In this document: piece by piece, positions 1 to 64,000 of the stretch | Layout: every line of letters begins with the position of its first letter | How positions within the stretch are numbered: position 1 is the first letter of the stretch | Assembly: GCF_003918875.1 (NCBI RefSeq) | Contig: NW_025766956.1 | Location: 310,001-374,000 of the forward strand | Length of the DNA: 64,000 bases | Origin: Haliotis rubra | Taxonomy: Eukaryota | Direction: 5' to 3' | Notes under the pieces: model-generated | What the model saw: the letters and a program-made list of their open reading frames with translations, nothing else | What the model was told of the DNA's origin: nothing | Databases searched by the model: none | Position numbers and translations under genes: made by a program

Positions 1-494
1 TAATTTGTAATATTTTAATGAAACAATTTTGAATATGAAGATCTTTTTCTCATACTCACACACACACGTTTTTATATGAGCCAACACTTCCAAGAAAAGA
101 CTGTTCAAATCATACAGCTTACTTCTACCACTGTATTAGCATTTTCCATTTCTTACTGAACATACTGAGAATTAGATCTTTTTAACATGTTACTCACTAC
201 TAATATCATGGGTGTTGGTTGTGGTGGCAAGCAAGTGAATTGGGGCTTAAGCTAGTTTACCATTATGGTGGGGGACACTAAGAATGAAGTTCACACTTCC
301 TACCAATGAAGGGAATCAAATGTTGGCCTGCAGTCTGATAAGCCAACTCTTAAAACACTTGCCTACTCTACCACCCAGGTTCAGAAATAAATGGAGAATG
401 TGCATTACAAAGGTGAGAGACATGCTCCAATTATACAGATTCATCTAATGGTAACTGCAACTATGAGGTGGGTATATCAAATCAACACAAGTAC

Positions 495-524
495 CTCATC
501 TTTTTTCTCTGCAACTTCTTCTCC
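495..524 (-). CDS. SH3BGR: SH3BGR tail microexon GEEVAEKKDE (duplicate)
   Basis: TAG|30 nt|GTACTT; identical to 2149-2178. Confidence 0.78.
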
Positions 525-3500
525 CTAACAACATATTAATTGATCTCAGTCGTTGGAGGGTTAAATCATTTAATGTTACTCAAAGCATACTGAAGGTGAT
601 CATATTGAAAACTCTAACTGCCCTGACTAAATGGTAACTTAAATACATGTACTTATAGCACATTTGACCAAAATAATGCATAATTGTTAACTTTCATGTG
701 GTCAAATTCAATTGTTACAGCCAATCTGACATGGCAATATTAAATATCTGAAGAATATCTGACATTGACAGCAAGGTAGACAGATCTGATATGCAGAATC
801 TTTGTAAATTCAAATGACTGTCAATGATTTGATGGACCTAAACAAGTTCTTTTCACTGATTTGTAATCTCAACAAAGAAGAAAAATACCTTTTCCTCTTT
901 TTCTTCATTTTCTTCCTCCTAACAAAATAATATGAGAATTTGTCTGCACATTGTTACAAGATGTCATTCAACATTCCAGTACTGTACTAGATTTAAGCAA
1001 CAGCTCATTCATTTTCAAAACACGGTATCATATATAAGTGTGTATACATAGTTTGTTCTTCCATACCAAAATGTTATTAAAATTATTTGACATGTTGAAA
1101 CTGTTATTACAATGAAATATAATGCACTGTTTACTCATTCATATAATTGTAATATTTTCATCAAGCATTTTTGAATATGAAGATATCTCACACACGCACA
1201 CACACTTTTGGATATGCCCCAACATCTTCAAGAACATACAACTACGGCATATTACCGTAGATAAGCCGACTCCCAAACTTGACCCTTAAAATCAGTGTCA
1301 AAATGGTATGTTTTGTACATAAGCCGATCCCCCGCGATGGGGTCCTATTTTACTGATGACTGCGTCAGAATTCATACTTTTATATTATTGTGCATGTTTG
1401 AACTTGATCGCCGGAAACGTGCGCACAGCTGATTGCTATTTCCAGCTCAAATACACATGGTAATCTTAATCCCTGCAAATAATACAATGCCCAGCAAAAA
1501 CAACTTAGAACTTAAAAGGTAAATAATCTTGTCTAGTGATGTTTAATTGCAAATTTGACGTCTTTACTGACAAAGTCGTCTTCTGTTGTTTGTTCACGCG
1601 AAGTGATACAATGTTGTTTTCTTACCCCCGGAAAAAAGTTTGACGAAAGCATAACCTATAGATAAGCCGACCCCCTTCTAAAGACTGCTTTTTTGGGGCC
1701 TCAAAATTCAGCTTATCTACGGCAATATACAGTTATCAGCGTCATCTTTCACAACTGTCCAAATCATACAGCTTACTTCTACCACTGTATAAGCATTTTC
1801 CATTTCTTACTGAACATACTGAGAATCAGATCTTCTTGTTAACATATTACTAGCTACCAATATCATGGGTGTTGGTTGTGGTGGCAAGCAAGTGAATTGG
1901 GGCTTAAGCTAGTTTACCATTATGGTGGGGGGACACTAAGAATGAAGTTCACACTTCCTACCAATGAAGGGAATCAAATGTTGGCCTGCAGTCTGATAAG
2001 CCAACTCTTTATAAACACTTGCCTACTCTACCACCCAGGTTCAGAAATAAATGGAGAATGTGCATTACAAAGGTGAGAGACATGCTCCAATTATACAGAT
2101 TCGTCTAATTGCAACTATGAGGTGGGTATATCAAACCAACACAAGTACCTCATCTTTTTTCTCTGCAACTTCTTCTCCCTAACAACATATTAATTGATCT
2201 CAGTCAATGGAGGGTTAAATCATTTAATGTTACTCAAAGCATACTGAAGGTGATCATATTGAAAACTCTAACTGCCCTGACTAAATGGTAACTTAAATAC
2301 ATGTACTTATAGCACATTTGACCAAAATAATGCATAATTGTTAACTTTCATGTGGTCAAATTCAATTGTTACAGCCAATCTGACATGGCAATATTAAATA
2401 TCTGAAGAATATCTGACATTGACAGCAAGGTAGACAGATCTGATATGCAGAATCTTTGTAAATTCAAATGACTGTCAATGATTTGATGGACCTAAACAAG
2501 TTCTTTTCACTGATTTGTAATCTCAACAAAGGAGAAAAATACCTTTTCCTTTTCCTCTTTTTCTTCATTTTCTTCCTCCTAACAAAATAATATGAGAATT
2601 TGTCTGCACATTGTTACAAGATGTCATTTAACATTCCAGTACTCTACCAGATTTAACCTACCTCACACACAGATTAATGCAAGAAATTAGTATAATCCAA
2701 ATGTCCTTTTTATCTACAATGTCAATCCTATTTGCCTGTTTAGTACCTCACTCAGCAAGATTCCAGCCATATAGATAATCTGTGGATAGGAGAATCTGAA
2801 CCAGACTTTCCAAGGTCAGTTTTGTGACCAGCGATCCACATCATTGTGATACAAGGATATGCTATCAACCATGTAATGAGTCTGAGCACCCAATACATTT
2901 GTCAATTGGTCGCTGGCACCTATTCTAACCCGAAATCACCATGTGGCGTGTCCATTCCAATCACCTTGAAACATCTGGAATTATCAATTTGGTCAAAAGT
3001 CATCTACACTATCATTAAATGAGAGTTTATACTTTCACTGTTTTGTAAGGGCAACATGCACAGGGCTTGGATCTAGAGATACCTTCTCCGCCTTTTCTTC
3101 CTCAGCTTCCTCCTAACAAAACAACCATAAACAAGATCACAAAAATGGTTATTTGTTATGACTAAAAAAAAAATTAAATAATGTCAGAGTTACACTGGGT
3201 GTTTAGGTCTATGTTATAATTGTAAAATGATACAAAAATCCTTCCTTGCCTTTCACTGTGCATAGATTGCACTTGTTTCATAAATGATGTATTTATGATC
3301 ACTGTGTCACTGGATAACGAAATTGTATTTCAAGTTAACATATTTCTTGAAGTTACGAGCTTGTTACATATTCTTTCCAATTTTCTAGTCTAGTCGAGTT
3401 TATAAGCGATTTGGGAGAGCTAGATAACAATTTAAAGAAGAGAGATGCAACACTCAGTAAACACAGTAACAATTACATGTATCTTACACAGGGTGAAGTA

Positions 3501-5378
3501 GAGAATATGCCACCTACATATTTGTACATGATCACTGCATCCAATTATGTCATCTGTATGAAACAGTGTTCGAAATAGCCACTGGCCAGCTAGTCTGTGG
3601 CTAGTAAAAATCTAGTCGCACCAGTAAATCTTCACAGTTACTGGCCTGACGGGCTAGTGAATTTTCATGTGGTCATATTGTAAATATATCACACTCTCTG
3701 ACTTGTTAAGTTATAACACACTTTTACATCATGCAACATTATGGCCTGATTAAAATGTTCATCATATTATCAGCTTATTGATGAAACCCGTGTCTACATT
3801 CAAATTTTGGGCTAGTGAATTGTTTTGTGGGCTAATGACTTTCAGACATAGCCGGCCCGACTGGCTAGTAAGATTTGGAAACTATTTCGCACACTGGTAT
3901 GAAATACATGAGCACATAAGGAGGAGTTCTTTGAGGTGTGTTACTTCTTTCCTGATATAAACCTACATTTAGAAACATGATACTCGTTGGAAGGAAACCA
4001 AGCAGCATGTTTTCCTATTTTATAATGGACATTAGATATTAATATATCACAAATCCCATTTGAACACACCATATTTCTATCTATCTTGATGACATATCAC
4101 ATATGAACATGAACAACGACATTACAACCAGAGTGAAAGTAAGTGTAATGACAGTTACACTTAAATATTGGACGTGGTACTGACACACAGGAATGGGCAG
4201 CTTGCAAAAATCAGAACAAATACCTTATCCTTTTTCTCTTCCTCGTCGTCTCCCTAGCAACATAATCAATACTTAAGAGTAACGTGATATTATGGAAAAT
4301 TTACATGTGACTAATCAACATGTGCATCTTAAATAGAAAGAAAATATTATGAAGCTTACAGCATGTCATAAAAGTTTCTCAAAATACATTTAGTACACCA
4401 TATATGAAAATGGTTTAGTGAAATATCTAATTCTAACCATATAAAATGACTGTATGAAAATATTATACTATTACAAAGGTCAAACAGACTTCACATATAT
4501 ATGTTTCACCTCAATATGCATCTTTGATGCAGAAACATGATCAACAGGTCAAATATAATGAGGAAGTCACACAATAAGAAGACTAATGGAAATTTTGGGG
4601 ATTTGGGGATTTCTGAAAAATATATACCGGGGTAGTTATTTTAAAAAATTCACATCAGCTGGGGACTGTTGGGATTTGACTATTGGTATCTGCAATTACC
4701 CTTGCAAACCATGCACAATGTTTAACATGCTCAAAATTGAAATATTGGGATTTATCAGCTGAATTACTTGTACATGTATTATCATGAGTTCATGTCATTG
4801 AGACTTAGGGCATGCTTGCAGCATGTGGCATCTAATTCTATCTGCTAAGAAGGAAATCAAAACCACTGCAACAAAAATACCTCTTTCTTTTCCTTTTCTT
4901 CTTCTTCTCCCTAATAACAAAGTTTTTCAAGACAATCAAATATCAATTATATCTATAAACTGAATTATTTTATAGAAAAAACACTTCATTAAAAACAGAA
5001 GGTTTTGTATAGTATCTGCACATATCTTCCAAACCACACATAGCCAAATACTGGTAGCCCATATAGACTTTCATCAATTTAATTCATTTATTATGTATAG
5101 GTGGCTGTATCAGATAATACTTTATAGAAAAAGATATATATCAAGGTCAGTTTACAAATATCCAAGTATGGCTAAATTTGTTGAGCTGTTGCAAGACGAA
5201 CGTGCTGGAGTTATACTTAATTTGTCAAAGTTTGTGTATACTTAAGGAGAAAGCAACAGTTGAATTTGTTTGAATCTTTATGTATCTTATGGGTCTGCCA
5301 CCATGAGGGGATGGGAGTAGGCAGGGTGAGAAATGTTATGCACATGTGCACGTTAAATTATTATTGAATGTAAAATAA

Positions 5379-5425
<47 letters not shown>

Positions 5426-8400
5426 ATAATGGGTTGGGGGTTGGTAATGTGGTTGTCAGGATGTTTGATGTCCCATCCCAGGCATCAGTTTCAAAGAGAT
5501 ATTTAAATAAAATGAATTTATAAGAAAACTCTAACAAATAATAAAAGTCAATAGAAATCTATATTTGGTATTATTTATCAAGTTACAATGGCAAACTATG
5601 GATGAACTAACTGCAAGATGAAATCAATTACTAATTTATGGCTTTTCAATGTTACTTTTAATATTTTCTATATTTTAATTAATCTATTTTAAAATGAATA
5701 ATTACCGTGCACAAAGGCACAGCCAATAATGCTGCATGGACATTATCATATAAAAACTCTAATAACAGTCCATGTAATCGTAAAATTTCCTAAAGTCTCT
5801 CTTGGCCAAACCATTACAACTTACGGTCAGTCTGTTACGTCTTCAACTGATTTGGAACGAGATCATCAAATAGGTGACATCATTCTACTTTCGGAAATAT
5901 GTATAGCAGAGACCGAACGTAAAAGCGATTAAACACCAAGTAAGACGTGACATTAAATTACACGGATGTAGACCACCAAATACCATGTGCAGGAACATGC
6001 CTGCATAAGTATTTTCGAATATTCCTTTATATTTTAGTAGACTTAACAGTCTCTGAATCAACAACACATTTTCTGATGATGTAAACACCTGTACATTGTG
6101 GGACAATTCGAGACGATCACTGGAGCGAACTATAATTCCCATCAAAAGTTTAGACTCACTGAAAACACTCACTATACGTTATGTATATATATATGGTTAC
6201 ATCGAAGATTGATTTCTCCACTAACTTGGGGCAACCAAATGCAAACCTTATGCAGATGAATTTCACAAGGATCAGGCATCAAATTGCTGAAAAGCATGTG
6301 CAAATATCATGCATGTGAACAGCGGCATTTTGTTGTAAAGTTTTGTTAAGAATTCGCCAATTTTCACTGAGTTTATCATTTCTTGAACTCATGACATTAA
6401 TCTTTTAAACTGTACGAATTTGTTTTACAATACATCAGTTCATGTGTAAACAGTACCTTTAAAACAATATGGAATATTTTGCAAACTTTAGTTTAGAACA
6501 GTTGCCTGAAGTAAGCTGCTATATTTACACTACTGAGTCTAAACTTTTGATGGGGAGTATATAACTGTTAAATATTACGATGATAAATATAAATGACCTT
6601 TTAACTGCAATATACATAGTTTTTACACAAAAGACTTGACGTAATGATATATAATCATGTCTTGAACATTTATAATACATGAAAACGATCTCTGGAATGT
6701 GAGCGCGAGAAAACAAAGCTCTCGATCATTTACGACCAAAGCTGACTATTACAGTGGCTAAAAAGACATTAGTATACAATGTTTCCATACACAATTCCGT
6801 ATACAGCAGGCACATTGTTTGTTTATGCCTGATAACACACGTAAATAATGGCACCAGGTTAGAGGGAGTTTTGTAATTTGTATATTGAATATCTTATGTA
6901 TGAACACAGCAATAAAGAATATCAACATGTCAGATGATACAAGGTTAACAAATTTCTGATAAGTAGGGTTTTCAATAAAGTACCGGTAGGCAGGTACATA
7001 TTAATCTCTTATTATTGCAAGGGCAGATCAACAGTACATGGTATTCATCCTGAACAGAATCATTGCAATAACTACAAGTTATTATTACTAATTATGGGCT
7101 TTTAGATTGTCTATATGCTATGATATTAAAATCATGTACCCGGTAAATTGCACCTGAATTTAGTCATTGTTCTATTTAACGGTCATGAGGATATACACCA
7201 GTACCTTTCAGGTGTAATTTGTGATTTAGTTTCTGTTTATATTTGTAGACTTATCTCTGTCATCAATGATCATCAAGAATGTTATGGCCAAGGTATGTAT
7301 GTAGGTATGCAGAAAACACACTGTTCATCACAACTATGCCTTGTCAATGTACAGGTATGGTCTATCATCAAGAACTATAACAAACTGATAACATACACCA
7401 CACGGTGACACGCAAGGACATTCCATTTAAAAGTTTTAGGAATGACATGCACTTAAGTATAAGGGACACAAGGGCTATCAAAAGGTTTACACTGAAAAAC
7501 GATACTTTCAATTTACAGAAACTTGACGTTTCAGAACAATAACATAAACAAAACATGTTTCATAGTTTGATCTTACTTCAGTAGGAAAATACTGATCTAA
7601 GACGAACTGGAGAGATCAATCTCATTGAATGACTCAACTAGTAAACCCCAATTAGGATCTTATTCAATAATTTACCATTCAAAAAGAATATATTTACAGC
7701 ATTTATGCATGTAAGACTTGCGTTAAAGGTAGTTGTAATCGTTGGACTTATCATGCTGATAAACTTTCTTCATGTTACATGACATAATCATCTGACTTTG
7801 TTCAAACTTCAAGGTATATCCAAGAAACACTAACAGAGGACTGTAACCTCTCTGCATGCAATGAAGGCACTGTGTATGTCCTGATAGAAAAAAAGTGGGT
7901 CACTCTCACACACAAAACAAATACCTCTTCCGTTTTTCCTTCTACTTCTTTTTCCTAAACATAACAATAACAGACTCAACTTAAACATCAAATTAATAAA
8001 TTTTCACAATGATTTACAGACAGAAAGTATAACAGTGACAAAATTCTCTTTAATACTTTTTGAAATATCGTCAAATTTAATGTAAAGCTGTTTGAGAGTT
8101 ACCATATCACAAGACAATTGTATATAGAAATTACCAGTCTAACCATCTGATCATACTGACTTGACATACCTTAGGCTTTCTCATTCATTCACATATTTCT
8201 GTTCACATTCATGTCTTAACATAACGGCAGTTTGTGACAGGAACCTGTCAAATGTCTTGAAAATAGGAACCTGTCAGAAGCCCGAGTTGTAAGCTTAGTT
8301 ACTTATCATTCAAATGTCTTGAAAATATGGTCGAGCCAAGTTCTGGCAAGTAGACTGAAAGGTTTTGAGAATAGACTGCATTTCTCAAAGTTTAAGGCTG

Positions 8401-11400
8401 CTGAGCTGCACATGATAGTCATAGAAAACAAAAAATATTTGAACATATATCAGCTAATACAATCTAACTGAACATAATTAGTCAACTCAGGTCAGTTATG
8501 CAGGAAGGGGACCACAACAACAACAACAACAACAATACCTCATCCTTCTTCTCCACCTCCTCCTCGTCCTGGTAACACAAGCATCAACACCATCATACTT
8601 TTGCATGTTATGCTATCATTTTTAATGCTGCACTCAGCAATATTTCAGCTATATGACTGATGTCTGTAAATAACTGAGTCTGGACCCGACATCATCAGCT
8701 ATGCAGAAGGGATCTTCTAACATGTATCAAACTAGTTAGCAAGTCTCGATCCCATGACAAGCATGAGTTGATGAAGTCCAACACTACTTTGTGGCTGCAA
8801 AAGCAGGAGACTTTGATGGTGGGAGAATGCGGTAGAAAGTCAGTAATATTCCAGCTATGTCAGAGTGGCCTAAAGGCTCTGATGACAACCAATCAGTCAT
8901 TACCCACTGAAGTGACTCTGTGAGTCAGTTGAGTTTATTGCTCCCTTGAACAGTATTTCAGTTATATCACAGGATGTTATTTGATGTGGGGGAAAGTTCG
9001 AATTAGTGCATCACTTTGGTAAACCCATGAGTTGTTGAAACCATCAGCACAAATTGCAAATTTGAACACATGATCACAAGTTCCTCCACAGTGAATAGAA
9101 GATCCTAAAGGACTGGGCTTACTGTTTAGCCATCTTTATTTACGTAAAAGTATAAGGTATCCTTTTTGCAGCTACTACTGCTGTAAATCACTGAAACCAC
9201 TGCTCCATCAATATGTTAAAAAAAGGGTCTGACTAATGCTTAGTCTCTGAAAATAGAAAATTTTAATAAAAACAACCAACTCCATTTATAATGAAAAGAT
9301 CCAAGGGGACAAGCAACCTCAGGAAAAATCTAAGACTTCATTTTGTGCTATAGCATTAGAGTAATGACTGAGCACAACTGAAAATATTTTGCTTGAGGGA
9401 CTGTATGACAGACTATAATACCTCATGCATTTGGAGAACGCAGTGAAATCATTCAGATGTCAGATATGTCATCTCCCAGCATGCCTTGCTGACAGTGAAA
9501 ATGTGAGTGAGTTTCCAAGTTATCATGTCTCGACATAGCAGTACCATATACAAAATATATTAATACAGTCTTATAATGAAGTTCGTATTTATTTGACACA
9601 ATTAGTCACTTTTCGTTCCTGGAAATGAACAACATGTATAGTTATTGTTTGAGAAAACTGTATTATAGATGAAGGAATTCTTCAACAATATCAAACAATG
9701 GTCTGGGAGATAAAGTGATCTCACAAACCTTTACAATGACAAACAAAGTGAAGACAACCTACAAAATACAGTGTCATCATTAACATGATTAAGTCTGATA
9801 TAAGTGATTGTGTGTGAAAACAAAAAACATTGCATCAACAGACATCACAAGGTACATTGATGCATGTGACATTAAATCTGTTAACAGCTGTGAATATCTA
9901 TAAATGACCTTTCAATAGAAAAGTAAATACCTCTATCTGTGCTTGAGATACTTCAATTTTGTCAGCCATCTTCAGAAATGCATATATATTGTTTGTCTCC
10001 ACAGCCTCATAAAATTGATCATAGCCCTGCAAAAAAAGGAAAGCACTGAAACATTTTTCATACATGTACATGTAGAAGCAGTATGTACATGTTATTGTTA
10101 ACCTTCCATTGTTCTGTGTTCCTATTCACAACATACTTGTCAAAAGTTAGGTAGGAGAGAATATTAGTTATTCTAAGATGCCTAGCGGTTAGAACAATCG
10201 AAAAAAAAATACATTATCAGACAATAAAGGTATAGTTTTTTGATGACGTAACAATTGAATGACGTTGTCCCGTCACTGCGCCATTCTAGTCTGCCCCCTC
10301 GTAATCGAATTATTTTACATTACGTCACAATGTAAGTGACGTCACGATGCATGTCAGTTGTCATCGCCTCGTACGGCCTCCTACAGTAAACTACTCCGTT
10401 GCATCCCGTTCCTTGGTTTGCATTTGCTTCACGCAGCTAACATCACTGGTGGAAACATTACGTTTATGTTTTACGACGGGTTAAAATGTGTCAATTCGAC
10501 TCACAAGTTTTCAGCGACACGGTAGCGTTAGCAATGTTTACATACCCACAATGCAATCGTGGAATGTCGCTTTGACTACTCAGAATATTAGAACCCTAAT
10601 GCTTAGTCTAATCTTTGGTAAGGTAGGATTGAATATTAACCCTAATTATCAATAAAATAGTTTTAAAAGAGTAAAACAATACTTTATCAAGTTTATTAAC
10701 ATGTTATTGATAAACCTTCCATTTTCATAATTATAACCTAAATAAGATGGAATAATCAGAATATAGTAGTACTTAATCATGTATATATTAATATGTTACT
10801 AATAAACATTTTTTCTACAATTTTCATAATTTCTTATAGAGCACTTAAAACAGTTGAGTTTACAATAGAAATGTCTCTTGGCCTTACAGTGTATTGTTAT
10901 TTCATTTGTCTTGTCATGTAAATGAAAGGGAGATCCCTTTTAATATATCTGCCATCCATATCCGTGACAAGGCTGGTAGAAAGAATTTGATACTGTCCAT
11001 TAAGTTGAACACCTAGTCTTACAACTGGATTCCTAAATGATTCCCTTGTATACTCATACAACTGACCCACTAAAGCAGAATTCAGATCAGATCAGTCTCT
11101 AGGATATTTATCCAATATGTCCAGGAGATATTTCTGAAATGTGGTTATGAAACAGAAGAATGTGCCATGAAATGTCTTAAAAAGATATGAAAATGTCTTT
11201 TATATTCCATTTCTATCCCAAAACATCACCAGGGAAGCCAGTAGCACAGTGTACCCCTTTTCTTATAACTAGTCAACAGGACTAGTGGAAACCACGTTTC
11301 CCCATTCCTCAGAGTTTGTAGGTAATCCTTATTGAATGAAACAAATATCATGTTTACTATGTTCACATTTTCTACAATATGTTCTACTTCCAAGTTGACA

Positions 11401-14400
11401 CAAATTTGAGAATGGCTCAAGAATTATAGTCTGTACACAGAGGTAAATCCAAGTAGTAAATGAGGACAACAATCACTGGAGTATTTCTTGGCCCCCAGCA
11501 TAATTTAGTGGTTTTAGGCCATAGGACTCATATGAAAGTTCAAAGTGAACTCCATTAATTTTTAAAGTCTTAATGACTTACACCACAGTACTGATCATCA
11601 CTGAATATCTGTGGAGGCAAAGGGTGCTTCATTCCTTCCCTTGGTTCTGCATTTGCTCTCATAAACTTCCTGTCTTCTTCTCGGTTGGGGTCAGAGATGT
11701 CAACTGTCTCCATGGGTATGCTCATACTGGACAGAATGTCTGTCACATGCAGCATCTCTTTCTTAAGCTGAAAAAAGCAACAATGGCAACATTTAACACC
11801 TGTAACTCTTACAAGCATATAACACTGAAAAACACAGAGCAAAGAACATTTATGATGATGTATTTCAAGGCAATGAGTCCCCATGCTAAAGGTGACTATC
11901 AGGGACATAGAAATGAATGCATGTGTAAAATGTTGTGAGTCTGCCTGGCTAAACGTACTGAACTCATCTGTTGGTAACATTTTCTAACAGCTCTGAATGT
12001 TACCATATTAGTATGAAACATGCCACTTGTCTGAATCCCAAGTCTGGAAACTTTCTGTTTGGTCCAGTGAGCAAAGTTAACAGCATTGAATTTTCCATAT
12101 TTATAACATAAAAATCTACTGACCAGTTGTGGCTCTGGGCTGTAATATACTTATTCAAAGTCTAGTCGACATGTGTACACTCTCACAATACCCAGCATGC
12201 ATTTTCCACTACTACTATTAATTGACCCTGTACTCCAATTGTCATCCTATATCCAGCATGTATGTATTCTTTATAATTGCACTATGTTGTATTATGGGCC
12301 AAGGGCCTACATTACTGAAATAAAATGTCTGTCTGTCTGTCAAAGTCTAGTAATATTTCAATAGTATGTCCAAAAAGCTCAATTAATAATCGTGATTAAT
12401 GTTGATATAAATACACCATCTTCTACTGAAAATGGTGGTCACAGCTCAGAACCATGTTTTCTCTGTAGACTTCAACATGGACTGTTATCATGATTATGAG
12501 CTATTTTTTGACAATATTAGCAAGAATTAAAAAAATTCAATCAAATGAGGCTTCAGACAAGTGGCTAAAGTCACTAACTGGAAATATTTTATATTAAATA
12601 TCTGGCCAAGCATCATCATAATTAGGGTTAGACATGGCCAAATGTCCATTTGTCAGAGGTAACAATCTGGAATGAATAGTTGTTATCTCCCCAAATCCAG
12701 TTATTTTCCATAACAGCTAGTCCTGAATGATTTGCAGACTAGCTGAATATGAGAAATGGTTTCTAACTTACTACCCCTGATCAATGCTCAGAATTTGAGT
12801 ATATCTAATGGTTCACATACATGTCATAACAAGGACCCCTTGACTTTCATTTGAACACAGTTAAACAACAACATGCCCTTCAATCCCTAGCCAGTGGTCT
12901 GCATGTGGTGTAACAAATTTCCAATTTATCACATTTGTGAGCTGCTTTCACTTCTTTAATACCTCTTTTAATAGTAACCATGCAAATTATAGAAGGTGCA
13001 TTAAATACAGAACCAGCAAAATAACCTTTAAACATATGTTCTTTTTTCTGTATAAAATGAAGCTTCATGTGTAGAGTTTGTACCTTGCAATGATCACTTG
13101 TGACATACGATGCAGGATAGTGGTACCAGGAAGGAGCAACATGTTCATCTGACTTTTGAGTGAGTAAATTAATGTTGCTTCATACCTAAGCCTACATCTT
13201 ATACAAATATTAATAATAACCATAAAATGTAAAATATATCAGTGCATCCACGGGGACTCAGAAAAAGTGTAAATACTTTTTGTAAAAATTCCAATCAAGT
13301 GACAATACGTTATCACTGAGTTTGCTACTAGCTGGGTTATGGTATTATTTGCAATTTAATTACTGTAACAATGTGATGATCATGATACACAATAAAATAA
13401 CAGAATTAATAATAATATTTAGGTGTCTGGGACCCCCATTTTGTTGTCCAGGACCCCTGGAAATTAAGAGTATGAGTCCCAGGGACCCTCAAATTCAGGA
13501 CTCCGTGTAAAACGATGAATCAGTTAGCTATTCATTAATCCTGAATTAATGCCCCTACAGAAGTCAACTACTAGAACTGTTGCCAGCTTCGATAAGCCTT
13601 TAAAATTCAGCCTCATAACAGAAAACTCCATGTGTTGGGCATTTTGATGTGGCACATTACTTCTGATTACTAAAATGTCCAAGACCAACTCAGGCACATA
13701 TTGCTGTTAATCCTTGATTCATTGAGTGATTTACCCTTCATTTTGTTATGAATCACCATCGAGAGTTAGAGCACCAAGTATTAGCTTGAAGTTTGGTAGG
13801 CTTTTATGAGACACCTTGTTGATTCAAGCTGGTGTGGACACAAGATTTACACTGTTTACTATGTCCTGACTGAAAACATTCCTTGAAATGTTTTGGGAAG
13901 GTGTCACTTTCTAAAACAGGTTGTCATATTTTTTAATGTGCTGCTTTTAATTCACATTTCAAATTCGGTTTACCTCAATAAATGTAACACAAATCAAGAA
14001 ATAGCTCTGTAAGCAAAAGTAGACATGAATTAAGGGCTATTTCAAAATTGTTTCCTTACATAGACAGCAACATACACTTGCACTGTTTACCATGTTACCA
14101 ACGTCATAAAGATATCACTGACACCAATCATTATTCGTTCATTTAGATTTGTGACACCGTGATTATTGATGAGTGCAAACACAAGATCTAACTTTCAAGC
14201 AGAAGTCAAACTAAAGGTGAAAGTTTTGGTTATGGTCAAACAGTCACATAATGTAAGAAACTCAATAAACAACGCTCAAAGTTTAGGTTCAACGACTCAG
14301 CAGTTTCCAAACTTTTGTAAACAAACATTGTCTGGTGTCATTTTGACATAGCGAAATAAACGAGTGGGTGTGGCTAGTTTTGTTGACATATTTACCTGCG

Positions 14401-14440
14401 TACTGCTGCAAATGTTCGTGAGGTAAACCTTGATCACCAT
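495..14440 (-). CDS. SH3BGR: SH3 domain-binding glutamic acid-rich protein (thioredoxin-like fold plus E/K-rich tail); multi-exon, 3' end lies beyond position 1
   Basis: Core exons 14440-14396 (MVIKVYLTNICSSTQ), 11767-11582 (LKKEML...PLPPQIFSDDQYCG) and 10026-9931 (GYDQFYEAVETNNIYAFLKM...), all GT-AG and phase 0. They match the SH3BGR family motifs MVIxVY, PLPPQIF and D.F.EA.E.N..Y.FL. Microexons follow at 8568-8539, 7954-7925, 4910-4881, 4253-4224, 3112-3083, 2578-2543, 2178-2149, 918-889 and 524-495. Confidence 0.92.
889..918 (-). CDS. SH3BGR: SH3BGR tail microexon EEENEEKEEK
   Basis: TAG|30 nt|GTATTT, phase 0. Confidence 0.78.
1245..1732. mobile_element. Tc1/mariner/pogo-type MITE
   Basis: 22-bp imperfect TIRs (CGGCATATTACCGTAGATAAGC / GCTTATCTACGGCAATATACAG, 19/22), preceded by TA, internal ATAAGCCGA repeats; absent from the paralogous copy of the duplication. 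Confidence 0.8.
2149..2178 (-). CDS. SH3BGR: SH3BGR tail microexon GEEVAEKKDE
   Basis: TAG|30 nt|GTACTT, phase 0. Confidence 0.78.
2543..2578 (-). CDS. SH3BGR: SH3BGR tail microexon EEENEEKEEKEK (36 nt)
   Basis: TAG|36 nt|GTATTT; paralogue of 889-918 with an in-frame 6-nt difference. Confidence 0.78.
3083..3112 (-). CDS. SH3BGR: SH3BGR tail microexon EEAEEEKAEK
   Basis: TAG|30 nt|GTATCT, phase 0. Confidence 0.8.
3564..3896. mobile_element. hAT-type MITE
   Basis: TIRs CAGTGTTCGAAATAG / CTATTTCGCACACTG (14/15); perfect 8-bp TSD GTATGAAA at 3556-3563 and 3897-3904; related end fragment at ~50765-50865. Confidence 0.9.
4224..4253 (-). CDS. SH3BGR: SH3BGR tail microexon GDDEEEKKDK
   Basis: TAG|30 nt|GTATTT, phase 0. 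Confidence 0.8.
4881..4910 (-). CDS. SH3BGR: SH3BGR tail microexon GEEEEKEKKE
   Basis: TAG|30 nt|GTATTT, phase 0. Confidence 0.8.
5381..5425. repeat. (CAT)15 microsatellite
   Basis: Perfect trinucleotide run. Confidence 0.97.
7925..7954 (-). CDS. SH3BGR: SH3BGR tail microexon EKEVEGKTEE
   Basis: TAG|30 nt|GTATTT, phase 0. Confidence 0.8.
8539..8568 (-). CDS. SH3BGR: SH3BGR tail microexon DEEEVEKKDE
   Basis: CAG|30 nt|GTATTG, phase 0. Confidence 0.8.
9931..10026 (-). CDS. SH3BGR: SH3BGR exon 3
   Basis: TTTTTTTGCAG acceptor, 96 nt, GYDQFYEAVETNNIYAFLKMADKIEVSQAQIE, donor GTATTT. Confidence 0.92.
11582..11767 (-). CDS. SH3BGR: SH3BGR exon 2
   Basis: TTTTTTCAG acceptor, 186 nt, PLPPQIF motif, donor GTAAGT. 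Confidence 0.95.
14396..14440 (-). CDS. SH3BGR: SH3BGR exon 1 (start codon)
   Basis: ATG at 14440, 15 codons, donor GTAAAT. Confidence 0.9.
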
Positions 14441-14479
14441 CTTGTCAAAAATTTGCAAGTTTACTGGATCGAAGAAGAA

Positions 14480-14800
14480 AGTCAAATGATCAAGGGATAA
14501 TGAGCACCACCCGAAATTCCTCGATGATTCCGATTATGGACAGATTAGAGGCTGTAATCCGAAACTACCCCAAACATCCGAGACTTTCCAGGCTTCTGCT
14601 TCCCGTGACGTCACAGGAAATGAAGCAACGTAGAACGCATGAGATTGAACGCATAAACCCATGACGTCACATCATACCAGCAAAGTTGTTGCCTTGTTGC
14701 TTGGCAGATAAATAACAAAGTGCATACCGGTGTGCACGTTGATAGAAGTTTTCTGTCAACCTACTCTTATCGGATTCATGAAAGATGTACCTTCTTGGTA
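14480..14800. promoter_or_regulatory. Putative bidirectional promoter between SH3BGR and LCA5
   Basis: CpG-richer patch just upstream of the SH3BGR ATG; two full CRE palindromes TGACGTCA (14606-14613, 14662-14669); X-box-like GTTGCTTGGCAGA (14696-14708); plus-strand donor GTAAGG at 14798 that could end a non-coding LCA5 first exon. Confidence 0.55.
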
Positions 14801-15972
14801 AGGCGTGTTTTGGACTAATGGCGACGATCTGAAAGTGGTTTGACAAATGTATGTATGCAGATTTTGTGAACCTCAGTGTTGACTTGCACACAAGCCTACT
14901 GAGACACTTGTCAACAACTGCATTATCACTTTTGCCACCTTCATCTTTAATGTAGTATTTGATAACTATGCTAGTCTGTACATTTTCACTAGCAGATACT
15001 GTGGCATGTATTTGCATTTGGTATGTTGATAGACTCTAACTTGTTAAAAAAATGCATCTTCATTCAGTACATCAATTATTCTCATTTAAAAATAACAGAC
15101 CAAGATGACCCATTAGATCTATAGTAAGAATATTTTTAATACACAACTGTTTACCTCATTGGTGAGTTCATTTTCAACAATTGAGACTTTGTTTATTGGG
15201 GGCTTAACAACCATGTTAACTGTGAAAATCATGTATTAACTGGTCATACCAAGATTCATGCCACAAAGTAAGATCTCCAAACTATTTTTCCTAAAGAACA
15301 ATGTTGAAACAGGTGACCAGTCACGCATATTGCTGTGGGAAATGTCAGTGTGAGGCCTTTGTTGTTAATGTAACATGATAAACAGTATGTTGCCATCAGC
15401 AATGATGACACAAAAGAAGTCTGCAAATCTATATATTGCCTGTCATGCCATCAACATGATCAATGGCTGTACAGTATGTATTTTTCAGTTTATCATTCGC
15501 TGATGATCCTGTTTATTCTTTTTGTAAAAGATTATTAGATAAACTGTATAGCTGTCTGGTCCTTCATTGCCAGTATATTTTATTTGGCTTTTAGACTAGC
15601 TTGTGTGATGTTAATATTAATAAACTGTCCTTGGTGTCTGTACATGGTATAGTGTCTTTGGTTAGGGAGATAAGTTCCGTAAGTTATCATGGTCATGATA
15701 AAAATCTAAGTAGCTTAATTTGTCAGGGTTTTTTTATCAGTGAGACATCTGATAGTGATAAATGAATTGTTGATAAGTATGTCAGTTTTGTTTGAACCTA
15801 GTTATACTTTTGGTATCCTCAGGTTGGTACAAGTCACACAATGATACTTAAATCACAATTTATGATTCTTAATATAGAATGTAACTGGAATCTTAACTTC
15901 ATAACCTTGTCCCAAACAAATCTTCAGGATGTTGAAAATTGTTTATGTTTATATTCTGGACAGTTAACACAA

Positions 15973-16234
15973 TGTCCAAGATATTTTTATGGATTAAACT
16001 TCTTTTAATTTCTCTCAACAAAGGTCCCTTTCATGTGAACTGGATGACTATGATTAAATTGTTTATCACAATGCAAGTGACATCACATACACTTCCTGTA
16101 TAAGTGAGTTTGAAGAGTTAATTATAACTCACCATAGTCCTAACTGCCAGTTCACCTGATGAAGGGACCTGGAATGGTCTCAAGCGTCGTGAAGAAATTA
16201 AAAAGAAGTTTAATCCATAAAAATATCTTGGACA
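15973..16234. mobile_element. Penelope pLTR-derived remnant: two inverted partial pLTRs, degenerate hammerhead at 16152-16192
   Basis: ~41-bp inverted ends (15973-16013 vs 16193-16234); flanking direct repeat ACAGTTAACACAATGTC at 15960-15976 and 16234-16250; same family as 42419-42615. Confidence 0.75.
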
Positions 16235-19138
16235 CAGTTAACACAATGTCTACAAATAGTGGCTATATTTTTAATATGGCAATGTGCAGAGTGATGTTTT
16301 TTACCAGGAAATTATATTTAATGGTGAAGAAAAATAAGTTTTTTTTATGTTATTTAGTACACCATCAGCTTCCTCTGTCATCGCAATTAGAGTAAAGCTT
16401 TCATTCTATTTCTGTCTTCAAGTTTTCTGATTTCAAAGTCTTACTTAGGGATAGGACATGATGTTTGTTGTTCTGCACATATGAACAAATACTCTGATAA
16501 AGATTTTATCCATCTTTGACACTTATTTCTCTTCCAACTAAAGATATAAAGTTTGACTTTACACCATCTTGTATGGTGAGATGTGGTGATGTCTGCTGTT
16601 GTAGAAAAGTCTCAGGGAATGAAGAATGCTTTCCTCAATAGATGTGCTTTCCTTTTTGTTCAGCCAATCTCCATGCATTAGTAACCCAGTTGACTTCACA
16701 ATGGGGCTTGACAGATCCTTTCTCAGTAGTTTATGTGGTTATTTGTAAAGTTACCTGGACAGCCTGGGGCACCCTGGTATTATGTCATATTGAGTATCAG
16801 CAGTAGGGCCATTGTCAACTCAAGGTACAAAGATATGGAAGCGTCTGAATGGGGTACAAATTCGCTTGGTACTTTTCCTGTTGTAGGGAAATAACAATTA
16901 ATACATTTAGCTTAAAACAAACATTTTTCTTTGCTACACTGACACTTAAAACATTGATAGTTGCCTTTAAGATATTGATACACTGTTGCCTTTAAAATAT
17001 TGATACACAGTTCCCTTTCAAAACTGATACCCAACTGGCAGTTATCTTTGAAATATCTGTACATTGGTGCCTTAAGATACTTAAAGACATCCTGTTGTAT
17101 TTACATACTAGTGGCAACAGAAAATGGCCTCAAACAAGTTATAGGTAAATTGCTACCTCAAAAAATGTATTTAGGTTTTGAAGAGGCCAGTTTTATTCTA
17201 TTCTTTGCATGTCAGAAAATTGACAATGCGAGCAGTTCCACTGTTAATGTATGTTGACGGAGATTGTTGATGTCTTTGCTAGATGTTTGACCTATAGTAT
17301 TCAATAGACTGGGTTTATCTAGGGTTATTCTTAATTAACTCTGGACAATGAACAACACAGAACCTTATCTTCAACCTGAAATGGTATTGATGCGCGTGCT
17401 CGTATGTACTGCTCAGTGAAACATGAATTTCACTTCACACCGAATGGGTTAATCATGTGTTGTGTCAATACAGCTCAAGTTACATGCTGTCGAACAAGAC
17501 AGATATCTCTAAGTATATAAGTATATGTTGTGTGGTATCTTTACCCTGTTTATACCTATATAGAGACCAGAACAGTGATATGGCTCTACAGTTAAGGAAA
17601 TGTTACAATCACTTTTCAGGTAAAATGTGCTGATGCAGTGCATGTTTAAGATGTTTATGTAGTTTCATAAGTGTTTTTGTATTTTTTGTCATTCTACTTT
17701 ATCTGATGGTTTACAAATGAAAATAGGTGCTCTGGGATTGTCTAGGGGTTAAAGTCTTCGCTCATCATGAAGGCTTGAGCTCGATTCACCACCTATATAC
17801 ATGATATAGCTGAAATATTGCTAAATGTGTTTAAAATCCAAATAACTCTCTCACAAATGGTACTTTATAGTTTGAAGTCCATTAATCAGAATTTTGGGAT
17901 GATTTTGTTGTAATGATGTGTCAACAACAGACAGGTAGAAGGGACTAGGGGTAGTGGGGTTGAAATAAGCTTTTGTTAGCTAAATAAGACTTGTGCATCA
18001 CTCAAATTAGCAGTTTGTGATGTGTTTTCGTAACATGAATGAAGTATTGAATGTTTCATGATGTATGATTGCAACTAAAAAAGTATGTCAGTTTACAGCC
18101 ATACTTCTCTGCATCAAAGCCATCTTTGATTGTTGCTACTCTTCGCTGTTTCTGCCTGATGTAATGATAACATTTTATAGAATCATAAGTTTGAAATTTG
18201 ACTGGGTATGTAATTTCACTTTGATTTGTTAATTAATTTAATTGTTTCTTTGGCATTTCTTGGAAGTCGTTGGATGATAAAGTTGCTTCTTTAAAATATT
18301 ATACCTATGTTTCCATATGGATCTTAATTCTTTTGAGAAGTAGGTATTTTTACATTGTTGTGCTTGACAACAGATTTAGATCTGTGCTGAAATGTCACTG
18401 TAATAGTTGATCAAAGAAGTTGTTATCCATAACATGCATAAAACTGTATCTTCCTTGCTATGAAATAATATGCAGCCATAAGAGACAAAAGTATGTATAG
18501 CTTTATTCCATGTGTTTAAACAGTTGATAGTTAGATATCATCAAGTGGCATTGGGTTACACATCTGGAAGTATGTGCACTGTAATGACACAATGTGCCTC
18601 AATCAGATCTGATCACACATTGTCTTACAGTCACACATGGCTGCCACTTGTAAAGGGAGGATCTATGTGTATGTAGTCATAGATGCTATCTTGTTCAGGT
18701 TACAGTCAAACATAATCTGGCTTTGTTAGTGTGTTCTTCTACAGGCAGTGTAGAATATCATTGTCTGCTAACCCAAAACTTGCTACTGTGGTCAGTGAGC
18801 TTGGGTTGGACCAGCAGCCCCACAAGCTAATATTTCATTGTTTGAAATTCAATTGAGGTCCTGGAGCATTTGACATTTTTCTGCTATAGCTCTTCATTCT
18901 GTGAATGTACCAAGACTTGATTGCATTGGTGTCATGATCTTCATTTTTAATTCCAAATGTTGTGTAATTGTTGGGAAGAGACGAGATCTCTTCACTGAAA
19001 ATCACTGAAACTGTTTTAACAATTCCAGTTAATACTCTTTTTTTGAGTGGTCCAAACTAAATTCCTTGACAATGGTGAATTATAGTTGTATGTTCTGGAT
19101 GTTATAAAGTAAAATCAAGTCTTTGCAAGATTGTATGA

Positions 19139-19316
19139 GTGAGTGAGTATGTGAGTGCTTGAGTTTAGTTTTACGCCGCTTTTAGCAATATTCCAGCAAT
19201 ATCACGACAGGGAACACCAGAAATGGGCTTCACACTTTGTAGTATTGTACCCATGTGGGAAATCAACCCAGGTCTTCAACGTGACAAGTGGACCCTTTAA
19301 CCAATCGGCTACCCCT
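19139..19316 (-). mobile_element. tRNA-derived SINE (family A)
   Basis: A/B-box-like head on the minus strand, (ACTC)n tail, 11-bp TSD AGATTGTATGA at 19128-19138 and 19317-19327; other copies at ~57241-57392 and ~24245-24396, degenerate ones near 250-375, 1905-2035 and 17730-17850. Confidence 0.88.
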
Positions 19317-19930
19317 AGATTGTATGACAAAACACATCTGACGCATAAATATAATACACAAGCATGAATCCATTTTCATTTTGTTGTTTCTTTACAAATT
19401 TCATCCATTAACCAATTCCAAGCCCCTAACTGACCAAAACCGTAAGTTAATTTAACTTAAATTCAGGAACTTGGCTCTCAAGTAGAGTGTAACAATACAG
19501 CAAAACAGTGTTTCATAGGTTAATGTTTGTAGTTTCCCGACAGTATCACATCTTTGCCGTCTGAAGTTTGTAATTCACCTGTGAAAAGGGAGAGAATATG
19601 AACTTATGAAATAGAAATACTGTATTGGAATACACATTGTATCGTTACACTCTTGTGCTCAGGCTTGTTGTTCACAGTAGGAATCACTGGATTGTCTGGA
19701 TCATGCTTGATTATTTACAGGTCACCGACATTTTGCTGTAGTGTAGCATTAAACAGCAAACAAGCAAACATTTTATTTAGTCTGTAAAGCATTATTTTTT
19801 CCATTTTTTTTTCCTTGCAGTGCAAGTCTGATAGTGGTTGTGTGGCATCACACTCAGCTTGAAATAGTGGCCAGCCAATGGGAGACAGGTGACAGTAAAG
19901 GGAGGCAACCAGGCAACACCAGCACCAGCT

Positions 19931-22900
19931 ATGTCGAAGGACGACTACGATGATTACAGCGATGACTTCATCAGTGATGATGAGGACTTTAAGAGCAAGT
20001 CCAGGAACCAAGGGAAACAAGGTGGTAAGTAGCTTCACATCATGAGCATGTGTGGTCCTTGACTTTCACCTGAATAGGTACTGGCTTTAGTATGTAAGAC
20101 CACTCCTGTGTTACAGTGTGAGAAGATTAATAGTAATTGAATACAAGGGATAGGTGCATGACTGGTTACATGGAGATGAGCAAGGTAATGCTCCCTATGG
20201 GTAGGGGAGTTAGAGGTTTTTGATGCACTAACATACTGAAAATTATGTACGACCCTTCCCTAATGCTCGTCATAAACTTTCACTCACATGACCTCGCATT
20301 CTTTTGTGATTTAAGACTGGTAAATGTTGCACTTGGCTTTAGATGACACTTACCTGGTACTTGTCTTAAATCACAAGCTGAAAGACCTAGAACATGAACA
20401 GAGTAGCAATAAATCCATTCCAGCATGACTGGACACATGTTTGAAATCGGAACACTTTTATGCGTAAGGGCACAGAGGTGTGATAGGGCGTTATTTTCTA
20501 GGAATTAGAGTTTAATTGTCAAACCTAAGAACGGATTGTGCAATGAATAAAACAAGTTTGCAGTATTTCAGTAACTTTATTTTGGATACTGAAATGTTTT
20601 TTCTTTCTTATAAATGGAAACAGTGATGTTAGTTACATAGACTACAAACTCGAAACCATTTTTATACCATTAAATGCAATCGAAAAACCACCCCACCCCT
20701 ACAGCATATTACTGATTGACTCGCCCATGACCTAAGGTATCTGTTGACTGTCAACCCGAGTAACTGAACTTGCTAACTTCTACTTACGGAAGGAATTATT
20801 GATCACCACACTGCTGTTTCCAGTTTGGCATTGAGTAGACAAGATCGTTTTAATCTGGGACACATTTTCTGTAGATGGGTTGGGGGTTTACATGTAAAGA
20901 TTTGTCACTTACTGCCTCGAAACCTTTGAAGGGTATTGTGTATTTTGATAGCCCACAAAAATATTAATAATAGTGCTGTAACGATGCATCGAACTGTCGA
21001 TGGAATGCAATTGTTGAGTCTCCGATAGCAATTAATCGATGGTAGAAATGAAAAACTATCGATGCATTGATAATATGTGTGACTATCGATAGTTTAGTAA
21101 TTGACTAACGTTGATAAATGTGCAGTGCAAAATATAGGAAGTACCAAATTCGTTCCCTTTGATTTAGAGTTACCCGGCCCTGTTACCTCTTAAACAAACA
21201 TGACTGTTTACTCGATCTGGGTTTCAAGTTTCTTGTCAGTTATTGTTTGCAATAGTATGTTGCAATAGACAATCACTATCGCAATAGTTGTTTCCCCCTC
21301 AAAAGTCACCCCTAATTATTAATGTAATGTTTTTATTCAATGTTTTTTATACAAAAAATATTTAATTTGAAACATAATTTTTGTCATATTTTTGTAATTT
21401 GTTTAGAGTAGCAACCATGTGCAGTACAGCTGTTGTCTAGTCTAGAACCAGGCATTAACTTAGTGACATTGAATTTTGTTTTTTTATGCCAATATTTGTA
21501 AATGTATTATCTTAGTGGTCATTGAACCATTCTGAATTTACATCAAATTCGTCTCCAAACACCTTGTAGAAAATACTGAGATGAAAATCACTGATGTCCG
21601 ATCCTGACGACAACTAAGGGTCAGCAAGTGTTATGTATTCATATGCAGGTGCAGTAGACCATGTAATTTGCAGTCCTTTGATTTAGATTTAAGATTGATT
21701 GTGGTCAATAACCAACCAATCGAGTATCCCTCAAAATCATGCTAGAAAAAGGGTTAAGGTTACCAATAATTGCACAGTGGCTCCTAGAGTTTGTCAAAAC
21801 TGAATAACACACAGAAATAACATGTCATATTCCTGTATTCTTGATGCTTTCAATTTTTTTCATGACTCAAAAAAACATTCATTGCATCTTTAGAACAATG
21901 TATTTACATAGGTGCATTTTTTGGGCAATATTAATGTTGGGTTTCCAGTTTTTTTATGATTATGCTCCTAATGGTTTATCAACAGGTTAATTCTCGGAAC
22001 TGAAAGAATCTTTCATATTGAATGAATTGCTAGTCTCTAGGCTTCTTTCATTCACAAGAGATGGATAACTTGTAAGTCCTCATCCCTTGAAGTTGACTTT
22101 TCTATAAGTCAGGCATCATTACTGTTAGAAGGAGAGCTGAGGCCCCTGTTTGCCAGCTGTGTGTACCTCCTGCAGCCTGGGCCAGAACTGTACACCCCAG
22201 GTGCAGTCATTATCAGACTAGAGTGAATGGGTTGTCATGATCACTATCAGTTAACGGTTCTATAAATGTTTCAAGTAGCATTCCAGTGATTAATGAAAGC
22301 TTGAAAATCTACAGTACCAGGGGAATGAAAGTCTTGCCTTTAAGATTACACAATTTTGATTGAAGTTTGCTAATGAGTAATGATGCTGAAGGTCATCTAT
22401 TTACCTGTGATAACTGTACTCATTAACTGAAGTCTGTGCCGCCATACAGGGTTCAAGATGTCAGGATCTGGCTCAGCCAGTCACTCTTCTCTAAAACTAT
22501 CGGATTTAAGGAGAGACTCTGATACATTCTGGACGTCTGGTCGTGGCTTGACTCATGACCTGATCCCCATGCAGGTCATCTCGACCCCTGCACCAGAAAC
22601 CCCCATACCGTCTGACCATGACAGTCAGGCCAGTTCACTGGATGATCATCCCAAATCCAAAGCTCTGGTTCCATCAGTTCGTCAAAGTTCTTCAAGAGCT
22701 CAGTCTGCTTGTCATTCCACACATCTGCAGAGTGCTCATACTCGTAGAGTAAGTTTGTCACGGCGTGACCCATACCCGCACCCCAGCATCCCACCTGATG
22801 GCTGAGCTGACTGAGGAGACTGTGTCTGGGGGGGAGAGGGAGACACATGCTGTCTCCAAGGCAGTGAAGAAAGCACCTGCCCCTGCCAGAACAGGATGGA

Positions 22901-25900
22901 ACAGAGTGATGGGCAGACCTCGCCTTAGGCAGTGTAATTAGAGTTTGACATCCATGTGTGCTTACCTTGGTGCACATTTCACATCGGGACCAATGTGCAC
23001 TCACTGTTTGCAGTGTCAATGATAACCAAGAATATTACTCATAAGGGTAGAAAGATCTTGTGTGATAACTGCACAATATTTTACATTTCTCAATGCTGAT
23101 TGGTCAAGTGAGGCTGACTGGTCAAGTAATATGATGCTCATAATAGTATTTTATGATGTCATCCATTTTTATAAATTGATAACATTACGAAATCTGAACA
23201 GTAGTTTGACTTATGTTAGGTTTCTTTTAGGATTTTGACTACATTTAGTTTTGTTTCTTTCTGATTAGAACCGTGAAGATCCCAGTATAGAATTGGTCTT
23301 CAGTAACCCGTGCTTGTCGTAAGAGGCGACTAACGGGATCAGGTGGTCAAGCTCAGTTGACAAATGTCATTGTATCCCAACTGAGAAGGATGATGCTGAG
23401 GCTGGATTGTCTGGTCCAGATTCAGTTATTTACAGACCGCCTCCACATAGCTGGAATACTGCTGTCAGTGCGGGCCGTTAAACAACAAGCAAACAAACAA
23501 ATCTTTCTGATTGATGTATGGAATAGCCTTCATTCCTCTCCTTAACACATTATCTGTAATTGCTCACAGCTAATTAGTTATTTTGAAAATGCTATGCAGG
23601 AAAGTTGACCGATTGAGTCTGCTGACAGCATATTGAGACATCCAAGTTGTGTGCCACCTTCACTGCAGGCTTACTATGTGTGAAGATTTCATAAATGCAC
23701 AGCACTCCAGATGCATGATTTGACCAATGAGAAGTTATGTGTTATCCTCGGAAATTTGGCAAATAGATGCTGTTTGTGCAAGGAAATCAGCATAAGTTTC
23801 CCATCACTCACTCACATATTATAATGGATCTGATTTCTTCATGCCACTGACTTGTAGTTTCTTTTTTGTAATTATACTGGTATATTGTCAATCCTATGGT
23901 TGTTTAACTGTTAATGGAAGTTGCAAATGACTTTAAGCCATGACAGTGAAAATGACAATTGTTACATTGAGAGTTATGAGCAACTGGACTAGTCCATGTT
24001 TAAAACTCATGTTGAATAGAAAAGGAAAACACCGAAGAGTCTAGATGATATCAGTGAGGCCAGCCGATGGAGCAGCTTTTCAGTTTGAAGGTCCATTCTA
24101 CTTTGGGTAGATGAGTAAAGTCATGATGACTGAACCTGTCAGGCTGTCTGTATAACTCATATTGGTTGTTCACACTGCTTTAGTAGTACCAATAGTGAAA
24201 GATGCAGCATGGGTTGACGGATAACATTCAGACATTCATAGGTGTAGGGTAGCCTAGTGGTTAAATTGTTCACTCTTCACCCTAAGACCTGGGTTTGATT
24301 CTTCAAGTGGGAACTATGTGTAGAGCCCATTTTGGTGTCTTCTACTGTGATAATGCTGGAATATTCCTAAACGTGCATGCTGACATTCACTCATTCCACA
24401 TGTTAAGACAGTTATCATTTCTCTCCTAAGACAAAATGTTACATTTGTGCATACAAAGAGAAGTTTTATCTGACTGATATTACTTTTATGTTAGACGAAA
24501 ACGTTGTGTGAGCGACATTTACAGCTAACATAGAGTTGTCTGGATGTAAAAGTAATGTCAGCTGTTGGCAATATTATTGTTATATAATGGTTAATATTTG
24601 GTACATTTCATTTGTATGTTATGGCTATTGAATCTCTGCTGATTATTGGTAATATTAAAGCTAATTAGTGTTCATTAAGCTGTTTTTGAACCTATATTTA
24701 AGTGCTTACTTCCTTGGGTTTTGTTAAGCTATGAAACCAGTTAATCCTTCTATTAATAATTTGTATCCTTCATGACATAAGAAATTGTTACTAAGACAAA
24801 TATCTGTTATGAAAAATGAAGTATGGAGATGCATATTTCTAATGAAATGTTTCATTTTAGCTGTATATGGAAAGAAAAAGGCCAACCCGAAATCAAGAGG
24901 CCATGGCAGAGGTCGTGGAGGAGGACCACCACAGAAGCAGTCGCCTAGAGTGGATTATGTTGCTCAACGCATGCTTTCTGCAGGTCGCATCAAGATTAAT
25001 GAGCTCCGAAACCAAGTGGAGGACCAGAACACAGTGATCCGAGAATTGCGTGAAGAAAACAAGTTGTTGAAGAAGACACAGCACCGTCATGAGAAGGCTT
25101 TGACGAAGTACGAAGATCAGGAGGGCGACCTTCCAAAGCTCATACTCCAGCACAACAATGAGACAAGGACACTCAAGGATCAGCTTAGAACCATGAAGGA
25201 AAAGTATGAGAAAACTGATCGCTACCTCCGAGATGCAGAGGATGATCTTGACAGAGCCAATGTCAAGTTGAAGAAGTACAAGAGTTATGCAGAGAACAAG
25301 GGGCTACCAGAACGAGATGAACTCAACCGCAAGTTGTCCAAGGCAGAGTTGGACCTTGAGGAGAAGGACAGAAAGATCAAGGTCAGTGGCAGGTTGAAGG
25401 TCCCCTAAAGGGACTGGTTGCTTTCACTCCCAGAAGAACTGCCATTGTATCAGTCACTGAAAAAACCATGACATGGGTTCAGAGTTAAAGGGAATCTGGA
25501 ATCCTTGAATATTTTTGTCTATAGTATTGGAAACAAGGAACTCTTTAATTCTTCAATTTTCATCATGAGGGATATAAAAAAGACCTGTTTGACTTACATT
25601 CTTGAATTTGAACTCTGATATCTCTTTATACACTCACTAGGCTGACTGGAAGTTGAAATGAAATATCTCCTGATAGCTTCACCCTTTGTTTTTTTCAATT
25701 CTGGTACTGTAAAACCTCTTGATTCAGTGCTCTTTTGTATTAGTGTCAGTCAGTGGTTACTATCTATGATGTGTGTTTTATTATCTCCTTCAGGAACTGC
25801 AGCGACATGTTGAACACCTGAGCAAGAACCACCGCCATGAACTAGGGGTGGAGATAGCCCGACACCGTGAGACCAAGAGACAACTTGACCAGTACCAGGG

Positions 25901-28249
25901 AGACAAGGACAACCTGGAGACCAAACTGAAAGTAGGGGCACCAATAGGACATCACAGAGCCAGGCTCATAGACATTACAGGTTGACGCTCATGGGAGGGT
26001 TACCACATACTGTGACATAGACATTATAGGGCCAGGCTCAAGAGAGGGTCACTTTATGGACATTATAGGGCCACAGTGAAGGAAATGTTTACACAATGTC
26101 TGAGTGTTTGATCCAGGTTGTAGACATTTCACTGTGGTGAAACCCATGATAAAGGGTATGGTGGTAACAAACCTGGAAACATAATGAAACCAATATCAGA
26201 ACCCATTGTAATACTTTTGTGGTTTTCCTGAGGGACTAAGGGATGCAACTCTGTCAATTTTCAGTTGGTTTGTGTGCTCACAGTTTGACTGTTGGTTGTT
26301 ACAGGAGAAGGAGAAGGAACTGGATATCAAGAACATATACAGTAACCGCGTGATGCGTGCCCCCCACAAGCTGCCTGCATCCTACGGGGGCACACCCCTA
26401 GACACACCTCCTCCTCCACGCAGGAGAGTGCCCTCTGTCGGAGAGATGACGGCTAGGGAGAAGGCCCGAATGTTTGAAATGAAGCGGAGGGAAGAGGCAA
26501 AGAAGGTGGGTCACCTACAGGGGATTGTTTTACCAGGCAGTTCTAATATTACTGGCCTAGACTTTGTTAAGTTATGTGGCGTAGCACAATAATTGCTTTG
26601 TTTAAATTAATCCCATGCTTCAGAACAATGAGGAGATAAGCATGTTGTGGTTTTAATGTAGCATTCTGTTGCCTGGTGATTGGATGAAATATTGAAACAA
26701 AGATGCAGTTTAGGTTTTCAAATGATAAATCTAGTAATGTCTAATCTACATCTACCATAGTTCTACATCAAGGACACAATATGTTCACCTCATTTCTACC
26801 ATGACCTATTTATGATGGGCTTAAGTATTCTGGCAGTTTGGTTATGAGCAGGGAATGTCAGTAGGAACATTTCTTGGAAGTGGGAATGCCATCTCCAAGT
26901 GCTGGAGGGTATCCTGTCAACTCTTAGTTGAATGTTCTTCTAAAGTTTAGACTCCAAACTTTTATATATTACAAGGGAACCCATTACAAGTCAGCCTTTG
27001 GGTCATCATCATTGTAAAAAGTACCAATTCTGTGATGTGGAGAAAGTCTTATGTAAAATGTATATCTCAATGACATTGTTGGTATTTCAGAACAAACCTA
27101 AACCTAAGCCCAAACAGGATGTGTTTGAAAACCGCTGGAACAAGGAAGGTGAGGAAAGGGATCGACTGGCAATGGAGGAGAAGGAGAGACGAGACCTGGA
27201 GAATAAGTACCTGCAGGCCAGGGAGGAAGAGGAGAGGAAGAGAGAGTGGCAGAGAGAGTTGGAGATGCAGCAGGATCAGGAACGACAGTTCGAGCAAGAA
27301 CAGGAGGACCTGCGGAGAGAACGTCAACGCATGAAGAGAGAGTCAGAAGACCTTCAGAGACGGGAGGCCAACAGGCAAAGAGAACAGCGTGAAAGGGAGG
27401 AGAGGGAGAGAAAGGAACAGGAGGACCGAGACCGCCAGTGAAAGAGATGAAAGGGACAGAATCGAGAGAGAAAATAGACTTAGGCGAGAGCTTAAAGAGA
27501 GAGAAGAAGAAATGGAAAGTCAGGCCCAAGCAGAGCGTGAGAGACTGGACAATGACCCTCGTGTGTTGGAGGAACGTAGGAAAAAGGAACTGCTGCTAGC
27601 CAGGTTGAAGGCTATAGATGATGGGTCAAAGGAAAATGTGAGCCCAGTTAATCACTCTCCCTATGGAGATGACAGCTCAACTCCTATAAGTAGAAAGAGT
27701 TACTCGTTTTCCAAGCCTACCGAGAATTTACATAATGGCAAGCCAGCATATGAGGAAGTGAGCGTTCCGTACATAGACAGGAGGAAACAGCAGCGGGCCC
27801 AAGAGGAGGATGCAGCTGGGTATAACCCATCATTTGCCAGGAGGTCAAGTGGCACCTCCAGCAAGAAGTTGGGCATCAACGAATCTCCCTCCAGGAAACC
27901 CAACAAAAAGTCTGCCCTAATGGATGAACTGTTTGGAAATCAGAGTGGAACCAATAAAAAAGATGACGATCTGTTCCAAACCATAGACTCAAGAAAACAG
28001 ACTACTAAGCGTTCGTCTGGCTTCCCTTGGGATGAAGACAGTACAAGTACGGCTACGGCATCCCGGCCACGGGAGAACTCTAGCACATTGTTTGGAGGTG
28101 GTGCTGCTCTTGTAGAGGATGATGGACCCTCAGATAAATCCAAACTGTTACCACGGCGACAGAGACACCAGTCCAGCACATTTAGTTCCAAACCTGCAGT
28201 GAGCGCAATTGACACATTTGAGGATGATATAGAGGAAGTCATGTTGTAG
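19931..28249 (+). CDS. LCA5: Lebercilin (LCA5/LCA5L family ciliary coiled-coil protein), with an apparent frameshift at ~27439
   Basis: Exons 19931-20024, 24861-25381, 25794-25931, 26305-26505 and 27091-28249, all GT-AG with compatible phases. Lebercilin motifs: QRMLSAGRIKINEL.N, ENKLLK..Q.RHEKAL.KYE, EKEKELDIKNIYSNR, KKSALMDELFG and C-terminal EDDIEEV. Possible extra exons 22450-22748 and 24495-24507. Confidence 0.9.
22450..22748 (+). CDS. Candidate alternative LCA5 exon (Ser-rich)
   Basis: TACAG acceptor in phase 1 (matches the upstream exon), open 299 nt, strong GTAAGT donor at 22749. Confidence 0.5.
23267..23501 (+). mobile_element. SINE-like retroposon (family B, structured non-tRNA head)
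   Basis: 11-bp TSD TCTTTCTGATT (23256-23266, 23502-23512), (AAAC)n tail, homologous to 50071-50314 and 58348-58559. Confidence 0.85.
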
Positions 28250-30179
28250 ACAGGTTGTGTATAGTACCAACACTACAGTGCCTCATCCCGGAACCTTCAT
28301 TTCAACATTGGCATCATCATACTACTTGAGAGATACTATTTTAATACAAGCATCTATAGCAATCACCTTCAGTTCTCACCACTCACTCAGCATCAGTCAC
28401 CACTTTTACTCCTGTGCTAGTTGATCTGTTGTCATGTTGTGCAGGTCAATCCTGGAATATCTCACTACACGCACTCCTTCCTAGAATCTCTTGTGGAGAA
28501 TTATCTATTTTGTTCTGAGTGTGGAATTCAATCAATGCTTCTCTTCCAGGTGATGAAACCCGGGTTTACAATGTCATACAATCATTCTTTGTTTGTTGTG
28601 TCCATTGTGGAAAATGAGTACACACACAGAACGCATGTCTGGTGGTTATATCTCAAGACTGAAGGATGAATGAACTTGAAAATGTGATGATTAATAACTT
28701 GACACATAAAGTATGTTTGAACCATACTTATATTTAAAAGCATGAGCCCTGGTACAAATAATTTTGTTTTGAAATTGTTGGAGCTTATTTACAAGCTTGA
28801 TCTTGTCTGTTTCTACAACTGGGAAACTTACCATTAGACACTCAACATCACAGACTGTATTAGTGTGTGTGGGGCTGCTGTGGTTCTGTGGTCTCTGTAT
28901 TGATCACTATGTCAACATTTACCAAAGATTTCAGGTGGTTATAACTAACAGTGTTATATCCATGATGTTTTAAGTTTTGTATTTTTGAAATATATTCAGA
29001 CTGTTAAAGAAATGTTAGATTTGAGATCCAGTGTCAAATATTATTGTATTTGGTCCTATTCCCAACAAATCAGAAAATGTTGGTAAACAATGAATTTGAA
29101 AAATCAAAATTTATACAATAAATTTGATACTTTATGTTACAAATTTTCATTGAATGTCTCATATGACATTAATTCATTTTCAGAAAATAAGACTTAAAAC
29201 AAAATCCATGGGTACTTAGGTTAAAATTGTAGATAAATCCATGATAATGATCACAGTAATAGGGTTTGCTTGAGGAACTGGGTGATAAATAGATTTGTAT
29301 TCCTGTGTGGAGAATGTGAAAGATGCTGTGATATTATGGTGAAGGAGTACAATGACGGATGTTATCTTTAGGCTGTGATATAATGTGCCTTCAAGGCTAA
29401 CTTTTTTGTTTTCAATGTTGAACAGAAGCAGTTTGTCCAAAAGTAATTTTTCTAGAACAAAATAGTCATTTTAATAAAACAAGACCACTTTTCATTCATG
29501 TTTTAGGACTTTACTTTGTTTTTGTGTTTAAGAGAATGGGGAAAGGGAAACAATGTTGAAAATATTGTGAGGGATACCTTGAGGCATATTTACTATAAGA
29601 ACTCTTGAAATACAGGATTTGTCAAAATTACAAACATTATTACAAATTCATTAATTAAAACTCACAATACATTTTGGGTATTTATCTGTCCATTTCAAAA
29701 TGTTTTGGGTCATGAAAAAATACAATGGTCTGACCTGCAAATAAATAGATTTTATTGCTATTGTAACTGTAATGGAGATTGTCTGTTCCGTCCATGGAAA
29801 GGGACTTTTTATGACCTAAATGTTTGTTATTTGTAAGATCTGTTACAGTGTTTGTTTGTTAATGTTTGTGCCATATCTGTGAACAATCAGTTTCATAGCC
29901 TCATATGCATTGTTTGTGGAAAAAACCACATTATTTTATTATGTATCAATTGCATTGGGCATAAATAGGACATGTAGAATATAGAATATGTTGAACCATC
30001 TCCTGTCACACTTGTAGTGTCAGGTGCAGTCTTACACAGGCCTCCATTGAAGACGCCCTGCAGTACTCACTGGTGACTTTGCTTCAGCTGTCAGAGGACC
30101 AGTCATCCAGCATGCTGACAACAGTTTGTGCTGTGAATTGATCCAAGGCTGGTAGACCAACATAGCTTGTGCTGCACAT

Positions 30180-30575
30180 TTGTGCTACAAGTTGACCCAA
30201 CAGGTTGGTTGACAGAACAGGGCTTGTGCTGCAAGTTGACCCAACAGGTTGGTTGACAGAACAGGGCTTGTGCTGCAAGTTGACCCAACAGGTTGGTTGA
30301 CAGAACAGGGCTTGTGCTGCAAGTTGACCCAACAGGTTGGTTGACGGACCAGGGCTTGTGCTGCAAGTTGACCCAACAGGTTGGTTGACGGACCAGGGCT
30401 TGTGCTGCAAGTTGACCCAACAGGTTGGTTGACGGACCAGGGCTTATGCTGGAAGTTGACCCAACAGGTTGGTTGACAGACCAGGGCTTGTGCTGCAAGT
30501 TGACCCAACAGGTTGGTAGGCAGACCAAGGCTTATGCTATGAGGCGACCCAGTTGGCTGGTAGGCTGACTATGAC
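30180..30575. repeat. 44-bp minisatellite, about 8 copies plus degenerate ends
   Basis: Unit GCTTGTGCTGCAAGTTGACCCAACAGGTTGGTTGACAGAACAGG recurs at 30222, 30266, 30310 and onward. Confidence 0.95.
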
Positions 30576-33500
30576 TTGTGCAGCAAGTGCTTCTGATGCA
30601 ACAGAGTACTGCCTCCAACACAGCAGACCCTTGACACCCAGTAGTTTGACCTTCAACCTCCCTACTAGTTTCTCTAGCTTATGGCCACAAACCTGTAGAT
30701 AATCATGAAGTTTTGCAAATTTTGGTGCAAATTAACTTTTACTTGAAGAAGGTTGTATATTTTCTAACAAATATATACAGTTGTAAAAAATGACTATTTT
30801 CTTATTTAAAGATTGATAAGTACAATGATGCAGTTCTTTGAAATGTGAGATAAATACTGTATGGCTGGAAGGTACCATGACCTTCACCCTGATCGGTAAA
30901 CAGTTATTAATTCATGCAACTGGACACTTGTGGTTTAGTTATATCATTTGTACAATGTCAACTTCAAAGGAAGGCCACTGTATGTGGATCTTGCTGCAGT
31001 GGAATATTGGTCTGAATTGTCACATGTACAATGACTGGCAACTACAGCAATTAGAGTATGACACAAATATATCCTACCAATACTTTACATGCCAGAAGAT
31101 AACACTGTCTTAATCATAGATAGTAAGATATATCATACTGATATATTGAGCTGTGTCATATCTCGGATATTGGACAGGTAGGATGTATCTGTCATGTCAT
31201 GTCACAGATATTGTTCTGTGTCATATCACATATATTGTACTGGTGGGATATGTCAGTATTATGACACATCACAGATATTGTACCAGTAGAAATTCAACCC
31301 ATACATGTTTCGATCTTACCGTTGATATGCGATTCATATGTTTCGTGGAATGTTTTCGAAATGAGTTCACAGTTAATGGTAAGTTACAAACCTGGTGTTT
31401 GTCACAAGACAGGGTTGTCATGGAAATGATGTCTGGAACAAATGTGTGTGTTCTTTCGTGTCCTCTGTTTTCCAGCATCGGGGCTGTTGATGTATACACT
31501 ATTTATTTGTCGGTTAGTATGAGTGATGCATAGTCAGGCCTATTTATTGATCTCATTCTGCAGCTATCATCCTAGTTTTGAATGTGTCACTGTATATGTT
31601 TGCATGGTGCTTCTGTCAGTGACAGTGTGAATGTTATCATAAGACCCTGCTAGATGTCTTTAATGAAAATAATTATATTGTCATAAAACATTATTATCTA
31701 TTTCCAAATACATACATAACATATACATTTTATAAGTATAGCAATACATGATACTATTATTATTTTACCAGTAACAGTGGTATGAGATTTTATTCAGATA
31801 TTTTACAATAAGATGGAATTTCAGTCAATGCATATTTATTTGTTAAATCATATTTTAACCATATGAATATATACTGGTATTTCTTTTTAGCACACTGCTG
31901 TCACTCTGTATAGAGTTTGTTATTGTATATTAAAGGTATGACTGGGGGTCTATATCTTTTAACTCTAGCAATGTGCACGGGTTTACCTTTTGCCACACTG
32001 ATTGCAAAACTGACTTTAGTTGTCATGGTTACCTTTACTCATACGGACAAGTATCAGAAGGGAGATAACTCATGAAACCGTGCCTCATCTTCGTCAGAAC
32101 AATAGAAATCACTATGTTCAGTATATATCAGTTAGTCATATATTGGGAGACTTGTGTGCTTTCCTAAATAACCTGTTCTGTCAAATGTTTGGAATGTAAG
32201 CATTCAGTAAATTAAGCCCAGACTGATTTTAAACTATTTTTTATGTGTAAATCTGCCATATTTCACATTATATAAATATTTTCAAATTATGGATATTTTG
32301 AACATATTCGTATTTTGTAACAGGTTCTTTTCACTTAGTATTTTTGAGAAAAATATATCAAGTCCATTGTTTTAATTACCTGATACAGTCTTTAAAATAA
32401 ACATAAAATTAGACCTGATGATACACATTGTCTGATGCTGGAGACTTTGGGTGATTATGTGATTACCTTCATTTTGTTGTGTGCGACAGGGAAGAGTGAC
32501 TGGTACATTGTGAGGAGAGGAATGACTGCTCTGTCTATCACTATATCTTCCAGGTATGTCATGGCCAATCTACACTCTGTAATAAACATTTACTTATCTA
32601 TATACATCTTGTGTTTGTTTTGGAATTGTCAGAGACAGATGCTCTTTCAGAGGTTTGTCCTGACATGCATTGCTTCGATCACTGATTACAGATAATCCCA
32701 GTTATGGGAGAAATCATTGATGAAAGTCATAGTTCAAATTTCAACATTTTTTGTTGAAAAAATTATTTTAAGATGTGGAGACCTCTTTGGATGAACACTG
32801 TATAGCAGTGTTTTCTCATGGGTTTTTAAACTGTGGTTGAGAAACCAATTTGCGATAAACTAGTATGAAACGTGTGAGATCTAATTCCTACTCTGTGAAG
32901 GGCTATACTTTGTGTGATGACCATGGGACTATTCATGACAGACAACTTACCTGATAGGTTTCTTGTGATTCAGTTTAATTCACCTGTAAGTGCCCAAACT
33001 TTTCGCGACAATAATTGTTCTTCTAGTGTGCATTATCAACATTACCACCTGAATAATCCACAGATATTGCGGAAACTTTTTGTGCAGGGTCACACTAGGT
33101 AAACAATAGGCAGGATGATCTTGTGTTATATATAAATGCACCACAGTGATCATGAAAGTAGATAAAAATATTCTTTAATTAATGATAAATTATGGTACCA
33201 TGTTAGGGTGTGTAAGAATCAGATTACTGCACATGTGCCTGTCAGATACCATACCCCTTACAACTCAAAATGTGTCTAGCTTGCTTTTACCTGCTTGACA
33301 CCTTTTGATAGATAATCAAACAGAGCGCAGATGGATATAAAAATATTTATTTTCAAGTGTCTGTTTACATTTCAATTAATTTGAATGGAACTTTGAAAAG
33401 TATCTTCCTCTACAAAGACAGGTTCGTATAATCAGATATACCAATGGTCACACATGCTTTCATCACATTATATTTCAGTATAATGCACATGATGTAGACC

Positions 33501-33625
33501 CTGTAACACACTCATGAAAACAGCAACCAGTAATTCTTCAATATGAATCTAACGACAGAAAAAATTTAAACTTACAACATTTTGCTTCTTTGAGTGTCAT
33601 TTTGGAAGTTGGGGATTACAATACT

Positions 33626-33685
33626 GACAAATGTTATGGATAACACACTCACAAAAGAAAGAAATTGTTATCCATAAAATTTGTC
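33626..33685. repeat. Hairpin formed by a very short Penelope 3'-tail remnant and its inverted copy
   Basis: 20-bp inverted repeat (19/20); loop plus right arm resembles the Penelope tail at 39879-39920. Confidence 0.6.
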
Positions 33686-35687
33686 TATATTGAACAACAT
33701 TTTGGTTGCACACTTACACTTCAATGTGTTTGGTACAAACAACCATATTGTTTTATATAAGCACATGAACCTATTCCAATTGTTATCTGCATAAATTTCA
33801 TTGTGCTAAATATCTTGAACAGTCTATTTCATAAGGCCTGACTAATTCCTTTTCTTGGACAAAGGATCTGTCAATCTGGTTTTGGAATATTACAAAAATA
33901 TGAAAAAAAAAGAAAAAGATTTTGGTCATAATACGAAGACGAAAAGTAAATCATCAGTTGATTTGTAAATGGAAGGGAGGCAACTCTTCTGCAGTTCAGA
34001 TATGTAAGTAGTTTTAGTGGATTACTGCTGTTCTCTGCCAGTCAAATCACTTCACTTAATTTGCATAATTGAAAATGAATCCTAAAATAGAACTTAAAAT
34101 ATATTGTTACCATAATAGATGCCAGAACACAGTACTGTTTATCACAATTTACAGTGCTAGAGCCAGACATAAGCATGAGTTTTGTTACCGTAATAAACAG
34201 ATAAATGATGGAAATATGTCGTCACTTCTACATCCTACAGGCAGGCTTAACGCTAGACCTTAGCAAACAGATTTAGGACAAGACACTTCTATGTAAAAAA
34301 TGATCATGCATTCATAGCACCAGCAAATAAAAACTTCAAATAAAATAATCACTGTTGACCATGACACTCTTTAACAAGTTTCAGAAATAGAGATACATGT
34401 CACCTGGTATCCAGAACACATCATGTGCTCAAAGAATGCACAACCATAAGGGGGTATCACCAGTCACCTACATGCACACGGTATACACACAGTTCAACCA
34501 CAAAATACTGTCTTACTGACAACTTTTTCTGTAGTATGAAATAAGATGGTTCAGTTTCCAATCCTTGATCCCTTGTAACAACCTGATATGGCACAGGGCT
34601 ATTTGTACACCTCAGATTTAATACACTGTCCTTTGATTCCCATCACAATATCACCATGAACATCTCCAAGTGTTTACCTTTGTCACTGAGAATACGCTGT
34701 CACATATTTTGTATTGCAAGCTTAGATCCAGCTGAATAGGGTGACTATAAATTCTGATGTGGTAACTCTGTGTACATCCCGTCACATCACCTGTAGCACT
34801 ACATGAGTACCAAATTGATTAAGATCTCTGATATGTTTACCTCTGCCTTAAATATCAGACACCCCCACCATGGGTGATTGCCTTAGAGGAATGTGTTAAC
34901 CAGCCAATCAACATTCTAAGTGCGTGGAATGACTGAGCAAAGCATTCAGACCCAGACATCAAATTTCAGTATTTCCAAAACAATCATGAATGTGCTATTA
35001 TGTTGTAGTGGCTACACATTGCTGTTTCCGATCACCATACATCTACACCCAAGGAAGAGTACCATTAAAGTAAAGAAATTTAGCAGAATCTTTTACAAAC
35101 CTAACATCGGAAAGCTAACATCTGAAAGCCACACATCCTTCATTTGTATTGGGTGATAATATTTCACTCAGGGATCATTTGACGTAATCTCCGATGGAGA
35201 CTTTATGAGACCTTATCACAGAAAAGTATTCCATCGAACTAAATATCTGATTGAAATAAATTGACCTACTTCGTTGACTCATGGTCCACAGACCTAATAA
35301 ATCTCACACTACACAACCCCCTTCCAACTGGTGCAGGGGATGAATAAAATAACAAAAACTTGCATCTGAAAAACACTTGTCTTGTGTCATTATTTGGTCC
35401 CTCTCTACAGCAACCTTTGATCCACACAGCTACACATGCAGATGCAAACTTAACAAACTACTAGCCAAAAGCACTATCATTCAGTCAAATGTCATTCTGA
35501 CAAAGACAGCCACTATTGCACAGCCCCAAGCTAAATGCTGTCAATCTGACTCCTCAACACAACCATAGGACAGTCCAGTGGTCATCAGTGAACTTGTGAA
35601 GGAGTTTGTCCCCACAACTGGTCACATATCCAAGGACTGCAGTCTTATGGGTCAGAATATTGGTTCTGTGGTAGGAATCAGGGCTCC

Positions 35688-38600
35688 TCACACCCCTATC
35701 AGTCTTCGAGCTCGGAACACCACGGTGCTGCAGACCAATACCCAGCAGGCTATGCCAACCCCGCCTGGAAACAAATAACAGAATACCTGCACTCAAAGTT
35801 TCCTTAGAATAATTTCATTGTTGATTTCAAGCTTTGAACAATGGAAGAAGTTGGGTTTAACACTTATTTGAATAATATTCTGGTGTGCCAAAGGGAGGTG
35901 ACTCTGCACAGGGAATTGTGGCAGCATGGACAACTGCACCACTGGTGTCCCTCTGAACAATAGAGGGGTAGAAATGACATCTTCACTGAAAAGAATCATC
36001 TTGGCAAAATGGTCCTTAATCTTCCTTTAAAGGGGAAACAAAGCTTTACTGTCTAGTAAAAGAATTCATGAATGATGGATGTACAACAGACAACAACTCA
36101 AGACAAACACTATAATTTTTAGTATAACTAAGAGAATCAGCGAGAATCAAACCTGGAATTCCTGTAGGGAAGGCGACAATTCGACTGAAGGGGAAGAAAT
36201 ATGAGGATGGCAGCTCTAGTAAAGGCTCATTTCGGTACGTCAAGACCAGACTTAACATTGTCAGAGCCTGAAACATACATATAGCACTCCCTGAAACATT
36301 TATATGCACGAACAATACTGCCAATGGTCCGAACATGCTAAGAGACAAGGATAGTACTCACTAACACATATATATTATTTCGTACAATATTCAGACTGTG
36401 ACAGATAATTTCAGGCATATTTAAAGAGTCTTATTTAAAATGTGACAGAAACATGACACAGTATATCAAATCAGATAACTGATACGATAGAAAAAGAAAT
36501 CTACTTGATTATATGACAAGGTCTGTGGATATTGGCTCTTGGACATGTGTGAAACAGTGCATAAATATTCAACATGTATATATATCAGCAGCTGATATTA
36601 TGTCCATCAGTTAATATGGCATAATTGATGCATAAATATTCAACATGCATATATATATCAGCAGCTGACAAAAATGTACATTAGCCCATAATCAATTGCA
36701 TGAATTGTTTACTCACATGAACAACATGGATGGCCATCTTGATGCCCACTTTCAACATGGTCAAACGCTGGGATCTTGAGCTTCCTGAATTAGAAGATGG
36801 CAGGATAATGTTATCACTTATCAAGAGCCTAGTGTCCATCAGTTAATATGGTATAATGGATGCATTAATATTGTAAACAATATTGCTTTCAGATCAGCAT
36901 ATGTTTAACATGATAATCATGATAATGATATAACATGGATAAATAACATAACTTAGTTAAATTTTCATTTATCAAATATTACATAAGTTATATGTGTATG
37001 GTAAAAATATATGAAAGGTACAACCACACTTTACATGTCTTATTCATCTTCACATATTTCTGTAATATTGATCTACCTAGTTGCTTAAGCTGCCCCATGA
37101 TCTTGTCAATTTTGCGTTGTATCTTCATGTAACGTGCAAACTCGTCAGCCATATTCACAGACTCCTGGTCCGACTTGAGGTCCCTGACTTGTGACCTGAG
37201 ATCTAGTTCCTCATTGCTCAGTCTAAACACCTTTTTCCCAATCTACAACAAAACATAAACAGATTGTGACAGGAAAAAAGTATAAACATGTACAACATAA
37301 TCTAAGAACAAGCTGTAAAGATAATAATGCTGAAACATTATCTTCTTCATGATGTTACACACAGCAAGTGGTTGCATAATGGCTCCCCATGTCAACCACA
37401 AACAACTAAAACTGGGTTTCGTAAAAGTGTAATGTGCCAATACCTTTTAGTTTTCATTTTAACATACCCAAAACAAAAAATCTTTTACGATCTTTATCCA
37501 TTTATTTTGGGAATGTGATGTTACTAAGAACTTTGGGGATAAAGTTTTGAAATGGATAGACCAGTGTGGTCGTGTATGCAATATGAAGCTAAGTGCTAGA
37601 TGTATACTATGTGTAGTTCATGAAAACATAATAACAGACAAGGTTTTTTATTTCATTTTGCTTTTTCAAGAATTTTTGCATTTACAAATGCAAATTTCAA
37701 AACTTATTTTAGTAGATTTGTACAGGAAATGAACATGAGATACAATATAGAAAAGGACATAGCTTTTAGAAACAGTGATCAACATAAGTTCTAACAGGCT
37801 TGAATGTTGTATCATGTACTTTTGCATCATTGAGCAATAATCAAGATCATTAAATATATATTTAACATGTGATATCTGAGGCCAGCTGATTCCTATCGAA
37901 GTTGTGTGTAAATGTAGGTGTGTAAGTATGTGAATGAGTGTTTGTCCTAATTGAAAAACCTTCTTCCTCTGTACATCCTTTAAACACCCATGTAAACACA
38001 ATATTAAATGAACTTCATGCTGTGGAACTCACATTACTCTGGGTGTGAGCTAACCCATATGCAACAGGAAGGGTGAAATAAAATATGTACAACCAAAAAA
38101 GCATCATATTTTTCTATATTATATTTTGAAACACTGCAAACCAGTTTCGGCTTCACAGGGTTGATTCCAGGTCCATGTTAATAATGAAATCACTTGCTAT
38201 TTCTCTATCTCACAATGAAATATGTATCACACTACATGTGACTACAGTAAATATAATAATGATTAATGACACACACTACATACTTCATTGTGATAGGAAT
38301 TGTTTTAACTCGAGCGTGTGTGCAAACGATAATTTCTACTTCAGTCTTCCACTTTAGCCATGTCATCATGACTGACTTCTGAGTCCAAGATCCGCGGACA
38401 TCACCAACCCAGGTCCAATCATCAGCTACGACGTTGTGGACCTATTCACCAATGTACCACGGGATGAAGCCCTTCAAGCACTACGTCACAGCCTCTCAAC
38501 ACCAGCCTCTCTACCGACTCTATCATCAGCCTCACCTCCGCCTGCATCAACTCCACCTACTTCACCTGGGGCGATGCCATCTATGAGCAAATCCACGGAC

Positions 38601-41525
38601 TTCCCATGGGCTCCCCACTATCCCCCATCCTAACAGAAATTTACATGGCCGACCTCGAAGAGAAGGCCCTAGAAACTGCACCCTTCAAACCGCCCTGCTG
38701 GTACCAAGTAAAGTGGATGACACCTTCGCCGCCCTCCAACCTCAGCAAGATCCAAAGCAGCTCCTCGCCCATCTCAACAGCCAACATCCCCCCCGCATCA
38801 AATTCACCATTGAAACAGAGCAGAACAACCAACTACCTTTCCTTGATGTCCTTGTGTCCCGCGACCTCCTGCAACCAACTCCAGACCTCCGTGTACAGAA
38901 AACCAACTCATACGGATCAATACATCCACTACAACTCCAACCACCCACCTAAAGTCAAGACGGCGCCATCTCTACATTGACCAGAAGAGCCAAAAACATC
39001 TGCTCAACAAACCTACAGGAAGAAATTGAACACCTGAGGAAAGTCTTTGTGGAACGCAACCACTACCCACCTGAAATAGTCAACAGAACCATCGGCAACG
39101 CTTTCACCTCCTGCCAAAAGGTCTAAACCAGAATCAGCCCCCATCAAGATATCCATTCCCTACATTGGTAAACCATCACACCAAATCAGCCGACTCCTGA
39201 AACAACAGGCAGGAATAGACACTACCTTCTCAGCGCCCTCCAGCCTCAACAACCTCCTCCATGCCAACGGAGAAAACAACCCACCACAACAACAACAACC
39301 CGAAATGTGTTATTTACAAAATAGACTGTGATTGTGGACAATGCTACATAGGTGAAACATCCCACCCATCAACACCCGAAGTCAAAGAACATCGCGCACC
39401 TCGGTTGCTAATTCCGACACCAAATCAGCTATCTCTGACCACATCAAAGCCAACCCCAATCATCAAATAGAGTGGTCCGACATCACCATTCTCGCCAACA
39501 ACCAAACGGACTTCACTAAACGCAAGCTCACAGAAGCCATTCACATCAAACGCCACAAGCCTACTACATCAACCGCGTGACCAAGGATACTTCATTCCAT
39601 CTGCTTATGATCCACTCCTCCACCAAGCCCAGTCTATTGTATAAACATCGCATCCAGTGTATAAACATCTCATTGTAACTACATCTCTGGCTTCCACTCA
39701 CTATCCTTTATGTACTTACTGGCTTCATCAGCTTACTGCTTAGCCAATCATGGCAATTATGTTGTTTCCTTTGTCTATTATGTTGTTTCATTGTTATATA
39801 CAGTATATATATGCAGCTCCTACACTTCATGTATCACTCTTGCTTGACAACGGTACAAGAATCTGTATCGAAACGTCGCACTCACCAAAATAAAGAAGTT
39901 GTTATCCATAAAACTTGTTATATATTGTACGTCTCAACTTCTAAAATGCCACTCAAACAAGTTAAGAACAAGCTGTAAAGATAATAATGCTGAAACATTA
40001 TCTTCTTCATGATGTTACACACAGCAAGTGGTTGCATAATGGCTCCCCATGTCAACAACAAACAACTAAAACTGGGTTTCGTAAAAGTGTAATGTGCCAA
40101 TACCTTTTAGTTTTCATTTTAACATACCCGAAACAAAACATCTTTTACGATCTTTATCCATTTATTTTGGGAATGTGATGTTACTAAGAACTTTGGTGAT
40201 AAAGTTTTGAAATGGATAGACCAGTGTGGTCATGTATGCAATATGAAGCTAAGTGCTAGATGTATACTATGTGGAGTTCATGAAAACATAATAACAGACA
40301 AGGTTTTTTATTTCATTTTGCTTTTCGCAATTTTTTGCATTTACAAATGCAAATTTCAAAACTTATTTTAGTAGATTTGTAAAGGAAATGAACATGAGAT
40401 ACAATATAGAAAAGGACATAGCTTTTAGAAACAGTGATCAACATAAGTTCTAACAGGCTTGAATGTTGTATCATGTACTTTTTGCATCATTGAGCAATAA
40501 TCAAGATCATTAAATATATATTTAACATGTGATACGAGGCCAGCAGATTCCTATCGAGTTGTGTGTAAATGTAGGTGTGTAAGTATGTGAATGAGTGTTT
40601 GTCCTAATTGAAAAAACCTTCTTCCTCTGTACATCCTTTAAACACCCATGTAAACACAATATGAAATGAACTTCATGCTGTGGAACTCACATTACTCTGG
40701 GTGTGAGCTATCCCATATGCAATAGGGAAGGGTGAAATAAAATATGTACAACCAAAAAAAGCATCATATTTTTCTATATTATATTTTGAAACACTGCAAA
40801 CCAGTTTCGGCTTCACAGGGTTAATTCAAGGTCCATGTTAATAATGAAATCACTTGCTATTTCTCTATCTCACAATGAAATATGTATCACACTACATGTG
40901 ACTACAGTAAATATAATAATGATTAATGACACATCAGCTACATACTTCATTGTGATAGGAATTGTTTTAACTCGAGCGTGTGTGCAAACGATAATTACTA
41001 CTTCAGTCTTCCACTTTAGCCATGTCATCATGAAGTGAAAGAAGGCAAACATCTGTTGAGTTGATTGAAAACGTTTCAGCTCAGACTTAGCCGAGAGCCG
41101 CGATGCGGTCCTACACAGTCAAGGCTAGCTCAGACTCAGAGTCAGAGTTCATACCCGGGGTGTTTCATCGTGCCACAAAGAGGAGCAAGCAAAATGAGAT
41201 CTTAGTTGTTTGATACAAAATGTACCCATAGTAGAATAACTCGTCTCTGTAATACATTTTCACGAATAATATACAGTCTGGCTGAGTCTGTGGTTGTTTT
41301 TATCTTCTTCTAGTCTTCATGAACGAAAAGTGAACAAATGGATCGTGTGACTTGTTGAGACAGTAACTGTTGAGTAGGAAGTGTCTCCTCAAATAACACT
41401 TTTAAAGAACATAACATTCACAGATGGTTCCAGAAACAACTTACCAAACCTGCAACAAGATGTGAATATTTCGGCAAAATAGAAAACAGAACCACAAAGA
41501 GAAAGATCAGGAGCATTAAAAGCAT
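35688..41525 (-). CDS. GET1: Guided entry of tail-anchored proteins factor 1 (WRB/CHD5), 168 aa
   Basis: Exons 41525-41445, 37242-37077, 36784-36717, 36267-36153 and 35764-35688 (81+166+68+115+77 nt), GT-AG and phase-compatible. N-terminal TM segment, coiled coil with VNMADEFARYMKIQRKIDK, then AFPTG.PGGVGI.CW motifs typical of WRB. Confidence 0.95.
37303..38371. repeat. Direct repeat copy 1 (~1.07 kb) left of the Penelope element
   Basis: Near-identical to 39963-41033. Confidence 0.93.
38372..39962 (+). mobile_element. 5'-truncated Penelope-like retroelement (RT plus GIY-YIG endonuclease, frameshifted) with 3' pLTR
   Basis: Motifs across frames: SYDVVDLFTNVP, GLPMGSPLSPIL, VDDTF, TIETE.NNQLPFLDV, VYRKPTHTDQY, VIYKIDCDCGQCYIGET, SAISDH, RKLTEAIHI. 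Antisense within GET1 intron 1. Confidence 0.93.
39841..39880 (+). ncRNA. Minimal type I hammerhead ribozyme motif, C3U/G8A variant, in the Penelope pLTR
   Basis: TGC-TTGACAA-C-GGTACA-agaatc-TGTATC-GAAAC-GTC-GCA. Confidence 0.65.
39963..41033. repeat. Direct repeat copy 2 (~1.07 kb) right of the Penelope element
   Basis: Near-identical to 37303-38371. Confidence 0.93.
41088..41127. mobile_element. 40-bp miniature insertion with TAGCC...GGCTA ends (Academ-like)
   Basis: Perfect 9-bp flanking duplication GCTCAGACT at 41079-41087 and 41128-41136; second copy at 53004-53043. Confidence 0.7.
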
Positions 41526-42418
41526 CTTGTTGTCAGTCAGAACTTTCCTCGCCAAATGTAGCAACCGTATGTTCCCGAGCTTTTCCGACTGTCCCGCGGA
41601 CGCAACAACTCTTGTACATACAGCTGTGCAGACCGTTATAAAATTCTGGAGAAACATCTTACCAAGCGTGGCATTCGGTTTCACCGGGTAGAAATATATA
41701 GTCACGTAATCCTCAATTAAATTGATCTATGCGTGCATTCCTGTCATTCCGATACATTGAAATTGTTAGACAATATTCCCATAATGTTTGTTGTCATTAC
41801 ATATTTGGGTTGTGTTGATTAACAGATTGATTAATAGAATGCATGAAGTTTGAATTACACACACGTTAACGTGGGTTTATAATGAAATCTGTAAAATATA
41901 CTTTGACTGACATTTGGGCCAAAAATAGACTTGCCCAAGTCTCTCCGGTACTAATTAATAGTTTAAATGTAAATTTCTGAAAAAATACAAATAACAGACT
42001 GAAATGTCCGCTTATCTAGATTTGCCTCTTTTAAGGATAGATTGATTTGCATCCATGGTCTCAGCATTCAGTACAGCCTTGAAGCCAGGCTAGGCCAAAC
42101 CCTGTGGTCCATAGTGTCCAAATCAGTGTTATGCTTGACCCAGTGTTATGTCTTTGTTATTAGTCGTTATATTTGAATGCAAAATTGCTACTGCTACAAA
42201 CTCGCACTGCATGTCCGCCCAGGGCCCCTTTTACATTCGCCACCACCAGTAAAAAAGCGTATTTATCACACATCATCCGAATCCAAGAGTATTGGAGTTA
42301 TTTCACGAATTCATATAACCATATTATACCCATACCATATTCTCGTGTTCAAGAAGAGGTGTGAATTCTATGATGTACAGTGGGTCTTTAAAACAACAAC
42401 AAACAACAACCACATTGA

Positions 42419-42615
42419 TGTCCAAGATATTTTTTATGGATTAAACTTCTTTTTAAATTTCTCTCACAACGTTTCGAGACCATTCCAGGTCCCTTCATCA
42501 GGTGAACTGTCAGTTAGGACTATGACGTCGTCACTATGACGTCATTACTGAGTTATGACGTCACAATGCAAGTGACATCACAGTACACTAGGGAGAGTAC
42601 TGTGTAAGTGAGTTA
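42419..42615 (-). mobile_element. Solo Penelope-type pLTR
   Basis: Hammerhead followed by an AAAGAAGTT..ATCCATAAAA tail like that of the element at 39890-39915; homologous to 15973-16234. Confidence 0.72.
42464..42505 (-). ncRNA. Minimal type I hammerhead ribozyme motif
   Basis: Minus strand TCAC-CTGATGA-A-GGGACC-tggaat-GGTCTC-GAAAC-GTT-GTGA: intact core, stem II, stem I TCAC/GTGA, palindromic AACGTT at stem III. Confidence 0.8.
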
Positions 42616-42693
42616 GTTACATAATGATGAAATTCATGCTAAATAATAGAGTTGAAAGTTGAATTGTCAATACACAACAACTGCTAATTACAC

Positions 42694-42832
42694 AAAGGTT
42701 ACTTGATAGCAGGCTTTCCAAAAAAAATAGTAGACTCGTTTTTTTCTTGTATCTAAAGTTCATCAAAAGGTTACTTGATAGCAGGCTTTCCAAAAAGAAT
42801 AGTAGACTCGTTTTTTTCTTGTATCTAAAGTT
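42694..42832. repeat. Local tandem duplication, period 72 bp
   Basis: AAAGGTTACTTGATAGCAGG...TCTAAAGTT occurs twice. Confidence 0.9.
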
Positions 42833-43306
42833 GTCAGGAAAATAATGCATGGCCGTTTCTGTTTTGAGAATATATATTGTTACAAGATAAAAATGCATCC
42901 CTGACACATTTTATAAATGTAACAAATCCATTATTGAAAACTGCGGTTATTTCGTGATGGTGTCGATGCTATCGTTGCTTTTGAATAAATCAGGGTCAGA
43001 CAAGGCTCAGATACTTTACAACCATACCGTCAACACCAGCAAAGTGGCGCGGGGTTCAAAGGCTTAAGCCAGCAGAACCACCAAAACTCAGTAGTCCTCG
43101 TTCCTCATCCTCCGGGTAGAGCCTTTCCCGTCCGAGTCACTTTGTAACGAAGAGAGAGAGGCACAATAAAAGTTATGTGAGTACAATTTCTGTGTTGAGT
43201 TATTCACTGAATGGATGTGTGCATGAATGATGTGTTGACAGTTATGGGGCAGGTGTCATCCGACCCCTCACTCCTTGTGGTAGCGGCCTTAACATTGGCA
43301 GGCTAA

Positions 43307-44296
43307 AGTACTGTCGGAAATAGAAAAAAACTGTTTTTAGGCTGTTACTCTGTATCCCTAAAATTTACACAATTGCAAATAGCATATGTCGAAATAACCC
43401 ACTTCGGCCTAACTTGGCGTTCAGTGGGATGCGTAATACGATATCCAGGAAAGCATGTTTACTCGTAAAATCGGGCAAAACTTAGAAAAAATACGAATAG
43501 CTGCTGAAAACAATAGATCAGACTATAGATGGCAATTAGGTCGCTCAGCCAGGCACGACGACGGACCGTCGACTCACCTGGCATGAAATGCACGTGCTGC
43601 CTACAGGCACAAGGGGTCATCTCAAAAATATTTTGTGCTTTTTCATTGTGTTGACTGTGTCTCATCTATTGATTAACATCTTACGTGTCTTTCTTTCATA
43701 TAGTTTCATATACAGAGATATGTAAAAGAGTATGATACCCGAAAACCATAGAAACGCATCGTAGTATATAGGACAGGACTGGATATTATTTGTAAATTGT
43801 TATGACGTGCCGTGTATCTCCCCAGTATAATTGCCCTAAAGGATTATCTTATCTTAGCTGATATCTCTATCCCCAAGCCCGACCCCAGGTTTTGCTTTTG
43901 AGACGGCCCCTCCTATCTGTTTCTTTTTATAGTGACAGTGAGACTGCATGGCAGCTACATCTTAATAGTTTCGGCATAAAAGTTATTATTTTTTACGTCA
44001 GCTATCGTTTATAATGAATCTACGTCTAATTTCAAATTGGGCATTTAAAAAGCGCCCTTTGTAATACAATATCGTCGCACACTAATTTGCATAAAGCCAT
44101 GGTCTGTTCCAAATAAGTCTGTTTGCATTGCTCATTTCTGCACTAATTTCCCCTCAGTAAAGTCCTTTTTCTCTACCACCGAGACTGTAGTTAGGCCGAA
44201 CTTAGTTTAACAGATATTTCACACTTTCACATATCAACTACATAAATTGTAGAGATAAATGAGAAAATACAGTTTTTTTCTATTTCCGACAGTACT
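43307..44296. mobile_element. ~1-kb non-autonomous DNA transposon with perfect 28-bp terminal inverted repeats
   Basis: AGTACTGTCGGAAATAGAAAAAAACTGT at 43307-43334 and its exact reverse complement at 44269-44296; no transposase ORF; superfamily uncertain. Confidence 0.85.
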
Positions 44297-45173
44297 ATAG
44301 TGTCCTAACGTCAATCCGGAGTCACAGAACGGCAATAAGTTTGGGAACTGTCGCGGGGGTCCAGGTATCCCAACTCCCAGGTATGGTGTTGGAGGGAGAT
44401 GTACCCCAAAGCGCAGTTACGACGCCTTGTTGTTAGCACTTTCAATGCCTCTAACCACTGAAGGTTACATCACAGTTTCGTCCACGATACATCCAAACGT
44501 AACCAGGCTGAAAACAGTCACCAACATACTGCAATTTTAAGGCTCAAAACATATAAATCTTTTTACATTTTCAACCACCATTACTCGTAGGGGATGGGGG
44601 TGTACTTTCGTTTGCCCAGTAGTTTTATTTTTTCATTTAATTTTTTTTTGTAGCCTTTAAATACAACGTATTACGACTTCAAAGAAAGGTTAAAACCAGT
44701 TTACTCTTGCACCTTAACGCTAGATCAATACGAATGGTGTGCTGTGGGAGCGCCAGGTGAAAGCGTCCTTGATGACATCCTGCTTCGTCAGTTGTGGATG
44801 TCGTGACGCGAGGACGTAGCAAGGCATGAAACCAGCCCTCGGATCAGATATCACACGATATCAATCAAACGGCTTATCAAACATTCAACGACCCACCGCC
44901 ATGCTGCAACAGCATTCACCGACTCGATTTAAGTCATTCTGTATTTATATCCATCGAAATTAGGCTGCGCCCCACTAAACGACCGTGCATTGGTAACGTG
45001 ATGAAACCATTCCAGAGCACCTGTTGGCTGTCTTAGGACACCTCAGAGGCGGATCTGGGTTGAACGGGTGCCACCTATATATGCATCATACTAGTCATGT
45101 TGATGTTTCAGAAAGGTGTAACTAAACCGATATACCATGCCACAGCGTAACATTGATCCACATTCAGACAGCA

Positions 45174-45347
45174 AATATCAGAACAGTCTCCGAACCGACC
45201 TGTCCATGTTTCACCCCTCCATATGGATCGCTAGACAGGGTAACTAGTGCCATCGTTTAATATCAGAGCAGTCTCCGAACCAACCTGTCCATGTTTCACC
45301 CCTCCATATATGGATCGCTAGACCGGGTAACTAGTGCCATCGTTTAA
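45174..45347. repeat. Local tandem duplication, period ~85 bp
   Basis: AATATCAGA.CAGTCTCCGAACC...GCCATCGTTT occurs twice. Confidence 0.9.
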
Positions 45348-46935
45348 CGTCTTTCGAAATGACGCCGACGTGGCAGACAAAACAAATAGTTTACTGATGA
45401 CAATCTTAAAGAGTTTGTAGTAACAAGAGAACTGATGTGACGTCTTATGTCACATACATGTATTGCACATGCTGTCCTGATGTTTTACATCAGATGTTAA
45501 TGCTTATGGGAGCCCTTGGGTATCTCCAACACCGCATGCTGAATGTTGCTGCCTGAATGTCGTATGAAGCGACTGAAAGGAGGTTTCGGCTGATGGCTTG
45601 GTTGTGTGACATCATACGAGTCACGTACCACGATGGCTTGGTCAGTTGTTCATGATATCAATCACTGGATTTTCTGGCCAAGACTCGATCATTTACAGTT
45701 CGCTGTGATAATGCTGGAACACATCATGCTAAGAGCATGTAAATGACACTAAGCCCTTGAAAGTAGAAAACATTCATAATAAAGTAAATGGTTGTATTCA
45801 TCGTGGAGCATGCCAAGAATGTTGCTTGAATGTATTCAAGCCAATATTAACAAGTTTTAGTTGAGGCGTTTCATGGGAGAATAATAAAGTTAAGGAATTC
45901 ATGTTTGTAATATTTAATCACAATGCCATAAAAACAAAACAACATTTCATACACATATACACACAAGCAGAGTTAATCACAGAAAAGAGTTTCACTGTTG
46001 CTGGTGAAGAACACGTAGATAACTGATCCTCAGTTTAGAACCAAGTGATAATATCCAAAAACAACAGTTTGTTATACAGCGTACACCTCAAGTCAACATT
46101 GCCTGGGGGGAGCTAACGAAACAGGTAACTCATTCACCTAAATATTTCATAGACTAAGTTAGTAGAAACGGACCAGTGGACCATTACCATGATAACATCA
46201 GCAAAGTTAAAGGACTTGCACAATGCTTCATATAAAATTACTTACTTATACATCCTGTTTTATGTGTAACTGGGACAGCCACGGGCTATGAATCATAAAT
46301 GGTATCCACAGATATTACATTCGGTGTGCTGCCAGGCTACTGATACTTCCAGCGGGCGGAGCTCAATGCACAATCTGGTGAAACAGTAGGTAACAATATA
46401 TGATACAAAGAAGTAAAGAAGCAGATGAATGGGTAGTAAAATAACTATAACAATGGAATAATATATATAGGAAGTTAAAGTTATCTGTGCATAATTTCAT
46501 TTTCAACGTGTATATGTCTGTATATATGTATATATATTAAGATGTGTATGTACATCACTCACAATAAACCATGCCACCAAGTTGCAACACGCGCAATTAA
46601 CAAACAAACCATACTGGAAGGATATAAGGAATATAATATACATTTCACCGTCTCCATTGTTGTATTAGTGATACAATACTGTTGTCCTAATGCTGATAGG
46701 TATTTGGCCAAGGGCTAGAAGATATCACAATCACAATAACAGCTTGGCAATAACTATACCTTTTTCTTAGCCTTCTTAACCAGAAGTTCTGTTATTGATC
46801 TGCCATACAGGAAGGAGGTGACTGCATCTCCCGACATGAATTAAAAAAAGGCTAACTTGACATGACTGTACAGAAGTTTCTTAATAGTTAAATAGTTTGG
46901 CCAATGTCTCAAGTCAACACCCATTCTCCTATTTA

Positions 46936-47940
46936 TCACAGATAGTTTAATAATAGAAATTCCTGCATTATTTTCGGCAGAGGTAGTTTTGCAACTTTCC
47001 TCATAAGGTGAAGATGACATTTCGAAGCCAGTAGAGTGCGTCTTATAACGAGACACGTTTGTATTTTTAGCGACCTTGGGGAGCTAGCCAGTTCCTTGAG
47101 AATGCCAACCACTTCCGGGTGCTCTTTGAGAAGGGGTAGTTTCTCCCTCCGACACTTGATGATGAGACTGTGGTAGCAAAAGGCTCCTGCTTCTATCAAC
47201 ATATCGAGTATTCGTCTGTCAGTACACACCTGAAACGCTGTGGATATAGGCGTGTGGCCGTTGTAGCCGATGCGATTGGGGTCGGCGCCGTTGAGTAACA
47301 AAAGGCGCACTGTGTCATAGCATGCCGATTTTACCGCTAATATAAGAGGAGACGACCCCCTCAACTGCACTGCATCAATGATAGCTCCATGACGTATCAG
47401 CAACGACGCGATGCGTACGTTCCCGTGTAAGGCGGCCACGTGCAGCGGACGTAACATTGTCACGTCAGCTAAGTTCACGTCACAGCACTCAGCCGTAGCC
47501 ATAGCTTTGGCCATATCGTAGTTGTTTAGGTCAACGGCATGCCATAATGCTGTACAACCGCGATCATCTTGGATATTGACGTCAAAACCTCCCTGTATCA
47601 ACAACTTTACCATGTCTAAGTCTCCTTTTACAATACATGGGTACATTGACATCAACTTTAATTTATCCTTCTTCCGATATTCTCGAAGCTTGTAGCTGAA
47701 TTCGTCTATATCAACAATGTACTTCATATTAACGTCACTCCCACGCGACAAAAGGTGACGTATAACATCCCTCTGGTTGTTGGAGACGGCGGCGTCCAGT
47801 AACGTCATGCCCAGCCTGCTGACGGTCGTCGTGTTCCTGAATGCATGATTAACACTGAGCCCACGACTCAGATAACCCCTGAGCGAGGCCACATTGCCAG
47901 TCGCAATGGCGTCGTATAGGTCGTCTTCAAAATAATACAT
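46936..47940 (-). CDS. Ankyrin repeat and SOCS box-containing (ASB-like) protein, 334 aa, single coding exon
   Basis: Uninterrupted ORF; ATG at 47940 (the ORF track starts one codon earlier at a GTG). Ankyrin repeats (GCTALWHAV, PLHVAALHG, GSSPLILAV, GHTPISTA) and a C-terminal SOCS box (PRSLK..TCLVIRR...LPLP.IMQEFL). Confidence 0.92.
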   Translation of the reverse strand: MYYFEDDLYDAIATGNVASLRGYLSRGLSVNHAFRNTTTVSRLGMTLLDAAVSNNQRDVIRHLLSRGSDVNMKYIVDIDEFSYKLREYRKKDKLKLMSMYPCIVKGDLDMVKLLIQGGFDVNIQDDRGCTALWHAVDLNNYDMAKAMATAECCDVNLADVTMLRPLHVAALHGNVRIASLLIRHGAIIDAVQLRGSSPLILAVKSACYDTVRLLLLNGADPNRIGYNGHTPISTAFQVCTDRRILDMLIEAGAFCYHSLIIKCRREKLPLLKEHPEVVGILKELASSPRSLKIQTCLVIRRTLLASKCHLHLMRKVAKLPLPKIMQEFLLLNYL

Positions 47941-50070
47941 CACGAATCTCCAAACTTCACTACTTGGATATGAATATAGTTTCCATAATTAGAGTCCAAG
48001 ATATCATTTGAAAACGAATTTTGACACGAGGGTTCATCGATTCACAACAATCCATGAATGCTTAGAAAATAGTCATCTCCATTCCAAAGTCCAGTTTCTG
48101 GAATGACACAGCGCATTTTACGAACAGAACATATCCTCAGTCATGATATCATGATAACCGACCTGGCTCCTGCAGTACAAACCACTCTTAAGTCGTCGCT
48201 CTCGCGTTGACATTCCAGCCCTCACACCGCATACTGCCTGCACAAGCAGCTGTCCTGAGCACGGCAATACGGAACTGACCTGTGACTGTCGATAATACTG
48301 CAATATGTCTTACTGGACTGACAGCTCCAAAATCTGACCATGTCGATCCACTTTAACAGTCCTGTATAATGATCTTGCTGAATGATGAAGTGTAGTCAGG
48401 TGTATGTATTATTTAAGTGCCGAGGTCGCGGCGTCACGGTCGCCTAGCACAATGCAGGCGGTGTATACCCAGATATTAGACCATTGATATTTGATCTGCT
48501 TAAACTGGTTTATAGGTTGGTACGTGTACATCAGTGAGTATCAGGAATAAAAGCCAAAATCAAGAGCATACATCCACCATACTTGGCAACAAAAAATGCA
48601 AACAAAGATTACACATTTGTTTCAAATATTGTCTGTTAATAAACCCTCCATTGATTTATACGAACTTGCATTTAGTCAGGATATCTCCAGTTCCTTTCAT
48701 TGTCTTATCTTATCTAATGAGCCTTACATCTAGACGCTACTTTAAGTATTATTGTTTTTGGACAGCTCATGTAGCGTGCGATAACACATAAAGTATATCG
48801 TAAAAATAGACATTATACAAAATGTAGTTAAAAAGGCATTTCAAGACGGATAGAGCATTCAACGATAAAAATACATTCATATCCTTTTTATCCAAAAATA
48901 GAAGATCAGGTTTGTATGGTTGTATACGCCTGAGACTGTATGTGGGCGTATTCCAAAGAATTTGTAAATGGTCATGCACTTTCCATGACGCCCTCTACAT
49001 ATTCTGTTGTGGTGTACTCGGTGTCAAAGACCCCAGCGTGGGTTGACGGTAATAAAAGAACCGAGCAACGCTATCATGTCGCTTATAGTTTGTCTTTGCC
49101 ATTGCTGGGCATCCACTAATAAGGTGGCGGGCAATTTCATTATATTCATTACACAATCGACGGTTCATGCACGGTTACATTTTGACGTAAGCTCACACAC
49201 TGACGGTTACGAGTGGGAAGTGACTGATCCTGGTCAGCAAACAGGAAGCCTTATGTTTCACCTTTCAGGTCTGTTGTCTTCATCCAAGCGAACGAACCAG
49301 CATGTTGGTGTCCTCCACACACTGCACGTAGTCTGATTTGATATGGCACTTCGATCGCCTGTTTGACACTCATTTCTGTAATGTCCACTAATACAGAACC
49401 GTCAACAAAGGAACATTAACGTTGAGAATACATAATGCCATTTAGAAAGTACACAGAAAGTCCGTGTACAAGACGTTGAGATTCTGGTTTTTCTAAGATA
49501 GCTGTGGAATTCCTTGTTTTCATCACGAGTTTTGACATACTTCAGAGGGGGGTCATCAGACAGATAAAATGCACAAAAATCTGTCATGAAGAGCCTCCGC
49601 GTCAATCAAACCAAGCCCTTCCTTTTGAATTGATAAATATAAACGATCGAGGGAAGTGCGAGGGTGGGGGGCACACTTGTCTGATATGATTCTTCTTGTG
49701 AGGGTTATATCTATTCTATTTTGTTTGTCATCAACAATATTCCATACGGCGGCCTGTATGGACCAGACAATCAAGTGCTTGGTATCACATGCAATGATCC
49801 ATGCCGTTGGGGTACAGAGTCACAAATTCAACTAAGTGATAAAACAAGTCTGATCATGGGATCCAAAAGCTTGGTGCATGCGGATCTGTTGTTTCTTAGT
49901 TCATTGAAATGACTGTCGTTGGCCGAATGCTGGCGTCTTTTGATTATGCGATTGATAAATAGATACGCGTTGGTGATTGCACCCTGTAGTACAGCTTAAT
50001 TCAACCTATGTAAAAGTTTCTGTGATACATTGAGTTTACACAAAGTAAACAACGTCATCAACTGATAGAG

Positions 50071-50314
50071 TTAGTGAGTAAGTTTAGTTTCATGCCGCAA
50101 TCAGCAATATTCCAGCTATATGTCGGCGGTCTGTAAATAATCGAGTCTGGACCAGACAATCCAGTGATCAACAGCATGAGCATCGATCTGCGCAATTGGG
50201 AACCGATGACATGTGTCAACCAAGTCAGCGAGCCTGACCACCCGATCCCGTTAGTTGCCTTTTACAAGCTTGGGTTAATGAAGATCAATATTCTAACCCG
50301 GACCTTCACGGGTC
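50071..50314 (-). mobile_element. SINE-like retroposon (family B), best-preserved copy
   Basis: 13-bp TSD TCAACTGATAGAG at 50058-50070 and 50315-50327; ACTC-type tail; degenerate relatives near 2735-2945, 8620-8785, 19670-19770 and 45590-45720. Confidence 0.9.
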
Positions 50315-51220
50315 TCAACTGATAGAGAGAAAGATAGGGTATCTTTTGATATATCCACTTTTGCCCATTATTTCTCAATCCTTTTGAACTCCCTTTTGGA
50401 AAAATGCACTGATCGTGACCGCCGGCTTCAGCTATGACGCCGTTTGTGGTGTGACGTCATTCCGTCATTAATAGAATGACGTAAACAATGCCTTGAGGAT
50501 GACGTGTGTGTATAGTGAATAGTTCATGTGTCTGGTAAGCAGAAGATTACAAAAAGGTAAAATGCCATCAAAAACAAATAAGAAAACACATGTCTGAAAT
50601 ATTTGGTTTATGCTCAAATAACTTAATTAAATAAGTCATCATTAAGCTGCTAATGTGATGGTATTTATAGCAGGCCATAATCTTGCATGATTTTAAAGTG
50701 TATTATAACTTATAACTATGACTTAAGTCAGAGAGAGTGATATATTTACAAAAAAAAACAATGAAAGTTCACTTGCCAGTCGGGCCAGTATGTAAGGAGA
50801 TTCACTGGCCCGACTGAATTTTTACTAGCCACGGACTAGTGGACTAGTGGTTATTTCGCACACTGTGTGAGATCAAACGACATCTCCTAGGAGATGTAGT
50901 TTTGACAGTAGATTTTCTACAATGCCCCGACATCATCAGTTACATGACTCACAATCCTATGACGTCTAACACCTGATGACATCACAATGCCATGACATCG
51001 CTGCACTACAAGTCTAATGGCAGCAACGTGTTCAGAGAAGCGCACTTATTATTGAAAACTAATGAAGAGTGACTTTTTATGATAAATAGAATCTCACCCA
51101 GGTGTCTTTTGATATCAAATATATCACCACGAGTTTATAAAGTTACAAATATCCGAGGTTTGTCAAGTGACGTCAAACATTATGACGTTGTTCACGTCAC
51201 AAGATGACAGATACATCATA

Positions 51221-52733
51221 TACTCTCCCAAAAAGAAACGCATATGGGAATTTCAACTGTATTTTTATGCTTATTTTGAAACATCTTGTAGGCTTTATGA
51301 GTCAATGAAATATAGCGAAATTGCACACTGGGAATGCATACTTATCCGTCTTTGGCACCAACTCGAGGAAAGTCAGTTTGAGTGTCACATGGAGACGTGT
51401 GGTGGCGCTTAAGTCAATACCTCGTGTGACCACCGTGGGCATCCAGAACTGCACGCCATCGCCTCGGCATCGAACGAATAAGTCTAAGAATCTCGTGTTG
51501 CCCAATCGCAGCCCACTCTGCCTGTAGTGCCTGTGCGAGTTGCTGAAGTGTCTGGGGCTGAGGGTTACGGCGTCGCACCCGTCTGTCCAGGGCATCCCAC
51601 AGATGTTCGATCGGGTTTAAGTCCGGTGATCTTGAGGGCCAGGGGAGCACTTTGATGTTGTGGTTCTGGAGGAAGTCTTTAGTGTGACGTGCTGTGTGTC
51701 CTGTTGAAACAACTCCCTCTGGCGATCAATGATTGGAAGGAGGTGTGGGCGTAGGATTTCGTCACAGTACCGTTGAGCTGTCAGGTTGCCCTGGATCATC
51801 ACCAAATCACTTCTCCTACAGCAGGTGATCGCTCCCCACATCATAACACCGCCCCGGCCGAATCTGTCCACCTGGGGAACGCAAGCGTCGGCGAAACGTT
51901 CACGTCGACGTCTGTACATCCGCATTCTTCCATCGCGTTGTTCCAATAGAAATCGTGAATCATCAGTGAACCAGATTCTACGCCAATTCGGTAGGTTCCA
52001 GGCCTGAACGTTAAATTGGTGCACCATTGAACTCGATGTCGACGATGTTGTTGTCGAAGCACAGGGCCAAAATAAGGTCTTCTGGCACGTAAACCAGCCT
52101 CTCTCAACCTGTTCCTGACGGTCTGTGCAGAAAGCCTCCTCAATGCCGGTATTTGTCGAGCGGTACTGGTCGCCGTAGCTGTTCGATGACGCAGGTGATG
52201 TACCCGGATGTAGCGATCCTGCGCCGCAGTGGTCGCTCGAGGTCGCCCACTACGAGGGGCATCTGCTACCGCATTCTGCCGGCGATCTCTCTCCCAGAGG
52301 CGTGAAATGGTGCTTTGGTGAACATTCATGCGTCGGGAAACTGCACGTTGAGACTTCAAGCAAACCAATGGCGATATGACGGTTGGCTTCACTTAGACGT
52401 GGCATTTTTGCGTTCGTCAACAATATTCCAAATACAGTGAATAATCGACAGACAGCGATCAACCTTTTATACCCATCATTGAGACTATCTGATCCCCAAC
52501 TTTCACGTGCATTGCATGTGAATTGTGTATTCTGTGACACTACACGCCGAAATTGAAAATCATGCTGTTAAATACGGGTATTTTACGGATGGTGCGTTTT
52601 GTTGTGATGTTTCAAAACAGAAACACCATAGGACTCATAAACAGAGCAAAACCTTTTGTAAAATGAATCACGTTTTAATTCATTGCTACATGAAATTGCT
52701 ATTTTCATGATGCGTTTCTTTTTTGGGAGAGTA
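51221..52733 (-). mobile_element. Tc1-family DNA transposon with a frameshifted transposase
   Basis: TIRs TACTCTCCCAAAAAGAAACGCAT / ATGCGTTTCTTTTTTGGGAGAGTA in TA context; transposase fragments inside. Confidence 0.95.
51414..52405 (-). pseudogene. Tc1 DDE transposase pseudogene
   Basis: MPRLSEANR.IAIGLL, RSGRPRATT, VRNRLREAGL, WFTDDSRF, VMMWGAI, FQQD, WPSRSPDLNPIEHLW and GGHTRY spread over four ORF pieces (at least three frameshifts). Confidence 0.92.
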
Positions 52734-53127
52734 TGTTTTACTACATGAAATATTGTGTATATTATGGGCTTTCAATTTTGTTTAATCAAATTTAAAACAA
52801 TATTACTCTGAGAAAATTCGATTAACAATATCCAAATTTCCCCAACTGAAAACTCAAAACCGTTCAGGCACTCTGTATTCGAAAATATAATATAAATCGA
52901 AACATTACATAACAATCAGTTGCTGTCTTCATATTTATTGTCATTATCTGCATAAGTAAGCGCTGATGTCAATATCCATCAAAAGACCCTTTTGGTCTTG
53001 GCATAGCCGAGAGCAGCGATGCGGTCCTATACAGTCAAGACATGACTCTGCGCTGTTTGTCACAAACTGGCATCAATATATGCAAAACAGGAAATGAGGC
53101 ATCAAACCTGGTGAGCGGCAGATTTAA

Positions 53128-53156
53128 CCAGAGACCATATAATAGATGGTCTCTGG
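53128..53156. repeat. 29-bp palindromic mini-insertion
   Basis: CCAGAGACCAT-ataatag-ATGGTCTCTGG with TTTAA on both sides. Confidence 0.6.
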
Positions 53157-53974
53157 TTTAACTTACAAGAACTATTTTCCCCAAAGGGTTTAATTGCCAA
53201 TGTCTGCACATGAAAAATCGAATTCAAAGCGGACCCACTAAAACCAAACGTCTTGTACATATATTTATAATGGCATTCTGATTGTTTGATGCGACCATTC
53301 CGACAAATGTTCCAATTCCACGTATGAATGTTTTACCTACTCTCGCCCCAGAAAACCGTCTTCCTCTCACTATGAATAATTGTTACTGTAAACTATTTAA
53401 CAAATGTCATACATTTCGGTGTTATGTAAAACTAAGAACATAACAAAGGCTTTAAGTACTGGTAGACAAAGTACGACATGTTCTAAACAAGTGTTTAAAA
53501 ATGGAAACCACGTATTTTCTATTCAAGCACTCCCATGGACTCATTGCACAAACACCGGTAACCGAATGCCTGAAGTTGTTGCATACACTGTCAAGAGTTT
53601 GCAGTCTGAGCGGAGTTCTATGAGGGAAAATGTAAAATAGCAACTGCATAACGGAAACATAATATTTAACAGCAATCTAGCCATTTCGATATTTTCAAAA
53701 CAGTATGTATGCAAGAAACATAATTTAAACAAAACATGTTATCCTGAATTATTTATTATTTTATGTAATGGTATTGGAGAAAACTTAATTCCATATAACT
53801 CCATGGATATAGTTCCATATGTCTTTGAAATCCAACTTTTAACAACACACTTGCCGGTGTACCGCAAGCATTGTTCCGACCGCACTGGCTTCATTCGCGA
53901 ATTTGGTGAAGTTCGGATACACGTTTTGTTGTCAGTCCAAAGTTATACTGCGATCCCTCTCATCGGTCAACAGA

Positions 53975-56900
53975 ATGCCCCCAAAGTCAAAGAAAAAGGT
54001 AAGTAATAACGCATTTTAGTTTCTGAATGACAGATTTGCTTCTTCCTTTTCATGTGCGGTTACCCGGTTAGTTCTTGTTTACCGTAATACATGAAATAAC
54101 TCGTCACGGCGGGAACAATGCCTTTGTCAATAATATTGTTCTGTGCTTTCGTGCTTTTATAGACCCTGACCAATATATAATCTGCAATTGTCTCTGTAGC
54201 TATTTGTTGTTGCTTTTTTGTGTGTGTTTTCAACTAGTTATAGATTAAGTGATAACTGACATAACTTTGAAGGAATGGAAGCGAAGGGAAAGTACTGAGT
54301 ACGGTCATTACATTATATTGACATTAAAAAGAAGTCCCGAAGTCCTCGTCCTATAAAGCGTTTTGTTTCAGATAACAAATTGCAATATGACATTTTCACG
54401 ATGTTTTTAACTTTCGATCCTGGATCATCGAGATAGTGCATTCTTTAATATCATAACTGAAGTAAAAAATGAAAACTTTGGGACTGATTAGATATTGGAC
54501 AGTGTCAAAGATAATGAGCATTGATGACCTGATCAGCTGGTAACATTGATGTGTTTTAACAGTGTATTTAATTTATGTTATATTTTTACGAGCATGTGGA
54601 TATTCTGATATATAGCTTCACATTTATGGTATACTTCAGTTCTTGTTCATGTGAGGTTTGTTAACAGGCTGCCAAGGAAGTGGTTGACGCTGATGCTGCT
54701 GCAGCTGAGGTAAGTTGTAGTAAACAGAAACTGGTAATAGATATTTGTTCTTTAATACCTCGTAGAAAAATAGACTTACATAGGGAAACTGGTTTAATTG
54801 AGCTAGTTACTTTTAATCATGATATGGCTAGCCAGCCCACATGGCCAGCAACATTTTGAGACCATTTCTTACATGGTATTGGGATATCATATATGTTATG
54901 CCAGATGGAGTAGGTTGGGATAAGTCAGTAGTAGAACAGTAGAACAGTTCTTTTCACAAAATGTTTATCACTAAAACATGTTGCAAACTGCATTAGAAAC
55001 TGAGATGATCCCATTGGTGCAGACAGAGTAAAACAATTACCATCAGTTCTATGACACTTCAAGGGGATCAAACTCCAACCACAGGTCTTCAGACAGACTC
55101 TCTATAGACAAGACTGGCGGTCTCTGCCACTAGAGTTACTATGCATGTTCACAGGATTATGTCAGGGCATTTATTACGGTATGTGTTCCTCTTTCATCAG
55201 GAGACCGCCTCCACGGTGTAGTGGTTAGAGCGTCCGCCCAGAGAGCGGAAGGTCGTGGGTTCGATCCCCGACTGCGTCATACCAAAAGACGTTAAAATAT
55301 GGTACTTGTTGGTCCCTGCCTGGCGCTCGGCATTAATGGGTACAACAAGGACTGGTCGGCTCGAAGTCAGTATGTGTCTGAGTGGGATATTCATGCTTCA
55401 CTGCGGCATGGTATCTCAGTGGGCTAGCACTATAAAACCAGCTTAAGTCTGGGCTAGTACAAGCAGTCACACATACACACACACACACGCATGCATCGTC
55501 ATATGAGCGTCTCAAGCACGACGTTAAATCTAATTTCACCTCACCTCTATCATCAGGAGCCTCCAGTAAAGAAGACAAAGAAAGGGAAGAAGGATGAGGC
55601 CGATGAGGTAAAAGTTCTCATCGATACAAGAAATAATCTATGACATACTAGTATCTATTTTATGAATCATACTGTGCCTAATGTGAGTTTATATGTTGAT
55701 CAGTTTTCATTTGTTTGTTGTAATGTAATCAAGTAGGGAAATAGAAAAGAAAAAATGTAAATGTGAATTAATAACAGCTTATATGCAATGTAAGGTCCTG
55801 TAAAATACCTAAAAGGTATATACAGGGATTTATTCATTATTTCAAACTAAGTGCCCTGGCAATGTTTGGACTAATTGGAGGAAAACTTTGAATGATGTTA
55901 TTCAAAACTTTAGTGTTTGTGAGAATGCAGAGATACTGTGACATTACTTCCTCATGCTCACTGAAACTGTAAAATTAAGTGTAATATTATTTTATGTCCC
56001 ATTTCTCTTTATCATGTCTACTGGATTTATCAATTGAATATATGCAAACTAAACTGGTTTCCTTTACAATAACTTAAATTTTCCCACCATTTGCGAGAAT
56101 GCTAGTTAAGATGATGTTTGTGCCTATAACTAGTATAAGGTTCAGTGTTGTTATTGTCAGGGTGAGGAGGCCACGCCCAAGAAGGGAAAAGGGAAGAAGA
56201 AGGACGAGGAGAATGGAGATGGAGACAAGAAAAAGGTGGTAATTCCGACCATGACCTTGGATGAGCAGGACTTCTCCTGCAGTGCAAAGACCAAAGATGG
56301 ACTTGACTGGAACTTGAAGATATCCTCCTGGAATATCAACGGAATCAGGGCATGGCTTGGGGTAGGTAGCAGGGTTACAAATTGCCACTTCTAAATGCTG
56401 TTCAAAGACTTTACTACATGTACATATGTTTATTGGTTGATATCATAAGGTGATACTTGTGCATCTTTCAATCTCATCTGGTTCAATGACAAACATAATA
56501 TGGTAAAGTTATTGTTATAACAAATTTTGTCAACAGTATTTGATTCTGTTTTTCCCAGAAAGAGGGTACTGCGTATATCGAGAAGGAGGCCCCAGATGTT
56601 TTCTGTGTGCAAGAGACAAAGTGCAGCTTGGAGAAGATGCCTGATACAGTGAATGTCGATGGTTACCATGCCTACTGGTCATCAGGGGATACCGAGGGCT
56701 ATGCTGGGACAGGCATGTATTGCAAGACGAAGCCTATTGAAGTCACATATGGAATTGGTGAGTGAGGGGTTGTCTCCCTTTGTCTGTTGGTTTGCGATAT
56801 GTGCCATCTCTGTGACAGATCATGTAGACATGTATTACACCTTTATGAAACAAATAATATGTTTATTATGCTAAAAGGTGAGAATTTATGGATGTCAACT

Positions 56901-59900
56901 TATTTATTTTGAGGAACATGATATTTCAGTATATTCAGACTTCGCAGTTTCAGAGTATATTCTTACTATTTCATCACCTAATTAAGAATATACGCCGAAA
57001 CATTGAAATTCTCACCTTTTATGTACATAACCTCTTAGTGTCAATCAAACATCATGTTTACTTAGATAAAATATTGTAGAAATATAAGGACGACATCATC
57101 CTTTCATATGCTATGAATCCTGTTATCCAAACGCATCCGGACCATGTTGTAACTTTGATACATTTGACAGTTTAGGTGGCTAGGATGAACATACAGACAG
57201 ATCAAGTAATAGCATTATAGATATGTAGAAGGCCCGAAAAGGGGTAACCTTGTGGTTTAAGCGTTCGCTCGTCACGCCGAAGACCCAGGTTTGATTCCCC
57301 ACATGGGTACAATGCATGAAGCCCATTTCTGGTGTCCCCCGTCGTGATATTGATGGAATATTGCTAAAGCGACGTAAAACTAAACTCGCACACCAGATAC
57401 ATAGAAATGCATTTGCACACTCAAGAAATTGAGAACCCAAGTCTGCTATGACAACTGTAGAAAAGTTTCAAAAGGTATTCCGTGTTACAGTCAAGCCTGA
57501 GATGTATTTAGAAACCTTCAAGTAGAACCCATTCTTGGTCAGCCTGTAGACAATCACTTTGGATGGCATTGTCACATTGGTACCTATATCACTTTTTAGT
57601 ATTGTTTTAAAGAACCGACCCTACATGTTTAACAAGAGAGGAAGGTTTAGGGTATGAAGTACAATTCATATTAACAAAATATGACCAGAGGTTCTCTTTG
57701 TTTAAGTAATATATTATCATTGATTACACATTTGTATGTCCTCATGACTTATTGAATGTTGATAAAGAAGGTGCCCTTAAATGACTGTGAGAAATGAGTA
57801 GAGTCATTGAAAAGAAGTTTCAGTTCTGTACAGCAGTACAATTTGTGAAGCCCTTTTTCATGGTTTTGGTTTAAACATATTTGCTTTTGTTTCAGCATCA
57901 TCATATTATATACTAGTACTAAGTATAGGAGGGAAGTGTTTGTTTTCTCTTGCTTAACATGTTGCGTAACAAGGTTTCACCATAATTTTGGGTTGTTTCC
58001 ATTGTTCTTTCTTTTTAATCCAGATTAGATATATGTGTATTTTCAGCTTTTGTAAATGCTGATGTTACTTTGTTTCTAAAGTATCTACATTTCTATCTAA
58101 ATTTTGATGTTTTACTTATACATGTTGGTGCTTTTGCTGCAAAATTAAGTTTCATATGTCACTATCTCTTGACCTTATTGTTACAATTTTATGCCATTTG
58201 TATGTTGGTATTGCAGGAATATTGAGCGGAGTAAAACCCAAGCCCCCTCACTGTCTTTGTTTGGCCATGTTAATGAAAAGGTGGTTGCAACATGCCTCAC
58301 ATTGTCAGCATGTTCCCCTCTCACATTTGAATTTTACCCTCACCTTTGAATTGATCTTCCATAACCCATGCTTGTTGGTGACTAACAGGATCGGGTGGTC
58401 AGGCTCGCTGACTTGGTTGACACATGTCATCTTTTCCCAGTTGCATAGATCGATGCTCATGCTGTTGATCACTGGATTGTCTGGTCCAAACTTGATTTAC
58501 AGACTGCCGCCATGTAGCTGGAATATTGATGAGTGCAGTGTTGAACTAAACTCACTCACCAGTTGTTGTTGACCCTTGCAGGTGAGAGCAAACACGACAA
58601 GGAGGGACGGGTCATCACAGCCGAGTTTGAAAAGTTCTACATGGTCACAGCATGTGAGTGTTGTGTGATGGTTTGGTTTAATGGGTGATTGTTTGATTGG
58701 GGTGACATAGAGCTAGGTGAGGCAGGGTTTTATGGGACGCAAGATTCCTGCGTATTGGATGTAGAATTTTGGTAAAGTACCCCCAAACTAAAAATCCCAA
58801 TGCGTCCTTGTGGGACTTAATATAATTTGTTTCTGGAAAGAACTTTCTGAGTTTGTAATGATATGCCATATTAAAATATAAACATTCTATTTACAATCAT
58901 TATTCTAATGGCGTTGAAAGTAACACACATCTTAACATAATCATTATCAAATGGGAAGCATTCATTATCATGGATTTAATGCAAATTGATCGACCCCCAC
59001 TTTTAGAAATGGACTCTCAAACAAATATGCCCTGAGTCCCCAGGACTCCCAGTTTGAAGAGCTATGTAAAACCGTGGTGATGGAATGACAGTAGTGACTG
59101 TGTCATGTGAAAATATGAGAGAGGAGGGTGTCCTAGGTTAAGAGGGTACCTTGGTGGGTCTATCATTTTATGGGTGACATTGCTTTTGATAGAGGAGGGT
59201 GTGACACCTGTTATTGGAGCAGTGGCATGTGGACGAGAGGATGTGTATTGGTGATTGGTTGAGAGTGGGTTATCATGGTTATTAAAGAGTCTCGGTGGAG
59301 GGATGTGGATGTAGATGTTAGGGAGAGATGTGGATGTCAAGGGAGGGTGTGGTAGAGTGTATGTGGGTGTGGCACTGGATTTTGTAGCTGCATCTTCTGA
59401 ATGTCAGGGTTGGGTAGCCATGTCATGTGGATGAGATGGGGTGGTCAGGTGTTGGTTTGAGGGAATTGTTGACCAAGTCTTTGTAGCAGTGTTATGTTGA
59501 TAAGAAGGGGTGAAGGAAGGGTGCGTATAGGTATGTAGTGGTGACACTCTACCTAGGATAAACCTTTGAAACTATTTTCATTGTGCTTGTGATGCAAACA
59601 TGATTCCATGCTGCAAACAGTAAAATAATATATGGGTCATTTTCAAAATTGGTAGGATTTTCTGTCCGTTCCAAATAAAAAAAAACCTCTGTTAACTTAA
59701 AAGTTTTCATTGTGCTAGAAAACATATTTAGATGTTTACTAGTCAGTAAATGTGATATATCATTAGTCTTGTCATTTTGAAATTTATATTTAGCCACATT
59801 TTAGGGTCAAAATTGGCAGGTTTGCTCTGTCCGAGGTGGCGGCCCTAATATCAATGTTCACAAATAATGTAAATATAAATGCAAATAAACAAAACTAATT

Positions 59901-62900
59901 CATATTATGCCAATTAGACTTGATCAAGCATACTCAAACTGCATTTAATTTTGTTTTAACTTAAAAAGTTTTTTCTACAAATTGTAACATGCTTGTCCGG
60001 TGTTTTTGTGTCCTGACCGTTACCAGTGTATGAAATTCCTGCAATAACTTCCCCTGGAGCTGAATTGTAATACTACTTCCTGTGTCTGTTTGAGCTAGCC
60101 CTGTGCATGTGACAGCAGATGAAATAATGAAATTCAACACATTTTGCTGAAAATTGACACCATCAAATAAGTATAAATGTTATGTGTCAACCTTAATTGT
60201 CCAGACCGTTACCAATGTATTTTGTGTTAAATATATCTCTTTGTTTTTAAATTTCAATGGATATGTTGCCCAGAAATGGAAAAGGTGGAAGGCATGTCCT
60301 TTGAAATCTTATAGGATCATTCATTTTTTATCCCCACAACGCGTTTTGCGGGGTATTAAAATGGACTCCGATCGATCCGTCCGATCGATCCGTCCGTCCG
60401 TCCGTCCGTGCACATTTGTCTTTTCCGGAGCAGAACTCTAAAACCGTTCAATATTTCTTCACCAAACTTGGCACATACATGGATCTGGTGGTGTTGTGGT
60501 GCCTTTGGTAGTTTTGGAATTCTGAATCAAATATTTTTGGCGTTTCCATGGCACAAGTTCGATTTAGACTGAAATTGGTGGTAGCTCTATTCGAGCAGAA
60601 CTCTAAAACCGTTCAATATGTCTTCACCAAACTTGGCACATAGATAGATCTGGTGGTGTAGTGGTGCCTTTTGGTAGTTTTGGAATTCTGAATCAAATAT
60701 TTTGGGCGTTTCCATGGCACAAGTTCGACTTAGCCTGAAATTGGTGGTAGTGCTCTTTTCCGGAGCAGAACTGTAAAACCGTTCAATATGTCGTCGCCAA
60801 ACATGGCACATAGATTGATCTGGTGGTGTAGTGGTGCCTTTTGGTAGTTTTGGAATTCTGAATCAAATATTTTTGGCGTTTCCATGGCACAAGTTCGACT
60901 TAGACTGAAATTGGTGGTAGTGCTCTTTTCCGGAGCAGAACTCTAAAACCGTTCAATATGTCGTCACCAAACATGGCACATAGATTGATCTGGTGGTGTA
61001 CTGGTGCCTTTGGTAGTTTTGGAATTCTGAATCAAATATTTTTGGCGTTTCCATGGCAACAAGTTTGACTTAGACTGAAATTGGTGGTTGTGCTCTTTTC
61101 CGAAGCAGAACTCTAACACCATTCAATATTTCTTCACCAAACTTGGCACATAGATAGATCTGGTGGTGTACTGGTGCCTTTTTGGTAGTTTTGGAATTCT
61201 GAATAAAATATTTTTGGCATTTCCATGGCAACAAGTTTGACTTACACTGAAATTGGTGATAGTGCTCCTTTCTGGAGCAGAACTTTTAAACCCTTTCAAT
61301 ACTCTCCTTCCACTTTTCTATGTACACACCTAAATATTTGACATAATCATAACTTCGTAGACATAATCATGAAGAGTATTTTGCCATTAAGTGGGGATAT
61401 TGATGACTTTGTCTTCTTGTTTATTTTAGATTTACTTACAAATTGTCTTGACGTTACTGTCCAAACCGTTACCATTCCATAAAGTAACGGTTTAGACAGT
61501 CCTTGTAATGGTCTGGACAAAATGATTTGTATTTCAAAAAGTTGTTCATTAATATTTGAAATATAACAAATTAATAATTACTTTTAGGGTTAAGATAAAT
61601 TTAAGCATGGAATTTTACTGTTCAAAAGAGTTTGATGTAGTAGCATTAAAAACACAGTCTCTAGTAGCGGTTTGGACAAATAATAGTAAGCGGTCTGGAC
61701 ATATCTTTAATAAATTTCTATTTTAAAGAATATGTTCCATGGTGTGATAATAATTTTCTGTTTACTTATATATCTGCTTTAAATAATAAAACCAAAACGA
61801 ATTTATCACGTTAAGTTTCTATTTTCTATAAGATCTATAGTCTTTATAAATTAAAGGTAAAGGTTAGGACATCTATGGTAACAGTTTGGACAAAATGTAG
61901 TAACGGTAAACAACTTTCAGTATTCCAACCTTTAAAGATTTTTGGGTGTAAACTGTTTTAACTTTAACTGTGAGATATGTAAGGCTACCATTTACTTTGA
62001 ATATTTGCTAGGTGCTAATATGTTGGCCAAACCTTTGTAGTTGATAAATATGTGTTACCATCTCACGATTAACAAAAACTAAAGGTATCCAGTGAATGAA
62101 AGAAGTATATTTCTTGGAGACTAATATTGCACCATAATATCAACAGCAAAATGATATCTATGCAGTGACCTGTATAGCATGACCATGTGTACAGTTTCAT
62201 AGTTGTTGCAGTATCTTTCAGAATTTAATCTTTTGCAACTTTTTAGAGGGATAACATTTGTTTGTTACACTGATGTCCTGACTGTTACCAATAATGTCAC
62301 AACCATTACTATTCATTCAATTTTCGTTCCCCAATTGCACTCTTCCTTAGATTGTAAGTGATTTTCAACCTAGACAGGTGTGTTTTTCTATTCTTTAGAA
62401 GCTACAGTTTGTTTTATTCAAAAGCCTAAATTCATTCACAAGTTTCATATTGATATAACAAATGTCCAAACCGTTACCACATCATGGAAGAAAACATGTC
62501 ACATTTGTTACAAGTTACAATTTCTAATACACATTTCACTGTCTGTCCAAAATATGGTTAGCAATTAAAGTAAATGATATCATTTTTTCCTTTCATGTTA
62601 CCTGTTTCTATGTTGAATTAAAATTTTTAAGGTTTATGTCCAGCCCGTTGCCATTTCCTGTCCAAACCGTTACCACTATTGTCCTAACCGTTACTGGTGT
62701 TAATTGACTGCTGTAATTAATTCATGATAATACATGAAACACTCCTCTTTATGCTGGTGTCATCAAAGATGTCCTGGGCTTAGTAGCTGATGTTTATTTT
62801 AGACAATTTTACCTGTTGAAAACTATATGCATAATAATAATGTTTTAGAAAAATGCAATTATTTTGTGGTAAATAAATGAAAGATACAAAATAACACTTT

Positions 62901-63489
62901 CAAGATTCATGATAATAGTTTTTACCTTCAAGTTTGATTAAGTTGATTTGTAAAAGCTGTGTATGCCATCTTTAAAAGATTTTAAGAATTATATTTCAAA
63001 ATCCTTATTCTGATTAAGAAATGGTAACGGGTCAGGACTTTCCCTCACCCTATTAATTACTTATGTATCAATTAAAAGGTCAATTAGTAAAATTTGAGCC
63101 TGCATGTTTGTGTTATTGAATAATTAAGTATTTGAGATTTCATTTGAATTAAAACTAAATTAATTTTCAGGAGTTTGATTTTACTGTAATAAAGAATTTA
63201 AAATCCTACCAATTTTGAAAATGACCCATATATAAATTAAATTTTCTGTGTTAAACAGTCCCTATTATATGTATGATACCTAGAAGTGTACAGCCTTTTC
63301 AATTATATCTTACATTTATCTTCATGGTATATGTTTATTCAGACATTCCGAATTCTGGGCGTGGTTTGACACGACTTAACTACCGCACGAAGGAATGGGA
63401 TGTGGCTTTCCAGGACTACATGAAGAAGCTGGATGACAAAAAGCCAGTCATCCTGTGTGGAGACCTCAATGTTGCACATCTTGACATAG
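53975..63489 (+). CDS. APEX1: DNA-(apurinic/apyrimidinic site) endonuclease APE1; 3' exons lie beyond the window
   Basis: Exons 53975-53998, 54668-54709, 55557-55607, 56161-56361, 56559-56757, 58582-58653 and 63343-63489, GT-AG and phase-compatible. Lys-rich N-terminus, then LKISSWNINGIRAW, PDVFCVQETKC, EGYAG, HDKEGRVITAEF, YIPNSGRGL and LCGDLNVAH. Confidence 0.95.
55204..55543 (+). mobile_element. tRNA-derived SINE (family C, core resembles Meta/MESC-type SINEs) inserted at an APEX1 acceptor
   Basis: A box TAGTGGTTAGAG, B box GGTTCGATCCC, core GTCATACCAAAAGAC...CCTGCCTGGCGCTC; 16-bp TSD CCTCT(T/A)TCATCAGGAG at 55188-55203 and 55544-55559. Confidence 0.88.
57241..57392 (+). mobile_element. 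tRNA-derived SINE (family A)
   Basis: Reverse-complement match to 19139-19316. Confidence 0.85.
58348..58559 (+). mobile_element. SINE-like retroposon (family B), 5'-truncated
   Basis: Matches 50071-50314; tail ends about 20 nt before the APEX1 acceptor at 58581. Confidence 0.85.
60324..61422 (+). mobile_element. Helentron-associated non-autonomous element (HINE/pearl/DINE-1-like) with a ~170-bp internal satellite array
   Basis: T-run then TATCCCCAC subterminal repeat, short hairpin, (GTCC)n microsatellite, about 5 tandem 165-172-bp units (GCAGAACT at 60430, 60595, 60765, 60935, 61105, 61277), inverted GTGGGGATA, terminal hairpin then TTGTTT. Confidence 0.85.
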
Positions 63490-63544
63490 GTAGGCCAGGC
63501 ACACATGACATTATGATCAAAGTTTGACAGGTACTCCTATCTGA

Positions 63545-64000
63545 TGGGCAAATATATTTTACAGGCAGACAAGGATAGGCCAAGCACATGTATTTCACAG
63601 GCAGACAGGAGTAGGCCATGCATATTTCAGACAGACAGGGGAAGGCCATGCATATTTCACAGACACACACGTAAAGGCCATGCATATTTCACAGGCAGAC
63701 AGGTAAAGGCCATGCATATTTCTCAGGCAGACAGGTGAAGGCCATGCATATTTCTCAGGCAGACAGGTGAAGGCCTTGCATATTTCACAGGCAGAATGGG
63801 GAAGGCCATGCATATTTCACAGGCAGACAGGGGAAGGCCATGCATATTTCACAGGCAGACCAGTAAAGGCCATGCATATTTCACAGACACAGGGTAAAAG
63901 GCAATGCATATTTTACAGGCAGACAGGTAAAGGCCATGCATATTTCACAGGCAGACAGGTAAAGGCCATATTTCACAGGCAGAGGGGAAGGCCATGCATA
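63545..64000. repeat. 32-bp minisatellite in an APEX1 intron, running off the window
   Basis: Unit AGGCCATGCATATTTCACAGGCAGACAGGTAA, about 14 copies. Confidence 0.95.

What the first reader, a model, noticed from the sequence alone, without database searches (positions are those of the whole stretch)
495..8568. Hidden array of nine 30-nt phase-0 microexons builds a modular E/K-rich tail on SH3BGR
Seen: nine purine-rich blocks on the minus strand, none visible in the ORF track. Eight are exactly 30 nt and one is 36 nt. Each is bounded by YAG and a GTAY donor with no +5 G, and each is stop-free in phase 0: DEEEVEKKDE, EKEVEGKTEE, GEEEEKEKKE, GDDEEEKKDK, EEAEEEKAEK, EEENEEKEEKEK, GEEVAEKKDE, EEENEEKEEK, GEEVAEKKDE. 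SH3BGR exon 3 ends at a donor with no stop, so downstream exons are required. Known: vertebrate SH3BGR has a Glu-rich tail that SH3BGRL paralogues lack. Inference: because every exon is symmetric, any subset can be skipped in frame, giving a charged tail whose length is tunable in 10-aa steps, possibly tissue-regulated. The array continues past position 1.
Basis: partly seen in the sequence, partly recalled or inferred. Interest (0 to 1): 0.85.

Follow-up and report, generated by a model that had tools for sequence, protein, structure and literature searches.

The report
Microexon array in abalone SH3BGR gene
A muscle-type SH3BGR gene, almost certainly from blacklip abalone, carries at least 17 tandemly duplicated 27-42-base mini-exons coding Glu/Lys-rich peptides between its folded domain and a large charged last exon. 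Their DNA signature is convincing, but their use in mRNA is still unproven.

Summary
All nine blocks are at the stated coordinates on the minus strand, with YAG acceptors and GTAY donors. Eight are 30 nt and one is 36 nt. About 0.003 such blocks are expected by chance.

- **Gene context.** The blocks lie downstream of three phase-0 SH3BGR exons (45, 186 and 96 nt).
- **Extent.** The array continues past position 1 with eight more intact blocks and two decayed ones. That exon is 38% Glu and holds ten FRRPFDDSDEEE repeats.
- **Selection.** Among old copies only the block plus about 10 nt of each splice site is conserved (0.67-0.71 identity). The rest of the introns is random (about 0.3). This points to selection on exons.
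- **RNA.** The evidence is thin. Spliced contigs use the exon-3 donor exactly. One contig carries 135 letters beyond exon 3, which is what a direct join to the terminal exon predicts, so an isoform that skips the whole array probably exists. A second contig stops at the exon-3 donor, which hints at a branch.
- **Blind spot.** The reads tool could not lay 30-nt exons, so inclusion is untested.

Best reading (0.6): these are real, alternatively included cassette microexons forming a variable linker. It is a new variant of a known kind, with moderate interest.

The parts
14396..14440 (-). SH3BGR exon 1 (45 nt, ATG, phase 0-0), peptide MVIKVYLTNICSSTQ
   Evidence: The same 45-nt first exon is found in the barnacle homologue.
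11582..11767 (-). SH3BGR exon 2 (186 nt, phase 0-0), carries the PLPPQIF motif
   Evidence: PF04908 match of 53-54 bits against a cut-off of 21. The same 186-nt exon is found in pearl oyster and barnacle.
9931..10026 (-). SH3BGR exon 3 (96 nt, phase 0-0). Ends open at donor GAG|GTATTT.
   Evidence: Spliced contigs in runs X1 and X2 cover exactly 9931-10026 with no mismatches and do not run into the intron.
8539..8568 (-). Microexon m1, 30 nt, DEEEVEKKDE, CAG/GTATTG
   Evidence: The reads tool masked this place.
7925..7954 (-). Microexon m2, 30 nt, EKEVEGKTEE, TAG/GTATTT
   Evidence: No contig was laid here, which is not informative.
4881..4910 (-). Microexon m3, 30 nt, GEEEEKEKKE, TAG/GTATTT
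   Evidence: The reads tool masked this place.
4224..4253 (-). Microexon m4, 30 nt, GDDEEEKKDK, TAG/GTATTT
3083..3112 (-). Microexon m5, 30 nt, EEAEEEKAEK, TAG/GTATCT
2543..2578 (-). Microexon m6, 36 nt, EEENEEKEEKEK. Equals m8 plus an in-frame GAAAAG.
2149..2178 (-). Microexon m7, 30 nt, GEEVAEKKDE, TAG/GTACTT
889..918 (-). Microexon m8, 30 nt, EEENEEKEEK (recent copy of m6)
495..524 (-). Microexon m9, 30 nt, GEEVAEKKDE (identical to m7)
100..996 (-). Younger copy of the two-exon tandem duplication unit (holds m8 and m9)
   Evidence: 98.1% identical (874 of 891 aligned bases) to 1754-2656, with five small indels. The only difference inside an exon is an in-frame 6-nt indel.
1754..2656 (-). 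Sister copy of the duplication unit (holds m6 and m7)
1250..1737 (.). Interspersed repeat in the m7-m8 intron. Not part of the exon array.
   Evidence: More than 80 copies in the genome, mostly at 92-93% identity. The exon-bearing parts of 400-2700 are unique in the genome.

Best explanation
The nine blocks are part of a lineage-specific array of at least 17 phase-0 cassette microexons of 27-42 nt, most of them 30 nt. The array arose by repeated tandem exon duplication inside the 15.6-kb interval between SH3BGR exon 3 and a 1.65-kb Glu/Lys-rich terminal exon.

Each block is almost pure GAR purine sequence, which is the classic exonic-splicing-enhancer composition. It is framed by a conserved T-rich TAG acceptor and a weak GTAYTT donor. 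Recognition would therefore rely on exon definition through enhancer-binding factors. That step is inferred from general knowledge.

All exons of the gene are phase 0-0, so any subset can be included without breaking the frame. Each included block adds 9-14 proline-free Glu/Lys/Asp-rich residues. These would lie between the thioredoxin-fold SH3BGR domain and the terminal region with its ten FRRPFDDSDEEE repeats. The result is a charged linker of variable length, from 0 to about 180 residues.

What is shown and what is inferred:
- **Shown:** the anatomy, the phases, the selection signature and the use of the exon-3 donor.
- **Inferred from a contig length:** an isoform that skips the whole array.
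- **Not shown:** inclusion of any block in mRNA, and any regulation.
For: - **Not chance:** 9 blocks observed against 0.003 expected, and none on the plus strand.
- **Lengths:** without any frame filter, the purine-rich YAG...GT blocks in the e3-to-terminal-exon interval number about 20. Seventeen of them have lengths that are multiples of 3.
- **Stop triplets:** in the intact blocks, 13 lie in frames 1 and 2 and 0 in frame 0. The blocks were partly chosen for being open, so this is biased.
- **Selection signature:** old paralogous blocks keep 0.67 identity in the exon and 0.70-0.71 in the 10 nt on either side. Identity further out is 0.27-0.32, which is random. Composition is 93% purine against 50% in the region.
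- **Gene structure:** e1, e2 and e3 are all phase 0-0. The 45- and 186-nt exons are shared with barnacle, and the 186-nt exon also with pearl oyster.
- **Donor type works:** the e3 donor GAG|GTATTT is of the same type as the microexon donors, and spliced contigs of two runs use it.
- **Terminal exon is expressed:** likely RNA runs hold 25-40% of the sampled words of the terminal exon plus 3' region.
- **Branch hint:** one contig (X1) ends at the e3 donor, as expected at a branch in the assembly graph.
- **Not a repeat family:** the exon-bearing units occur nowhere else in the genome.
- **Related tails:** bivalve and barnacle SH3BGR homologues also carry long acidic tails with lineage-specific repeats.
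Against: - No read or contig was seen on any microexon. The tool masked m1 and m3, and it probably cannot seed on 30-nt pieces, so this is a blind spot rather than a negative result.
- The X2 contig has exactly 135 letters beyond e3. That is the length at which a 31-mer assembly would stop if e3 were joined directly to the terminal exon. The best-assembled isoform in that sample therefore probably skips all the blocks.
- The X1 contig stops one base short of a shared G. This does not fit a simple branch between m1 and the terminal exon.
- The donors are weak, with no +4A or +5G.
- Pearl oyster and barnacle encode their tails in large exons, with at most one candidate microexon. There is therefore no cross-phylum support.
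- No protein from this species was available for comparison.
Confidence: 0.6

Rival explanations
1. The blocks are relic or unused pseudo-exons. They arose by exon duplication, but the mature mRNA always joins exon 3 directly to the terminal exon.
For: - The X2 contig carries exactly the 135 letters beyond e3 that a direct e3-to-terminal-exon join predicts.
- No contig lies on m2 or m4.
- The donors are weak.
- Two neighbouring blocks are clearly decayed: 32 and 25 nt, each with an in-frame stop.
Against: - Introns between old copies are randomised, yet 17 blocks keep their length in multiples of 3, about 93% purine content and both splice sites. Neutral decay should have erased these features, as it did in the two decayed copies.
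- The absence of laid contigs is explained by masking and by the 30-nt size.
Confidence: 0.22
2. The blocks are constitutive exons. One invariant mRNA includes all of them, and the tail length is fixed.
For: The splice signals are uniform and conserved, and every block is in frame.
Against: - The 135-letter coincidence indicates an isoform without them.
- A full-inclusion chain would have carried that contig about 178 letters beyond e3.
- The X1 contig breaks at the e3 donor.
Confidence: 0.1
3. The blocks are non-coding intronic splicing elements. They would act as decoy exons or recursive-splicing stepping stones that help remove a 15.6-kb intron, and would never remain in the mRNA.
For: - The composition is pure enhancer-like purine, with paired splice sites spaced 0.3-3 kb apart along a long intron.
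- This reading is compatible with the all-skipping contig.
Against: - Such elements need no reading frame, yet the lengths are multiples of 3 and frame 0 is open in 17 of about 20 blocks.
- The encoded peptides match the Glu/Lys composition of the terminal exon.
Confidence: 0.05
4. The blocks are chance purine-rich low-complexity sequence, or part of a dispersed repeat family.
For: None beyond the low complexity of the sequence.
Against: - 0.003 blocks are expected by chance.
- The length is exact and the splice sites are conserved.
- The units are unique in the genome apart from one inserted repeat.
Confidence: 0.01

Closest known systems
Vertebrate SH3BGR (muscle-specific, with a Glu-rich C-terminal extension) compared with SH3BGRL, SH3BGRL2 and SH3BGRL3
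   Same: - Thioredoxin-fold SH3BGR domain above the Pfam cut-off.
- PLPPQIF motif.
- No CXXC motif.
- Long Glu-rich C-terminal part (PMC12827327).
   Different: - Here the acidic part is far longer, about 550 residues in the terminal exon.
- It carries ten FRRPFDDSDEEE repeats.
- It is preceded by an array of at least 17 candidate microexons.
- Orthology to vertebrate SH3BGR rather than to the ancestor of the whole family was not tested.
Alternatively spliced acidic microexons of vertebrate troponin T (fast TnT exons 4-8, the fetal exon, and the avian Glu-rich segment)
   Same: Clusters of very short in-frame exons encode acidic residues in a thin-filament-associated muscle protein. Combinatorial inclusion tunes charge and length (PMC8559874).
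   Different: - A different gene, with the array at the C-terminal side of the folded domain.
- Many more units, of uniform size.
- Alternative use is not demonstrated here.
Schistosome micro-exon genes (MEGs)
   Same: Ten to twenty very short exons, mostly multiples of 3, are separated by long introns. Automatic annotation misses them, and variation comes from exon skipping (PMC10526429).
   Different: - MEGs are secreted, parasite-specific proteins built almost entirely of microexons.
- Here the array is inserted into a conserved intracellular gene, between normal exons.
- The two are not homologous.
Tandem exon duplication arrays of symmetric exons encoding disordered repeats (titin PEVK, collagen)
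   Same: Phase-symmetric exons multiply by tandem duplication and encode low-complexity charged segments (PMC3632108 on phase symmetry and disorder; PMC9013439 on tandem exon duplication).
   Different: - The units here are 30 nt, much shorter than the 54-84-nt units recalled for those arrays.
- A 98%-identical two-exon duplication shows the process is ongoing.
ER/K single alpha-helix spacers
   Same: The Glu/Lys-only runs of the terminal exon are predicted as long lone helices, at residues 232-265 and 288-332 with pLDDT up to 76. The microexon peptides have the same proline-free composition.
   Different: - Four of the nine units start with Gly.
- The microexon-encoded chain itself was not folded, because the joined step was left out.
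- This resemblance is a lead only.

Membership tests
SH3BGR family (Pfam PF04908) | Match to the family profile above the curated cut-off | tested here: met
   Exon 2 alone scores 53-54 bits against a cut-off of 21. Exon 3 matches profile positions 80-99.
SH3BGR family (Pfam PF04908) | PLPPQIF motif (SH3-binding / EVH1-binding) and no catalytic CXXC | tested here: met
   Exon 2 reads ...HPLPPQIFSDDQYCG. No CXXC is present in e1-e3. The motif definition is from PMC12827327.
SH3BGR proper (as opposed to SH3BGRL types) | Glu-rich C-terminal extension on the same polypeptide | tested here: inconclusive
   The terminal exon is 38% Glu and 23% Lys, on the same strand and in the same phase. Linkage to e3 rests on the 135-letter contig-length match, not on a read sequence.
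SH3BGR family gene structure | Conserved phase-0 exons of 45 and 186 nt | tested here: met
   Barnacle has 45, 186 and 126 nt. Pearl oyster has 186 and 93 nt. This gene has 45, 186 and 96 nt.
Cassette microexon array (TnT-like, combinatorial) | Exons present in some mature transcripts and absent from others | tested here: inconclusive
   The reads tool masked m1 and m3 and laid nothing on m2 or m4. There are indirect signs of an all-skipping isoform and of a branch at the e3 donor.
Cassette microexon array (TnT-like, combinatorial) | All units symmetric (same phase at both ends) with canonical splice sites | tested here: met
   17 intact units of 27-42 nt are all multiples of 3, with YAG acceptors and GT donors.
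Schistosome micro-exon genes (MEG) | Secreted product with a signal peptide, and a coding region made almost wholly of microexons | tested here: not met
   The N-terminus is the SH3BGR fold itself. More than 70% of the coding sequence lies in normal exons. No signal-peptide predictor was run.
ER/K single alpha-helix | Stable isolated helix formed by alternating Glu and Lys/Arg runs | not tested
   Only the terminal exon was folded. The joined microexon peptide was not submitted.

The most novel reading that the evidence does not exclude
The array works as a combinatorial charge ruler. Tissue- or stage-specific splicing picks any subset of about 17 ten-residue Glu/Lys modules. This sets, in steps of about 10 residues, the distance and charge between an actin-pointed-end-binding SH3BGR domain and a multivalent FRRPFDDSDEEE repeat region. 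The array is still expanding by tandem duplication in abalone.
Probability: 0.22. Interest if true: 0.7.

Novelty: new variant of a known kind. Interest (0 to 1): 0.45.

Why it matters
If the blocks are spliced in, this is one of the largest uniform microexon arrays outside the schistosome micro-exon genes. It would sit in a conserved cytoskeletal or muscle gene, with a 98%-identical two-exon duplication showing exon birth still in progress.

It would make a clean natural system for three questions:
- how 30-nt exons made purely of enhancer sequence are recognised;
- how linker length in an SH3BGR protein affects function;
- how much coding sequence standard pipelines miss. Exons of 30 nt are invisible to 31-mer indexes, ORF tracks and most spliced aligners.

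If the blocks are never included, the locus is still a useful example of exon-like elements kept by selection inside an intron.

Tried and rejected
- **Protein search with the terminal exon**: no hit. Low complexity swamps the word index.
- **Protein search with the open frame around exon 2**, scored on the exon only: no hit. Proteins of this genome or near relatives seem to be withheld.
- **Representative-library search with exon 2**: best identity was 62%. No protein from the same genus was found, so no annotated model could be compared with the blocks.
- **Locus look-ups for the homologues:** the Dreissena, Sinanodonta and one barnacle protein were not on record.
- **Read laying**. I chose 4150-10100 so as to include exon 3 as an anchor. 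The microexons were either masked as internal repeats or too short to be laid. This gives no verdict on inclusion and is not evidence against it.
- **Pfam on the terminal exon and its alternative-frame tail:** nothing.
- **ESM Atlas feature search:** nothing usable.
- **Findings search by words:** nothing.
- **Exact spliced mapper on the barnacle locus:** my mapper produced spurious 1-8-nt exons for the last 20 residues. Only the first four exons are trusted.
- **Joined spliced model not searched.** The step of looking up the e1-e3 (+ tail) product in transcript assemblies was therefore left out.
- **Chance and dispersed-repeat explanations:** considered and rejected.
Full report
**What is there**

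A mechanical scan for YAG + purine-rich open block + GT recovers all nine and nothing else in the window. Eight blocks are 30 nt and one (m6) is 36 nt. The acceptors are one CAG and eight TAG, each behind a T-rich run. The donors are GTATTG, GTATTT, GTATCT or GTACTT, never with G at +5. Markov shuffles of the region give 0.003 such blocks on average, and the plus strand of the whole window has none.

**Gene context**

The window is G000:C2066:310001-374000. PF04908 (SH3BGR) matches window 11579-11776 on the minus strand at 54 bits. Reading the strand gives three exons:
- e1, 14440-14396 (45 nt, starts with ATG);
- e2, 11767-11582 (186 nt, holds the PLPPQIF motif);
- e3, 10026-9931 (96 nt).

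All three are phase 0-0. e3 ends open at GAG|GTATTT, the same donor type as the blocks.

The 45- and 186-nt exons recur in a barnacle homologue. The 186-nt exon also recurs in a pearl-oyster homologue, followed there by a 93-nt exon. The domain part of the gene model is therefore old and sound.

The genome totals are 1,378,282,171 bases in 2,855 contigs. The published Haliotis rubra assembly has 1,378,265,264 bp in 2,854 scaffolds (PMC6774278). The difference is one record of 16,907 bases, about the size of a mitochondrial genome. The organism is therefore almost certainly blacklip abalone, from a Nanopore-based assembly.

**Beyond the window**

I fetched the 10 kb below position 1 (L005 = C2066:300001-310000). 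The array continues there with eight more intact blocks:

| Block | L005 coordinates | Length (nt) |
|---|---|---|
| n1 | 9459-9433 | 27 |
| n2 | 7992-7954 | 39 |
| n3 | 6758-6729 | 30 |
| n4 | 6240-6211 | 30 |
| n5 | 5949-5923 | 27 (weak GTTGTT donor) |
| n6 | 5531-5502 | 30 |
| n7 | 5052-5020 | 33 |
| n8 | 4695-4654 | 42 |

There are also two decayed copies, 32 and 25 nt long, each with an in-frame stop (L005 9005-8974 and 8610-8586).

The array ends at a large exon running from L005 4324 to the stop at about 2670. That exon is 38% Glu and 23% Lys. It holds ten copies of a [KR][KR]FRRPFDDSDEEE motif about 36 residues apart.

The microexons would form a linker of up to about 180 residues between the domain and this region.

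**Are the blocks under selection?**

Among the non-recent copies, mean pairwise identity is:
- 0.67 in the block;
- 0.70-0.71 in the 10 nt on either side;
- 0.27-0.32 at 11-60 nt away, which is the random level.

The blocks are 93% purine, in a region that is 50% purine. With no frame filter, about 20 purine-rich YAG...GT blocks lie in the e3-to-terminal-exon interval. Seventeen of them have lengths that are multiples of three. Off-frame stop triplets number 13 and frame-0 stops number 0 in the intact set. That count is biased, because openness was part of the selection.

The two decayed copies show what neutral drift does here. Together these points argue that exon-plus-splice-site units have been kept while the introns randomised.

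The array is also still growing. Window 100-996 and 1754-2656 are 98.1% identical. Each carries two blocks, and the only difference inside an exon is an in-frame 6-nt indel.

An interspersed repeat with more than 80 genomic copies sits at about 1250-1737 in one intron. The exon-bearing DNA itself is unique in the genome.

**RNA evidence**

Fifteen runs hold part of the terminal exon and 3' region. Four small ones, probably transcriptomes, were laid on window 4150-10100.

- **Exon 3 is spliced.** It is covered exactly (9931-10026, no mismatches) by a 457-nt contig in X1 and a 626-nt contig in X2. Neither contig continues into the flanking intron. The contigs are therefore spliced RNA, and the GAG|GTATTT donor works.
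- **The blocks could not be assessed.** The tool masked 8503-8576 (m1) and 4878-4920 (m3) as internal repeats and laid nothing on m2 or m4. The shortest pieces it laid elsewhere were about 35 nt, and the underlying index uses 31-letter words. A 30-nt exon probably cannot be placed. This is a blind spot, not a negative result.
- **A probable all-skipping isoform.** The X2 contig has 135 letters beyond exon 3 that fit nothing in the stretch.
  - If exon 3 were joined directly to the terminal exon, a 31-mer assembly would stop when it reached the first 31-mer shared between FRRPFDD repeats. That 31-mer is at offset 105, which gives 135 letters. The match is exact.
  - A full-inclusion chain would have run about 178 letters.
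  - An isoform that skips the whole array therefore probably exists and dominates in that sample.
- **A hint of a branch.** The X1 contig, from another sample of the same study, ends at the exon-3 donor. That is what an assembly does at a branch, and it hints at more than one downstream partner. It stops one base before the G shared by all the candidates, so I do not lean on it.

**Relatives**

No protein from this genus was returned. Bivalve homologues (Pinctada imbricata, Dreissena polymorpha, Sinanodonta woodiana) and barnacle homologues have the same domain followed by acidic tails with their own repeated motifs. In Pinctada and the barnacle the tail lies in exons of 168-522 nt. Pinctada has one unannotated 48-nt candidate microexon. 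The array is thus specific to this lineage.

**How it most likely works**

The blocks are nearly pure GAR. From general knowledge, purine-rich exon sequence acts as a splicing enhancer and can compensate for small exon size and weak donors. The conserved TAG acceptors and GTAYTT donors fit regulated cassette exons. Every exon of the gene is phase 0-0, so any subset is in frame.

A single-sequence AlphaFold model of the terminal exon has low confidence overall (mean pLDDT 50). It predicts long lone helices only for the proline-free Glu/Lys runs and coil for the proline-bearing repeat units. The microexon peptides are proline-free Glu/Lys/Asp, though four of the nine start with Gly. A stiff or polyampholyte spacer is plausible but untested.

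SH3BGRL proteins cap actin pointed ends through the thioredoxin fold, and the muscle protein SH3BGR differs from them by its Glu-rich extension (PMC12827327). A variable spacer between such a domain and a multivalent motif region is therefore a reasonable functional guess.

**Comparison with known systems**

The closest known systems are:
- the combinatorially spliced acidic microexons of troponin T (PMC8559874);
- the schistosome micro-exon genes (PMC10526429);
- tandem arrays of phase-symmetric exons that encode disordered repeats (PMC3632108, PMC9013439).

The gene is a member of the SH3BGR family. It is not a MEG.

**Limits**

The two earlier notes on this window, a Penelope insertion and a hammerhead ribozyme, do not bear on this finding.

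**Verdict**

My probabilities are:

| Reading | Probability |
|---|---|
| Real, alternatively included microexons | 0.6 |
| Unused relics | 0.22 |
| Constitutive exons | 0.1 |
| Non-coding splicing elements | 0.05 |

It is a new variant of a known kind, with interest 0.45.

Noticed in passing
L005 2670-4324 (= C2066:302670-304324), minus strand: A 1.65-kb terminal exon, 38% Glu and 23% Lys. It holds ten copies of a [KR][KR]FRRPFDDSDEEE motif about 36 residues apart (SDEE resembles a CK2 site). It ends in an Arg-rich tail, RRRRRRQ...MLGLED. Pfam and the Atlas give no match.
   Followed up: partly
L005 2921-2926 (A-run): An apparent 1-nt frameshift inside the terminal exon. The sensible frame continues in another frame after an A6 run. 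This is probably a homopolymer error of a Nanopore-based assembly, but it could be real.
   Followed up: no
L005 9005-8974 and 8610-8586, minus strand: Two microexon-like blocks of 32 and 25 nt. Each keeps its AG/GT flanks and has a stop in frame 0 just before the donor. They are either decayed copies or possible poison or terminating exons.
   Followed up: no
window 1250-1737: An interspersed repeat of about 390-490 bp with more than 80 copies in the genome, mostly at 92-93% identity. It is inserted in the m7-m8 intron and absent from the homologous place below m9, so it arrived after the duplication or in only one unit.
   Followed up: partly
window 6131-6567 and 8621-8655: Hundreds of contigs from all four runs pile up here at 90-95% identity, with summed depth in the thousands. 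These are abundant, probably transcribed repeat families lying in the introns.
   Followed up: no
window 8503-8535 and 5380-5425: A (GTT)n run directly after the m1 donor on the minus strand, and a perfect (TCA)15 microsatellite in the m2-m3 intron.
   Followed up: no
L002 = G000:C713:993791-996973: A second, more divergent SH3BGR-family exon (36 bits). It reads LAPQIC where the window's gene has PLPPQIF, and looks SH3BGRL3-like. No tail was examined.
   Followed up: partly
L007 13610-13657 (Pinctada imbricata locus): An unannotated 48-nt TAG...GTACCA block, EEEEETAIDEEEKKDE. It lies between the exon-3 homologue and the annotated tail exon of the pearl-oyster SH3BGR gene and is a candidate missed microexon.
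   Followed up: no
whole genome G000: The base and record totals equal the published Haliotis rubra assembly plus one record of 16,907 bases (PMC6774278). The organism is almost certainly blacklip abalone.
   Followed up: partly
window about 19931-20000, plus strand: An ATG followed by an acidic open frame (MSKDDYDDYSDDF...) points away from the SH3BGR gene. It may be the start of a neighbouring gene.
   Followed up: no

What the first reader, a model, noticed from the sequence alone, without database searches (positions are those of the whole stretch)
495..41525. SH3BGR-LCA5-WRB/GET1 block with the same order and orientation as human chr21q22
Seen: SH3BGR (minus) is head-to-head with lebercilin (plus), which is tail-to-tail with GET1 (minus). 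Known, from memory: human 21q22.2 has GET1(WRB)-LCA5L-SH3BGR in this arrangement, LCA5 and SH3BGRL2 are neighbours on 6q14, and a GET1-SH3BGR read-through transcript is annotated in human. Inference: a three-gene microsynteny kept since the bilaterian ancestor, which suggests shared cis-regulation. A GET1-to-SH3BGR read-through is geometrically possible here too.
Basis: partly seen in the sequence, partly recalled or inferred. Interest (0 to 1): 0.7.

Follow-up and report, generated by a model that had tools for sequence, protein, structure and literature searches.

The report
Ancient SH3BGR-LCA5-GET1 gene neighbourhood, already catalogued
Three unrelated genes (SH3BGR-like, the ciliary gene lebercilin/LCA5, and the membrane-insertion gene GET1/WRB) sit in this mollusc in the order and orientation reported for human chromosome 21; the neighbourhood dates to early bilaterian animals, but a 2022 synteny survey already lists it.

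Summary
Observation confirmed. The window holds an SH3BGRL-type gene (minus strand, 495-14598), the genome's only lebercilin/LCA5 gene (plus, 14688-28249) and its only GET1/WRB gene (minus, 35688-41525), all with canonical splice sites.

Interpretation supported.
- Patella vulgata has the same three genes in the same order and orientation.
- SH3BGR and LCA5 lie head-to-head in an annelid (Owenia) and a hemichordate (Saccoglossus).
- LCA5 and GET1 lie tail-to-tail in amphioxus.
- Robert et al. 2022 (PMC8851819, supplementary file 4) list SH3BGR, LCA5 and the WRB orthogroup as consecutive Lingula genes in block 5970, "Bilateria novel".
- The block is broken or not visible within 10 kb in a sea urchin, a cricket, a ray and a lamprey.

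New here:
- Spliced RNA contigs put SH3BGR exon 1 and a non-coding LCA5 exon 1 at most 89 bp apart. They diverge from a CpG-rich promoter holding two TGACGTCA palindromes.
- APEX1 lies divergent from GET1, as in amphioxus.

The GET1-to-SH3BGR read-through was not tested directly. SH3BGR mRNA contigs start at the gene's own exon 1. The classical junction would hit a stop codon after one codon.

This is a real, ancient, ordinary microsyntenic block that is already catalogued. The scan's notes cover this genome only, so nothing can be said about earlier sightings on other DNA.

The parts
495..8568 (-). SH3BGR-like gene: array of nine microexons of 30-36 nt, rich in E and K, that encode the tail (8568-8539, 7954-7925, 4910-4881, 4253-4224, 3112-3083, 2578-2543, 2178-2149, 918-889, 524-495). 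The last one still ends in a GT donor.
Evidence: Script scan for AG/GT-flanked E/K/D-rich exons.
9952..10026 (-). SH3BGR-like exon 3, the C-terminal part of the thioredoxin-like domain.
11582..11767 (-). SH3BGR-like exon 2, the core of the PF04908 domain.
   Evidence: Pfam E 4e-14. Best solved-structure matches are SH3BGRL and SH3BGRL2. Splice sites.
14396..14598 (-). SH3BGR-like exon 1: 5'UTR, ATG at 14440, 15 codons.
   Evidence: RNA contigs of four runs end at the donor 14396 and reach 14570-14598. Sequence.
14599..14687 (.). Shared divergent promoter gap of at most 89 bp. CpG observed/expected is about 0.9. It holds two TGACGTCA palindromes, at 14606-14613 and 14662-14669.
14688..14848 (+). 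LCA5 non-coding exon 1, with donors at 14797 or 14848.
   Evidence: Two GT..AG joints, 14797>19821 and 14848>19821, in RNA contigs of runs X2 and X3.
19821..20024 (+). LCA5 exon 2, with ATG at 19931.
   Evidence: contigs and joints. (Haliotis lebercilin-like residues 11-33)..
24861..25381 (+). LCA5 exon 3: lebercilin domain, profile positions 1-141.
   Evidence: Pfam E 1e-40. 87% identity to Haliotis cracherodii lebercilin-like.
25794..26505 (+). LCA5 exons 4 (25794-25931) and 5 (26305-26505).
27091..28249 (+). LCA5 last exon, stop at 28247-28249. An apparent change of reading frame lies near 27437-27441 in an E/R-rich stretch.
35688..36784 (-). GET1/WRB exons 3 (36784-36717), 4 (36267-36153) and 5 (35764-35688, with the stop).
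   Evidence: tblastx against Patella and amphioxus. Splice sites and phases.
37077..37242 (-). GET1/WRB exon 2, the coiled-coil that binds TRC40/GET3 in the solved human complexes.
   Evidence: Pfam CHD5 E 6e-14. Human WRB/GET1 chains 6so5 and 8cqz, E about 1e-8.
41445..41525 (-). GET1/WRB exon 1, with ATG at 41525 and the first transmembrane helix.
55458..63524 (+). APEX1 (AP endonuclease) exons, divergent from GET1. The gene runs off the window. It probably extends the ancestral block by a fourth gene.
   Evidence: Solved-structure search: APE1 residues 162-219, E 7e-15. Exon-like frames. Amphioxus GET1/Exo_endo_phos head-to-head. Acanthaster Rrp1 beside WRB.

Best explanation
This is a genuine ancestral bilaterian microsyntenic block. 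It consists of an SH3BGRL-type gene, the single LCA5 gene and the single GET1 gene, and in invertebrates probably APEX1 next to GET1.

Shown: in this mollusc SH3BGR and LCA5 are transcribed in opposite directions from one short CpG-rich promoter. Their first exons lie at most 89 bp apart.

Inferred: such a shared promoter cannot be split by a rearrangement without damaging both genes. That is the most likely reason the pair survives in molluscs, annelids, hemichordates and, from papers plus memory, twice in vertebrates (SH3BGR/LCA5L at 21q22 and SH3BGRL2/LCA5 at 6q14).

The LCA5-GET1 tail-to-tail link has no demonstrated mechanism. It is looser, being kept in molluscs, brachiopod, amphioxus and human but lost in echinoderms. 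Compactness plus slow rearrangement is the likeliest reason for it.
For: - Domains and orthology. Copy number in the genome. LCA5 tree: the window groups with Haliotis inside the invertebrate LCA5 clade.
- Same block of three in Patella.
- SH3BGR(-)/LCA5(+) head-to-head in Saccoglossus (1 kb gap, SH3BGRL-type) and Owenia.
- LCA5(+)/GET1(-) tail-to-tail in Branchiostoma, 2.2 kb apart, with GET1 0.4 kb from an Exo_endo_phos gene.
- Published catalogue: block 5970, 'Bilateria novel', with Lingula SH3BGR, LCA5 and WRB-orthogroup gene models g12645-g12647 (methods).
- Bidirectional promoter: RNA contigs of four runs, local rise in CpG observed/expected, and two TGACGTCA sites in the gap out of 8 in the 64-kb window.
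- Human: WRB, LCA5L and SH3BGR share a TAD and an eQTL. LCA5 and SH3BGRL2 are the only genes in 0.21-0.24 Mb duplications at 6q14.1.
Against: - The linkage is not universal. There is no SH3BGR or GET1 within 10 kb of LCA5 in Diadema, Gryllus, Mobula (LCA5L) or Lethenteron.
- Amphioxus has a PLA2 gene, not SH3BGR, upstream of LCA5.
- No GET1 is seen within 10 kb in Owenia or Saccoglossus.
- The look-ups reach only 10 kb beyond each gene, so a missing neighbour there is weak evidence.
- Contig ends are not mapped transcription starts.
- The runs are RNA only by inference from their spliced joints.
- Human gene orientation rests on my memory plus the existence of the WRB-SH3BGR read-through.
- TGACGTCA contains CpG, so it is expected to be enriched in any CpG-rich promoter.
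Confidence: 0.8

Rival explanations
1. Neutral retention. The three genes stay together only because molluscs, brachiopods, annelids, hemichordates and amphioxus rearrange slowly and the block is small. No functional constraint acts on the order.
For: The block is broken in echinoderms and not seen in a cricket. Robert et al. report that lophotrochozoans keep 93% of bilaterian-novel blocks while vertebrates lost 84%. No mechanism is evident for the tail-to-tail LCA5-GET1 pair.
Against: The SH3BGR/LCA5 first exons are at most 89 bp apart, so separating them cannot be neutral. In human both copies from the vertebrate genome duplications keep the pair, even though most such blocks were lost.
Confidence: 0.25
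2. A conjoined-gene constraint. A GET1-to-SH3BGR read-through transcript, as validated in human, is ancestral. It keeps the two genes on one strand with LCA5 antisense between them.
For: GET1 lies upstream of SH3BGR on the same strand. Human WRB exon 4 to SH3BGR exon 3 chimeras have been validated.
Against: SH3BGR mRNA contigs in four runs terminate at the gene's own exon 1 near 14570-14598. The classical junction joins the GET1 exon 4 donor (phase 1) to the SH3BGR exon 2 acceptor (phase 0), and it reads one codon and then a stop. Only the GET1 exon 1 or exon 3 donors would be in frame. The junction itself was not examined, and contigs drop rare isoforms.
Confidence: 0.06
3. A genomic regulatory block. 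Long-range enhancers of one gene sit in the introns of its neighbours and lock the order.
For: The human genes share a TAD and an eQTL.
Against: None of the three genes is a developmental regulator of the kind that anchors such blocks. The invertebrate blocks are compact: 2-7 kb intergenic gaps, and 0.09 kb at the promoter. No conserved non-coding elements were looked for.
Confidence: 0.08
4. Chance adjacency or mistaken orthology.
For: None beyond the short length of the SH3BGR and GET1 exons.
Against: Reciprocal best matches. Single-copy LCA5 and GET1. The same neighbours and orientations in four further phyla.
Confidence: 0.02

Closest known systems
Human 21q22.2 GET1(WRB)-LCA5L-SH3BGR locus
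   Same: The same three gene families are immediate neighbours. They lie in one TAD and share an eQTL (PMC6088800). GET1 and SH3BGR are on one strand, as the validated WRB exon 4-SH3BGR exon 3 read-through implies (PMC4422297).
   Different: The human gene is LCA5L, one of two vertebrate paralogues, whereas the window holds the single unduplicated LCA5. Human orientation and promoter spacing come from memory and were not tested here. APEX1 is elsewhere in human (14q11, from memory). The two vertebrate look-ups (ray LCA5L, lamprey) showed no neighbour within 10 kb.
Human 6q14.1 LCA5-SH3BGRL2 pair
   Same: A second copy of the SH3BGR-type/LCA5 pair. They are the only two genes in recurrent 0.21-0.24 Mb duplications (PMC9276112).
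   Different: No GET1 paralogue is there. The spacing is tens of kilobases (from memory), against at most 89 bp in the window.
Microsyntenic block 5970, 'Bilateria novel' (Robert et al. 2022, BMC Genomics, PMC8851819, supplementary file 4)
   Same: It lists consecutive Lingula gene models for SH3BGR, LCA5 and the WRB orthogroup. It also lists Acanthaster WRB next to Rrp1/APEX1. This is the same block, APEX1 extension included.
   Different: It is a catalogue entry only: no orientation, no promoter architecture, no discussion. The held copy of the file is truncated, so the full species list was not seen.
Head-to-head gene pairs with bidirectional promoters
   Same: Divergent first exons less than 1 kb apart, with a local CpG-rich interval.
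   Different: Transcription starts are inferred from contig ends, not from CAGE. Co-expression was not measured.

Membership tests
Ancient (bilaterian) microsyntenic block, as defined by Robert et al. 2022 and Simakov et al. | [quoted passage not shown] | tested here: met
   The three genes are consecutive in the window and in Patella.
Ancient (bilaterian) microsyntenic block | Present in both protostomes and deuterostomes. | tested here: met
   Mollusc and annelid. Hemichordate and cephalochordate for the two constituent pairs. Lingula and human from papers.
Ancient (bilaterian) microsyntenic block | Absent from non-bilaterian outgroups (the 'novel' label). | not tested
   No cnidarian, placozoan or sponge LCA5 locus could be fetched. 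This rests on the paper's label only.
Bidirectional-promoter gene pair | Divergent transcription with starts less than 1 kb apart. | tested here: met
   SH3BGR exon 1 contigs reach 14598. The LCA5 exon 1 contig starts at 14688 and is spliced GT..AG to 19821.
Bidirectional-promoter gene pair | Co-expression of the two genes. | not testable with these tools
   Only contigs were available, and their depth cannot rank expression.
Conjoined / read-through gene (GET1-SH3BGR) | Upstream and downstream genes on the same strand. | tested here: met
   GET1 at 41525-35688(-) and SH3BGR at 14598-495(-).
Conjoined / read-through gene (GET1-SH3BGR) | Chimeric RNA joining an exon of GET1 to an exon of SH3BGR. 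| not tested
It shows SH3BGR contigs ending at their own exon 1, but it does not cover the exon 2 acceptor.
Conjoined / read-through gene (GET1-SH3BGR) | Open reading frame across the classical junction (penultimate exon to second exon). | tested here: not met
   Phase 1 donor joined to phase 0 acceptor gives one codon and then a stop.
SH3BGR / SH3BGRL / SH3BGRL2 clade (as opposed to SH3BGRL3) | Higher similarity to SH3BGRL and SH3BGRL2 than to SH3BGRL3, with a separate SH3BGRL3-type paralogue elsewhere in the genome. | tested here: met
   Tested on exon 2 only; no joined model was used.
Genomic regulatory block | A developmental regulator gene with conserved non-coding elements spread over bystander genes. 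| not tested
   No CNE search was done. None of the three genes is a known developmental regulator (established knowledge).

The most novel reading that the evidence does not exclude
The GET1-to-SH3BGR read-through transcript known from human is an ancestral bilaterian feature. Together with the bidirectional SH3BGR/LCA5 promoter that carries the TGACGTCA sites, it makes the block one co-regulated transcription unit rather than three independent genes.
Probability: 0.06. Interest if true: 0.6.

Novelty: already known. Interest (0 to 1): 0.3.

Why it matters
The block illustrates how unrelated genes can stay neighbours for more than half a billion years. For one pair, this window gives a concrete and testable reason: a shared promoter of at most 89 bp. 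That could guide work on the regulation of human LCA5/LCA5L (retinal ciliopathy genes) and on the 21q22 eQTL that moves WRB, LCA5L and SH3BGR together. As a discovery it adds little. The neighbourhood is in the human annotation and in a published catalogue of bilaterian microsynteny, as one of hundreds of such blocks.

Tried and rejected
- The word search with the SH3BGR exon found nothing.
- Look-ups on ENA contigs (L007-L009) reached only LCA5 exons, because 10 kb flanks around one exon are too short.
- Lingula P0042 and Saccoglossus P0077 isoforms are not on record. Saccoglossus was recovered through P0222.
- The ray, lamprey, cricket and sea-urchin loci show no neighbour within 10 kb. This is uninformative rather than negative.
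- The gene downstream of LCA5 in Owenia (119 aa, minus strand) shows no GET1 similarity.
- The second 'lebercilin' hit in the genome is a 21-nt minisatellite, not a gene.
- The ORF 22458-22805 is not part of LCA5, judged by the Haliotis protein.
- An RFX X-box in the shared promoter was looked for and not found.
- The supplements of Irimia 2012 and Simakov 2015 are not held. Schmidbaur 2022 has no entry.
- No paper describing an LCA5L/SH3BGR bidirectional promoter was found.
- tblastx of the amphioxus APEX1 5' part against the window gave nothing. APEX1 was confirmed through solved structures instead.
- Rfam and tRNA scans of the very deeply covered repeat at 19160-19240 were negative.
All searches were done exon by exon, by reference.
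Full report
**What is in the window**

The window is G000:C2066:310001-374000 of a 1.38-Gb animal genome.

Pfam scans of single exon-bearing ORFs gave three hits:
- SH3BGR (PF04908, E 4e-14) at 11570-11980 on the minus strand.
- Lebercilin (PF15619, E 1e-40) at 24785-25408 on the plus strand, continuing at 25773-25985.
- CHD5/GET1 (PF04420, E 6e-14) at 36988-37230 on the minus strand.

Six-frame reading, splice signals and comparison with relatives gave complete coding maps.
- SH3BGR: exon 1 is 14396-14598 (ATG 14440), exon 2 is 11582-11767, exon 3 is 9952-10026. Nine AG/GT-flanked microexons of 30-36 nt, rich in E and K, then run from 8568 to 495.
- LCA5: exon 1 is 14688-14797/14848 and non-coding. 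The remaining exons are 19821-20024 (ATG 19931), 24861-25381, 25794-25931, 26305-26505 and 27091-28249.
- GET1: the exons are 41525-41445, 37242-37077, 36784-36717, 36267-36153 and 35764-35688, giving 168 codons.

Position 495 is the last visible SH3BGR microexon, not the gene's end, because that microexon still carries a donor site.

Every search used one exon by reference.

**Orthology**

- The GET1 exon matches human WRB/GET1 chains (6so5, 8cqz, E about 1e-8).
- The window SH3BGR exon scores 34 bits against SH3BGRL and SH3BGRL2 but 18-24 bits against SH3BGRL3.
- The only other SH3BGR-family locus in the genome (contig C713) gives the reverse pattern, 42 versus 20 bits. The window gene is therefore the unduplicated counterpart of vertebrate SH3BGR, SH3BGRL and SH3BGRL2.
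- GET1 is single-copy.
- LCA5 is single-copy. The second, weak hit is a 21-nt minisatellite.
- A profile search found 646 lebercilin relatives. I used it because the word search cannot see full-length LCA5 from a single exon, and because the finding's own refutation test is absence of the linkage elsewhere.
- In a tree of the domain, the window exon is sister to Haliotis cracherodii lebercilin-like at 88% identity. It sits inside the invertebrate LCA5 group, apart from the vertebrate LCA5 and LCA5L clades. The host is thus a mollusc close to vetigastropods.

**Gene order in other animals**

Each look-up reaches 10 kb beyond the gene. Neighbours were confirmed by tblastn with single window exons.

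| Species (group) | Arrangement found |
|---|---|
| Patella vulgata (mollusc) | SH3BGR(-), LCA5(+), GET1(-): same order and orientation |
| Saccoglossus kowalevskii (hemichordate) | SH3BGRL-type gene (-) ends 1 kb from the start of LCA5(+) |
| Owenia fusiformis (annelid) | SH3BGR(-) lies 6.3 kb upstream of LCA5(+); no GET1 within 10 kb downstream |
| Branchiostoma (amphioxus) | LCA5(+), then GET1(-) 2.2 kb downstream; GET1 is 0.4 kb head-to-head with an Exo_endo_phos (APEX1-like) gene; upstream of LCA5 is a PLA2 gene, not SH3BGR |
| Diadema (sea urchin), Gryllus (cricket), Mobula LCA5L (ray), Lethenteron (lamprey) | Neither neighbour within 10 kb |

For the large vertebrate and cricket genomes, the missing neighbours say little.

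**Literature**

- Robert et al. 2022 surveyed 49 animal genomes. They defined blocks as three or more orthologues with at most five intervening genes.
- Their supplementary file 4 lists block 5970, labelled 'Bilateria novel'. It holds consecutive Lingula anatina gene models g12645 (SH3BGR), g12646 (LCA5) and g12647, whose orthogroup OG0006768 is WRB in Acanthaster.
- The same block holds Acanthaster planci WRB beside Rrp1/APEX1. The held copy of the file is truncated.
- For human, WRB, LCA5L and SH3BGR lie in one TAD, and one eQTL raises all three.
- LCA5 and SH3BGRL2 are the only genes in small duplications at 6q14.1.
- WRB exon 4 to SH3BGR exon 3 read-through RNAs have been validated.
- The exact human orientations and promoter spacing are from my memory.

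**RNA evidence in this species**

Four runs of one study hold LCA5 exon words. Their contigs were laid on 14101-20100.
- In all four runs a long contig (488-2078 nt) ends exactly at the SH3BGR exon 1 donor (14396). These contigs reach 14570-14598.
- Two contigs join 14797 or 14848 to 19821 across a 5-kb GT..AG intron. This reveals a non-coding LCA5 exon 1 that starts at or before 14688.
- The joints show that the runs contain spliced RNA.
- The two genes therefore diverge from an interval of at most 89 bp.
- That interval sits in the only CpG-rich patch of the region, with observed/expected 0.9 against 0-0.5 around it.
- It contains two of the eight TGACGTCA palindromes in the 64-kb window.
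- The same octamer occurs in the SH3BGR-LCA5 intergenic DNA of Patella, Saccoglossus and Owenia. This is suggestive only, because the motif contains CpG.
- No RFX X-box was found.

**How it most likely works**

Shown:
- The three orthologues are adjacent in the stated orientation.
- The arrangement, or its two constituent pairs, occurs in both protostomes and deuterostomes.
- SH3BGR and LCA5 share a divergent promoter region here.

Inferred:
- The shared promoter is the constraint that keeps the SH3BGR/LCA5 pair together, including in both human paralogous regions.
- The LCA5-GET1 convergent pair and the GET1-APEX1 divergent pair persist mainly through compactness and slow rearrangement. This fits their loss in echinoderms (LCA5 side) and in vertebrates (APEX1 side).

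**Read-through**

- GET1 is upstream of SH3BGR on the same strand, so read-through is possible.
- The dominant SH3BGR transcripts start at the gene's own exon 1.
- The classical junction joins the GET1 exon 4 donor (phase 1) to the SH3BGR exon 2 acceptor (phase 0). It would read one codon and then a stop.
- All SH3BGR junctions are phase 0, so only the GET1 exon 1 or exon 3 donors would be in frame.
- The junction itself was not examined, and contigs drop rare isoforms.

**Verdict**

Interest is modest.

Noticed in passing
window 55458-63524 (+), continuing past 64000: APEX1 (AP endonuclease) exons lie divergent from GET1, about 13 kb from its ATG. Amphioxus has GET1 0.4 kb head-to-head with an Exo_endo_phos gene. 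Acanthaster has WRB beside Rrp1/APEX1. The ancestral block therefore probably had four genes.
   Followed up: partly
window 27437-27441: The LCA5 reading frame changes inside an E/R-rich stretch. The next 269 codons in another frame are 86% identical to Haliotis lebercilin-like. This is probably an assembly indel and not a broken gene, but it is unresolved.
   Followed up: partly
window 19160-19240: A short dispersed repeat in LCA5 intron 1 carries summed RNA-contig depths of 56,000-86,000, with many loose ends. It has no Rfam or tRNA match. Related copies lie at about 57.2-57.4 kb and in L002.
   Followed up: partly
window 1-3300: A tandem duplication of about 1.65 kb repeats two SH3BGR microexons. 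524-495 matches 2178-2149 exactly at the protein level, and 918-889 is close to 2578-2543.
   Followed up: no
window 46936-47943 (-): An intronless 335-aa ORF with ankyrin repeats and a SOCS box (ASB-like) lies between GET1 and APEX1. A Tc1/mariner transposase remnant sits beside it at 51.4-52.4 kb.
   Followed up: no
window 30000-30570: A minisatellite lies in the LCA5-GET1 intergenic region, with long repeat-generated ORFs on the minus strand.
   Followed up: no
window 42537-42563: Two further TGACGTCA palindromes lie 19 bp apart, about 1 kb upstream of the GET1 ATG and near the hammerhead-like element noted earlier by the scan.
   Followed up: no
G000:C2467:1154745-1155152 (L004): A 21-nt minisatellite translates to a DEEIQTL repeat and gives a false lebercilin Pfam hit.
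   Followed up: yes
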